Source of the DNA: Neocallimastix sp. 'constans'
Taxonomy: Eukaryota
Reading direction: 5' to 3'
DNA length: 64,000 nucleotides
Assembly (NCBI GenBank): GCA_050613775.1
Contig: JBODTK010000102.1
Coordinates: forward strand, 310,001 to 374,000
Numbering within the stretch: position 1 is the first letter of the stretch; every line of letters begins with the position of its first letter. Of this stretch, positions 1 to 64,000 are shown piece by piece. The notes beneath the pieces are model-generated. The model was not told where the DNA came from. It saw only the letters and a program-made list of their open reading frames with translations, and ran no database searches. The position numbers were made by a program, and so were the translations under genes.

Positions 1-1030
1 TTTTTATTTATACTATCGACGTAGAACATGTTCTTTAATGTAAGTTTTAAATTGTCGATTTATCAGGTAAAATTACCATAAGCTGAGGCAACAATTGTCT
101 TACCGTTTAGGAGGATAACTTCTTCATTACATTTTTTAATATTTGTAAGTCAATACATCCTGTGATATGTATGGAGGCGCCTAAGTCTATTATCCATTGT
201 GATATGTGGCTTTGCGAATTGTGGTTATTCTTGACAACTTTTGTAATATAATTTAATAATATTTTTAATCCTAGTCTGGGATTTGACTAGGATTAATTTG
301 TTGTCTTCCATCTTGATTATCTCCCTAGTGTTAGAAAATATGATGTCTGGATGACATCGAAATTACAGAGTTTCTTCTAATCATTTTTATATTGGAAAAC
401 ATTTAAAAACTTAAGTTTTTTTGGAAGTGACCTATTCAAAATACCAACATTGACAGAATTACTTACTTCATAATCAATATTTTATATCTTATATATTACA
501 TTTTGGAGTTTAGCAATAAAGATGTTAATATCATCTTCTTAATTATATTTCAGATAATTTATTTTGTTTTTGATTTCCAGTTTCCTTTTCTTTTGACTCA
601 TTGTGAAAATTTTTTCTAAAGTAGTCCATATTTGATGGGCTGTCTTTCCATTACCTTCAATTATCTTCTTTATATTTTCTCCTAAACTATTGGTAATGAT
701 CCATTTTACTATAACATTGTTTTTTATATCTTTTAACTATGTGTTCTTATCATATACTAGGCTAGAGTCAAACTTCTCTTCTAAATAATTGTCCTGGTTA
801 TCCCTGAGATTTCTTTTTCTAAGTTTCTTTACCTTTTCCTCTATTATGTGTCATTCTAAATTGTTAATCATCAATAAATATAGAATGTTTGTTCTCTATC
901 TAGGGTAATTTTCTGTAGAGAGTTCAATGATACGATTGAAATTTTCCGAGTAATTGAAGGTGTTAACTTTTGTTGTGATTTCGTCTGTGTCATCAATAGT
1001 TATGAAAACACTGTTTTTGTTTCTACTCAT
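1..1030 (-). pseudogene. copia gag-protease pseudogene
   Basis: Manual translation: MSRNKNSVFITIDDTDEITTKVNTFNYSENFNRIIELSTENYPR* ... QWIIDLGASIHITG ... TNIKKCNEEVILLNGK; stops and frameshifts. Confidence 0.85.
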
Positions 1031-1827
1031 TTTAATATCTCCCTTTTTTTAATTGTGTTAAAAATTGTTTTCTTGATGAAAAGATTTTTTTTTGTTCGTT
1101 TGCTAAGTCTTGGAGAATTTTACACTAGTAAATGATGTGATTAAATGTTGACTGATTCTTTGTTTTGTTTTATACTATTAGTTAATCTAATTGGTTGAAA
1201 TACTAATATTTGATTTGTTTAATGATTAATGCTTTTATTTTTTTTTTGTTACATTTAATTAGTTAGGTAATAATTAATTTTTATGTTTTAAATTATTGAT
1301 TTAAATTTTGTTATTCTATTTTTCATTTTTTTATTTATTTATTTAGGAAAAATTAAATTCATCTTTTAATTTATTATTTATTTAATTCTTTTTTTTTTTT
1401 TAAATTCTATTCGTTAAATTATTCGTTTATTCATTTGCTCTTAACACGAATTATATTTACCATTTATATCTTATTATTTATTAAAATTTTAAAAAGATTT
1501 TTGTTTTGTCACTGATTATATTCAGTAGGATGTCCTTTATTTGCTGCTAAATACTTCAGCATAGCACTATTTACTGCATACTCATTTAAGAGTTTTTCTT
1601 TTTTATGTAAATTAAAATAGTAATTATATCTCCTATTTTGAATGTATACATATTTTATTAAATTAGAATAAAATTTCCTTTTTTTTTATTTTTCATTTAT
1701 GAATAATAATATTTTAATACATAAATTAGTAAGTATACAATTAATTATTTATTTAATACTATATATATTTTGATATTTAGTTTTACATGAGTTGAGCTCT
1801 TTATTGGTTTAGTTGAAATTCTTAATC

Positions 1828-2020
1828 TTTTAAATATTAAAATTATAAAAGTACAATTATAAGGTATATGATATTAATAAAGCATTATATTTTTATATGA
1901 AAGTTTATATTAATAATAATTTTTTTACGAATTCTTTTTAATTTTTATATCTTATTTTATTTACGTATAAAATATGATTGGAAAATACTATGTTTGCCAC
2001 ATTAATATTGTAGTTTAACA
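1828..2020 (-). repeat. 5' LTR of element A0 (~193 bp, TG...AA)
   Basis: Starts immediately after the PBS and ends at tttaaca (2020); partner LTR is outside the window, so the outer boundary is inferred. Confidence 0.6.
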
Positions 2021-2025
2021 AATAG

Positions 2026-4338
2026 TTCCTGTACTAATAGAATCAAACTTTGGTTGTAAATCATTATTATTATTATTTTATATGTTGTTCGACTTTTTTA
2101 CAGGATTGTCTTTTTTTAAATTTCTTTATCTGCTTTATCATCATTACTAATTTCATCATTATTTTCATTATTTAATTTTAGATTATTTCTATTATATTCC
2201 TTATCCATTAAATAATCCATATTTTGAAATATTTGGAGTATTTGTAGGTTATATCATTATCTTTATCAAAGATCATAAGAATGTTTTCATATGATTTAGA
2301 GTTATAACTGCAATGATTATAACTTTCACAATTATACAATGAATTATAAGGAATTTCCATTGAACTTTCTTCAATAATATTTACAGATTTAAGATCATCA
2401 GTACTTGTAGAATAATCAAGATGACTATCTCTAAAATTTAATTCATTAAGGATAGTAATTGGTTTGATATTTAAATCAAAATCCGAAGATTTTAAGATTT
2501 CATTAATATCTTGAACTTAATATTTAATGTTACTTTAGTATCATTAAATTTTTACTACATATCTTCTGCATCTCTAATTTTCGTTATTAATTGTTGTTCA
2601 TCATTTATTACCTTTTTTATTCTTTTTTCTTCAGTTTCTTCAATATTTTTTTGTTTCTTTGTTTTATATAAAATCGATAGATTAAATATTTAAATTTTAT
2701 AAGAAAATGTTTTTCAACTATAACTTTTTGTTAGTAAATACTTTCTACAGTATCATTATATGATACCATAGAAATTGCAATGTTACTATTAATTTCATTT
2801 ATTTGAGGATCTTCATAATTCAATAGTATCTTTTATATTTGAATAATTTCTTTTTTATCTTGTCTTAAATAATTAATATTATTAATTAATGAAATTCATT
2901 TTTATTAATGAGGAATATTGTATAATAATAGAATTTTAAATATAACTAATTTGAAAACGAATAATGGCGAACTAGTCAAATCTTCCTTTGTGTTCATTTA
3001 TTCCTCCTTTTACAAAAAGGATTAACCTTCTGTTAAATAATCTAAAATAAATTCTCTTATTTTAATACATATAACCTATATACAACTATATAACAAATTT
3101 AATAGCAGAATTATTATTTACAACCACCTCTTTCTTCTATTTTTTGATTTAATGTTTTTCATGGAATAACTTTTAAATATTTCTCATTTGATGATTACTA
3201 GAATCAAAAATAAATTGCTGCCTTCTAATTATAACTTATATTCCATAATACAATATATATATCATGTTTCTTTCAAAATTTATATTTATTCATCAGTAAA
3301 ATACTTATTTCGATTTATAGTTCATTTTATAGTTATCATTTACTTTAAGAAGACAAGATTTCTTATTTTTCAAGCTAGGACCATATAATAATATATGTGT
3401 TTGTTCTAGGGGCCCTTTCAATAGATGTACTGATTTCTTTTTGCATAAACTTAAAAACTATATATAAAATAATATTTTTAAATACTTTAAGATGCTGAAT
3501 TTTTTATAACTATTATAAATTATAATTTAAATTTATTTCTATTGTAAATTGAATTTAATGCAAATTTTAGTTTTCAAAAGATAATTCTTTAATATTTACT
3601 ATCTCCATTGCAATAACAACAACTTTAATGAAAAATTTTATTTTCAAATAAGCACTTAATATTGACTACTTTTAATTTCATTTTCAATAATTATTGTCGT
3701 GGATCGTGAATTCAAAAAGTTTATTATTTATTAATAATAGATAATAAATAAATATATATTAATTACTTATAAATTTTAAGGTGATATACTATAATTAAAA
3801 TAATTTTAATAAAATAAATATTTGTGACTATATGTTTTCAATTTTATATATGTTATTTAATGAAGCAATTAAGTAGTTTTTATTATATTTATCTTTTCAT
3901 TCTTATATTTAAAAATATTTTTTAAATTTAATATATTTGTTTGGATGAGTTTGAAGTAATGTTAGTTTGTTGTCATTAATGAAAATTTGTCGTTAAAATA
4001 ATTAATTTAATAATAATATTAAAACAATTTAAAGTTAGATAGCTATATATATTTTTATATTTAATTTTATTATATTGAATACTTAAACTTTCACGTTTTT
4101 GCTCAATCTGGTATGACTGAGATTCTTAATCTTTTGAAATAAAAATATTTTTTATTATATAAAAATATAAGAATAGTATATGAAAAATAATAATGTTCAT
4201 TTTTTTGAAATTTATAGTTAATATAATCTGTGACTTATTATTATTATTGTTCATATATTTTACATAAATATATTAAAATATATAGTATTACTCCTTAAAT
4301 TAATATAATTATAAAACTTTATATTTATATTTCTTGCA
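2026..4338 (-). mobile_element. Non-autonomous LTR element (element E, related to D), 5' part, interrupted by A0; internal region is a decayed non-gag/pol ORF
   Basis: PBS at 4118-4131; 4030-4131 and LTR 4132-4338 align with D (29258-29570); minus-strand 2030-3450 gives long stop-interrupted reading stretches (e.g. VQDINEILKSSDFDLNIKPITILNELNFRDSHLDYSTS) with no retroelement motif. Confidence 0.65.
4132..4338 (-). repeat. 5' LTR of element E
   Basis: The 4240-4338 part is similar to the D LTR (attattg.tcatata...actccttaa.ttaatat...taaaacttt.atatttatatt...ca). Confidence 0.65.
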
Positions 4339-6662
4339 TAAAATAAAGTTTTTAATTATTTTCTAATATTAAGTATTATTAATATTAATATATCCGAAAA
4401 AAAGATTAGAAGAAAAAACTTGGAAATGATTTATTTAAATCATATTAAATAAACAATTTTATGAATTAATTAATTTTAAATTTTAACAAATTGTTTAAAT
4501 TAATTAATTAAATAATGGTAAATTTAATAATTCCAAAAAAGAATGTATTTATTTATAGAAAAAAAATATAAATTTGTTAAAGTTCTAATAATCGTTATTT
4601 ATTAATAATTTTGTAAATTTAATTAGTAATATGAATAAATATAAAAATTTCTTATTTCAATTATCTTTAATTAATATAATTTTAATTTTAAAAATATCAG
4701 CAATAAAGTAATGTTTTTTGAATTAATTAATTATATTTTATATAATAAGGTTTCCAATTTACAATTTTATTATTATTTAATTATTATTTATTTATATATA
4801 CATTTTAATAAGTAATTCTATTATTATTAATAATAAAAGAAACTATTACAATTGAACTAATATCAATAACCCATTGTAATTGTACTGATGTTAAATTAAT
4901 CCTATATTGGATTAATTAAAATTATTAAATTTAATAGAAATATTATTAATTAAAAATCAGAATATTGTTAAATAGGTGAATAAATCATAGTAATAAAATA
5001 AAAATCTAGTTAAATTAGTGAATATTTAAATAAATAATATAAAAAAAAATATTTAACTCGATTAAAATATTAATTTAACAAATGTAACGACATTTAAATT
5101 AATTAAGCCTCTGCATTATAATGTTTGAATTTAATTTTAATTTTAATAAACACAAATTTTAGTTAAATAATTAGTATATATAATTTGTTAAGAAAAATTG
5201 TTAAATGTTATTGTTAATTATTTTTATTTTTTATTTTTCACTTTAATTTTATTTTTAATTATTTTTTCTGATTTAGAAAGTTATAGTTGTTCTATTATTA
5301 TTGATACAATTTATTTTAATATAAAATAAACAAAATTCTTTTTAATATCTTAAATTAATATTAAATAATAAAATTCTTAATTTTAATTTTTTAATTTAGA
5401 GTATTTCTAACAACTGAAACATATTGAAATTAAGTTAATTTAGTAATTTCTTACTTAAAATCTTTATTTTCATGTCTAAATATACTAGTCAATAAAAAAT
5501 AAATGTAAATTTAATTTTATTTAAATATTTTAATAAATAATTAAAAATATATAAAACTAATTAGTTATTGATTTATTAATATATTTTTTTTATTAAAAAA
5601 TAATTTTATTAAAAAATCATTATTAAATTTATTAATATTATAATTATTATCTAATTTTTATTATTATTAAGTCGGAATAATTTTTAATACTATTAATTTT
5701 TATTTCTATTTATATTAATTTTTATAATTTTTATAATTAAACTCTATTTACAAAGAATAAACTAAACTATTAATAATATATAATTAAATAACCAATTATT
5801 GCTTATTTTATATTATTTTAACTGAATTATTATTAATTTTGTATTATTTACATATTTAACATTTTTATAATTTAACAATTTTATAATCTAAAAATTAATT
5901 AATTTATTATTATTTAATTATTAATTATTTTTAAATTCAGTTTTTGTAATTATTTATAAATTCTAAATTTCATTCTTTATCATAACCAATGAATAAACGT
6001 TAATAGTATATAAGTATAATATTTGCCTTTCAAGCAAATGGCCAGAATTCAATTTTTGGCTTAACGCATGTTTAATATTGTATAAACTATTACAACTTAA
6101 TTTAAATGTATCAGTGAATATTTTAAAAATAATATTTTACTAATAAAGTTTAAATAATGAAATTAAAATTTTCTTTTAAATTATTAATCAAATTATAATA
6201 ATAAATATAAAAAATATAATTTAAATATAAATTATATAAATTAAATTTTAAATATATCTTAAGTATATTTATTAATATATACATAAATTTAGTAATTATT
6301 AATTATTAAATATTTAATAATTAATAATATATTGATCTTATAATTATACTTTTTATATAAAATATAAATAATAATAATTATTTAAAATCATCTTAATAAT
6401 AAAAATATACTATAATTTATTTTTAAATATAATTTATAATGCCAAACTTCAAATATTTTCAAATTAAACTTTTCAAAATTTTCATTTTCTTTTAAATAAT
6501 TTATTAAAAATAATTAATGATTTTTTTTTACTTTTTATTTTATTATATTTTTTTTTCGGATAACAAAAAATAACTAAGAATTTTGGATTAATTTTTCTCT
6601 TCTTCAATATATAATAAATAAATATAATAATTATAATAATAATAAAATTTAATAATAATAAT

Positions 6663-9600
6663 TTGGTTAAAATCAATTATACACATTTAAAATCAATTGA
6701 TAAACTAAATTTATGGCATCGTCGTTTTGCCCATTTTAATATCAATAGTATCAAAAATAAAATTTTAAAAATCAACATAAACTCAAAGTGCCCTATTTGT
6801 AGTTATTCTAAACTTAAAAATAAGCCATTCAAATCATCACATAATAGAGCCAAAAATATATTTCAACTCGTACACATGGATCTTATAGGTCCAATACAAA
6901 ACTCTATCTATGACAATAAATATATCTTAACCATTTTGGATGACCATTCAAGATTTGGGTGGACTCTCTTTATGAAGAGTAAATCAGAAACTTTTTATCA
7001 CTTCCATAATTGGTTTAATAAAATAAAAAATCAATTTAACAAAAGAATTCAATATATCCGTACAGATAATGGAACCGAATTTAACAACAAAAATTTAAAA
7101 CAATTCTGCATTGACTTTGGAATACAACATCAGTTTACTGTTCCCTACCACCCACAACAAAATGGTAGGATTGAACGATTCAACGGCACTATAATCAATT
7201 CCGCAAAGTCAATGTTAAATGACGCAAAACTTAGCTTACAATTTTGGGAAGACGCCGTCTCTACTTCGAACTACATTCATAATCGAATCCCTCATAAAGG
7301 AATAAATAATAAAATTCCATATGAACTTTTAACCAATAACAAAGTTGATTATTCAAACATACGTGTCTTCGGATGTAAAGTTTTTTATTACGTTCCAAAA
7401 CTATTCCGTACCAAATTTCAAAATAACTCATCTCCTGGCATATTCTTGGGGTATGTTGATAATCCCACAGCATACAAAATTCTTGATATTACAAATAATA
7501 AAATTATAATTTCACGAAATGTTGAATTCTTTGAATTTACTCCAGGAAATTCACATTTATCTCATTGCGATAATGACATCTCAAATTTTATTCCCAATAA
7601 TATAATAAGGAGGAATAATAATACCTACTTTTATGATAACACGTATGATATAAACCATGGCAAAGACTTCAATAATACTAACAATAATAATCCGTATTAT
7701 CAATATAATAACAATAACTCAAATAATATTCAAATATTAGACAATAATACTCAAATAAATGAAAATAATATACCAAGTAAAAACATTCAAATAAAAAATA
7801 AAAGAACATATAACAAAAGAAGAAACAACAATAATAACAACACCAAAAATATTAATAATAATCAAAACAAAGATTATAATAATAATATAGAATCTCAAGA
7901 TAATAACATTAACAATAACTACAATAATAATAACAATAACACAAGTAACAATAAAATTAATAACAACGATAATACAAACAGCAACAACAACACTACCAAC
8001 AGCAATAATAACAAAATAAATAATAATATTTATAAAAACGACAATATGATCACTGTCAGTAATAAAAACAATCATAATAATTCAAATATAGACAGATATA
8101 ATTCAAACAATAATAACGATAACAACAATGAACAACGAATCATTAATAACTTAACGAATAACAAATTATTTAATATAGAATCTTCCATACATTTAGGAAA
8201 AAGAAATAGAAATGAAAACTTCATATTAAATTCAAATAACAAAAAACAAAAATCATTAAAAGAATTATGCGAACCAAATAATTATGATGATATCTTTAAT
8301 TTAAATGATAAAAATGAATGGTTAAAATCAGTCGATAATGAACTCGACAATATGAGAAATCTAAAAGTATATGAAACAATTGATAAAATACCTAAGAACG
8401 CAAACTTAATATCATCAAGATGGATTTTCAAATTCAAACGAAACTCAAATGGAGAAATAATCAAAAGAAAATCAAGATTAGTAGCAAAGGGATTTACGCA
8501 AGAATACGGCATAGATTATAAAGAAACCTTTGCACCTACATTAAAACAGGATTCAATAAGAATCTTTACAGCAATTGCCACTCAGAACAATTTTGAAATA
8601 AACCAAATAGATATAACTGCCGCCTATTTAAATGCTGAATTAAATGAAGATTTGTATATGAAACCACCTAAAGGACATGAAGATTACAATAAGAAATTTT
8701 GGAAATTGAAGAAGGCAATATATGGACTGAAACAAAGTGGTGCCAAGTGGAATAATAAATTAAACGGCTATCTAATAAAAATTGGATATAAAAGACTTAT
8801 AAGTGAACCTTGTCTGTACGTTAAATTTAACAAAAGATAACTTTTAAGTATGTTAGCTATATATGTGGATGATATTTTAATATCAGGATCAAAGAAAACA
8901 ATAGAAAGTGTAAAATTATTAATTGAGAAAAAGTTCAAAATGAAAGATATAGGTAATGTTGATTATATTATTGGAATAAAATTTATAAAACATAAAAATG
9001 GTTACTTTTTACATCAACACAGATATATAGATGAATTACTTTCTAAGTTTAATATGAAAAATTGTACACCTCTTAGAATTATGACTCCAATTGAAAATGA
9101 AGATCTTAGGAAGGTAAAAGTAGATGAAACAAAATATAGAAGCATAATAAGAAATTTATTATATCTCAGTATATATACAAGACCCGACATTATCTTCTCT
9201 GTATCAAAAGCAGCTAGAAGAGCAAAGGAACCAAATATGGAAGACTGGAATAACGTAATGAGAATATTAAGATATTTAAAAGGAACTAAAAACTATGGAA
9301 TAAATTTTACAAATAATCCGAATGTTAAAGCGTATGTCGATTCGGATTACGGAGGTGACTTGGAGACTAGACGTTCAACAACAGGATTCTTAATAACATT
9401 TGGTGGTGCACCAACAAGCTGGTGTTCAAAGTTACAAAAATCAATATCGACTTCAACAGCCGAGTCCGAATATTACAGTCTTAGTGAATGCGGTAAACAA
9501 TGTATATGGTACTTAAATTTATTCGAAGAATTGAACTTAAATATTAAAAATATTGAAGTAAATATTGACAATAAAGCAGCTATTTATAACGCTACAAATC

Positions 9601-9803
9601 AAACTATCAACCCAAAAACTAAACATGTAGACATTAGGGTTCATTACATAAGAGAAATAGTCAAAGAAAATAAAATCTATCTTAAATATATAAAATCTGA
9701 AAACAATCTTGCTGATGGGTTTACGAAGTATTTAAATGGGACATTAATGGATAAATTTAGAAATTCCTTATTAACAAAAATTGATGATTTATATTTTATT
9801 TGA
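6663..9803 (+). pseudogene. copia pol (GAG-pre-integrase, integrase, RT, RNase H) with one in-frame stop at 8838-8840; element F, 5'-truncated
   Basis: LWHRRFAH, HMDLIGP, RTDNGTEF, QQNGRIER, SRLVAKGFTQ, YVDD, YVDSDYGGD, KTKHVDIR, NLADGFTK; ORFs 6663-8840 and 8850-9803 share a frame; no gag or 5' LTR seen upstream. Confidence 0.93.
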
Positions 9804-9845
9804 AATAATATAAATAAAAAATATGACATTTTAGGAAAGTCATAT

Positions 9846-10053
9846 TTTAGGAGGAATGTTAGAATATAAAAAAAAATAAATACTTAATAATGACTTTAAT
9901 ATATTTTACCCAATCAGAATATTATTATATTTAAATAAAATTATAAAAGAAATAAAATGTAACCTTGTTAAAAATATACACTTTTTTAATTATAAAAAAT
10001 AAAGATAAATAAAATTAAATATTAAGTATTATATATAAAATGCTATTCTAAAA
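9846..10053 (+). repeat. PPT (tttaggaggaa, 9846-9856) and 3' LTR (9857-10053) of element F
   Basis: TGTTAGAATA follows the PPT; the imperfect inverted terminus TATTCTAAAA is at 10044-10053. Confidence 0.65.
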
Positions 10054-10499
10054 ATATATCTAATTTTCTCAATATTTGTTTTTGGTGTTTAATATTATTT
10101 ATTAATATTTTTAAAATATTAAAATTTTTTTTGTTAAAGTTTAAGATTTTATAAAATACAGCGCAAGAATTTTATAATGTATTAAAATGATAAATTAAAT
10201 ATTTAAATATCAGTTTTTAATTTTAATAATAAAATCTAAGTTATTATCCTTTACATCTTTTATATTATTAATATTTTTTTATAGAGATAAAATTATTATT
10301 CATTTTATATATATTTTAAAAAATTATTTAAATATTAAATATTAAAAAAATAATTTTGCAAAGGATTGTTATATAACTATATATTAAAAAATCAGTATAA
10401 AATAAAAAATAATCTCAATTTTATTTAAAATTTATGAAATTAAATATATTTAATAAGATTGAATAATTGAAAATTAATTAAAAATATTTAACAAATTGG

Positions 10500-10665
10500 A
10501 AGGACTAAAAATAGTTATTAGTGAAATTTATGTATGAAAAGAGCAAATAATTATTAATAAAAAAATTTAAATATAATTATTTATATATTAAAAAGAATAA
10601 ATCAAAGTTATATAGATGTACCGAATATAAAACTTTAAGTAAAAGTAAATTTTATATTATTTTAT
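10500..10665 (+). pseudogene. MULE transposase N-terminal relic
   Basis: Translates with a frameshift to KEQIIINKK...SKLYRCTEYKTLSKSKFYIIL, matching the N-terminus of the 41057-42481 transposase. Confidence 0.7.
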
Positions 10666-11668
10666 ATTTTATTTTTATAATCCTATAATTAATATTAATA
10701 TCGAAATTAATTTATTAATATTATTAAAAATAAAAAATTTATATTATATTTTATTAAAATACTAATATTTAACATTATATATATAATAAAATAAAATATT
10801 TTTATATTTTATTTATATTAAATCAATTTTTAATTAAAAATTATAACTTTTAAAATAATAATCAATATAATAAAGTTTAATCAAAAACAATTTAGTTTTT
10901 TCTTTTTATTATTAATTATTTAATAATTTTATTTATATATCGAATTTCTCAAAAAAATAAAAACTTTTTTTCTTTACTGGATTATTTATAATTATTTCAT
11001 TTAATAAAAAAATTTATTAGTAATTTAAGATTTTTTAAAATACTACGAAAGAACTTAAATGGTATAAAATAATTAATTAATTATTTAGATATTATTTTTT
11101 ATTTTTTTTTTAATAATTATATTTTAATTTTAATAATTATATCTTAAATTAATATCCTTTTCATTATTAATTATTATTAATATTTATTTTGATTATATAT
11201 ATTAAATTATTATAAATTATATATATTTTAAAAATTTAAAATTCATTTATAACTTGTGATAAAAATTTTATTTTTTAATGTTTAAATTCTAATTTAAATT
11301 TAGTATTATATATTTATATTTATTATATTTTTTTTAAATCAATTTATTTTTAAATTTATTTATTTATTATAGTTTTTTTTATTTATTTTCTATTTATTTA
11401 ATTATTTTTTTATATTATATGTATTATTTATTTGTTTTATTATTATTTTATTAATTTATTTACTTTTTAAAAATTATAAGAATATTTAGATTATGTTTTT
11501 AAAAAATTATTTAATTAAAATTTTTTTCATATTTTTATACTATTTTTTAACTATTTAGTTTGTTTATTATATCGAAATATAATAATTTACATTAATTTAA
11601 AATACTATAAAAATTATAATAAAATTCATGTTAACATATATATATAATATCATTTATTTTATTATATC

Positions 11669-14600
11669 TGTTAGAGACGAAATCGTTACATACATTTATT
11701 TATATTATTAATTTATATCAATAAATAATTAATCTCTAAGTAAATTAAATAATATTAACTTAGATATAAAAATATGAAATAAATTTAATGTAAAATATCA
11801 CTAAGAAAAAATATATATATCCTTATAACAAAAATTATTAATAAACATTTTATAATATTACTCATAACATAAAATACTTTGTTTCATTGTTTTTATTAAT
11901 ACAGTGTTTGTCTTAGATTTATAAATTTGTTTTTCACAGATTAGGAGTCTCAACTCTTCAGTTGAGATATCAATAAAGCTAAGTTGGAATAAATAAAACA
12001 TAAAATCAATTTATCATTAATATCCAAACTAATAAAAATCAACAAAGTCTATTAATATAGAATTAATCTGTTGGACCTTAGATTCAGGAGCTTCAATCAA
12101 CATCACCAACAGACTAGATAAACTCACAAATATTAAATATTGTAATGAAAAAATATTTTTTGTAAACAATCAATCGATTATCATCAATAAAGTTGGCACC
12201 TTCATAGGATACATTAATGAATACGAATTCACAATTGAAGATGTTTATTACTCACCATTAATCAATATAAATTTAATATCAATTGGAAACTTAATTAAAC
12301 AAAATTATAAAATTTTATTTAACACCAATCACAACAAATCATATGTCACGATCTATGACAAATACCAAAACAAAATCGCCAATATTATTTCAAATGCAAA
12401 TAACACATTCAACATTTGGTTATCAACCCAACGTATATTTCTACACGACAATAATACCAGAAGCACAAATGATGAAATCAATTATATTAACATGAAGATT
12501 CCTGATTAATTAAATTTATGGCATAGAAGGTTTAGTCACTTCGATACAAAATCAATTAAAAACAAATTACTTAAGACAGATATCAAATTAAAATGTCCTC
12601 TATGTGCTCAATCCAAGATTAAAAACAAACCTTATTCAAAAAATATTAATACAACTAAGCACATCTTTGAACTACTACACTAATAACACTTCTACTCAAA
12701 ATACAACTAATAGCACAAGTCAACGCAAAGTTACCAGCACTAATAAAAATAGCAACATCAATAATAATCAAAATAACACTATTAAAACTACTCAAAGCAA
12801 TGATAATAATATCAACACTAATCAAACAAAAAACAACAACAATCATTCAAATTCGAACGTTCATTCTGAAACAAACGATATGAATATCAACAGTATTATA
12901 AGCAACCAAAACAATAAAGTTAAAGGAAACCAAACACCTAACAATAATAATACTTTAATATGCAACAATCAAGTGTTAAATAAAAATTTAAGAGAATCTT
13001 TAGACTATGACGATTTATACAACCTCGAAGATCAAGAAGAATTGTTTAACTCTGCTGAAAATGAATTTGGCAACTTGAGAGACCTAAAAGTTTATGAACA
13101 AGTAAATAAAGATGAAATTCCAGAAGAAGCTAAAATATCAAATCCAGACTAATATTCAAATACAAAAGAAATTCTAAAGGGGACATAGTCAAAAGAAAAA
13201 CAAGGCTTGTAGCAAAAGGGTTCACACAGCAACATGGAATAGACTATAAAGATACATTTGCACCCACCTTAAAACTAGATTCGATAAGAATATTTACACA
13301 TATAGCAGCAAGAAATAATTTCCAAATAGAACAAATAGATGTTAATGCTGCTTATTTAAACGCCCATCAAAAGGAAGAAATATACATGGAGCCTCCAAAG
13401 GGACATCCCGATCACAAGAAATACATCTGGAAACTCAAGAAAGCCATGGAATGGAACAATGAATTAAATGGGCATCTACTAAACATTGGTTTCAAAAGAT
13501 TGACTTGTGAACCATGCAAATATTTTACAATAGATAAACATAACAAGATTACATGCCTCATAGCTGTTTATGTGGACGATATACTACTTGCAGATAACAA
13601 AGCAAAAGTAGATCAAATCAAAAATATGATAAAAAATAGATTCAAAATAAAAGAAATTGGTGAAGTCAATTTCATAATAGGAATAAAATTTGTATAGTAT
13701 AAACACGGTTACTTCTTAAATCAAGAAAGATATATAAACGATATAATTACCAAATATGAATTGTCAAGTGCTACTCCTATTCGTAATATAACACCAATTG
13801 AAAATGAAGAATTAAGAAAAATGAAAATGAATGAAACTACTTATAGAAGCGCTGTTGGAAGCTAATAATACTTAGGTATCTGTACTAGACCCGATATTAT
13901 ATGCAGTATCCAAAGCGGCACAAAAATCAAAAGAACCTAACTTGGAATATTGGGAAAATTTAAAACGAATATTAAAATATTTAAAGGGAACAATAAAATA
14001 TGGTATTAACATATCAAGAAACTCCAATGTCAAAGCTTTCGTAGATGCAGACTACGCTGGGGACACAAAAACAAGAAGATCGACTACAGTATTCGTAATT
14101 ACTATAGGAGATTCCCCTACTAGTTGGTGTTCAAAACTACAGCATTGTGTATCGACTTCCACGGCTGAGGCCGAATACTATAGTCTTAGCGAATGTAGCA
14201 AACATTGCATGTGGTACATAAACTTATTGAAGGAATTAAAATCCAACATTAGTGGTATTGAAGTCAACATAGACAATAAAGCTGCAATCTATAATGCAAA
14301 AAACCAATCGATTAATCCAAGAACAAAACATATGGACATAAGATTTCACTATGTAAGAGAATTAGTAAAGAACAATAAAATAATATTATAATATTTAAAA
14401 TCTCAAAACAATTTAGCAGAAGACTTTACGAAGTATCTAAACGGATCTTAGGGGTTAGGGTTATTAACACAGCCAATGGACTTGAAAATTTATTAACTTA
14501 AATTTTTTAAAATAAAAAAAAAAATCAATTATAACCTTAAAAAATAAGTTATAATTGTGAGTGAAAGTTAGAGACGAAATCGTTACATACATTTATTTAT

Positions 14601-14836
14601 ATTATTAATTTATATCAACCAATAATTAATCTCTAAGTAAATTAAATAATATTAACTACGATATAAAAATATGAAATAAATTTAATATAAAAATATCTTG
14701 TAGAAAAAATATATATCTCCTTAAAATAAAAATTATTAATAAACATTTTATAATATTACTCATAATATAAAATACTTTGTTATATTGTTTTTATTAATAC
14801 AGTGTTTGTTTTAGATTTATAAATTTGTTTTTCGCA
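11669..14836 (+). mobile_element. Internally deleted Ty1/copia element (element G), TSD ATATC
   Basis: LTRs at 11669-11938 and 14566-14836; ATATC at 11664-11668 and 14837-14841; PBS at 11939-11952; protease WTLDSGAS near 12071; gag and integrase core missing; RT/RNase H broken (YVDD, FVDADYAGD). Confidence 0.92.
12060..14450 (+). pseudogene. copia protease-RT-RNase H pseudogene of element G
   Basis: ORF fragments at 13386-13697 and 13942-14391 plus motifs between them; several stops and frameshifts. Confidence 0.9.
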
Positions 14837-15189
14837 ATATCATTTATTTGTTACAAAATTCAATTTTTACATTAAGTTCATATCAATATCTTATTTATTT
14901 TATTTTATCATATTAAATATTATTATTTCACTGCTTACTTATTTATTTTAGTTTAATTCTATTAATACTTGCAATTTATTGTAATTCACATATTTATTTT
15001 ATTTTATATGTACTTGTATTTTTATTATAATTGAAACATTTTATTTAAGTTTATTTTATTTTTGTTTATACTTGTATTTTTATTATAATTCAAATATTTA
15101 TTTTATCTTACTTTATTTACTTGTATCTCTATAATATTATATTCTATATTTTATTATTATTTATTAATATTCCCACTCTTCATTAAGAC

Positions 15190-16720
15190 ATACCAAAATA
15201 AAAAAGACATATTATTCCTATTCTCTACTCGTTTTACCATAACAGATAACTTTTATCATGCTATCATTCTAGGACAAAACTTCATAGAAAAGCATAAAAT
15301 CTATAGCAATTACTATGATTGGAAAATATACCTCAATTATAATACTTTCGATAAATCGTCACTTAAACTACTCTAAGGAAAAGAAGAACTGCCTGATGAC
15401 TATCATTGATAACGAAGAATTAAAATTAAAAATATTATTAACTAATAAAGGATCACAGGAGCTACATAGTAAACTAATAGATAATAGATCTATTTTAACA
15501 AGATATGCCCACCCTTCCTGAAACTCCCTAGGACAAGCTCTGGCCAGTGACATGTATTTTCAGCTAGAACTAGCGCAACTACCCAACGGAAAATCTTTAG
15601 GCACTAATTTAGTCAATTATAATCTTAGAGTTTACAACTCAAAAGACAACCCTAAAGGAGAATTCTGATATCACTAGGTTTTTAGTATTATATTGGATAC
15701 TATAAGACTAATACTTCCAGAAAAGTAAGAATTATCTACCAAAGAAATAGTTAAAAAAATTATTCTGCTTGTATTGAAGATTTCAATGAAAAATTGGAAA
15801 ACACCTTGCCCAAGCACCGGCCATAAGATTGCGCAGTAAAATTGAAGTGGTATTTACTTTTACAGTTCAATTTATACTATGCCAAATGAAGAAGACAAAG
15901 AGATTCAGAAGTATCTTAAAGACAATTTAGTCAACGGATTTGTAAGAAGATCTATCTCTCATGTAGGACACAAAGTCTTAATTCAAAGGAAGAAAAACAG
16001 GGAGCATAATTTATGTATTGACCACCGTAAGCTAAATAACAAATCCTACAGAATTTCTACTCATTTCCCTTAATTACTGTCTTTTCGAAACCATAATGAG
16101 TTTGAAAATCTGTAATAAACTTGATTTAAAAAGCGCTTATAATCTTATTCGCGTCCGTGAAGGTGAGGAATTTAAACCTACATTTCCACTAAAAATGGTT
16201 ATTTTGAATACATAGTAATGCCTTTTGAGTTCACCAATACATCTACTGTTTTCCAAGGATTTATTTCAATAGTCTTAAGTGATATTAATAAATTCATAAA
16301 AATGTATTTAGATGATATCATCATTTAACCAGAACATTTTGAAGAACATGCTAAATAGATACGAATATTCCTGTAGCTACTCATTAATAGCCAGCTTGTG
16401 GCCAATTTTTCCAATTGCGAATTTCAAATGCAAGAAGTCGAATTCCTTGGCCTCATTGTTAATAGTGAGAGTATAAAGACCGGCCCTCACAAGTAAAACC
16501 ATATAACTTCTACTAATAGCATCAGTATCATCAGATTCTTCAATTACTCACCGTTTTTTTAAGTACTTCTTTAAAATTGCCTGGCCTATTCATCATCCTA
16601 CTAAGATAAATGTTGAATTCATATGGAATAAAGACTGCCAGGCTGCCTTATGCTAAAAGAACTTCTTGTTTCAGCATCAGTACTGACTTATCCTTACGAT
16701 AATAAACGTATGAAACTCTA
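15190..16720 (+). pseudogene. Ty3/gypsy pol remnant (protease C-terminal part, RT)
   Basis: HAIILGQNF, LCIDHRKLN, DLKSAYNLIRVREGEEFK, FEYIVMPF, YLDDIII, CEFQMQEVEFLG, WNKDCQAA in shifting frames; no LTRs found. Confidence 0.88.
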
Positions 16721-17892
16721 TGGGTTATGTTATACTGGTCTTGCTTCAAAAGGAAGTTAAGAATAGCGGAAGCATCGTACACGTAGTACTAGAAAATTAT
16801 AATTTTAAAGATATAATAAACAGTGAAATGTTATTAATAATACTATAAATATTATTTAATAGTATTTAAATATTTTAGTAATAAATAATAAATAATAAAT
16901 TTTAATAATAAAAAATAATAAATTTAAATAAATAATAATATATTTAAAAATAAAGAAAAAATTAATTAAAATAAAATATAATTAAAATTAAAAATCAAAT
17001 AAAATAAAAAATAGAATAATATAAAATAAAATATATAGCTGGATATGAGTATAAAGAAGAGATTGAAAAATTAAAATAAAATAAAAACCAGAATATAAAT
17101 ATAAAGTACATATTGAATAAAGTAAAATATAATAATTAATAAAATATTATATAAAAGTACTAATATAATAAAATATATTACAATCAAATAAAATAAAATA
17201 ATATAAAATAAATAAAATAAAACACATTAAAAAAATTAAAATTAATTAAATATTATGATTTAATAAAAAATTAAAATTACAAATTTTATTATTATAATTA
17301 ACAATATTTTCTTATTAATTATTTATTATAAAAAATATTATTAACTTTTAAAAAATTATTGTAAATATTTAGAATATTTTAAAATTATAAAAAATGATAT
17401 AAAAATATAAATAGTTGAATAAATGATAAATGATATTAAAAAAATAATTTAAATAAAAAAATATAATAAAGATACTTAGTTAAACAAATAAATTCTTCTC
17501 ATTAATACTAATTAAAAAAATAATTATAAAAGATATTTTTAATTTATTATTATAAATTGTAGTACATTTCGAAAAATTTCATTTTGTAGAATTCACATAA
17601 AAATTTCATTTCAGAAAATTTTAATAAATAGATAAATAAATTATGAAATAAATAAATAATAAATTTATTATAATATTTAAAAAAATAACAAATTTAATGA
17701 AAAATAAATAATTTAAAAATATATATTATTATATTTTTATTTATTTAATAAAAAAAATGAACGATTTTATAATTATTTTTCTTTTCATTGAGTATTGAAT
17801 TAATAAATAAAAATAATATTTATAATAATAAAATTTAAAAATAATAGCAAATATTTATTATTATATAATAAATAAAAAAAGTTTTAAATATT

Positions 17893-18111
17893 TTTTAGAA
17901 AATGATTATCTCTTCTTTTATTATGTTTTTAACAAAGTTACAGTTGGAGGAAATTATCTTTAAAAAATATTTTTTTATAATTATGTTAATATATATAAAT
18001 TACACAAGAATATATTATTGGTCATATACTTTATATATATAAATTAAAATTATACTACAAAACTCCTTAATTTAATATGAATATAAAACTTTAATATTTA
18101 TATTTTTAAAA
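17893..18111 (-). repeat. 3' LTR of element D
   Basis: Direct repeat of 29355-29570, adjacent to the PPT. Confidence 0.92.
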
Positions 18112-19375
18112 TTCCTCCTCAAGTCTAACTTTGAAACAAGTTAGAATTGAATCGATTTTATGTTGTTATTCGGATATATTTGATATTTAATATTTTGGAT
18201 GTTAAATCATTAATTGCTTTATGGGTGCCATTTTTATATGATGTGCTATTATTAACTCTCAAATTAATTCAGGTTACTGATATTCACTATATTCCTGATT
18301 TTTGTCCATTTAATGACATTACATAAATATTTTTATGTTTACTTGGTAAAGGTAGCTGATACCAGAATTTCATGAAAGGAAATTTTATTTTAGTAATTGA
18401 ATATTATATGTTGCTCCTTATAAGATATATATAATTTGTCGAAATTTTATATTCCCTTTTTATTTTCTTTAAACATTAATTGTGGTTTTACTAATTAATA
18501 TAGATAATGTGGAATTTAACGCTTTTCTAAATGTAGAAATATTCTAGAAGTGAAATATATCTAGAATACATATTATAAATAATTTATTTATAATATTCTT
18601 GCTTATTAAGATTTTGTTTAACTCTTTGGCCAATAGCTATTAATTCATTTCATGTTAGGTATTGTTTCATTTTATTTTAATTATTTTTTATTAAAATATA
18701 AAATATTAAATTTATACTTGAAAGGGATTTCAATTAATCTTCTTTTAATGAATCTATAATTATATGATATCGAATTATATTTGTTGGGATTCTTTTAAAT
18801 TTATTTTGCCAACAGAATCAAAATCACTTTCGTTTTCAGTAGAATTGGCATTGAAAATTAAATTTAATTTATTTTTGATGTTTGAATTATGATAATTAAG
18901 ATAATTATTAAAAATATCTCAGAGATTAATTTGCATGTGGAAATTAGTAAAATTGTATATCGAATATTTGAATTCTTCTTGTATGGATTATTATGTTAAT
19001 TGAAGGTAATTGAGTTATGACTAATACATTTATTTATTGATTACTGTCAAAAATATTATGTTAAGAAACACTCAAATAAGTTATAATAAACACAATAATA
19101 AATATATATGGATTAGTAGTTTTTAGAAAAATATTTTTTTATAACAGTATAAATTATTTTTATTCTCTTTTGTATAAGATATTATTTTTTATAAAATAAT
19201 AATTCCATGATTTTTATACTTTTTATTTTAAATATTAATACAAGTAATTGGTCATTATTTATATTAAAGATAGATTAATTAAATTAATCATTATTTTGAC
19301 ATTCCCCCAAAAATCTAGCTTCAAAAAAAAAACTTTTTAAAAGATAAAAAAAAATGAAGATAGATTTTAATATAA

Positions 19376-22300
19376 TTAATTAATTATTTTCGTTAATAAG
19401 GTATTTCTAAATTTGTCCATTAAAGAGTTATTTAAGTATTTTGTAAAACCATCAGCAAGGTTGTCCTTTGATTTTATGTATTTTAATTTTATAATTTTCT
19501 TATTTACTAAATCCCTAATATGATGATACCTAATATCAATGTGTTTTGATTTCGGATTTATTGATTGATTTTCACTATTATATATTGTTGCTTTATTGTC
19601 TACGAAAATTGTTATTTCTTTGATATTTATGTTTAATTCGTTTAGTAAATTTTTGTACCATAATGAATGTTTTGCGCATTCACTTAAGCTATAATATTCA
19701 GCTTCTGTAGTTGAGGTGGAGACACAGTGCTGTAATTTGGAATACCAACTTGTTGGAGTGTCCCCCATTAACATGAGAAATCCAGAAGTTGATTTTCTTG
19801 TATTCGGATCGCCAGCAAAATCGGTATCTACAAATATTTTTAATTTCATTCCCTTTTCTATTTTGATTCCATAATTTTTTGTATATTTGAGATATCTAAA
19901 AATTTTTAAAACATTCATCCAATCTTCTAAGTTGGGATCTGTTGATTTTCTTGAAGCTCTGCTAACAGCAAAAAGAATATCAGGACGGGTACAGATAGCT
20001 AAATATAGTAAACTTCCTATTGCACTTCGGTATTTTGTTTCATTGAATTTCTTGGTTCTTAGATTTGGATTTACTAATGGCATAAGATTTTTTACTGGTA
20101 TTAAGTTGTTAATATCGAATTTATTTAAAATGTCATTTATATATCTACCTTGATGTAAAATGTAGCCATTTAAAGTTTTGGTAAATTTTATTCCAATTAC
20201 AAATTCAACATCCCCAATATCCTTTATATTGAACTTCCTTTGAATAGATTGTTTTACTTTATTTATTTCTTGATTTGTTCCTGCAATGAGAATGTCATCA
20301 ACGTATACTGAGAGAATACAAACTATTTCCTTCCCATTGTTTAATTTAATATAAACACATGGCTCACTTTTTATTCTATTGAAACCTATTTTTATCAATT
20401 CTTCATTGAGTTTATCATTCCATTCTTTACCAGCTTGTTTTAAGCCGTAAAGAGCTTTGTGAAGTTCCCAAAAAGATTTTCCGTAAGATGGATGACCCTC
20501 TGGTGCTTTCATGTATATATGCTCATTTAATGGTGCATTTAAATAAGCTGAATTGATGTCTATTTGAACAATATTGAAATTTTTCTGAACCGCGATAACT
20601 GTAATGATTCGAACTGTATCCTGTTTTAGTGTTGGTGCAAATGTTTCTTTGTAGTCGATACCGTACTGTTGAGTGTATCCTTTTGCAACTAATCTTGCCT
20701 TTCTTTTAATAACATTTCCGTTTGCATCTCTTTTATACTTAAATACCCATCGTGATGATATTACGTTGGATCCTGATGGTACTGTTTTAACAATTTTATA
20801 AACATCAAGATTTTTCATAATTTCTAATTCTTTCTTGATTGCGTTTAGCCATTCTATTTTATCTTTAAATTTGAATATATCCTTGAAGTTATATGGTTCA
20901 ATTAATGTATTTTCATTAATTTTCATGTCTGATTCATCTGTGTTGTTTTTTTTTTCTTTTATTTGAATTAATTGTAAAATTGTTTAAATTCCTTTTTGAA
21001 TTTTTAGGATGTTGATAGTTTTGATTTTTCTCTTTATTTGTGTTATATTTATTATTAATGTTGTTAATTTCTTGTTGGTTTTCTGTTGATATTTTGTTGT
21101 TATCATTTTCAGTCGTATTTTTAATTTCATTATTAATATTGATTGAATTATTATTGAAATTGTGATCATTTGAATTTAACAATTCCTGATTGAAAGTGTT
21201 GTTACTATTATTGATTGAATTATTGTCAATAGTATTGTTGTTATTTTCATTATTATTATTTTGATTACTGTTATTAATGATAATTTTTTTATTATTATTT
21301 TGATAATTGGGATAATATTTACGACTAATTCTATTTGTTTTAGAGGATTTATTTTTGGATTGATTTTTAATATTTTTATTCTGGTTAATATTTCTATTCT
21401 GGTTAAAATTTGTTGTAGCATTTCTTTCATTGATAATATCTGTTATTTTATTATTATAATCATCAATTTCATTACGGTATCTAAGTCGGTTTAGACAGTT
21501 GCTCTCAATGAATTTGTTATTGGAATGAATACGATTTAAAAAGGAATTTCCTGGTTCATTTTCCATAAATTCTACAGTGCGAGATTGGATGATTTTATTA
21601 TTGATAACATCAAGAATTTTGTAAGTGGAAGGATGATCGCCATATCCAAGAAAAATACCAGGATGTGAATTATTGTCAAATTTTGATCTTAGTTCCTTTG
21701 GCACAAAGAAATAGACTCTACATCCGAATACTCTAAATGTATTGTAATCTACAGGCTTATTATAAAATACTTCAAATGGAATTTTGTTTTGAATGCCTTG
21801 ATGGGGAAGTCGATTATGAATATAGTTTGCAGTATCAACAGCAAACTCCCAAAAATCATGACTGAGTTTAGCGTCGTTAAGAAGTGATTTTGAAGAAGCA
21901 ATGAGTATACCATTAAATCTTTCAGCCCTTCCATTTTGAGAAGGGTTATAAGGAACTGAAAACTGATGATGAATTCCATTTTCTTCACAGAAAATTTGAA
22001 ATTTACTATTTTGAAATTCCTTCCCATTATCAGATCGAATTGCTTTGATATTTATATTTAATGAATTATAAATTTTATTATACCAAATGATAAATTTGTT
22101 AAATACATCATTTTTATTTTCAGTGAAGATGACCCATCCATATCTAGAGTAGTCATCTAAAATTGTAAGGAAATACTTATTGTTATTTATTGAAGGATTA
22201 ACAGGTCCTACAAGATCTAGATGTATTAATTCTAAAATTTGTTTAGTCTTATTGGTAGATGGTTTAAATGACTTATTTTTTAATTTGGAATTAATACATA

Positions 22301-23971
22301 CTGGGCATTTTAATTTTAGATTGATATTACTTAATTTATTTTTTATTTTAGAAATATCATAATGACCTAGGCGTCTATGCCAAAGGTCAATTACTTGTTG
22401 GTTATTTGATACTGTATAATTGATTTCGTTATGTTTTGTTGAATTTAAATTTGTTTGGTGTTTGGAAGTGAAAATTTGATATGTATTTTTATCATTAGAT
22501 AAAGATTTATAAATTCTATTTCCATTATTATCATAAATTAATGCTTGTGGGGAGTTGTCATAATTATTGAATATTACTTTATAATTTTGAGAAATTAATT
22601 GATTGATTGAAATTAAGTTTCTCTTAATATATCGTGAATAATAGACATTTTTTAAAATGAATTTGTTGTTGTTAATGAATCCTACAAAATCGCCACAAAA
22701 TTCAGATAATACTTCTTTACCATTCGCTAGTAAAATTTTTGTTTTACATTTTTTAATGTTAGTAAGAAATTTTATGTCATTAATAGTACTGATTGATGCA
22801 CCTGAATCTAAAATCCAAACTATGAAGTTATTATTATATATATTACAATTTTCGTGATTTTTATTTTTATTCTTTCTAAACAATTAATTTCGATTGCATT
22901 GTCAGAGTTATAATCTTTAGAAAAATCTTCTAAGTAGTCGTCTTTATAGTTGTTGTAATTGCTTATTGAATATAAATGCTTGTTATTAATTTTACTTTTA
23001 TTATATTTTTTGTTCAATTTTCTTCGAATTTTCATTGATTTATTTTCATTGTTTTGATTCAAGAGCTTATTTCTTTTATACTTATAACATTCCTTTTTGT
23101 AGTGGCCGTATTTTCCACATAAGAAACATTTTCCATTTTTTCTTCTTCTTATTTTTAAATGCTTATTATTTTGTTTATTTTTGTTTTCAGTTTGTAAATT
23201 AAAAATATTTTTTGCGTTTTCTTCTTGAAGTTTTCTTTCCTTGATGTTCGAGAAAAGAATATCTGGTATTATTCTTTTTACGTAATTGCAACATTTTATC
23301 CATTCATTATTGTACTGGAAAACATTTATCCACCTTAGATTTTCAGGTAAGGCTCTATTCAGAATCCCTACCTTTACACTATCACTCATGTCTGTATCGA
23401 TGATTTCCAATTCATCGATCATATTTTGAAGTGTTGCAAGGAAGATATGTATGTCATCATCTGTGGTAAATTTCAATCTGTTTAATTTATTTCGTAATAG
23501 CATTTTTTGATGCTCTTCTCCTAAAGTAAAGGAATCTTGAAGGAAGTTCCACATTTCGAAGGCGGTCTTACTATGGCTTTTTATTATTTCTTTCGTTTTC
23601 TTCCCCAGGCTATTATTAATTATCCATTTGACCATGATGTCATTCTTGATATCTGTTTGGGTTGTCCCAATATCGTAAACAAGAGAATTATTAAATTTAT
23701 CTTTAATGTACTTATCTAAATCTTCTTTAATATCCTTCTTTCTAAATTTTTTTACTTTTGGTAAACTAACGTATTCATCTAGATTATTGATGATTAAGAG
23801 GTCCAATACGTTAGTTTTCCAATCTTTAAAGTTTTCAACCGTTAATTCGGTAACATGATTGAAATTCTCGGAGTAATTGAAAGAGATTCCTTTAGCGAAG
23901 AAATTACTTTCTGATTCGGGAATTTCGATGATTTGGTTTCTGGAGTTACTTCTTGAATTGTTTCTGCTCAT
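19376..23971 (-). CDS. copia gag-pol of element B, split into 3 ORFs by two compensating 1-nt frameshifts (~22875 and the A-run at ~20945-20955)
   Basis: gag with zinc knuckle CFLCGKYGHYKKEC; WILDSGAS; RSDNGKEF; ARLVAKGYTQ; YVDD; NLADGFTK; gag and RT ORFs share a frame. Confidence 0.9.
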
Positions 23972-24593
23972 TTTCTATTTTTTATTTTTACCTTCTTATT
24001 TTAATTAAAAGTATTTATGTTTTATTATTTTCTTAATTTATTTTTTATTGCTTTTCTTTAATTTGTCTTTTATATATTTTTTATTTCTTTAGTTAGATTT
24101 TATTTTATTAAATTAAATAATGTAAATTGTAATTAATTTTGATTGGTTCTATTTTTAGTGACAATTTATTATTAATCTATTTATATAGATTTTTTAATGA
24201 TTAATATTTAAAAAATTTAATTTAAAGATATTAATATACATTTTTTTTTAATATTGATGGAGGAATCAGTATAATTTTATTATTATTGAAACCTATCATT
24301 TTGATTCTTTTATTAAATAATGTGAATGTGATTATGTTACTATTCCTTTTTTAATTAAGAATAAATTATTTTTATTAATGTTTATTATAAAGTATTGTAT
24401 ATATTTATATTACGAACAATAGTATAAAGAGATTAATTTATTTATATTAAGTGTATTTAAAAATTTTTGTTATTGTTGTGAAAATGATTATATCATTAAT
24501 TGTTCATATTTAATATATTATTATAATTTCATTTTAATTAAAATCTTTATTTTAATTATTTATTATATAATTGAATTTTTTATTATATTTTTC

Positions 24594-24815
24594 CCAGCTT
24601 ATATAGCATAGCTGACATGTCATGTTCTTTTATTCTCAGCTTATATAGCATAGCTGACATGTTATGTTCTTTTATCCTCAGCTTATATAGTATAACTGAC
24701 ATGTTATATTCTTTTATTCTCAGCTTATATAATATAGCTGATTTTTTGTTTCATTCTCAGCTTATATTCAATAGCTGATCTTTTATTTCATCCTCAGCTT
24801 ATGTCTAATAGCTGA
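24594..24815. repeat. Six tandem hairpin units (42/37-bp period) in the 5' leader of B
   Basis: TCAGCTTAT-N-ATAGCTGA units with CAGCTT at 24595, 24637, 24679, 24721, 24758, 24795. Confidence 0.9.
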
Positions 24816-25051
24816 CCTTTTGTTTATTTTCAAATTCAATTATATTGATATTGGACTTCTTTGTACAATTATTTTAAATATTAAAGATTCCACTTTTATT
24901 TTAGTTTTATAATTTATAAATATATATATATATATATAAATAATTAAAAATTAATATTTAATAATAAATATATAAATTTCAAATTTATTTAATGTTAAAT
25001 TTTTATTTTAAAAAAAATACTTAGCTTTTATATGGATTAATCGGTTGAGAT

Positions 25052-25065
25052 TGAGACTCTTAATC
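25052..25065 (-). other. Primer-binding site of B, complementary to the tRNA-Lys(CUU) anticodon arm
   Basis: The + strand reads TGAGACTCTTAATC and abuts the LTR. Confidence 0.85.
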
Positions 25066-25336
25066 TGTCAAAAATATTATGTTAAGAAACACTCAAATAT
25101 CTCAAATAAGTTATAATAAACACAATAATAAATATATATGGATTAGTAATTTTTAGAAAAATATTTTTTTATAACAGTATAAATTATTTTTATTCTCTTT
25201 TGTATAAGATATTATTTTTTATAAAATAATAATTCCATGATTTTTATACTTTTTATTTTAAATATTAATACAAGTAATTGGTCATTATTTATATTAAAGA
25301 TAAATTAATTAAATTAATCATTATTTTGACAATTAC

Positions 25337-27720
25337 ACAAAGCTTATGGTTTAGTTTTCAGTTTTGATTGATATTTTATTTTAATTGCGAAATCAATAAT
25401 AAATTTGAATAGTCATTAAATATATTAACGTTATATTCAGGGTGTTCAATGATATTACTTATTTGAAATTATTATACTTTGACGATAATTATTCCCCCTG
25501 ATTTCGTAATTAGAATAAAAGTTATAGAATCGATTTATTTTTGGTAATAAAATTTGAAATAGAGAGATATTTATGTTTAAATATTTCCGCTCTAATATGG
25601 GTTGATGTTCAAAATAGGAAATATATAAAATTTTTAATGTATTAATTTTGTTCCTAATATAACTTAAAATATGGAAATGATAACAAATGATAATGATGAT
25701 ATGTCCCGTTTTTATAGGTGGGAAATTGAAATAAGATTATTTTAATAAAATTTAATTGGTTTATTTTAATAGATATCCAGTAACTATTTTAATGTTAATA
25801 GTGCATTCATTTTTCAAAATTTCTTGAACCATTTTCGATTGTTGATTTTAATAATGATCACACTTTTGATTTATTAATATGATGGATTGTATTTTCAACA
25901 TAATCTCAGAATTTATACGATTTATTAAAGAAATATAATTAATATTAAAATCATTTTCTTTTATATCTAAAGTTATATTATGATCAGTAGCATAATCTAA
26001 TTATTTATGTTTAAAACAAAATTGTCATTTTGTAACCTTCTATTATAGGGGTATCATTTATATTTAAATTGATATTAGTTTGATTGGAATAATTCATTGG
26101 TTACTTTATAATTTATTTTTATTTTGATGTTTTACATAACAATACAAAGGGAAATGACCATGTTTTTATTTATATAGAATTGTTTATCATATATAATTGA
26201 TAAATTTGCCATTTCAATATTATTTATTTTACAAGCGGTTAGATCATGATATTGTTCATAAATGTTTGCATCGTTGATATTAGATATTTTATATATCTTT
26301 ATTAAATGTATTGTTAATAAATGATTTAAAAATATCGGAATATCCTTTTTGAATTGATAAATGTATTATTGAATTTTTCTTCATTATCTTTATTATTTAA
26401 ATTTATATGGTATATTTGAGTGAGATTGTAGTATTTCAAATAATTTTATTGACTTAACTTGCAGATTGTTGGAAATATATTATAACAATAATATTTTAAG
26501 AAATTTAATATATTTTCTTTTTAATGAAATATTAATTTTTTTTTTATCTAATAAAACAAAATCCAATTCATCAGCGTCTGTTTTGAAATTGATGGAATAA
26601 TTTATTAATATTTCAATTCTTTCAACATTATCTATTTCTATTAATTGTTTGACTAAGGAATTTTCTTTATATTTTTATTTATATACTATAATAATATTCT
26701 TTTTCTATGGCGATTGAAGTTTAAAGTGCATTACAAAAATATCATCTCTTTTATTAAAATCTAGTAAGTAATCATAGTAATGACTTATCGGTTCTATTAA
26801 AATTATTTAAATTTTCTATTCATTGTCTTTTATATGATATAAGAATGGTAATTCATTTTCTCTGATTTGATTTTTTTTTTTTTTTTTTTATTTTTTATCT
26901 ATTCTATACGGTAACGTAATAATAAATATTATAGGTTAAATATTGGAAAATTATCGAGAGACCTATACTATTACAAATATTATAATGCGTTTTCTATACT
27001 TAAATATAAATTATTATCATATTCAAATTACAATATTAGTTTAAATATAATAATAAATATACTATAAAAAATATTAGTTTTTGTGAGTTTAGATCGTGAT
27101 ATTTCAACAATAATTGATTCTTTAGTTTTAAAGGTTTCTTGATTTATGATTGCAATTTCTATGATATTGTGTTCATAATGCTAATATAATATTAATTATA
27201 AATATATATTGTAATTTATAATTTAATAAAAATCGTTATTCTAGTACTACTGTTCAGTTTGTGAATTACTTTATAAATTGGAAAATTTGAAGGTTAAAAA
27301 TAGGTATTGTTAATATATTTTGCAATAAATTTTTGTTTTCGTCTTTGTATAAATCGATTTATGCTTTAATTTCAGAAAACATCTCCATTGTTTTATTTTA
27401 GTTATGATTTTATAAACCTATTTCTTTATTAATAGTTTCTAGTATATCTAACTTTTATTTGTATTTTTTAATATTTATTGTATTCATAATATAGGAGGCA
27501 TTATGATTGAAGGAGAAACTTTAGAGTCGGCTTCAATATTCTCAACAAATTTATTTATTTTTCATGAAATATATTTGTTGATATATTTACTTCGATCGGT
27601 AGATTAAGAATTTTCTAGTTCAACTATTATTTTCATCTTAAAAAATTTATTTTATCAGCTATTTGAATTTATGTTTTTTATAAATTAGATCAATTTTTTT
27701 TTTTAATTTCATTAATCATT
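25337..27720 (-). pseudogene. Decayed ankyrin-repeat protein gene, cargo of element D (probably continues at 19044-18130 beyond B)
   Basis: Fragments LNNKDNEEK/IIHLSIQKGYSDIFKSFIN (~26400-26310), ACKINNIEMANL (~26236-26200), KHGHFPLYC (~26165-26140), NDTPII (~26058-26041), LDYATDHNITLDIKENDFN (~26000-25944); many stops and frameshifts; outer limits approximate. Confidence 0.65.
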
Positions 27721-27996
27721 TTTACTCTATTGTCCAAATTACATTGAAAGTTATTTTTTTAAATTCTATTTATTAATTTTGATTTTAAGTTACTTTCTTA
27801 CAATGAGTTAAAAATATAATACTAAAAATATAATTTTGTATTATATTTTTAGTTTTTAATTTTATTATACTTAAAATTATTTAATATTTCATTAATATTT
27901 GATGTAATTTTATTAGTATTATTATTGTTGTTAATATTATTAATATAATTTTTATTTTCTAATATATCTTTAATTTTTATTTTTGGACTTTACTTT

Positions 27997-28037
<41 letters not shown>

Positions 28038-28527
28038 TTATATATAAAATTCCATTTTTGAACCCATTTTCTATAATATTGAAATATATTGAAAATTGAA
28101 TGTATGTCACGCGATTGTTATATTGAAACTATAAAAATTCTCAGCTCTTTGCAATGACACTATTATCATATTTGTATTAATTTCTGTTAAATACATTAAT
28201 GAATTTATATCTAATAATATCTTTTATGAATATGGAATTAAAATTTATAAAAGATACACTTTATTAATATAAAATAGGAACTTTTATTATATGAGAAAAA
28301 AAAATATATTTTTGTTTAGTTCGCGTATTCATACTATTTCTATCATAGTATTTTGTTAAAGGTTTATCAGACAAAATGAAAGATAAAAATAATGAATCGT
28401 CCACCGGATTGGGAGCGGTTTTAGGAAAATATTAAGATGTTCAGAAATATGCTGTGTATTATTATTTTTATGAGTAGTTGAATTAAATTTTATTTAAATT
28501 TTTAGAAAAGAAAATACGATAGATTTT

Positions 28528-28730
28528 AGCTTCCTGTTGACTATTTTCAATTAAGCTTTTATCAAGCTTTTAACCATTTTCAACTAGCCTTTTATTAAGC
28601 TGTTGACTATTTTCAACTAGCCTTTTATTAAGCTGTTGACTATTTTCAACTAGCCTTTTATTAAGCTGTTGACTATTTTCAACTAGCCTTTTATTAAGCT
28701 GTTGACTATTTTCAACTAGCCTTTTATTAA
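28528..28730. repeat. 33-bp tandem hairpin repeats in the 5' leader of D
   Basis: ttattaagctgttgactattttcaactagcctt x4 plus 2 degenerate units; GTTGA/TCAAC inverted stem. Confidence 0.92.
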
Positions 28731-28968
28731 TAATATATATATATATTCTTATTATATTTATGCATTTATAATAATTCAAACACTCAAAATATATAAATTG
28801 TTTTTTATTTTTTATTTATATATATAATTATCTTATTTTATTCATTTATATACATTATTATCATTACTAGTAATTTCATTACATCATCGGCTGACAATAA
28901 TATTTTCAACTCGATATCTTTAATTATTTTTATTTTCTTTTTGTTTTATTATTATATTGGCTGACGAT

Positions 28969-29001
<33 letters not shown>

Positions 29002-29340
29002 CAGCTTAATCTGTACATTATTTTATACCTGCTGACTATTTGTTTTCAGCTCGATATAATACAATATTAATAAATTGTTAATGTTTTATACAATATAAAT
29101 TATACTTATCTTTTTAACGCTTATATAAATCACCCATCGTTAGTTTAATATATTTAGTTGTATAGATTTTTGAATTTTGAATGTATGATTTGATTAGTAG
29201 TTATTTCAAAAAAAATGTGATTAAATATTTAATTATAACGTAATATAAAATGATTTAAAGTTAGATAGAGAGTTATATATTTTTATTAATTTATTTTATA
29301 AAATACTTAACTTTCATGTCTTTGCTCAATCTGGTAAGAT

Positions 29341-29354
29341 TGAGACTCTTAATC
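29341..29354 (-). other. Primer-binding site of D (tRNA-Lys(CUU) anticodon arm)
   Basis: TGAGACTCTTAATC preceded by the D-arm-like GCTCAATCTGGTA. Confidence 0.85.
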
Positions 29355-29570
29355 TTTTATAAAATGATTATCTCTTCTTTTATTATATTTTTAACAAAGT
29401 TACAGTTCGAGGAAATTATCTTTAAAAAATATTTTATTATTATGTTAATATATATAAATTACACAAGAATATATTATTGGTCATATACTTTATATATATA
29501 AATTAAAATTATACTACAAAACTCCTTAATTTAATATGAATATAAAACTTTAATATTTATATTTTTAACA
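29355..29570 (-). repeat. 5' LTR of element D
   Basis: Direct repeat of 17893-18111, adjacent to the PBS. Confidence 0.92.
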
Positions 29571-29834
29571 ATATTTTTTAGACACATTAATGTTTATAAT
29601 AGTTTAATTTATTTATATTATAGATATTTTATTATTTATTAATATATTTTTTTAAAAATAGAACTAAAGAAAAACATATTCATTTAGAAAGCTTTTATAC
29701 ATGAATATTATTTATTAAACTAATTGATTGGTTAATATAAAATGAAGTATAGTAAATATATTTTAACACTCCTCCTCAAATGTAACTTCGTTTCAATGTT
29801 ACATTTGTTTAATTTTAACTATATTTTTTTAGAA

Positions 29835-32800
29835 TTAAAATTTTAAATCCTCTATTTTATATAATAAAGAATTTCTGAATTTTTCCATAAGAGTGTTATT
29901 CAGATATTTAGTGAATCCATCTGCCAAATTATTTTGAGATTGAATATATTCTAATTTTATAAAATTTTTATTTATTATTTCTCTAATATAATGAATTCTT
30001 ATATCAATATGTTTTGTCTTCGGATTAATGGATTGATTTTTGCTATTGAATATGGCAGCTTTGTTATCTATTTTTATTTTAATACATTTAATATTATAAT
30101 ATAATTCTTTCATTAAGTTTAAATACCAAATGCAGTGCTTGCCACATTCACTCAGACTATAATACTCCGATTCTGCAGTAGATGTTGACACACAGTGTTG
30201 TAGCTTGGAACACCAGCTAGTTGGTGCGTTGCCCATGGTTACTAAAAAACCTGTTGTTGATCTTCTGGTTTCAGTATCTCCTGCAAAGTCGGCATCAACA
30301 AAGGCTTCTATTCCTAGTTTCCTTGTATAGTTTATCCCGTAACTCGTTGTTCCTTTAAGATATCTTAGTATTCTTACGACATTGTTCCAGTCTTCCATAT
30401 TCGGATTATTTGATTTTCGTGCTGCTTTACTTACCGAAAATAGAATATCAGGTCTGGTGCATATAGCAATGTAGAGTAAATTTCCTATTGCACTTCGGTA
30501 GGTAGTTTGATTAAACTTTATATTTCTAAGTTTGTCGTCCGTAATTGGTTTTGTATTCCTTAATGGTTTTTCATTATTTATATTGAATTTTTCTAAAACC
30601 TCTATAATGTATCTTCTTTGATGTATAAAATATCCATTTTTGTGTTTAACAAATTTTATTCCGATAACGAAATCCACGTCGCCAATTTCTTTTATTTTAT
30701 ATTTTCTTTTGAAATAATCTTTTATATATTTAATTTCATTCTCTTTTCCAGTGATTAAAATATCGTCAACATAAATACCGACGATACATAAAATGTTTTT
30801 ATTTTTATCGTTTTTTACATATATACATGGTTCACTTATCATTCTTCTAAGTCCTATTTTAGTTAAGAATTTATTAATTTCTTTATTCCATTCTCGTCCG
30901 CTTTGTTTCAGACCATATATAGCCTTGTTTAATTTCCAGTATTTTCTATTAAAATCTGGATGACCTTCTGGAGGTTTCATATAAATATTTTCACTTAACT
31001 TGGCATTAAGGTAAGCAGCGTTTATATCGATTTGTTCTATATTAAAATTATTTTGGGCAGCAATTGAAGTTAAAATTCTGATAGAGTCGTGTTTTAACGT
31101 TGGTGCAAAAGTATCATGAAAGTCTATTCCAAATTCTTGGGTAAAACCTCGTGCTACCAATCTTGCCTTTCTTTTTGTTATCTCGCCATTCGCATTTCTT
31201 TTATATTTGAAGATCCATCGTGAGGAAATTACATTGGCATTTTTGGGTATATATTTAATTGTATTAAATACATTTAAGTTTTTCATATTGCTTAATTCTT
31301 CATTTACTGCATTAATCCACTCTTTTCTATCGATTAAATTTTGAATATCTTTATAATTTTCTGGTTCTCTTAAGGTATTTGTTGTCTTTCTTCTTTTGTT
31401 ATTACTTTCATTTATAATATTCATAGTTCTTTTTTTATTATTGGTCTCGATATTATTTAATTTAAATGAATTGTTATTAGTCAATAAAGTATTTATAATT
31501 TCGTTTCCATTACGTTGAATATAATTTTTATTGATAATTGTGTTGTCATTTACTCTGCTGTTTTCAATATTATTATTGTTATTGATTGTTTTATTGGCTG
31601 TATTATCATTTATTTTATTATTATTATCTTCTATATTTTGGCTATTATTATTATTTTCAATATTATTATTATTAATTCTAATTTTATTATTACTATTATT
31701 TGTATTATTATTATTACTATTATTTGTATTATTATTATTATTATTATTTATATTATTATTATTGATAAAATTATTATTGGTTATGTCATTATTATTAATA
31801 TTATTATTGTTTATATTATTATTATTATTTGTATTATTATTAATGAAATTATTGTTATGGTTATTATTATTGATATTTTCATTGTTATTGTTACTATTAT
31901 TGTTACTGTAATTATTATTTCTTTGTTTTTTGTTATATTTTCTTTTATTCTTAGGATTATTTTTATTGATTATATCTTCGTATATATTTTGTATATTGCT
32001 ATTATTTAATATTGGTGAATTATTTAAGATGTTTTCTGAATTAAAAAATTCTTTAGAACCTGGATAATCAATTTTATTTAATCTTTGTTGAATATTATGA
32101 TTAATGTTATATGTATTGGTATCGTATGTATTTTTATTATAGTATGTATTATATGTATTATCTCTCCTGATTTCGTGATCCGGAATAAAATTGGAAAATT
32201 CAGGTGAGCATTCTTTAAGATAACTGTTTCCAGGATTGGATTCGAAAAAGGCAACAGATCTAGATAGGATTATTTTATTAGTAGTAATATCTAAAATTTT
32301 GTAAGCTGATGGATTTTCAGAGTATCCTAGAAAAATCCCTGGTTTAGTATTGTTATCGAATTTAGATCTAAAGACTTTAGGAATAAAGAAATAAACTTTG
32401 CATCCAAATACTTTAATATTTGAATAGTTGACCTTTGTTTTGTTAATTATTTCATAAGGTATTTTCATATTTATTCCTTTGTGCGGAATGCGATTATGTA
32501 TATAATTAGCAGTAGAGGTAGCATCTTCCCAAAATTGGTGACTAAGTTTAGAGTCATTCAGCATAGCTTTGGCGGAATTAATTAGGGTGCCATTGAATCG
32601 TTCCACCCTTTCATTTTGTTGTGGGTTATATGGTACAGTTAGCTGATGTTTGATACCATAAGATTTAAAGAATAAATTAAAATTATTATTGCAAAATTCT
32701 GTACCATTATCCGTTCGAATATATATAATTCTAGTATTATACTTATTTTTAATACTTAAAAACCAATTGTAAAATGAGTTAAAGGTGTCACTTTTAGATT

Positions 32801-34648
32801 TTAAAAACAAAGTCCATCCATAGCGTGAATAGTCATCGAGGATTGTAAAAAGATATTTGTTACCATAAAGTGATTCAGGAAGAGGACCAACCAAGTCCAT
32901 GTGAAGTAATTCAAATATATGTTTCGACTTATTTATTGCTTGCTTATATGGTTTATTTTTAAGTTTTGAATTCATACAAATTGGGCATTGATTAACTGGT
33001 GTATTAAGTTTTAATAATTTGTTTTTAATATGGCTAATATCAAAATGACATAATCTTCTATGCCATAAATTTAATCTCTTTGCTGCATTTGATGTAGTGA
33101 AATTTATTTCTAAATTATTATGTTGATTGTTATTATTATTGAGATTTATTTTATTATTGGTAAACCAAATTTTAAATGTATTAGTCTTGGTTGCAGTGAT
33201 GTTAACTATTCTTTTATCATTGCTATCGTAAATGATTGCATATGATTTATTATTTGAATTATTAAAAACAATTTTATAATTTTCTTTTAGTAATTTGCAT
33301 ATGGATATTAAATTTTTATTGATGGCTGGAGAGTAGTATACCTCATTAAGTATTACTTCATTGTTGTTTACATACCCCTTAAATTTTCCTTTATGGACAG
33401 CTGTAATTATTTGTCCATTAGCTAGATTAATTTCTTCATTACATTTTTTATGTCTATTAGAAGATTAAGATTGCTTGTGATATTGATTGAAGCACCGGAG
33501 TCCAAAATCCAACATGAAAGAAAGTTTTTGTCACTATCTTCATTTAAAAATTCTTTTTCAACGTTACAGTAATTTAATTCAATATTATTTTCTGTATTAT
33601 AATCTTTAGTAAAGGCATCTGTGTATATTGTGTCATAATTACTTGAAGAGGCATCATTAGTGTTCACATAATTAATATCGTTTTGAAATTTTCTTTTGTT
33701 TTTAGTTCTTTTATTAAATTTATTTTTGTTTTGATTTTTATATAAATTATTTTTTCTGAATTTACATTCATAGAAGTAATGTCCTCTTCTTCCACAATAG
33801 TTACATCTTCCACTATTCCTTTTAAGGCTTTTTCTTTTACCTTTAGTTCTATTATTGTTTCGATAATTCTTGCTCTTTCTTGTTTCAGCATTGAAGAGAA
33901 CATTATTGTTGTTTTCCTGAATGGAATTTTTTTCTTTTAAATTAGATAAAACGATATTAGGGATGATTTCCTTAACATAATAGCAGCATGATTCCCAACT
34001 CTTATGTTGAAAGACGTTTATCCACCTTAGATCTTCAGGTAAGCATCTATTTAGAATGCCGATTTTTGTATTTATACTAAGGTCATTGTCAATTTTCTCA
34101 AGTTCGTCTATTAAATTTTGCAAATTGGCAATGAATATATTTATATCGGTCTTGGTGTCAAACTTCATTGTTTCAATTTTGTTTTGGATTTCGATTTTTC
34201 TTCTTTCCTTGCTTTTGGTAAACGATTCTTGGAAGATGTTCCAAATTTGGAAAGCGGTCTTTTCATTTCCATTTATTAGTTTTTGTGTTTGTTCTCCAAG
34301 CCCATTTATGATAATCCATTTGGCCGTGATGTCGTTAGTTATATCAATGTTTTTAGTGTTCTTTTCATAAACTAACGAACTATCAAATTGATCCTCCGGG
34401 TAATCTGTTAATTCTTCTATTATATCTCTTTTTCTTAACTTCTTTACAATTGGATGAAGGACATATTTGGTTAATTTATTTATTCTTAGCAAATACAGAA
34501 TTTTTCTTCTCCAACCAGGGTAGTTTTCTGTATATAGTTCAGTAATTTGGTTGAAATTTTCGGAATAATTAAAGGTTATTCCGTTATGTGTAATATCTTC
34601 TCCGGTGAGGTTGATAACTTGTTCTTGGTTTCTTCTTCTTCCGGCCAT
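29835..34648 (-). CDS. copia gag-pol of element C with a single 1-nt frameshift in an A-run at ~33445
   Basis: CNYCGRRGHYFYEC, WILDSGAS, then the pol frame is open from ~33441 (CNEEINLANGQ...LWHRRLCH) through integrase, RT (YVDD) and RNase H to 29835. Confidence 0.92.
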
Positions 34649-35167
34649 TTCGAGTACTTTTGAAGTCTTAAATTTTTATTATTATTTTAAATTAATTATA
34701 ACTATTTTTTAATATCTCAATTAATAAAAATATTTTAGTAGTTTTTTTTTTTTTTTTTTTAAAAATATTATAATATTTAATTCTGTTAATTTTTATTAAT
34801 TTATTAGTATTAATTTGTTATATTAAAAATTCTCATTTTAATTTTTACTTAAATTTGATTTCATTAATTTGTTACTATTTTTATCTCATTTAGTATTGTA
34901 ATACCAAACTTTAATAAATAAGGCATTTATATTATTTAATTTATTATTAATTTTGATTAAATAAAAAGTGATTATCATTTGATTAGATTTTTTATTTTTT
35001 ATTCATTGATTAGTTTTATAATTTCATTTTAATATATTTGATATATTATATAATGTGATTTATTCAAAATTTTATTTAATACATATAATTAGTTTTTTTA
35101 TTATTATTTTAATTTATTTATATTTTTTTTTATATTAATAATATTTTAGTTTCAAATTTATCTAAAT

Positions 35168-35397
35168 ACCATCAGTTGACTATTTATTTCTCATCTTGAT
35201 GATACTGTGTTTATTTTATTTTTAATATTAATATCATCAGTTGACAATAAATTTTTCATCTTGATGATATCATTTTTATTTTATTTTAATATTAATATCA
35301 TCAGTTGACAATAAATTTTTCATCTTGATGATATCATTTTTATTTTATTTTAATATTAATATCATCAGTTGACAATAAATTTTTCATCTTGATGATA
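35168..35397. repeat. Four tandem hairpin units (64-65-bp period) in the 5' leader of C
   Basis: ATCATCAGTTGAC-N-TTCATCTTGATGAT with CATCAGTTGAC at 35170, 35235, 35299, 35363. Confidence 0.92.
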
Positions 35398-35885
35398 TTA
35401 ATTTTATTATTTAACAATTTAACTATAATTTTATTTATTGTTGATTAAAAAATATCTTTATTTCTTATGGATTTGATTCGGTAATAAATAAAATACAATA
35501 AATAATAAAAATAATAATTTATTAGTTCTTTGGTTTTATTGAAAGGTAAAAATAGAAAAATTTAATTTATATTATAACTTAACTTTATTTTAAATCAAAC
35601 TCAATTAGTAGATTGAGACTCTTAATCTTTTAGACACATTAATGTTTATAATAGTTTAATTTATTTATATTATAGATATTTTATTATTTATTAATATATT
35701 TTTTTAAAAATAGAACTAAAGAAAAACATATTCATTTAGAAAGCTTTTATACATGAATATTATTTATTAAACTAATTGATTGGTTAATATAAAATGAAGT
35801 ATAGTAAATATATTTTAACAATATTTAAATATAAAATTTTAAAAAAAGTAATAATTTAATATTTTACTATCTATTAAAATAAACT

Positions 35886-36451
35886 GGAGGAGGTGCATTT
35901 CGAAAAATTTCATTTTCATATAGCAATAATTTTTTAAAAAGTAAATAAATAAATAAATAATAAAACAAATAAATAATATATATAATATAAATAATTAATT
36001 AAAGAAATAAAAAAAATAAATAAAACTATAATAAATAAAAAAATTTAAAATTAAAATTTTAAATAAAAAAAAAAAATATTTATATAAACATAATATATAT
36101 AATATATATAATAAATTTACATTATATAATAATAAATATTCATTAGAATTAAAGTTTAAAAAAAAATATTTAATCATACATTTTAAACGTTTTATAATAT
36201 TTCAATAAATATGTATGATTAATAATAATTATATATATATATAAATCAGTATTAATAATTTAAAAGATGTAAAGAAAAATAATTTAAAATATAAATATTA
36301 AAATTAAAAAACATTTATTAAAAAGATTAAAAAATAATATCTAAATAATTTAATTAACCATGTTTACACCTTTTAAGACCTTTCGCAGTATTTTAAAAAA
36401 TTTTAAATTACTAATAAATTTTTTAATAAAAGAAATATTTATAAATAATCC

Positions 36452-36493
<42 letters not shown>

Positions 36494-36752
36494 TGTTAAA
36501 AGTAGCACAAAGTTTAGATGATTTTATGTGGTTATTTTTTATTTTTTATTTTTTATTTTTTATTTTTTATTTTTTATTTTTTATTTTTTATTTTTTATTT
36601 TTTATTTTTTATTTTTTATTTTTTAGTTTTTATTTTTAAGTTTTTATTTTTATTATTTAACTTTTATTTTTTATTTTTTATTTTTTATTTTTTTTATTAT
36701 TTATTTTATTATTTATTTATTAATTTATAAAAATTTTTGAAATGACACTCTC
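35886..36752. mobile_element. Probable non-autonomous MULE/MITE
   Basis: Ends GGAGGAGGTGCATTTCGAAAAATTT / AAATTTTTGAAATGACACTCTC; flanks AAATAAACT / GAATAAACT (8 of 9 match); no ORF. Confidence 0.55.
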
Positions 36753-36867
36753 GAATAAACTAACCCCATATAATTTATTACTATTACATAAATTTATTAT
36801 TTTAACATAAATTAATACCTTAAATTATGAATAATTTACATAAATTTATTATCTTAATAATTTCTCA

Positions 36868-39245
36868 GGGAGTATTGCTTTTCGACATAATTTATGTATA
36901 ATCATTTATTCATGTATTACAATGTGGCTTATAAAAATAAATGAATAGGATAGGGTTAAATTTTTTTTTTTTTTTTAAAATTTTTATAACATTTACAGTA
37001 AAAAAAAAAATAAATAATAAAGTAATAAAATAAAAAATAAAAAAAAATAAATAATAAAGTAAAATATAAAAAATAAAAAAATAAATAATAAAGTGAAATA
37101 AAAAATAAAAAAAAAAAAAAATAAATAAATAAAAATAAAAAAAATAAAAAAAATAAATAAATAATAAATAAATAATAAATAATAATGTAAAATAATAAAA
37201 AAAAAAAAAGAATAAAGTAAAATATAAGATTAAAAAAATAGATTGAAACAAAAAAAATTAAAAAATAAAAAATAAAACTTTTAATTTAAAATATTTATAA
37301 GTGGACGATAAATTAGAAATAAGTGAAACTAATAAAGAAAAAAACCAAATCATTGTACAGAAAATATAAATTAAATTTATGGTATATAACGAATAATACA
37401 AAAGTATTCAAATGTACTGAATATAAAACAGTTAAAATATGTAAATCTTATATTATTCTAAATGATAATAATAAAGTTATAAAATATGAAAACAAACATA
37501 CTCATCCAGGAAAAGAATATGATGCATCTGTATCAATAGTAAAACATAAAATGAAAAATGAAATTAGAAAAACCTCAATCCCATTTGATATAAATCCAAA
37601 ACATATATATAATGAAATATCTGAAGAAATTGGATTGATATAAATCCAAAACATATATATAATGAAATATCTGAAGAAATTGGATTGATATGCCCTGAAT
37701 ATAGTTCAATTAAATCCCAAATATCAAGATATATAAAAAAACAACTACCTCCTGATATATCAAAATTTAATGAAATTCCAGATGAATCTGAATATTATAT
37801 AAACGAAAGAGATGAAAATTTTATGATATTCAAAAATTCTAATATTATAATTTTTCAATCACCATTCCAAACAGAATTGTTTATTAAATACAACGAAAAT
37901 ATGTTTGCTGATGGTACATTTTATATTGCACCAATATTTAGTTATTAAGTGTTTATAACAAGAGTATATGCTCCAGAAATAAATAGTTTTTACACTACAT
38001 CATTATCTATATTAAATAATAAAGAACAAACAACCTATGAATTGTTATTTGAAGAATTAAAAAAGAATGCAAGCAAATATAATAATAATATTATAGTTAC
38101 ACCAAAAATTTTGCATTGTGATTTTGAAAAAGGTATATCCAATTCTACCATTAAAATATTTCCTAATATTACTATTAAATATTGTGTATGGCATTATAAA
38201 AGATCGTTAGAAGTTCAAAAAAATAAATTATGTTATAATGAAGTTGAAAATAATAATAAAATTTATTTGTTTTATAATGCTATTACAAATTTTCCTTTTA
38301 TAAATCCTGAATATATATTTGATATTTATAATTATATTAAAATTATATGTCAAATATATAATTATTTCAATTTTTTAAATTTTTTGGAATATTTTAATAA
38401 GACTTATTTATATAAATATGATATTCAATATTGGAATTATTATAACGATATAAACCACATAACAAATAATGCTTCAGAATCTTTAACAATTACTTAAAAA
38501 AATTGTTTTGCAAAAAACCTTCTTTCTATGAATTGATTTATCATTTAAAAAGAGAAGAATCTTTATCTTACAATAATTACAAAAGGAAAATTGAAGGGTT
38601 TTGGAAAAAAAAAAGAATAGTAACAAAAACTGATGAAATCAATGATTTAATTATAAAATACAAAAAAAAGGAATCCAAATTAATTGATAAAAAATGTAAT
38701 AAAAATGATATCATTGATTTATAGTATAAATGTTTATTAGAATTAAACACGCTCTAAATTTATAAATAATAATTAACTAGAATATATATAGTTTAAATTA
38801 TATTAATATCAACATCAATATATTTTATTAATATCAATATCAAAATATTTTATTAATATCAATATCAATATTTTAATTTTATTAATATTAAATATTTAAT
38901 ATTATAATAAGTATTATTCTATTATTTAAATAATTTAATAATAAAATATAAAATTTTATTTACTTTATTTAAATAAAATAAAATGGATAGGTTTTATTAT
39001 TAAAATATTTAATAATAAAATATAATAATGAAATAAAATATAATAATAAAATAAAATAAAATTCTTAACAGAAAACCTATTTATTCTTTTATTTATTCTT
39101 TTTTTAGTTTTTATTTTATTTTTTAATGTTAAAATACAATAAATAAAAATATACGTTGAAAATAGTGGCGTATTACATATATTATACACATTGTACAAAA
39201 TTTTATGATGATTATACATAAATTATGTCGAAATGCCTCACATTC
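36868..39245 (+). mobile_element. Mutator-like DNA transposon (MULE1), 9-bp TSD AATTTCTCA
   Basis: TIR core TTTCGACATAATTTATGTATAATCAT inverted at both ends; TSD at 36859-36867 and 39246-39254. Confidence 0.93.
37301..38757 (+). pseudogene. MULE transposase pseudogene
   Basis: Fragments (FKCTEYK, ADGTF, HCDFEKGI, CVWHY, TNNASES) colinear with the 474-aa transposase; a 50-bp duplication, stops and frameshifts. Confidence 0.92.
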
Positions 39246-40329
39246 AATTTCTCAAAGAATTTTTTTAATATAATAAATAAATAAATTAATTAATAATAAA
39301 ATAAATAAATAATATAAATAAATAAATGTATAAAATATATATAAATAAAATAGTAATAAATATATTATTAGTTTTTTTTTTAAAAAATATATATATATTA
39401 TATAAATAGCATATTAGAAATAAAGTTCAAGATTATTTAATTTTTAATTAATTATTTAGAGTAGCTTAATTTTTATATAGTTTATTAAAATATTTTAATA
39501 TTTAATAAATATTAATAAAAAATATTTTCAATAAAAGAGATATGATAAAGTACGCCTTGGTTCAGTCTCTTACTGGGAAAAGTTATATAATTTATTTATG
39601 AAATTTATTAATATAATTTTATTTACTTATTTATTAAATATTTATTTATTTATTTTATAGTTTAAATTTATTTAATTAACTAATAATTTTTATAAATTCA
39701 TATTAAATATCATTAAACTAATTTTACTAATAAAATATATTAATTTTTACAATTTTTATGATTATAATTTTAAATACTTGAATTGCAAAGAATTAACATA
39801 AAAAATGTATTCTTTATATAATTTTCTTTAATTATAAACTATTTAAAAATAATAAGAAATAAATATTTAGTTAAATATTATAAAAAGTATAATATAAATA
39901 ATAAAATAATTAAAAAATATAAAAATATAAAAATATTATAAAAATATAATAAAAATATAATAAAATAAAATAATTAAAATAATATAAAATAAAACTTAAT
40001 TAATTTATAAATTATTTACATATTTACATAACATAAAATTTATGTTATAAATTTTATGTTTACATTAATTTTATGTATTTTTAGAGAATTTATTATATTA
40101 CATAAATTTATCTTATATCACGTTATTTCTGGATCATTTTATAGGGGAAGTTGCATTACGCCAATTTTTTTCACGTGATATATATAAATTTGTGGCTATA
40201 GCTATATTATACTACATAATATTATTTTATTGTATTATTTTGTTATTTCAATTTTTAAATTAATTATTAAGTGAATAATTAAATAAATCATATAATGGTT
40301 AGATTTTTTGATTTTAATTCTTTTTTTTA

Positions 40330-40870
40330 ATAATAATTCTTTTATTTAAATGTTATTAAAAATATAAATATTATTAATTATTTTACTTAAATGTTATTAA
40401 TAAAAAAAACACATAAATGTTATTAATAATAATTCTTCTTTTATTTAAATGCTATTAAAAATATAAATGTTATTAATAATAATTCTTCTTTTATTTAAAT
40501 GCTATTAAAAATATAAATGTTATTAATAATAATTCTTCTTTTATTTAAATGCTATTAAAAATATAAATGTTATTAATAATAATTCTTCTTTTATTTAAAT
40601 GCTATTAAAAATATAAATGTTATTAATAATAATTCTTTTATTTAAATGTTATTAAAAATATAAATATTATTAATTATTTTACTCAAATGTTATTAATAAA
40701 AAAAAACACATAAAAATATAAATGTTATTAATAATAATTCTTTTACTTAAATGTTATTAAAAATATAAAACTAATAATAATAATTTTTTTATTTAAATTT
40801 TATTAATAAAAAATTATATAAAATTACAAATGTTATTAAAAATATAAATTTTATTAATAATAATTCTTTT
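40330..40870. repeat. ~50-bp subterminal tandem repeats of MULE2
   Basis: aaatgttattaataataattcttcttttatttaaatgctattaaaaatat repeated with degenerate flanking copies. Confidence 0.88.
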
Positions 40871-41056
40871 CTTTTAAAAATTATTAAGCGAAATAATAAT
40901 TATAATGATAAAACTATAAATTATACATTGTATTTGAATATTTATTAAAACTGTATAAATTTAATATGCTTTATAAATTAAATTATTGAATGACAGAATT
41001 CTGATTATTTCATTTGGTCATTCCTCATTTCTTAATTATTTATTATAAAGTAATAT

Positions 41057-42481
41057 TTATATTATATTATTTAAATTAGTTAAACAATCAAACCACAAAT
41101 TAATAATTTTATTTCTATCACATTTAGCATCAATTAACTTGGCTTCAATACTTTTGAAGCGTTCAATTAAGACACTGATTTCATTAGCTTTATTTATTGC
41201 TCTTTTTTTTATTTTCCAAATTCCTCTTATTTTTCTTTGATAATCATAATATGATAAATGTTCAAGTTCATTTAATTTATCTATTAATTCATAAAAAGAT
41301 GGTTTTGTTGGAAATAAATTATTTAAATAATTATTGAGTGATTCTGAGGCATTGTTTGTTATATGTTCTATATTATTATAATAATTCCAAATTTTCATAT
41401 CATAATCAATTAAATATGTTTTATAAAAATATTCTAAAAATTTTAAAAATTGACAATAATTATTTTTAATGGATTTAATTTTAATTATAACATAAATATC
41501 AAATATATATTCAGGATTTATAAATGGTAAATTTGAAATAGCTTTATAATAAATAAATATATTATTATTATTTTTTACTTCATTATAGCATAATTTATTT
41601 TTTTTAATTTCTAGTGATTTTTTATAATGCCAAATGCAATATTTAATATTTGTATTAGGAAATATTGTTTTTGCTGCTTTAGATATGGCCCTTTCAAAAT
41701 CACAATGCAAATTTTTTGGTTCAATTCTAATATTATTGTTACATGTATTAGCATTTTCTTTCAATTTTTCAAATAACATTTTATATGTTTCTTGTTCTTT
41801 ATTTTTTAATATTGCAAAAGAAGTAGTGTAAAAACTATCTAATTCTTTAGCATAAGTTCTTGTAATAAATACTTGATAACTAAATTTAGGGGCAATAAAA
41901 AATGTACCATCAACAAATATATCATCATTATATTCCCTAAATAATTTTGCTTGAAAAGGGGATTGAAAAATTATTAAATTAGAATTTTTGAATATCATAA
42001 AATTTTCACCTCGCTTTGTTTTATAATATTCAGATTCACTTGGAATTTCAGCAAATGTTGTTACATTGGATGGTAGTTTTTTATTTAAATTTCTTGATAT
42101 TTGGGATCTAATTGAATTATATTCTGGACATATAAGTCCCATTTCTTTAGAAATTTTATTATATAGGGGTTTTATTTTTATACCAAAAGGAATTGAACTT
42201 TTTTCAATTCCATCTTTAATTTTATGTTTCATTATAGATAGGGATACATCGTATTCATTTTCAGGATGATTATGTGAACTATTATACTTTAAAATTTCTT
42301 TCTTATCATTTAAAATAATAAAAGATTTACATTTATTTATTTTTTTATATTCTGTACATTTATACACTTTGGAATTATCTTTTCTTTTATATGAAAAATT
42401 AAATTTATATTTTTTATTAATAATAATTTGTTCTTTTCCTTTGTTGGATTCACTTATATCAATAATTAAATTTTCTTCCAT
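41057..42481 (-). CDS. MULE DDE transposase, 474 aa
   Basis: N-terminal C-C-H-H zinc finger (YKC...KCKS...HNH), VDGTF, HCDFERAI, CIWH, TNNASES. Confidence 0.93.
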   Translation of the reverse strand: MEENLIIDISESNKGKEQIIINKKYKFNFSYKRKDNSKVYKCTEYKKINKCKSFIILNDKKEILKYNSSHNHPENEYDVSLSIMKHKIKDGIEKSSIPFGIKIKPLYNKISKEMGLICPEYNSIRSQISRNLNKKLPSNVTTFAEIPSESEYYKTKRGENFMIFKNSNLIIFQSPFQAKLFREYNDDIFVDGTFFIAPKFSYQVFITRTYAKELDSFYTTSFAILKNKEQETYKMLFEKLKENANTCNNNIRIEPKNLHCDFERAISKAAKTIFPNTNIKYCIWHYKKSLEIKKNKLCYNEVKNNNNIFIYYKAISNLPFINPEYIFDIYVIIKIKSIKNNYCQFLKFLEYFYKTYLIDYDMKIWNYYNNIEHITNNASESLNNYLNNLFPTKPSFYELIDKLNELEHLSYYDYQRKIRGIWKIKKRAINKANEISVLIERFKSIEAKLIDAKCDRNKIINLWFDCLTNLNNII

Positions 42482-42929
42482 TTCTATATTTTTATAAATA
42501 TTTTTTAATTATATAATTATAATTATTATATTAATTGTCCAATATTATTCGTAATATTAATTTTGAAAAATTAGTTTTTCAATTATTTGTAAAATAAATA
42601 AATAAATAAATAAAGAATGTAATAATATAAGTACAAGTATATAAAATAAAATAAATATTAAATGTAATATTATAAAAGTACAAGTATATATAATAAAATA
42701 AATATTTATTATTTTTTTTTATTAAAGAATATTAGAGACAATTTATTTTTAAAAATAAAATGTTTTATTTAATTATATATGTTAGAAAGCAAAAAATCAT
42801 TTATATTTGATGAGATTATTAACTACCAATAATATTAAACTACATCATTAATTGAATATAATAAAAATGTAAAAAATTTTCATTTCGAAAACATTGATCT
42901 TTAATATTCTTTAATAAAAATTAATAATA

Positions 42930-44215
42930 GATATTTATTTTATTTAATTTTATTTTATTTTATTTTATTCAATCTGTACTTTATTTTTAATATTCTACTA
43001 TTTATTTTATTTTATTTTATTTTTATTAATACTTTATTCTTTTATATTACTTCATTATTTATTTTATTTTATTTTATTTTATTTTATTTTTATTAATACT
43101 TTATTCTTTTATATTACTTCATTATTTATTTTATTTTATTTTATTTTATTTTTATTAATACTTTATTCTTTTATATTACTTCATTATTTATTTTATTTTA
43201 TTTTATTTTATTTTATTTTATTTTATTTTATTTTATTCAATCTGTAATTTATATTCACATTCTACTATTTATTTTATTTTATTTTATTCAATCTGTAATT
43301 TATATTCACATTCTACTATTTATTTTATTTTATTTTATTAAATACGTACTTTATATTCATATTCTACTATTTATTTTATTTTATTTTATTCAATCTGTAC
43401 TTTATATTTAATATTCTACTATTTATTTTATTTTATTTTATTTTATTTTATTTTTATTAATACTTTATTCTTTTATATTACTTCACTATTCATTTTATTT
43501 TATTTAATTTTATTTTATTTTATTTTATTTTATTTATTTTATTTTATTTTATTTTATTTATTTTATTTTATTTTATTTTATTCAATCTGTACTTTATATT
43601 TAATATTCTACTATTTATTTTATTTTATTTTATTTTATTTATTTTATTTTATTTTATTTTATTCAATCTGTACTTTATATTTAATATTCTACTATTTATT
43701 TTATTTTATTTTATTTTATTTTATTTTATTTTATTTTATTTTTATTTTATTTTATTTTATTTTTATTAATACTTTATTCTTTTATATTACTTCATTATTT
43801 ATTTTATTTTATTTTATTTTATTTTATTTTATTTTTATTAATACTTTATTCTTTTATATTACTTCATTATTTTTTTTATTTTATTTTATTTTATTTTATT
43901 TTATTTTATTTTATTTTATTTTATTTTATTTTATTTTATTTTATTTTATTTTATTTTATTCAATCTGTACTTTATATTTAATATTCTACTATTTATTTTA
44001 TTTTATTTTATTTTATTTTATTTTATTTTATTCAATCTGTACTTTATATTCACATTCTACTATTTATTTTATTTTATTTTATTCAATCTGTAATTTATAT
44101 TCACATTCTACTATTTATTTTATTTTATTTTATATTATTTTATTTTATTCAATCTGTACTTTATATTCATATTCTACTATTTATTTTATTTTATTTTATT
44201 TTATATATTTTTATT
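42930..44215. repeat. Compound (TTTTA)n minisatellite inside MULE2, upstream of the transposase
   Basis: (TTTTA)n runs alternating with the units caatctgtactttatattyaYattctacta and taatactttattctttttatattacttca. Confidence 0.9.
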
Positions 44216-45649
44216 ATTATATTCTTTATTTATTTATCTATTTATTTATTAATTTATACATTTATTTATTTTAAAATTAATTGTATTATAATTTTTTATG
44301 GCGTTAACAAAAAATTTTACAAGCCATTAAAAATAAATGGCGTATTGAAAATTTGTATTTTAAAAATTGGCGAAATGAACCACATTCCATTTTATAAATC
44401 ATATGATAATTAATCAAGTGATTAATTGATTTATTTTTATTTGATTATTAATAAAATAATTTATTAATAATTAAAGTTTTTATTTTCATTTTATATCAGA
44501 TATTTATAAATGATTTAAAAAAAATAACTATATATATATAGTTATATAAAAATCTAAAAATTAATTATTTTTTTTATAAAAGAAATAGTTATAAATAATA
44601 AAGTTTAAAAAACAAAAAAAAAAATTATATTAATATATAGTTATATATAGAATTATTTTTAAAACAATTCCTTTTTTTAAATATTTAATATTTATTTATT
44701 TAAAAAATTTATTTTTCAATTAATAAATATTTATTATTATTATTACTATTAAAATTTATTATTATTATAATTAATATTATACTTTATTGATTCAATAATC
44801 AAAGTTTAGAAAAAGTTATTGTAAAATTATGAATTTTTTATTTATTATTATATTATATCAAATTTATTATTTTATTATTTTATTATTTATTTATCTATTT
44901 ATTAAAATTTGGAGAAATAAAATCATTCCATAATGAAAATTTTCCGAAAATACTTTAAATACTTTTTTCTAAAATTTTTTTTTTTAAATTTATTTTTTAT
45001 TATATTTTTTTTTATTATTAATTTTTATTTAATTATTTATTTAAATTATATATTTGACTTATATGATTTTTTATTAATTAATTTAATTATTTATAAACTA
45101 TTCAAAAAGTTTTTAAAAATTATTTTGTGAAGATACATTTCGAAAAATTTTAATAAATAGAAAAATAAATAATAAAATAAATAAATAAAAAATTTATTAT
45201 AATATAATATTAAATAATAAAATATTAATTTATTTAATAGATATTTTTTATTTTATATTTTTATTTGTTTAATAAAAAAATATTTATTAAATTTAAAATA
45301 ATTTATCTTTACATAGATTATTTGAATCAATAAATAAAAATAATAATTATAATAATAATAAAATTGAATAATAATAATAACAATTAAGTATTTTCTTTTT
45401 ATTTATTAATTATATAATTATTTATATATCGTATTTTTAAAATATATAAATATATATTTTTTTAATAGATTATTTATAATTATTTCTTTTATTAAAAATA
45501 TTTAATTAAAACATTTTAATATTTAATAAATATTAATAAAGTATAAGATTTTATAAAATATTGTATATGAATTTAAAAAGGGTAAAAATGACAATTAATC
45601 ATTTAAGTTTTATTTTTTAATTTTTAATAATTATATTTTATATAATTAT

Positions 45650-45920
45650 TGTGAAAAACAAATTTATAAATCTAAGACAAACACTGTATTAATAAAAACA
45701 ATATAACAAAGTATTTTATGTTAGGAGTAATATTATAAAATGTTTATTAATAATTTTTATTATAAGGATATATATATATTTTTTTTAGTGATATTTTATA
45801 TTAAATTTATTTCATATTTTTATATCTTAGTTAACATTATTTAATTTACTTAGAGATTAATTATTGGTTAATATAAATTAATAATATAAATAAATGTATG
45901 TAACGATTTCGTCTCTAACA
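45650..45920 (-). mobile_element. Solo LTR of the element-G family, TSD ATTAT
   Basis: Reverse complement of 11669-11938; TG...CA; ATTAT at 45645-45649 and 45921-45925. Confidence 0.93.
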
Positions 45921-48499
45921 ATTATCCTTCACATTTTTTAAATAATTAATATTTACTTTTTATATATAAAATATCTATAATTATTATTTAATTATATCTA
46001 TATAATGAAATATTATAAGGTGTTTAAAATTTGTGATAAAATATTTTATTTTTAGTGTTCTAATTATAATATATATTTATTATATATTTATACAATTTGA
46101 TATATATATTTTTTTTAAATAAAAATTTAAATTTAAATTTATTTATTTATTATTTATTTATTTATTTTATTTATTTATTTATTTATTTTTTATTTAGTTA
46201 TTAAATTAAATTATATAAATTATTTATTTGTTCTATTATTAAATTATTTATTTATTAACATTTTTAAAAAATTTTACTGAAATGCTTCACTCTAGTTTGT
46301 TAATATATATATATAAATTATTCATATTTTAAAGTATTAGTTTATATTAAACATAAATTTATATAATATTAAAAACTTTAATAATTATATTATCTAAAAT
46401 ATTAGAATAATTTAATTAGTAATTTTTTTTATAATAATTATATTAGAATAATTTTTTATTACTCACGTGATCGAAAATAATGTGATATTCTTTATGTTGA
46501 GGCTGGTTTAATAAGTGAATTTGAGCTATTAATAATTTTTATTAATATTTTATTATTTTATAATTACAATATTATTTGAAGTAAAAAAAAACAATAATTA
46601 ATATTAATTATACAGTAAAATATATTAATTATGTATACTTATTATAATTAAATAAAGTAAATAAAAATATAATAATATATATTTTAATATGAATAATATA
46701 TAAATAATATAAACTAATATATTAATTAAATAAACCTTAATAATTATAGGCTTTAATAATTTATGTTAAAATCTTATAATTACCTTTTTAATTAAACTTC
46801 ATTAATAAATAAACTTTTCAATAAAATCAAATTATATTAATTAATAACAAATTAATATAAGAATAAATTATAAATTTGAAGCATTTCTTTTTTTTAATAT
46901 TTAATATTTAAATATTAAATATTAAATAATTAAATTTATAATAATAATAAATTTTAATAATTATTTTTATTATTAAATTTTATTATTATTAAAATTATTT
47001 TTATTAATTAATTCAATAATTTATGAAAAGAAAAGTATTCTAAATTATTCTAAATTATTTTTTTTATTAAATAAAAATATTATATAATAAAAAAATATTT
47101 ATTTAATTTTTTATTAAATATTTATTTTTATTTACTTATATATTATTATATAAATAAATAAATAAATTTAAAAATTTTTTTTTTAAAAAAAATTATATAT
47201 AATATATATAATATATTATATATATAATAAAAATAAATATATAAATTAAAATTTTATCATTAAAATATAAATAGTTTATTAAATTTTTTATAATATTTTA
47301 AAATATATATATTTAATAATTATATATATATAAAATATTAAGTATTAAAAATTTAAAAAATATAAAAAATAATAATTTAAAATATAATTATTAAAATTAA
47401 AAAATAATATATAAATAATAATTTTATAATTTATATACCTTTTAAAATTCTTGCGAAGTATTTTAAAAAATATAAAACTTTAATAAAAATGAGTTAATAT
47501 TAAATAAATATTGTAAATTAATTATATATTTGTATATAATTAAAAAAAATAAAAATGAAAAAAAAATTTTTAATATAAATTATATAAAAGTTTTTTAAAT
47601 AAATTTAATTTTTTAATTTTTAATTTTTAATTTTTAATATTTAATATTTATAATTTTACTTTATAATTAATTAATAATAAATTTTTAATAAAATTACTAA
47701 ATTTTATTAATAATGCAATTATTATATTTATAATATATATTCTATGAAAAGAAAAATATTTCTAAAATTTTTAAGATTTATTTTTATCCAATAAATAAAT
47801 TATTATAAAAAAATTATATATTTAATTATTTATTATTTATTATTTTTATTTTTTATTTAAATATATATAATTATACGTCTATTTAAAATTTTTTTATTTT
47901 TTTAAGCATAACGTTAAGTTTCCATAGTACTTGTGCTTTTGTTGAATTAATTATATTATAAATTATTTATGATTGTAAAATAGTATAATAAAAATAAATA
48001 ATTTAAACTTATAATATAATAAAATAAGTTTATAAATAATAATCATTTAAATTAATTAAAATTTAGAATATAAATAATTTGATAAGTAAATTAAAAAATC
48101 ATTTAAAACAATTAAAATAACAATTTAAACAAAGTAAAAAGTTTTTCTTTAATTATGCCTCCGAAAACGCATTTTTAAATATAATTTTAATTTCAATAAT
48201 TACTATTTTTTTTTAATTCAAAAATATAAATATTCCGCTAAAAAATTGTTAAAGTGTTAAATTAACAATTTCTATTTTTCATTTTTTATTTTTCAATATT
48301 CATTTTATTTAAATTTTTTTTATTTTCTATTTTTTCTTATTTATAAATAGTAATTATTTCAACAGTCATGGTATATTTTTTTTAAAATAAACAAAAATAA
48401 AATTTTATTTAATTTCTGAAAATTTTTAATTTATAAAACAAATTTTAAATTAAATTTCTTTTAATTTTTAGTACAATTGACGTTGCTAATGTTTTCTTT

Positions 48500-50360
48500 A
48501 TAAATTTATCAAATTATAAAAATCAAAAAAATTCAAACTAAGACTGGTAAATCTAAAGCATCCACTAGAAGTACTACTAAAGACATCAAAGATAACATGA
48601 AAACTGATACAGCCCTACAGACGACTAAGTTCAACAATTTAAAAAAGATGAGTGAAAATTTAACTACCTCTTTAGAAACAATAACTACACTAGAAAAGTA
48701 GATTCCCAATGAATCTCTTTAGAAGAGAGATTCATTACTTTTGGAAAAGCAGTTAAGCAAAAACTTAAAGAAGATTTTAGGAACTTGGAGAATATGGAAA
48801 ACCAAAGTTCGGAAATCATTGAAGATGATAAAGAACCAATAGTTATTCATATAAAAAACCACTTAAAAAATAGCTAGATTCCAAAAACCTCAAGAGATGC
48901 TAGTTATGAGAGATATTATTACCCCTCAACTGGAACCGCCTTTTTACTTCAATTGTGAAACCCTTGAAATATATACCTTAATTAATAGATGTAAATCGCA
49001 TTCCTACCTATACTAAAGTAAATATCTTCATAATGAACAATCAAAGGTATACTACTTATTGCTTACAAAGAAGTGGTGCTTTTGCGTTAACAAGTAACAC
49101 AGAAGGAAACCCAAGAAACACTTCCCGATATAACGAAACTCTTTCAAGAAATTATTATTAACTTTCAGTTAGAAGAAGAAAAGTAACTTATGAAATCTAA
49201 ACTCCTAAAATTAAAGAATGAATGGAGAAAAACTATATAATTACCGAGTCAAATTAAATCGACTAACCCTAACCCGTCTAAAAAGGAATTTATGAATTTA
49301 GAAGTTGTCAAACCAGATAAAGTCACCCTGAAGGAATTCACTCGCCATCTAATCAGGTGTGACATCAACCGGATGAACTGTTCCCCAAAAGACTAGAAAA
49401 GAGAGAGACCAGCTTCAATTACTGGGTTATTGTTATTGTTACGGCCTTATTAGGAATTTATTATATGAAATTTATAATTAATGTAAGTAATAAAGAAATA
49501 GTTGAAGATGCTAAAAAAGAATAATAAAAGAAAACACAAGAAATATTTTTTTACAATGAAAAACACAAAGCAGAAACTCCAGAATTGAAATAACCCCTTT
49601 TCCTAATTTATTTTGTTTTCGGATTTTTACCTACTATAAAAATCTCTTACCTACCATAATGTCGTTTCAAGATGTTTCTCAGTTAACCAGAGAAGTACAA
49701 GGAAATTTTGTTTATCTAGATGAAACATTCATCAACCCTACGGATCCAACAATGTTTAATAATTACATCGAATAAGGCATTAGGGAACAAGCCAACCCTA
49801 ACTACTATAATTGATTATTTAAATATAAATATTCCTCTTGATGCTAAGAATTTATAAAATAAAGAAGACAAATTATTCGCGTTCTCTAATCGTTTTAACA
49901 TAACTAATCGCTTTGGTCATATCATACTTCTAGGACAATAATTCCTAGAAAAACAAAAGATCTATGGGAGTTTCAATGATAAATGAAAACATAAAAGATA
50001 GTCCTTTCGATGGAGTATAACCTAAATTACCCTACGTAAACTTGCCAAATATATATCTATATTAACGAAGAATTAAATTTTAAAAGATTATTACTCATTT
50101 ATGGATTATATGAGTTAATTACTAAATAGATAATAAATTTATTGTAAAAAGATATCTACAACCCTCCGGAAATTCCCTATGAAAAACCTTTGGTATGTTA
50201 AAGTCATTCTCAGCCGGAACAACTACTTTACGGAAAATCATTAAGTATTTTTTTAACTAGCAATAATCCTTCTAAGCAACAACTATTTATAAACACAGAA
50301 TGAAAAGCTTCCAGCATAGTTGCATCATTAGTGCTACTGTAGTAAAGGAATAATTCTTCC
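48500..50360 (+). pseudogene. Decayed Ty3/gypsy gag-protease region
   Basis: 49915-50260 aligns with 15255-15610 of the gypsy remnant (ctaggacaa...agaaaa, aacgaagaattaaa, acccty...aa.tcccta); upstream GC-richer stretch assumed to be gag. Confidence 0.65.
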
Positions 50361-53300
50361 AGAAAACTCGAGGCAGTCTATTCAAAAAATAGTATAGAAA
50401 TATTATTAAATCTAGTTATTTGATTCCTCCATTCACAACTTTTTTTCTTTTTTGGATATAAATTATTCTATAATATAATAGTTGTTTTCTTTATAATTGA
50501 ATTTATTTACAACGTAAGTTTGTACAATTAGGTAATTTAAAAAAGATTTAGAATTAACAAATTTTATTAATTTTTTTAAAAATAAAATATTTCTTATATT
50601 AAAGTTATTCATTACATTTTCAAGAGTTAAGAAATTTAATTATTTCGATTGGATAAATTACCGTAGGGATTGTGATAAGTTATGAAATTTAATTAGTATC
50701 CATAGGGTTGTCATTTTCAATAAGATTATTCGCTAGTGAAAAATAGAATATAAATTCTTATATGGTGTAATAAAAAAATTTAATCAGAAATTAATACGCT
50801 ATGTATAAATTCCCATAACTTTAAAGACTACATAGTGACGAGTTCCAATCTGTAAAATGGAATTATATTGAAGATACTTAGCTACATAAAGACTAATAAA
50901 ATAATATTTTAATGTATAAATTTATGTTAAAAGCATAAATTTATGTATACTTAAAATTATAATTATATTAATAAATTATGTAATAAATATTTTTAAAAAT
51001 TTTTAATAAAATAAAAATTTATAAATAATATAGTTAAAAAAAAAAATATTAATATATAATTAAAAATCTTATTTAAAATTTTTTCATTCAATATTTAAAT
51101 AATAAATTTTTTATATTCAATTAATAAATAATATTATTTATTATTATTTAATTTTGATGTTATAACTATTTTTATTTATTGATTCAATAATATATGAAAA
51201 GAAAAATAATTCTAAAATTAATAATTATAATTTTTATACTACTTAAAATTATAATAAAATAATAAATTTTTATTTAATTTTTTATTAACTATTTATTTTT
51301 ATTTACTTATATATTATTATATATTTATTATTTATAATTTTTTAATTTTCTTAAATGTTATTATAAATTTATTATTTTTTAATTTTTTTATTTATTCATT
51401 TATTTTTTTTAAATTTATTTATTTATTATAGTCTCATTTTGAAAGTTTTAATAAATAGATAAATAAATAATAAAATAAAAAAATAATAAATTTATTACAA
51501 AATTTATGAAAATACAAAGTTTAAAAATGATAAATAATAATTAAATATTTTTTATTTTTTATATATTTATTTATAAAAAAAATAATTATTAATTTTAGAT
51601 TAAGGAATTAATAAATAAAAATAAAAATTATATTAAAATTTAATTATAATAATAAACTTATGATAAAATATTTTATTTTAATTTTTTTTTATTTGTTTTT
51701 ATTTTTCTTTTATTTTGCTTAATTTTTTTTTTAATTTTTTTTATTTTTAAATTGGGTATTATTATTTATTATTTAATTATTTATTTATTATTATTTCTAA
51801 ATAAATATTCTTTTATTATTTTTTTTATTTATTATTAATTATTAAATTTTTATTATTTTTTATTATTTATTATTTATTGATAAATTCTTTTTTAATATTA
51901 TATATTATTCAATTATTATATTATTATATATTATTTATTATTTGTTAGAAACAAAACTGTATATTTATATAAACTTATATAAAAATTTATTTATATATAC
52001 TATATATTTTTTTAAAAAAAAAATATTTTTAAATTATTTATTTAATTATTTATTTAAATTATATAAATTATTTATTTGTTTTAATATTAATTTATATATA
52101 TATTAAAATTTTAAAAAAATTCGGCAAAATGTGGCGTTCTTAAATAAAATTTATATAGATAATAAATTTATGTTAATTATTTATATTTTAAAGTATAATT
52201 TTATGTTAAAAATCATAAATTTATGTAATAATAATAAATAAAAAATTTACTAGTATTAACATATATTAATGTATTTAATGAATAAAATTTTGATACTAAA
52301 AATTAAAATTATTTTATTTTTCATAATTATTCAATATTAGTATATTTAATTTATTATTATAAATGTTTGTGTATAAAAATAAATTAAATATATCTTTTAC
52401 AATTTTTATTTACACAAAAAAATATATTTTATTTTATATTATTTTATTTCATTTTATTAAATCTGTACTTTATATTCATATTCTATTTTATTTTATTCTA
52501 AATTACTTTATTTATTTAATTTTGTTATATTTTATTTAATCTATACTTTTATTTAGAATAAAAATTGTTTATTATTTTTTCATTATCAATACTTTAATAA
52601 ATATATAATTATATTTTTATCAGTAATTTATAAATAATAAAGCAATTATATAAATATTATATATTTTAAATATTAAGATATTTTTTTATTTATTTTTTAA
52701 TGATATATTTAGGAATATTTAAAAAAAGAATTAAATAAAATAAATAAACCAAAATATATAATAGAATATTTAATTAAAGTACAGATTGAATAAAATAAAT
52801 TAAAATAAATAGTGGAATATTAAAGAAGAGAAGTACAAATTGAATGTGATAAAATAAAATAAAAATAATATAATAAGAATTAAAAAGAAATTAATTATAT
52901 TTTTTTATGATATATTTCTTTTTATTTAAAAAAAATACTTTAATGATAAAAATAGATATTATAAAATGGAATAAATAGTATTAGTGCAAAATAAAGAAAG
53001 TATGAAATAAATTGAAAAATAATTCATAAAAAAAATTACTGTTAAATAAAAATTAAAAAGCGGTAGAAAAAAAATGTAAATATTAATTAAAATAAAATAA
53101 TAAAAATAATTTTAAGAAATTGTTTTATATAATTTATTATAATTTAATTTTGAAAAAAGAGAAATTAAGTAAAAGAGATTTTTTTACATTTAGAAAGCAA
53201 ATAAAATTAAATTTTGAAGTATCAAAAACAAAAATGAATGAAACTATTACATAATATGAATCAATTAAATTAAAAAAAAAATAATAAAACAAAAAAAATA

Positions 53301-54249
53301 AAAGAGATTAAAAATGAGAACCTAAATAATAAAAATATATATAATAAAAAATTAAATAAATCATAATTTAATATACGTAAAATAAATTAAATAAAAAATA
53401 AAAGCCTAAGAGAAAAAAATGAAACTAAAAAATTTTTTTTAATTATACTTAATACGAATAAATAGTTTATATCAAACGTTTATTAATAATTAATTAGAAT
53501 TTATATTTATTATTATTGTTTAAAATTTATTTTATTTTACTTTTTTCATTTAGTTTTTATTTTTATTTGTGAAATTATCATTTATTCTTTATCTAAAAAT
53601 TTTAATAGTATTATTTTTTTATTATATTTAAATATTATCATATTTCTGGAATAAATTTATTTAAATTTTGTTTTATTTCAAAAATATTTTTCTTTAGATT
53701 TCATTTTATTTATTTTCTATTACCTGTTCCTTATTTCTAATATTTTATTTTTTTACTTTTTATTTTTTATTTAAAATTACTATTTTTTTTTTTTAATTTT
53801 TTATTTTTATTAAATAATTTTTGATTTATATACTTTATATAATATTTATATTTCTATTTTTCTTATTTCTTATCTCCTATTTTTTATTCCTTTTTTTTTA
53901 CTTTTTATTTTTTATTTTTTTTTTAAAATTTACAATTACTTATTTATTATTAAACTTCAATAATTAGTTACATATTATTATTTATTTATTTTTTTTTATT
54001 TTATTTAAATTTATTTTTTTTATTATTTTATTTATTTTATTTTATTTTGTTTTATTTTGTTTTGTTTTATTTTGTTTTTTTTTTTTTTTTTATTTTATTT
54101 TTTGTTTATTTATTTTTTTTTTCTATTTTTCTTAATTCTTTTTTTTTTATTATTTTTTTTTTATTTTTATTTTTATTTTATTTTATTTTATTTTATTTAT
54201 TTTTAAATTAGTCATTATTATTTATTATATTAATATTTATTAATAAATA

Positions 54250-54480
54250 CTCTATTTATTATTTATTATTATTTATTATTTATTATTCAATTATTTATTA
54301 TTTATTATTCAATTATTTATTATTTATTATTCAATTATTTATTATTTATTATTTATTTATTATTTATTATTTATTATTTATTATTTATTATTTATTATTT
54401 ATTATTTATTATTTATTATTTATTATTTATTATTTATTTTTATTATTTATTATTTATAATTTATTATTTATTATTTATTT
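54250..54480. repeat. (TTATTTA)n microsatellite
   Basis: Direct inspection; related tracts at ~57040-57370 and on the opposite strand at ~61700-62170. Confidence 0.85.
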
Positions 54481-57400
54481 TTTCTATTTTACTTTTTTTA
54501 TTTTATTTAATTTTTTTTATTATTTATCAAATTATACAATTATTTTTCTTTTATTATTTATTAATAAAATACACTTATTATTAATTTTTTTAATAAATAT
54601 TAATTAATATTTATTATTTAATCATTTTTTTTTTATAAGAAACAAAATTTTTATTTTTTATTTAATATATATATATATTTTTAAAAAATTTATTTTTAAA
54701 TTTATTTATTTATTATAATTTTATTTATTTAATTGAATATTTATTTAAATTATATAAATTATTTATTTGTTTTAATATTAATTTATTTATTTATTAACTT
54801 TTAAAAAAATTTTGTAAAATATGGATTTCATAAATAAAAATTTAGACAATAAATTTATTTAAATTAATCATAATTTAAGGTATAAATTTATGTTAATAAT
54901 CATATATTTATGTAATAATAATAAATAATAAATTTATGTATATTAAAATATATTTATGTATTTAATATATAATAAAATGATATTAAAAATTATTTTATTT
55001 TTATAATTATATTTAATATTAATATATATATAATTTATTATTATATTCGAACATTTATAATAATAAATTAAATATATCTTTTATAATTATTTTATTATTA
55101 TTATTTTATTATTATTATTATTATTATTGGAAAATTATATTTATACAAATAAAATATCTTTTATTTTATATTTTTCTAAAAAAAACTATTTTTTTATTTA
55201 ATTTAAATTTATTATTATTAATTATTTTTATTATTTATACTATTCAATTTATTTTTATTCTTTTTTATCTTTTTTTTTTTTTTTTTTTTATTATTTCTTA
55301 TTTAAGATATTTGAAATGTTTATTATAATTTTTATAATCTAATAATTTTTTATTTAATAAATAATAATAATATTTAATCTTTACTAATTTATTTACAAAT
55401 ATATTATAATTTTTATTTTTTATTATATAATAATATTTATTTAACATTATTAAAATATTTAAATATTTTTAATAATTTTTAATAATATTATCATTTTTTA
55501 ATGTGTTTTTAATTTTATTTTTTTTTATTTAATTTAATTAGTACATCATATTCATATTTTACTATATATATTTGTTTTATTCAATATGAACTTTTTATTC
55601 ATATTATAGTATTTATTTTGTTTAGTTTTTTTTTTAAATCTGCACTTTTCTTATTTAATATTTATTTGTTTATTTTTTTTTATTTTTATTTTATTTTCTT
55701 TTTATTTTATTATATATTTAGTTTATTTTATTATATATTTAGTTTATTTTATTATATATTTAGTTTATTTTATTATATATTTAGTTTATTTTATTTTATT
55801 CAATTTGTAATTTATATTAATATTCTTCTATATATTATTTATCTTTTTATTATTTTTTTATATATTTTAAATTTTTTATTCTATGTTGGAGTAAATAAAA
55901 TTTTATCAATCATAACAAAAAATATAATTTTATTTATTATCTTTAATAGATAAAGTTTTATTATATATTTAAAAAAGACTAGTATTTGAATTATTAATTG
56001 TTTATTATTACTTTAAAATTAATACTAAATAAAATATATTTTTTTCCTTTAATTATATATTTATAAATATAATTATTTAAATATTTTATATTTAAATATT
56101 GCATCAGTTTTTTTATTGAAAATTTAATGATTTCTTTAGAATTTTAAAAAAAAAGTAAATTAAATAAAATAAAAAATAGTTGAATATTAATATAAAGTAG
56201 AGATTGAATAAAATAAAATAAAATAAAATAAAATAAATTGTAAAAATATTAATATAAAGTACATATTGAATAAAATAAAATGAAATAAGTTGAAATAAAA
56301 TAAAATAAAATAAAATAAATTGCAAAAAACAAATAATATGTAATAAATTAGTAAAGATTAAATATAAATAAATAGTAGGAAATAAAAAATAAGAAATAAA
56401 AATTAAAAAGTAAAAAAAAAAAAGAAAAAAAAATAGGAAATAACAAATAAGAAATAAAAACAAAAAAAATATAAAATATAATATATGGAATATTAATCAA
56501 AATTAATGAATAAGAAATAAAAAATTAACAGAAAAAATGGATGTTTTAAATAAAAAAAAATATAAAAATGATATATAAGAAATAACAAACAGTAAATATA
56601 ATATAAAAAAATAAAATATAAAAAAAAATATATACATATATATGTATATATTACAGAAATAGTAATGTTAATTATAGCTTCATAATTTTATTTTTAAAAA
56701 AGAAAAAACCAAATAATATCAAAAAGTTTGAAATATAATAGTTAATTTCAAAAATAAAAATAAATTTACAAAAAGTAAAAAATAAAAATATAAAATTTAT
56801 TTAATAATAATAAATATAAATTCTAATTAATTATTAATAAGTTCTCTATATAAATTATTTATTCATAATACATCGAGTATATGATTAAAAAAAATTATTT
56901 TTAGTGATTTTATTTTTTTCTCTTTTATTAATTTATTATTTATTATTTATAAATAAGTTCATTTTTTTTTATTATTTAATTATTAATTATTTAATTATTA
57001 ATTATTTATTACTTATTAATAAATACTCATTTTATTCTATTATTTATTATTTATTATTTATTATTAAGCACCTTATTTATTCTTTTTATTATTTAATATT
57101 CAATAATTTATTATTTATTATATATAATTTATTATTTATTATTTATTATATATTATATATTATTCCATTATTTATTATTTATTATTTATTAATAAATACT
57201 CTTTATTATTTATTATTCATTATATATTATCATATAATTTATTATTTATTATTTATTAATTATTAATTATTATTTATTATTTGTTATATATAAATAAATT
57301 CTCTTTAATATTTAATATTTATTAATATTTATATAATATTTATTATTTATTATTTATTATTTATTATATATTAATAATAATAAACATTTTTTATTATTTA

Positions 57401-58444
57401 ATGAAGTATATGAACTTTAATTATTATTATTTTAATTTTATTTAAATTTTACATAAAAAAATTTTATTTATGTAATTCATGTGGATTCATCCGTTTTCAT
57501 AAATTTAAATTAAAAAACATAAATAAATGTTTAAAATCTATTCAAATAAATAAAAAATAAAAAAATTTTTTTTTATTTCATATTATAAAAGTATTTAAAA
57601 TTTTTTTTCTATTAATATAAATTATATATATATTTATTTTTATTATAAATTTTATTTATTTATTTATTTATTTTATCTCAATAATAAAATTTAAAATGAA
57701 GTAAACCATTTAATGAGTTACTAAAAAAAATAATAAAAACTAAAATAAATCAATTTTTTTATTATTTTATTTTTTTTTTTAATTTTTTATTTTTTAAATT
57801 TGAAATTAATAATATCGTAATAACAGTTGAAGTTTAAAAAATATTTTAAAATGATTTTATAAAAAATATAATATTTATTATTATTTAATATTTATTAATT
57901 ATTAATAAATAAAAAATAATGTTCTTTTTCACAAAAGTATTAAATAGGATAAAGATAAAGGAATAGATATCAATAATAAATTTTATAGTATTAATAATTT
58001 ATAGATATTAATAAAAAATAAATAATAATAATTAATAAAGAATAATTAATGAGCGGTATTTTATATTTAATTAATAAAATTTTAAAATGAAAAGTAGGGG
58101 TTAAGGCTTAAAAAAGTCAAAAGTTAAGTATTTTCAAAAGTTATAAATATGAAACAGAATTAATATACACTTCTCTTTCAACAAAAATTAAGAGATTTTT
58201 TTTCTTCATTTTGTTCTTTTCTATTATATTATCTAGGTGAAAATATTTTTTTTTTGTTTTGTTTTATTTTTTTTTTTTTTTGTTCTTCATTTGAAAAATT
58301 ATTTTCTTAATTTTTGAAAGTGAATTTTTTTATATTGAATTGTAAATATTTATATAATAAATAACATAATTATAGAGTAATAGAAAAAGAATAGTTTACA
58401 ATAGTTATTTTTGATAGAACCAAAATAAAGGAGCAATTCAAAAC

Positions 58445-61110
58445 ATGTGGAATAAAAAATATTTAAGGTAAAATATTTTTTTTATTTTTATTTTTTTTGT
58501 TTCTTTTTCATTTTTTAAACGTTTTTTATTAAAAAGAAAAAAGATACGAGAAGAAAAAAATTTTCTTTAAAAAAATTGAGATAATTTTAAATAGTAATAA
58601 GCAAAAAAAAAGTTATAAAATAATAATTTATTCTATTTTTAAAGTTAAAAAAAATAAAAAAATATTAAAGAAGTAAAGAATATAAAAAATGAAAATTATC
58701 TTCAATAGTTAAAAGGATGAAATAATAGATTTTAATAGTTTAAAGTTTTATTAATATTTGTTTTATTAATGATTTCTGTTCTAGTTAATAGTTTATTATG
58801 GATTAATAATTGGGTTATAAAAATTTTTTTTTCATTACTTTTATTTATTATTATTATTTTTTTTTTTGATAAAAAATATTTATTAATTTTTTTTATTTTA
58901 TTTGATTATTATTTATATAGCTTTCTAGGCTTATTTCTAATAGGTCTTAGAAGAGTTTCAGCAGCAACAGGTTTACTATTTTATTTTTATTACATTTAAA
59001 TATAATTTTTTAAATATATATTAATAATTGATACTAAAATTGTTAAATAAAATTCGTATAAAATTAAAATTAAAAAGCTACATGCACGCCAGCTTATGAT
59101 TCTTCAGGACAAGGAACTTACAGTATAACAGATTGTAAGTAACACTTATAAATATTGATTAGAACGAGTAGTAAAAAATATTTTTTTTTAAAAAAAATTA
59201 TTAATAAAAAATTTGAATACTGTAGTTAAAAATAAACTAAAATAAAATACACTAAAATAAAAATTCTTTAAATAATAAAAATATTAAAAAAAAATTGAAC
59301 AAAATAAAAAAAAAATAAGATTATTAATTAATCTTAAATTTCTATTAATAATTTTTTTTTATTTATTGAAATAGGTAAGGATGGATACTATTTATTAAAA
59401 AATGGTGGTAGTGCCGCTGTTGCGTCAGCAACAGATTTAGGGGGATGTACAAACGGTAGTAAATGTAATCTATATAAATGTGAAACAACCAGTGGAAAAA
59501 CAACTTGTAGTGCGGATACCTCCGTAACGGGTTATGTTGTCTATGGTGGTGACGAGAAAGCCTTATTATTATGTACGGCAGGGGCATGTCAAAATGTCGC
59601 TGACGCCGAAGGTACTTACCTTAATGCAGGTTACGATAAAGGTACGAAAGGTGTTATTTTATGTGGTGACGAAGGTTGTGACACTTTAACGACAACAGAT
59701 GCTATTTACTTGGATGCCACTTCCGCTATTGCGACCGATCCCACCAAGTTTACGAAGTTGATTACCTGTACCGGAGGAAAGTGTTCCTCCGAAGATCCCT
59801 TCGCACCCAATATCGTGTTGGACTATGCCTCGAAGAAAGGGAATGGCAAATACGAACAACTTATTAAATGTGTAGAAGGTACTCCCACTCGTGCCAAGCG
59901 TAGTGGCAGTGAGAGTAGCAATAATAGTGACAGTAGCAGCGGAAGCTCTTCAGGTGAAGGTAAATCGACTGGCGTTTCTGATACTTGTATGGTCATGGAG
60001 CATGGAGCAACGGAAACTAAAGTTACCCATTACGTTTCGGATACTGGGGACATTAGTGATAACATTGGGGATCAATTAATTACCTGTACTTCTGACGGTT
60101 GTTTCATTGATGAGACCCCAGACGAAGGATACTATATTAATTCAGATCCCGAAGACGATGACATGATCATTCAATGTGAAAAAGAAGGAGAAAACGATTA
60201 TGATTGTTTCCAGATAGATAGTAGTACTTTTTCGGATGACTGTGAAAATCCAGGAGAAATAATGATTACTGGTTCAGGTAGTGAAGGAAAGGCTTCCCTT
60301 TGTATATCCGATAAAAAAGAAGAAGCAAAGGAAATTAAATCGGATAATGAGGATGAATATATATTTATTACGGTGGATGATAAAACTTTCCCTGGAGTCA
60401 CTACAGAAGGAAAAATATGTGTAAAGATTAGTGGTGACGAAGGAAGTGTTACGAAGGCAAGTAATAATTTTTGTACTGGTGAAGAAATTAAGGAATGTAA
60501 GGTGAGTACGGGTTCAAATTGTATGATCGAAACCTACTATCTAATAGATTCAACAGACAAAATTATCAGTAAAGGAACTGGTTCATTATTCTATTGTGCT
60601 GTCGAAAATGAAGCCTGCACAAAAATCTTCAATATCGGTATCTACATCGAAGATAAAGAAAATATCTATTACTGTAGTAAACAGGATACACTATCCTGTG
60701 AAAAAAGAAAATATGAAGATACCTGTGATGAGTCAACAACTGGAAGAATTATTTATAAGGATCCAATCTTATCCATCTGTGTCAATGATGGTGTAGAAAT
60801 TGAGTTGAGTTTAAGTAACAATGGATATTATGTTGTTGCCGGAAGTACTGGAAATATATTTACAGAAGATGCTAATAAATATTCCATAATAAAAATTGAC
60901 GGAAAAGTGATTACTCTCGACACCAAATATAAGAATAATTCAAAGTATATCTATGTCAATAGTGGTAATAGTGGTAAATACAAAATCATGGATAGTAAAG
61001 AAAGTTGTCCAAAGAAGGATAGTATCTTTGATAAAGACAGTATTTTAGAACTTAAATGCACTAATGGAGAGTGTACAGAGCCTACCAGTCCAGAACCTGC
61101 AAGTCCATAA
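58445..61110 (+). CDS. Secreted Cys-rich scaffoldin-like protein, predicted 621 aa, 4 exons (58445-58467, 58921-58970, 59078-59134, 59375-61110)
   Basis: GT..AG introns join in frame (1866 nt); signal-peptide-like MWNKKYLSFLGLFLIGLRRVSA; repeated GYY/TYxN...LIxC..xxC motifs typical of anaerobic-fungal scaffoldin-type proteins. Confidence 0.8.
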
Positions 61111-62037
61111 TAATATAAATTTTTTTTATTGTAATTCTTAATTCAATTAATAATATAATTGAATATTAAAATTTTTATTTATTTTTTAAAAAGTAATATA
61201 TATTTATTATAAAAACAAAATTTAAAATTTTTTTTGCAAATATTTATAAAATTTAAAATATACAAAAAAATTTTTTTCATTTTACAATTAAAAAATTATA
61301 AAAAAAATATTTATTAAAAATAAAAAAATATTATTTATTGTTAATAAAAACTGTTTTAAAATTAAGAATTTTATAATTTTTTATTTTTTATAATTGTATT
61401 ATTAATAATTTATAAAAAAATATTTATTCATTTTTATTAATTATTTTTTACCTTTTGATAAAAAAAGATATTACCTTAAGAGATATTTTATATAAATGAA
61501 AAATAAAATAAAACATGTAAACCAGAATTAAGCTGTTTTTATTTTTATATAATAAAAAACTTAAAATAAAACATTAAAAAATTTTACATAAATCTTCAAT
61601 GACTTATCAACTGTATTATATTAATTTTTACTTTTTATTTTATTTATTTTTTTTTTTTATTTTGAAAGTTAAAAATTTTAATTTATTAATATTTTTTTAT
61701 TTAATAATTGAATAATTGAATAATAAATAATAAATAATAAATAATTGAATAATAAATAATAAATAAATAATAAAAAGAATAAATAATAAATAAATAAATA
61801 ATAAATAATAAATAATTTAATAATAAATAATAAATAAATATATAAATAAATAATAAATATAAATATAAATATAAATATAAATTATAAATATTAAATATAA
61901 ATATAATAAATAAATATAAAATATAAATATAAATTATAGATATATATTATATTATAAATTTAAATTATAAATATAAATAATAAATTATATATAATAAATA
62001 ATAAATAATAAATTATAAATATAAATAATAAATAATA

Positions 62038-62070
<33 letters not shown>

Positions 62071-63244
62071 TAATAAATAATAAATAATAAATAATTGAAT
62101 AATAAATAATAAGAAAATAAATAATAAATAAATAGTAATAATAATAATAAATAATAAATAATAAATAGTAAACCAAAATTTTCACTATTATAGTGTATTA
62201 TAAAATGAATTAAATGAAACAAAGAAATAAGAATAAAAGATATTTCAATAAACTAAAACAAAAATAATTAAAATAAATTTAAAATGTTGGAAAAAGATAT
62301 TTTAAATATTAAATAATTCGATTGAGTCCACTTAAAAATTTTCTATTAAATATTGGATTACTTGTTCTTTAGCTATCCTCATCTAAGATAAATTTAAAGT
62401 AAGAAAATATAAAAATTTTACCAATTAAAAAAGGTCACCTCCATCTTATACCCATTTTGAAACAAAAAAAGAATAAAAATTTGAAAGATTTTTAAAATCA
62501 ATAATGTACTTTACAATTACTATTTCAAATAAAAATTCATCAAAATATTATTTCTTTTTTTTTTTTTTTTTTTTTTTGTTCAATCCTAAGGAAAAAGTGC
62601 GGAGTAAAAAGGAATTGAAGTAAGGACAAAGAAAATGGGAATACGAATTTCTTAAAGTAGAAAGGCATAAATTTAGGATTATTTCTTTTAGATATAATTT
62701 TGAAGCTCATGTTGCCAAAACTTGTCAAATGGATGGAAGACACGACTGTCCAGAAACGGTGTCCTTTTTGTTAAAGAAAATATAGTAATCATCGATTGGA
62801 ACTTTGGTTTTTTCTAAAGGATATCATTTCCGTGAATTTTATATATGAAATACTGTAATGGATATTGAAATTTTAAAAAAAAAAATTAAAAATAGATGAA
62901 CTTATTTTAGACATATGAATAATTTTATAAAATTTTTTAAATATTTAATAAATATTTAATTTAATTTTTATTACATTATATTTTTATTTTTTTTTTGATA
63001 TTTTTATAAGAATACATTTCTATATAATTATAAAATTATTAAGTGTTTTATGTAAAAATAATAATTTAAATATTTTTTATTTTTATAATATATATCATCA
63101 ATCATATTTAAATGGTTTTATTTTATTTAAATAAATTATTAATATTTTTTTATATTTCTAAATAAAAAATTATTAAATTACATAATTTTAAATTGAATGG
63201 AATTAATTAGTATAAATCTTTTAAATATATTATTTTTTTTATTT

Positions 63245-64000
63245 TTAATTGATATTTTTATTAATAATTTTAGTATTAGTTTTTTTATTTACTAATTTCT
63301 TTCTGATGGAATTTCTTTTTATGTTTTTATAGAGCCTTTTTAAATACTTCTTTCCATAATGACAGAGACTTCCGGCTCTTTGTTTATAGTAATAATATAT
63401 TCCTTCATCGGGAGCCTTATATATTTTTGGATGGTGCTGGTAGCAATTTTTTCTGAATATTTTATCTTCCTGATATCTTATATTGGTTGGAAATCGTAGA
63501 TTATGATCATCCAAAAATTCTCTTCGAAAGATGCTATCGCTGACAAAGCCTTCTATTTTCGTAAAATTTTTATGATGAATATACTTATCCGATCCATTAA
63601 TGCTTTTTACAAAGGTACCAACGACAACATCATAATTTTTTGTATATTTGTATAAATTTTCAAAAAACCGTTTATCAACATAGTCATCACTATCCAGGAA
63701 TCCAATAAATTCACCGTTTGCGATATTGATACCAGTATTTCTACTTATGGATGGTCCTTTATTTTCATCCAAATGAATTATTTTAATTCGATAATCTTCT
63801 TTTTTAAGTTTATTCAATATATTAAGTGAATTATCAGAGGATGAATCATCAATACATATTATTTCTAATTCCTTTAAAGTTTGGTTCAATACCGACTGAA
63901 TTGAGCGTTCTAAATAAAGTTCTGTATTATATACTGGTATAATAACAGAAATCTTAATTTTTGAATAACATTTTCCTTCTAATAAAATAATAATAAAAAT
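63245..64000 (-). CDS. Family 2 glycosyltransferase, bacterial-like; 5' end lies beyond the window
   Basis: The frame is open upstream of the tracked ORF: IFIIILLEGKCYSKIKISVIIPVYNTELYLERSIQSVLNQT...IIC IDDSSSD...NKGPSISRNTG...FLDSDD...ED; no introns visible. Confidence 0.92.
   Translation of the reverse strand: MFIIILLEGKCYSKIKISVIIPVYNTELYLERSIQSVLNQTLKELEIICIDDSSSDNSLNILNKLKKEDYRIKIIHLDENKGPSISRNTGINIANGEFIGFLDSDDYVDKRFFENLYKYTKNYDVVVGTFVKSINGSDKYIHHKNFTKIEGFVSDSIFRREFLDDHNLRFPTNIRYQEDKIFRKNCYQHHPKIYKAPDEGIYYYYKQRAGSLCHYGKKYLKRLYKNIKRNSIRKKLVNKKTNTKIINKNIN

Follow-up and report, generated by a model that had tools for sequence, protein, structure and literature searches.

A clade of copia retrotransposons in anaerobic gut fungi very probably primes reverse transcription from the 5' half of tRNA-Lys(CUU), cut after nucleotide 40. 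The window analyzed here, a stretch of 64,000 nt from Neocallimastix sp. 'constans' (GCA_050613775.1, contig JBODTK010000102.1, positions 310,001-374,000 of the forward strand), contains six elements, E1 to E6, with the same putative 14-nt primer-binding site (PBS). A half-tRNA-Lys(CUU) primer is likely for these elements because the PBS, which sits directly against the 5' LTR, can pair with nt 27-40 of that tRNA. The mechanism as such is not new, since half-tRNA priming is established and a tRNA-Lys site is already in print; the new part is the host lineage. The host belongs to the anaerobic gut fungi (Neocallimastigomycota), and the best named protein matches of the window copia sequences, among the matches listed, are Orpsp1 gene models.

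An earlier, sequence-only reading of the window had reported six copies of the motif, each directly abutting a 5' LTR. All six are present, three exact, two with one mismatch, and one with two:

1814..1827, minus strand: PBS of E1, two mismatches to the consensus (one possible G-U wobble, one mismatch opposite tRNA nt 32)
4118..4131, minus strand: PBS of E2, one mismatch, opposite tRNA nt 32
11939..11952, plus strand: PBS of E3, one change, a possible G-U wobble opposite U35
25052..25065, minus strand: PBS of E4, exact
29341..29354, minus strand: PBS of E5, exact
35614..35627, minus strand: PBS of E6, exact

With up to two mismatches allowed, these six copies compare with an expectation of 0.30 +/- 0.58, and none of 100 shuffles reaches six. 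The position next to the LTR is also borne out. For E3 to E6, where a matching 3' LTR and a 5-bp TSD fix the extent of the 5' LTR, the very next base is the first of the motif, and for E1 and E2 it adjoins an LTR delimited only by its TG...AA ends, with no partner LTR in the window. E1 and E2, both old elements, have in common an A opposite C32, a point against the proposed primer. The elements themselves are laid out as follows:

3..961, minus strand: broken copia gag/protease remnant of E1 (tblastn), continuing past the window edge
1828..2020, minus strand: 5' LTR of E1, placed by its TG...AA ends, partner LTR beyond the window
4132..4488, minus strand: 5' LTR of E2, placed by its TG...AA ends, no coding sequence after it, related to the LTR/leader of E5
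11669..14836, plus strand: E3, copia element with an internal deletion, retaining protease and RT/RNase H remnants
11669-11938 and 14566-14836, plus strand: LTRs of E3, 93% alike, TG...CA
11664-11668/14837-14841: TSD of E3, 5 bp
17893..29570, minus strand: E5, LTR element hosting the E4 insertion, without detectable copia coding sequence of its own
29355-29570 and 17893-18111, minus strand: LTRs of E5, 96% alike, TG...AA
19045..25331, minus strand: E4, copia element of full length inserted in E5, gag-pol split over three overlapping frames
25066-25331 and 19045-19301, minus strand: LTRs of E4, TG...CA
25332-25336/19040-19044: TSD of E4, 5 bp
29576..35820, minus strand: E6, the youngest copia element
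35628-35820 and 29576-29768, minus strand: LTRs of E6, no mismatch, TG...AA
33422-34675, minus strand: gag frame of E6
29835-33464, minus strand: pol frame of E6 (PR, IN, SH3, RT/RH); a frame break falls within the protease region

The Lys-site elements are Ty1/copia LTR retrotransposons. Self-comparison and alignment give E3, E4, E5, and E6 an LTR pair, a 5-bp TSD, and a purine tract preceding the 3' LTR, and Pfam and tblastn find copia gag, protease, integrase, and RT in E4 and E6 (Pfam domains Retrotran_gag_2, Pol_BBD, rve, SH3_retrovirus, and RVT_2). The set of Ty1/copia characters, that is, domain order between the LTRs, 5-bp TSD, and PPT, is complete in E4 and E6 and partial in E1 and E3. 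None of the six window elements keeps an unbroken gag-pol frame; L094, a relative of E3 from outside the window, has a single frame of 1500 aa. E6 can be regarded as young because its LTR pair is without mismatch.

The description of the six as copia elements with different LTRs was correct only in part. E1, E3, E4, and E6 keep copia coding sequence, but neither E2, a stub of LTR and PBS, nor the internal region belonging to E5 itself gave a copia coding match in Pfam or tblastn searches, and for these two the copia label is a putative one drawn from PBS and PPT/LTR likeness. Likewise, the motif is present in all six, but the LTR/leader regions of E2 and E5 are related (72% over 365 columns), so the window elements are not fully independent families.

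The identification of the primer follows from the pairing of the motif. As the sequence-only reading had stated for eukaryotic tRNA-Lys(CUU), the motif is complementary to nt 27-40, with 0 mismatches to tRNA-Lys(CTT) genes called by ARAGORN/Rfam in other organisms; these are non-host genes retrieved with the motif itself, and the comparison fixes identity and register rather than specificity in the host. Twelve other tRNAs in the fetched loci show at least 3 mismatches to the motif, and the tRNA-Met genes compared (non-host) show 5 and 7. The register ends at nt 40, which is the hemivirus register, as priming in hemiviruses uses the 3'-OH at nucleotide 40 of the tRNA anticodon stem-loop (PMC1181622). 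As had also been noted, no site starts with TGG, which is absent from the first 8 nt in all six window sites, and the element's own 5' end, considered beforehand as a possible better partner, offers within the 5' LTR a longest perfect complement to the PBS of only 5-7 nt. Neither CCA-end nor Tf1-type priming fits, because TGG is absent and the own-LTR complement is this short, and both full-length tRNA priming from the CCA end and Tf1-type self-priming are rejected. Taken with conservation across the clade, the nt-40 register, the absence of TGG, and the lack of LTR self-complement make half-tRNA-Lys(CUU) priming the best reading, as originally proposed.

Similar sites occur outside the window. 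A metagenome scan with the motif returned 22 loci, comprising 13 complete tRNA-Lys(CTT) genes, one that is cut off, six AT-rich PBS-like sites, and two that are neither. Copia gag or pol lies downstream in the right direction in four of the six PBS-like sites, and the other two, on contigs of 1.4-1.5 kb, gave no copia match. A second search, by protein and without use of the motif, yielded 79 loci, among which L094, L095, L096, L118, and L153 are close to the gut-fungal elements. Both of the close relatives that span the LTR/PBS junction (L095 and L118) carry the exact motif, and the PBS of the remaining three falls outside their contigs; more distant copia elements in the motif-blind set have half-Met or full-Met sites. 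The resulting set of Lys sites numbers 14, six from the window and eight from AT-rich contigs outside it, six of these eight having been fetched by the motif. Core columns are conserved in 12-14 of the 14 sites, a figure that is circular for the six motif-fetched ones, and the pairing goes no further than nt 27, since in every site the base opposite nt 26 is an A or G that is unable to pair.

Phylogeny places these elements together. The RT-RH tree groups E3, E4, E6, and L095 in one clade (19 rows, SH-aLRT 100), and the integrase tree groups E4, E6, L082, L092, and L118 (18 rows, SH-aLRT 99). All placeable Lys-site elements thereby fall in a single gut-fungal copia clade, sister to a second gut-fungal subgroup (L096 and L153), in trees that contain several rows with biased amino-acid make-up and have weakly supported deep branches. 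Rows left out were L079 from the RT tree, L079, L091, and L123 from the integrase tree, and seven short rows from the larger tree. A viral contig collection yielded no relative of gag or RT, and a motif scan of the same collection (71 loci) found only tRNA references and chance matches; the Atlas protein search returned generic RVT_2 clusters only.

The leader immediately beyond the core carries two further conserved boxes, given here for E5:

29325..29332, minus strand: second box, predicted partner of either tRNA-Lys nt 11-17 or the end of the element's own PBS (8-bp hairpin)
29306..29313, minus strand: third conserved box

Equivalents of the second box follow the PBS of E2, E3, and E6 and, in weaker form, of E4, and the third box is present in seven sites (E2-E6, L080, and L095), at a distance of some 38-45 nt from the LTR. 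The second box had initially been taken as one part of a bipartite PBS that pairs with the tRNA D-arm, and it does have that capacity: nt 1-26 of the tRNA pair more strongly with the 36 nt that follow the core than with shuffles (p<0.05) in 9/14 sites with either of two tRNAs, against 0/14 (L087 tRNA) and 1/14 (L073 tRNA) when the 3' part of the tRNA is offered to the same bases as a control. The D-arm extension fails in the other five sites, however, and the box can also form a hairpin with its own PBS. A hairpin covering part of the PBS is stronger than in shuffles in 10/14 Lys sites and in none of 12 half-Met outgroup sites (L114 was dropped from this control as too short). The D-arm and hairpin tests depend on each other, as CUCA occurs in both the D-stem and the anticodon stem of tRNA-Lys. 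Given the alternative hairpin, the bipartite PBS is borne out only in part.

It is therefore conceivable, if somewhat doubtful, that the core primes through half tRNA-Lys while the supposed D-arm box serves an intramolecular hairpin only, as a signal for packaging, dimerization, or translation, its likeness to the D-arm being a by-product of the CUCA repeat. The difference from the half-Met sites speaks for such an account, and RNAalifold on seven related sites gives seven consensus pairs, two of them with a compensatory double change. Both of these changes preserve the hairpin at the cost of weaker D-arm pairing, but both also come from a single element, E3. Ty5 genetics, moreover, reportedly gave little role to tRNA residues beyond the anticodon arm. 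Against a hairpin alone, E4 combines strong D-loop pairing (p 0.003-0.010) with a hairpin that is not significant (p 0.257), and the hairpin loops of E2, E5, and L080 carry ACC, the complement of D-loop GGU, for which a hairpin by itself has no need. Co-folding with a non-host tRNA predicts that the tRNA half outcompetes the hairpin in 14/14 sites, by 10-28 kcal/mol. E3 favors the hairpin, and E4 together with ACC in several hairpin loops favors D-loop pairing. The likely reading of these predictions is a two-state leader, hairpin versus D-arm pairing, which may act as a switch.

A different primer is a much weaker proposition. Were the primer another tRNA with a similar arm, such as tRNA-Lys(UUU), or in E3 tRNA-Arg(CCU), or a fragment that ends elsewhere at its 3' side, one could point to the E3 site, which alone spells a CCU anticodon, to the G opposite U34, which could wobble with Lys(UUU), and to the tRNAs compared, which are all non-host. 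We consider this very unlikely, as CUU is spelled by 13/14 Lys sites, the change in the exception, E3, is a tolerated G-U wobble, and two Lys(TTT) genes and one Arg(TCT) gene, likewise non-host, show 3, 4, and 6 mismatches to the motif. Scarcely credible is self-priming of the Tf1 type, or a primer-independent hairpin like the CHS of fungal GalEa elements, with an accidental tRNA match: the PBS does lie within a predicted hairpin at most sites, and fungal GalEa copia elements have a conserved hairpin replacing the PBS (PMC5445492), but the own-LTR complement falls short of the 11 nt of Tf1 (PMC7175516), and the 14-nt tRNA complement is constant across subclades that differ in hairpin geometry.

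If priming is indeed from half tRNA-Lys(CUU), the host tRNA, presuming that it has this arm, would pair with the PBS through nt 27-40 and be cut at 40/41, either before or after packaging, and RT would then extend the new 3'-OH into U5 and yield minus-strand strong-stop DNA. The bases after the core are predicted to form a short hairpin with the PBS, and pairing of the tRNA D-arm and the D-loop GG with the box and loop may open that hairpin and add stability. It can further be speculated that a clade unrelated to FunCo1, a fungal Copia clade with the same PBS motif, switched independently to half tRNA-Lys(CUU) and to a hairpin-shut PBS opened only by the 5' tRNA half, through toehold pairing of the D-loop and strand displacement by the D-arm, in effect a primer-gated switch that selects cut tRNA; this combination we regard as unlikely.

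In the classical definition of the genus Hemivirus, the half primer is initiator tRNA-Met. The gut-fungal clade falls outside that definition, with 0 mismatches to tRNA-Lys(CTT) compared with the 5 and 7 to tRNA-Met. Candida Tca2 reportedly uses a tRNA-Arg fragment as primer, with pairing that extends beyond the anticodon arm, and is said to have gag-pol readthrough; it resembles the gut-fungal elements in its non-Met fragment primer and extended pairing and differs in its tRNA, its yeast host, and its readthrough, the gut-fungal relative L094 having a single long frame. For copia, the primer is a half initiator tRNA-Met (PMC10275265). Drosophila copia, 1731, Ty5, and Osser likewise have a PBS at the LTR that is complementary to the anticodon arm, with a predicted primer 3' end at nt 40 (PMC1181622, PMC10275265), but they use initiator tRNA-Met where the gut-fungal clade would use tRNA-Lys(CUU), and for copia and Ty5 priming has been established experimentally, whereas here it is read from sequence. 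With a PBS that abuts the LTR and a predicted primer end at nt 40, the Lys-site elements appear to work by hemivirus-type half-tRNA priming. A lineage-wide half-tRNA switch deduced from sequence is also known from plant lineages, with other tRNAs and other hosts: Bianca has half tRNA-Ile, and Osser, Bryco, and Gymco-II have half tRNA-Met (Neumann et al. 2019, PMC6317226). The available text and five searchable supplements of that study mention no half tRNA-Lys.

The closest precedent is FunCo1, for which the same tRNA-Lys motif is in print as PBS (Donnart et al. 2017, PMC5445492), and the statement in the sequence-only reading that no case with this tRNA was known to be described does not hold. 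The FunCo1 PBS, ATTAAGAGTCT, is exact in three of the six window sites and in all eight outside sites, with one or two changes in the other three. Donnart et al. call the site 'classical' (PMC5445492); in the accessible part of their paper, half-tRNA priming, the 14-nt register, and a second box are not discussed, and the six supplements searched do not name gut fungi. FunCo1 occurs almost only in Pezizomycotina, with two copies in Lipomyces (PMC5445492), and the present host, one of the Neocallimastigomycota, lies outside that range. The two groups share the PBS motif and differ in host phylum; with trees built from other copia elements, kinship between them is a possibility. No named Pezizomycotina protein appears among the 120 + 120 matches listed for the window copia sequences or among the 20 tree rows looked up, in which only three clusters are organism-named. 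Our literature search found no report of a Lys PBS in gut fungi, although a study of LTR elements in gut fungi by Navaratna et al. 2024 may cover it; the accessible parts of PMC2194720, PMC13728883, PMC6238403, and PMC1635307 contain nothing on a Lys PBS.

When placed into this context, the present sites extend the range beyond filamentous ascomycetes into a fungal phylum that diverged early. Either FunCo1-like elements are far older or more widespread than reported, or tRNA-Lys was adopted as primer on more than one occasion. LTR annotation tools that seek a CCA-end match would label Lys-site elements as lacking a PBS, and the building of transposon tools in anaerobic gut fungi needs the correct primer. 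The predicted hairpin/D-arm switch could also make the capture of an internal tRNA segment accessible to testing.

Several further observations concern the window and its relatives. ARAGORN found no tRNA gene in the 64-kb window, and the AT-rich tRNA-Lys contig L087 (19% GC) was tried as a source of the host tRNA and rejected, because its flanks stay open when read with the ciliate code. Two other DNA runs have contigs that stack up on the E5 PBS and exit with different LTR ends, a further point for the proposed site, and the depth in run X2 is 3494 at this PBS compared with about 145 in the E5 leader. On the E5 leader/LTR, RNA runs showed no expression, with one read and two contigs less than 90% alike, which is no evidence of silence. 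The GC content of the window is 18%, and its glycosyltransferase gene has named matches that, among the 61 matches listed, all belong to Neocallimastix, Piromyces, or Anaeromyces.

Sequence variation is detectable at the 3' ends of the LTRs in the clade whose primer-binding site (PBS) matches tRNA-Lys(CUU). Across 14 elements of this one clade, the LTR ends in AA in six, in CA in five and in TA in three, with the final A and an A two bases earlier being invariant. Such non-canonical ends bear on end recognition by integrase, and they also matter for LTR finders that require TG...CA. A third conserved box is present in the leader, and in the E4 model alone it is predicted to pair with tRNA nt 6-12.

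1828, 4132, 29355 and 35628: non-canonical LTR ends in the window; also in L078, L091 and L092, outside it
29306-29313 (E5): third conserved box, ~38-45 nt past the LTR; equivalents in E2-E4, E6, L080 and L095

E5 is probably a non-autonomous derivative. Its LTRs are young (96% alike) and both PBS and PPT are present, and no copia coding matches were found in its own ~5 kb of internal sequence, which contains a tandem repeat. E5 and its copia neighbor E6 are arranged head to tail, and the same 5-bp target-site duplication occurs at all three of their junctions (35821-35825, 29571-29575 and 17888-17892), as if the later of the pair had landed precisely in the target site of the earlier one.

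25332-29340 and 18112-19039: E5 internal sequence
28501-28763: 33-bp tandem repeat within it

The window holds further features. E0, a seventh copia remnant, lacks a 5' LTR and a PBS and is placed in the same clade as the window's Lys-site copia elements. The two MULE remnants are related (75% alike). A tRNA-like sequence, at 31.4 bits barely over the Rfam threshold and not called as a tRNA by ARAGORN, is probably a pseudogene or chance match. An open frame of 590 aa has no Pfam match.

6618-10150: E0, with integrase-RT-RH, PPT and a 3' LTR start near 9857
45650-45920: solo E3-family LTR, flanked by a target-site duplication of its own
37284-38736 and 41057-42508: MULE transposase remnants, in opposite orientation
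5997-6068: degenerate tRNA-like sequence (RF00005)
59338-61110: open frame, 590 aa

Prokaryote genome records hold 79 eukaryotic copia loci (L094-L172), which is contamination of the genome collection. Among them, gut-fungal copia elements (L094-L096) sit in rumen methanogen bins, and one long "chromosome" record carries many copia elements whose PBS matches half of tRNA-Met (L128 and others).

Follow-up and report, generated by a model that had tools for sequence, protein, structure and literature searches.

The element that we call D, on the minus strand of the 64-kb stretch of Neocallimastix sp. 'constans' DNA analysed here (the window), is probably a copia-derived LTR element without gag-pol, similar to Bs1 and to LARDs, that was moved by helpers of the type of its neighbor, element C, and whose cargo had already decayed. 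The shell of D is well preserved (Table 1). As the initial annotation had it, D possesses both LTRs and a perfect 5-bp target-site duplication, with ATATT on either side, an arrangement with a chance of 0.016 at the local composition. Between the 5' and 3' LTRs, 216 aligned columns hold five substitutions, and there is one 3-nt indel besides. A third ATATT lies at 35821-35825, beyond C, and D and C thus stand in tandem as a double insertion that has the middle ATATT in common. On the sense strand, the LTRs of both elements end in AA, not CA, and TG...AA ends are also found in elements E and F and in the rumen contigs L022, L033, L042, and L060. The window as a whole is very AT-rich and crowded with copia elements, one of which, B, is nested in D. 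Because the LTRs of C show no difference in 193 positions and those of B differ at only two of 257, D is likely the oldest of the three, with the younger B inserted into its body and C placed at its target site later, and D could even be older than it looks if its LTRs have undergone gene conversion.

Table 1. Coordinates of the features of D and of the neighboring elements within the window
Feature	Position	Strand	Remarks
Target-site duplication ATATT of D, left copy	17888..17892	.	
3' LTR of D	17893..18111	-	219 nt; initial TG now TT
Polypurine tract of D	18112..18120	-	adjoins 3' LTR
Pre-PPT hairpin	18118..18151	-	z -3.6, mononucleotide shuffles
3' part of body	18121..19044	-	no gag-pol, no firm coding signature
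Copia element B nested in D	19045..25331	-	gag, protease, integrase, RT matches
Body, weak coding signature	25337..25900	-	z 2.8 local shuffles, 0.3 Markov
Decayed non-gag-pol coding sequence	25900..26870	-	z 6.7 local shuffles, 4.8 Markov
Body with A19 and A37 runs	26900..28500	-	coding signature absent or weak
Leader with hairpin repeats	28500..29340	-	six 33-bp units at 28534-28730; C-like units closer to PBS
Hairpin over PBS end	29324..29346	-	z -2.7; 1/200 shuffles
Primer binding site of D, 14 nt	29341..29354	-	abuts 5' LTR; complementary to tRNA-Lys(CTT) anticodon arm
5' LTR of D	29355..29570	-	216 nt, TG...AA
ATATT common to D (right) and C (left)	29571..29575	.	
Copia element C	29576..35820	-	LTRs identical (0/193), TG...AA ends
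Sister element E	2050..4345	-	D-like LTR, PBS, leader; cut by copia F

The signals required in cis are also in place. The primer binding site (PBS) of D pairs with an anticodon arm that ends near position 40 of a tRNA read from viral loci, which corresponds to a half-tRNA arrangement. In 77 of 120 viral loci the PBS word lies inside tRNA-Lys(CTT), beginning at position 27-29, these tRNAs being those of the viral loci and not the host's; the remaining 43 loci with the word have no tRNA call at that place. The earlier proposal of a tRNA-Lys PBS was therefore right about the tRNA, tRNA-Lys(CTT), and wrong insofar as the pairing involves the anticodon arm and not the 3' end. Leader hairpins had been claimed as well and take the form of a fold next to the PBS and six 33-bp repeats; PBS-adjacent hairpins are significant in only two of the six leaders folded, and Rfam gave two matches on the D leader, both due to chance. 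The polypurine tract (PPT) was located where it had been reported, and the hairpin that precedes it matches, at 84%, the 3' terminus of an element from rumen contig L108. Purine-tract sites collected by pattern from the window and 26 loci fold at z <= -2 in 19 of 28 cases, some of which are not element ends, and RNAalifold detected no common structure among the pre-PPT ends (20, then a chosen 8).

The body of D, 4928 nt once B is taken out, does not encode the proteins of a retroelement. Searches of 18 frames, with stops read through, matched no retroelement family in Pfam, and the best tblastn hits of 27 copia ORFs to the two parts of the body had E values of 1.1 and 1.6, in a search that recovered decayed controls at 7e-60 (a decayed gag) and 4e-95. 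Both results bear out the reported lack of gag-pol, and neither makes the body a degenerate gag-pol. Taken together, the full set of cis signals, the lack of gag-pol, and the occurrence of the body elsewhere support the proposal that D is a non-autonomous LTR element.

What the body does contain is the remnant of another coding sequence. We measured coding signature with a codon model that allows frameshifts and compared it with two nulls, local shuffles and a stricter order-2 Markov model (z values are given in this order). Only the segment 26870-25900 has a firm signature, higher than that of the decayed gag control (z 4.6 and 3.4) and than that of its own antisense strand (z 2.8 and 1.3). 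Crossing these 971 nt takes at least 11 breaks (17 in shuffles), against about two expected from the age of the LTRs (1.2% change per LTR copy), an expectation based on few events and on the assumption of no LTR conversion, and the cargo thus likely died before D inserted at this site. Upstream, the signature is weak in 28500-27620 (z 3.5 and 2.6) and absent from 27620-26900 (z 0.6 with the stricter null). The stretch 18130-19044, previously taken for a C-terminal region, has no signature beyond the stricter null (z 2.9 and 1.2), and its breaks are not below chance (49/100). To describe D as carrying a gene was an overstatement, in that the peptides in question lie in two frames among stops and the longest open stretches of the body reach 93 aa in its 5' part and 47 aa in its 3' part.

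D is not the only copy of this body. The sole protein relatives of its interior are gene models of N. sp. 'constans', on two contigs (P0001; P0003 together with P0004), and of N. lanati (one model, P0002), with 11/329, 4/399, and 13/298 residues different from the window for P0001, P0003 plus P0004, and P0002, respectively. The loci concerned have the accessions KAL6632508.1, KAL6632906.1, and KAG4082301.1. All four models follow D segment by segment in its own reading frames; they are predictions pieced together from fragments and not intact genes. In three of them the parts of the body on either side of B are joined, so the copies from which these derive likely lack B. The body copies may have been retrotransposed and not duplicated with their flanks. 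Among sequencing data, at least half of the words of the body are present in 14 of 21 listed runs. The median depth of eight long contigs of the body in run X1 is 163, compared with 41 for 14 stray contigs (about fourfold), which, depth not being copy number, is a hint of further copies; two runs guessed to be RNA contain only short, low-depth pieces, which speak neither for nor against expression.

Candidates for the helper are found within D and right next to it. The nested position of B, already recognized in the initial annotation, is confirmed by the target duplication ATTAC at 19040-19044 and 25332-25336 as well as by its protein matches, and both B and C have the copia domain order. Leader repeats of D and C are 73% identical over 95 nt (E 2e-8), and the 3' hairpin with the PPT is 76% identical over 46 nt. 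D may have been moved in trans by helpers of the B/C type, as was suggested at the outset, and C is the best candidate because of the AA end, leader repeats, and 3' hairpin/PPT that it has in common with D, along with the same target site. Under the reading that we favor, RNA of a copia family would have switched template onto a cellular transcript while its own leader and 3' signals were kept, a capture by template switching as in the model for Bs1. Priming would have been by tRNA-Lys cut near position 40, and for packaging, reverse transcription, and integration the chimera would have depended on intact C-type elements. The cargo, possibly an ankyrin-repeat gene, would have decayed while the chimera rode as a passenger of C-type particles, before the present insertion.

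Several known systems come close to D. LARDs, which are named in PMC5659011, are large non-autonomous LTR derivatives. D resembles them in having both LTRs, a PBS, a PPT, a structured leader, and a multi-kilobase interior without gag-pol; it differs in that some 1 kb of this interior once coded for protein, and for a protein that has nothing to do with gag-pol. Plants and animals provide well-established cases of gene capture by LTR elements, a process also induced in yeast assays, and Bs1 of maize, a low-copy element (1-5 copies), is modelled by template switching, as are animal retrocopies, according to PMC5131818. Measured against that account, D is like Bs1 in that an LTR shell encloses a putatively host-like coding sequence that runs in the sense direction, and in being a low-copy, non-autonomous element. 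It departs from Bs1 in its gut-fungal host and its fully decayed cargo, and searches for a parent gene found none. Half-tRNA primers are also known from Candida elements. Among Ty1/copia elements, the accessible text of PMC6317226 lists Osser, Bryco, and Gymco-II (half tRNA-Met) and Bianca (half tRNA-Ile); D is like these lineages in a PBS that abuts the LTR and is complementary to an anticodon arm, and B and C in their copia domain order, whereas the tRNA of D is Lys(CTT), in contrast to the Met and Ile given there for plant lineages. Similarly, both LTRs of D depart from TG...CA, as do those of elements with non-canonical ends, but TG...AA is not among the motifs in the available part of PMC5659011 (TGTT, AACA, TGGA, TACA, TGTA).

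Related elements place the leader of D in front of other sequences. Sister element E shares LTR, PBS, and leader with D (72% over 365 nt) and has a decayed non-gag-pol coding sequence of its own at 3000-2050 (z 6.5 and 6.0). No gag-pol was found in E, its sequence has no match to the cargo of D among the matches listed, and its 3' LTR was not found, the 3' end being outside the window. Scanning metagenomes for the PBS yielded at least 122 matches (37 of 64 parts), and the 18 loci counted had <30% GC, an LTR-like start, and at least 1000 nt read. Gag-pol follows the PBS in eight of these and is missing from 10, of which two are likely chance matches; the pattern used overlooked L045 despite a gag-like ORF. 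A leader pattern specific to D had no match in the metagenomes. Locus L033 is a miniature tandem, and L070 is a complete element of the same PBS class whose 1.6-kb body has neither ORFs nor coding signature. Long non-gag ORFs occur downstream of the same PBS in L061 and L053. The leader of L061 resembles that of D (85% over 71 nt) and is followed by frames of 76 aa and of 297 aa, the latter containing Cys; neither matched any family, and AlphaFold modelled the ORF at a pLDDT of 43. That this ORF resembles RZ-finger/RNF213 proteins was suspected but not confirmed by search. The 206-aa ORF of L053 has a signal-peptide-like start and scores 22.4 for Lactococcin_972, where the cut-off is 22. Since no 3' LTR is seen on either contig, both ORFs could be mere neighbors of truncated elements.

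With these loci in view, it is possible, if doubtful, that a gut-fungal copia lineage primed by half tRNA-Lys uses its conserved leader and 3' hairpin as a general shuttle, repeatedly capturing unrelated host coding sequences and feeding family expansion. Its cargoes would be the ankyrin-like sequence of D, another in E, the 297-aa ORF of L061, and the bacteriocin-like ORF of L053. Some of these captured sequences would still be intact. We consider it unlikely that D is instead an accident, an ordinary copia element whose interior was replaced by host sequence at the DNA level and whose copies go back to segmental or whole-genome duplication. The divergence of the copies (1-4% of residues) is about equal to the LTR age of D, only two annotated copies are present in one genome, and most of the body is devoid of coding signature, all of which would suit such an origin. 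However, the breaks are far more numerous than the LTR age allows had the cargo been intact at or after insertion, the element sequence is exactly kept at both cis ends, the cargo is in sense orientation, and in E, as again in L061, a sister leader stands before non-gag coding sequence other than that of D.

The origin of the cargo is harder to establish. The initial annotation had quoted four ankyrin-like peptides, which presumably resemble gut-fungal ankyrins; all four are encoded in the minus strand, but they fall in two reading frames and are interrupted by stops. No curated ankyrin HMM matched in any library searched, an outcome that had been named beforehand as the first that would speak against ankyrins: Pfam gave none for the 18 stop-read-through frames, five fragments, and P0001-P0003, nor did PHROGs and NCBIfam for nine sequences or the PDB for two frames, and the Atlas gave no usable match. 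A HMMER search with one frame (26899-26100) of 1.84 billion representatives at E 0.001 returned two matches, both of them other copies of D. Word-based searches over proteins of 100 to 2000 aa found no intact relative or parent gene, and one such search over 581-2000 aa had nothing at E 10. Motif scans of viral contigs for ankyrins gave one and zero loci, and a giant-virus bin had no Ank_2.

We also built an ankyrin profile from 53 bacterial repeats. Run on D with hmmsearch --max it found nothing, and a frameshift-aware local Viterbi alignment scored D at 13.4, against 12.9 +- 1.8 for the null and 127.9 for the control yahD. The sum of the six best matches to the 22-residue core, by contrast, reached z 4.5 versus the Markov null (0/200), none of 16 control regions exceeding 1.5, in a test that was the third variant tried, on a region picked by eye. 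It beats 999 of 1000 column permutations, and the reversed profile gives z -0.2. The ankyrin-like cores, weak but in register, are at 26857, 26665, 26378, 26257, and 26159, with spacings of 64, 96, 40, and 33 codons that are compatible with a repeat of about 33 residues, and the in-register matches include three of the peptides quoted in the initial annotation. When 360 windows were ranked by the same test, D came seventh with the Markov null and third and fifth with permutation. Internal repeats in the coding region are not significant (5/60 shuffles reach the score), and AlphaFold on the stitched copies gave a pLDDT of 33. An ankyrin origin of the cargo is plausible, somewhat better than an even chance: the weak in-register core signal speaks for the proposed identity, and the libraries and two of the profile tests do not.

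It is quite improbable that D is a decayed member of a family of vectors that distribute functional ankyrin genes and so help to explain their expansion. The five in-register core segments (1/1000 column permutations), the long ORFs of L061 and L053 after the same PBS, and the expansion of ankyrin families in gut fungi, as stated in the available part of PMC8778642, would agree with it. Yet each of the four related models had to be put together from the broken frames that D also has, the HMMER and word-based searches brought up no intact relative, and a non-ankyrin gene at 60201-61950 scores above D in the same core test. The suggestion that D contributed to the ankyrin expansion accordingly finds no support in this element, its cargo being a pseudogene whose copies read the same broken frames. 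Least credible is that D encloses a non-coding spacer of the LARD type or an extremely old gag-pol, with an ankyrin look that is due to chance in AT-rich DNA, a reading which the missing library match and the non-coding body of L070 would allow but which conflicts with a coding signature in 26870-25900 exceeding that of the decayed gag that tblastn readily finds.

No paper on natural LTR gene capture in anaerobic gut fungi was found, and Navaratna 2024, reportedly a paper on gut-fungal LTR elements, may cover such cases. D, as a gag-pol-less and probable passenger of C-type elements, points to a route of gene capture, while being itself an ordinary fossil and not a working gene. More interesting than D is the presence of the same leader before other non-gag coding sequences, in E and in L061. 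D supplies exact cis markers for a census of cargo-bearing elements, namely the 14-nt PBS, the leader motif, and the pre-PPT hairpin, and the same markers let the expansion of ankyrin and other families be examined in existing genomes.

All copia-type elements that we checked, in the window and at many rumen loci, carry a primer binding site (PBS) complementary to the tRNA-Lys(CTT) anticodon arm. This PBS is of the half-tRNA type, with Lys as the tRNA; no report of a half-tRNA PBS for Lys was found in the literature searched, including part of PMC6317226. Most elements of the PBS group of D, the LTR element with non-gag-pol cargo, also carry a hairpin immediately 5' of the polypurine tract (PPT), which varies in sequence and for which plain alignments gave no consensus fold.

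LTRs with TG...AA ends are found in D, in the adjoining copia element C, in D's sister element E and in copia F within the window, as well as at rumen loci L022, L033, L042 and L060, and elements with long intact ORFs (C and L042) are among them. The target site of D is the exact position of C. The decayed coding sequence of E, at 3000-2050 (z 6.5), is not gag-pol and differs from that of D; E is interrupted by F, which begins near 2045, runs to the edge of the window and has a gag match (E 2e-11).

Features in the window and at rumen loci of the same PBS class
Feature	Location	Strand	Remark
PBS	29341-29354, 25052-25065, 35614-35627, 11939-11952, 4118-4131, 1814-1827		complementary to tRNA-Lys(CTT) anticodon arm
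Pre-PPT hairpin	9805-9856, 18112-18163, 19302-19353, 29769-29820		
Pre-PPT hairpin	L053, L070, L071, L093, L108, L114, L117		rumen
Tandem double insertion	17888-35825		ATATT-D-ATATT-C-ATATT
Element E	4345-2050	-	D-like LTR, PBS, leader, then decayed coding sequence
Intact 206-aa ORF	L053:1891-2508	+	700 nt downstream of PBS
D-like leader, then 76-aa and 297-aa frames	L061:3-1120	-	
MULE transposase sequences	37284-38736, 41081-42499		inverted pair, 75% alike
Decayed gypsy-like protease and RT pieces	15100-16800, 48500-50250		recognised by eye
Apparent solo LTR	45650-45920	-	96% like LTR at 11669-11938
Cys-rich 590-aa ORF	59338-61110	+	
Open 251-aa frame	63245-64000	-	

Among the rumen loci, the L053 ORF has a signal-peptide-like start, a hydrophobic C-terminus and a Lactococcin_972 match barely above the cut-off. 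The longer L061 frame contains a Cys/His cluster and received no assignment by family, PDB or fold. L070 is a complete non-coding LTR element of 1.6 kb with PPT-like copies inside, and L033 is a miniature element arranged in tandem.

Elsewhere in the window, both a FLYWCH and a MULE domain are encoded by a 483-aa frame in one member of the MULE pair, and the gypsy-like pieces are 69% alike (15144-15599 versus 49805-50243). The Cys-rich ORF, for which Pfam gave no match, we take to resemble gut-fungal scaffoldins. The open frame at the window end presumably resembles a bacterial-type family 2 glycosyltransferase, and horizontal transfer is a possible origin for it.
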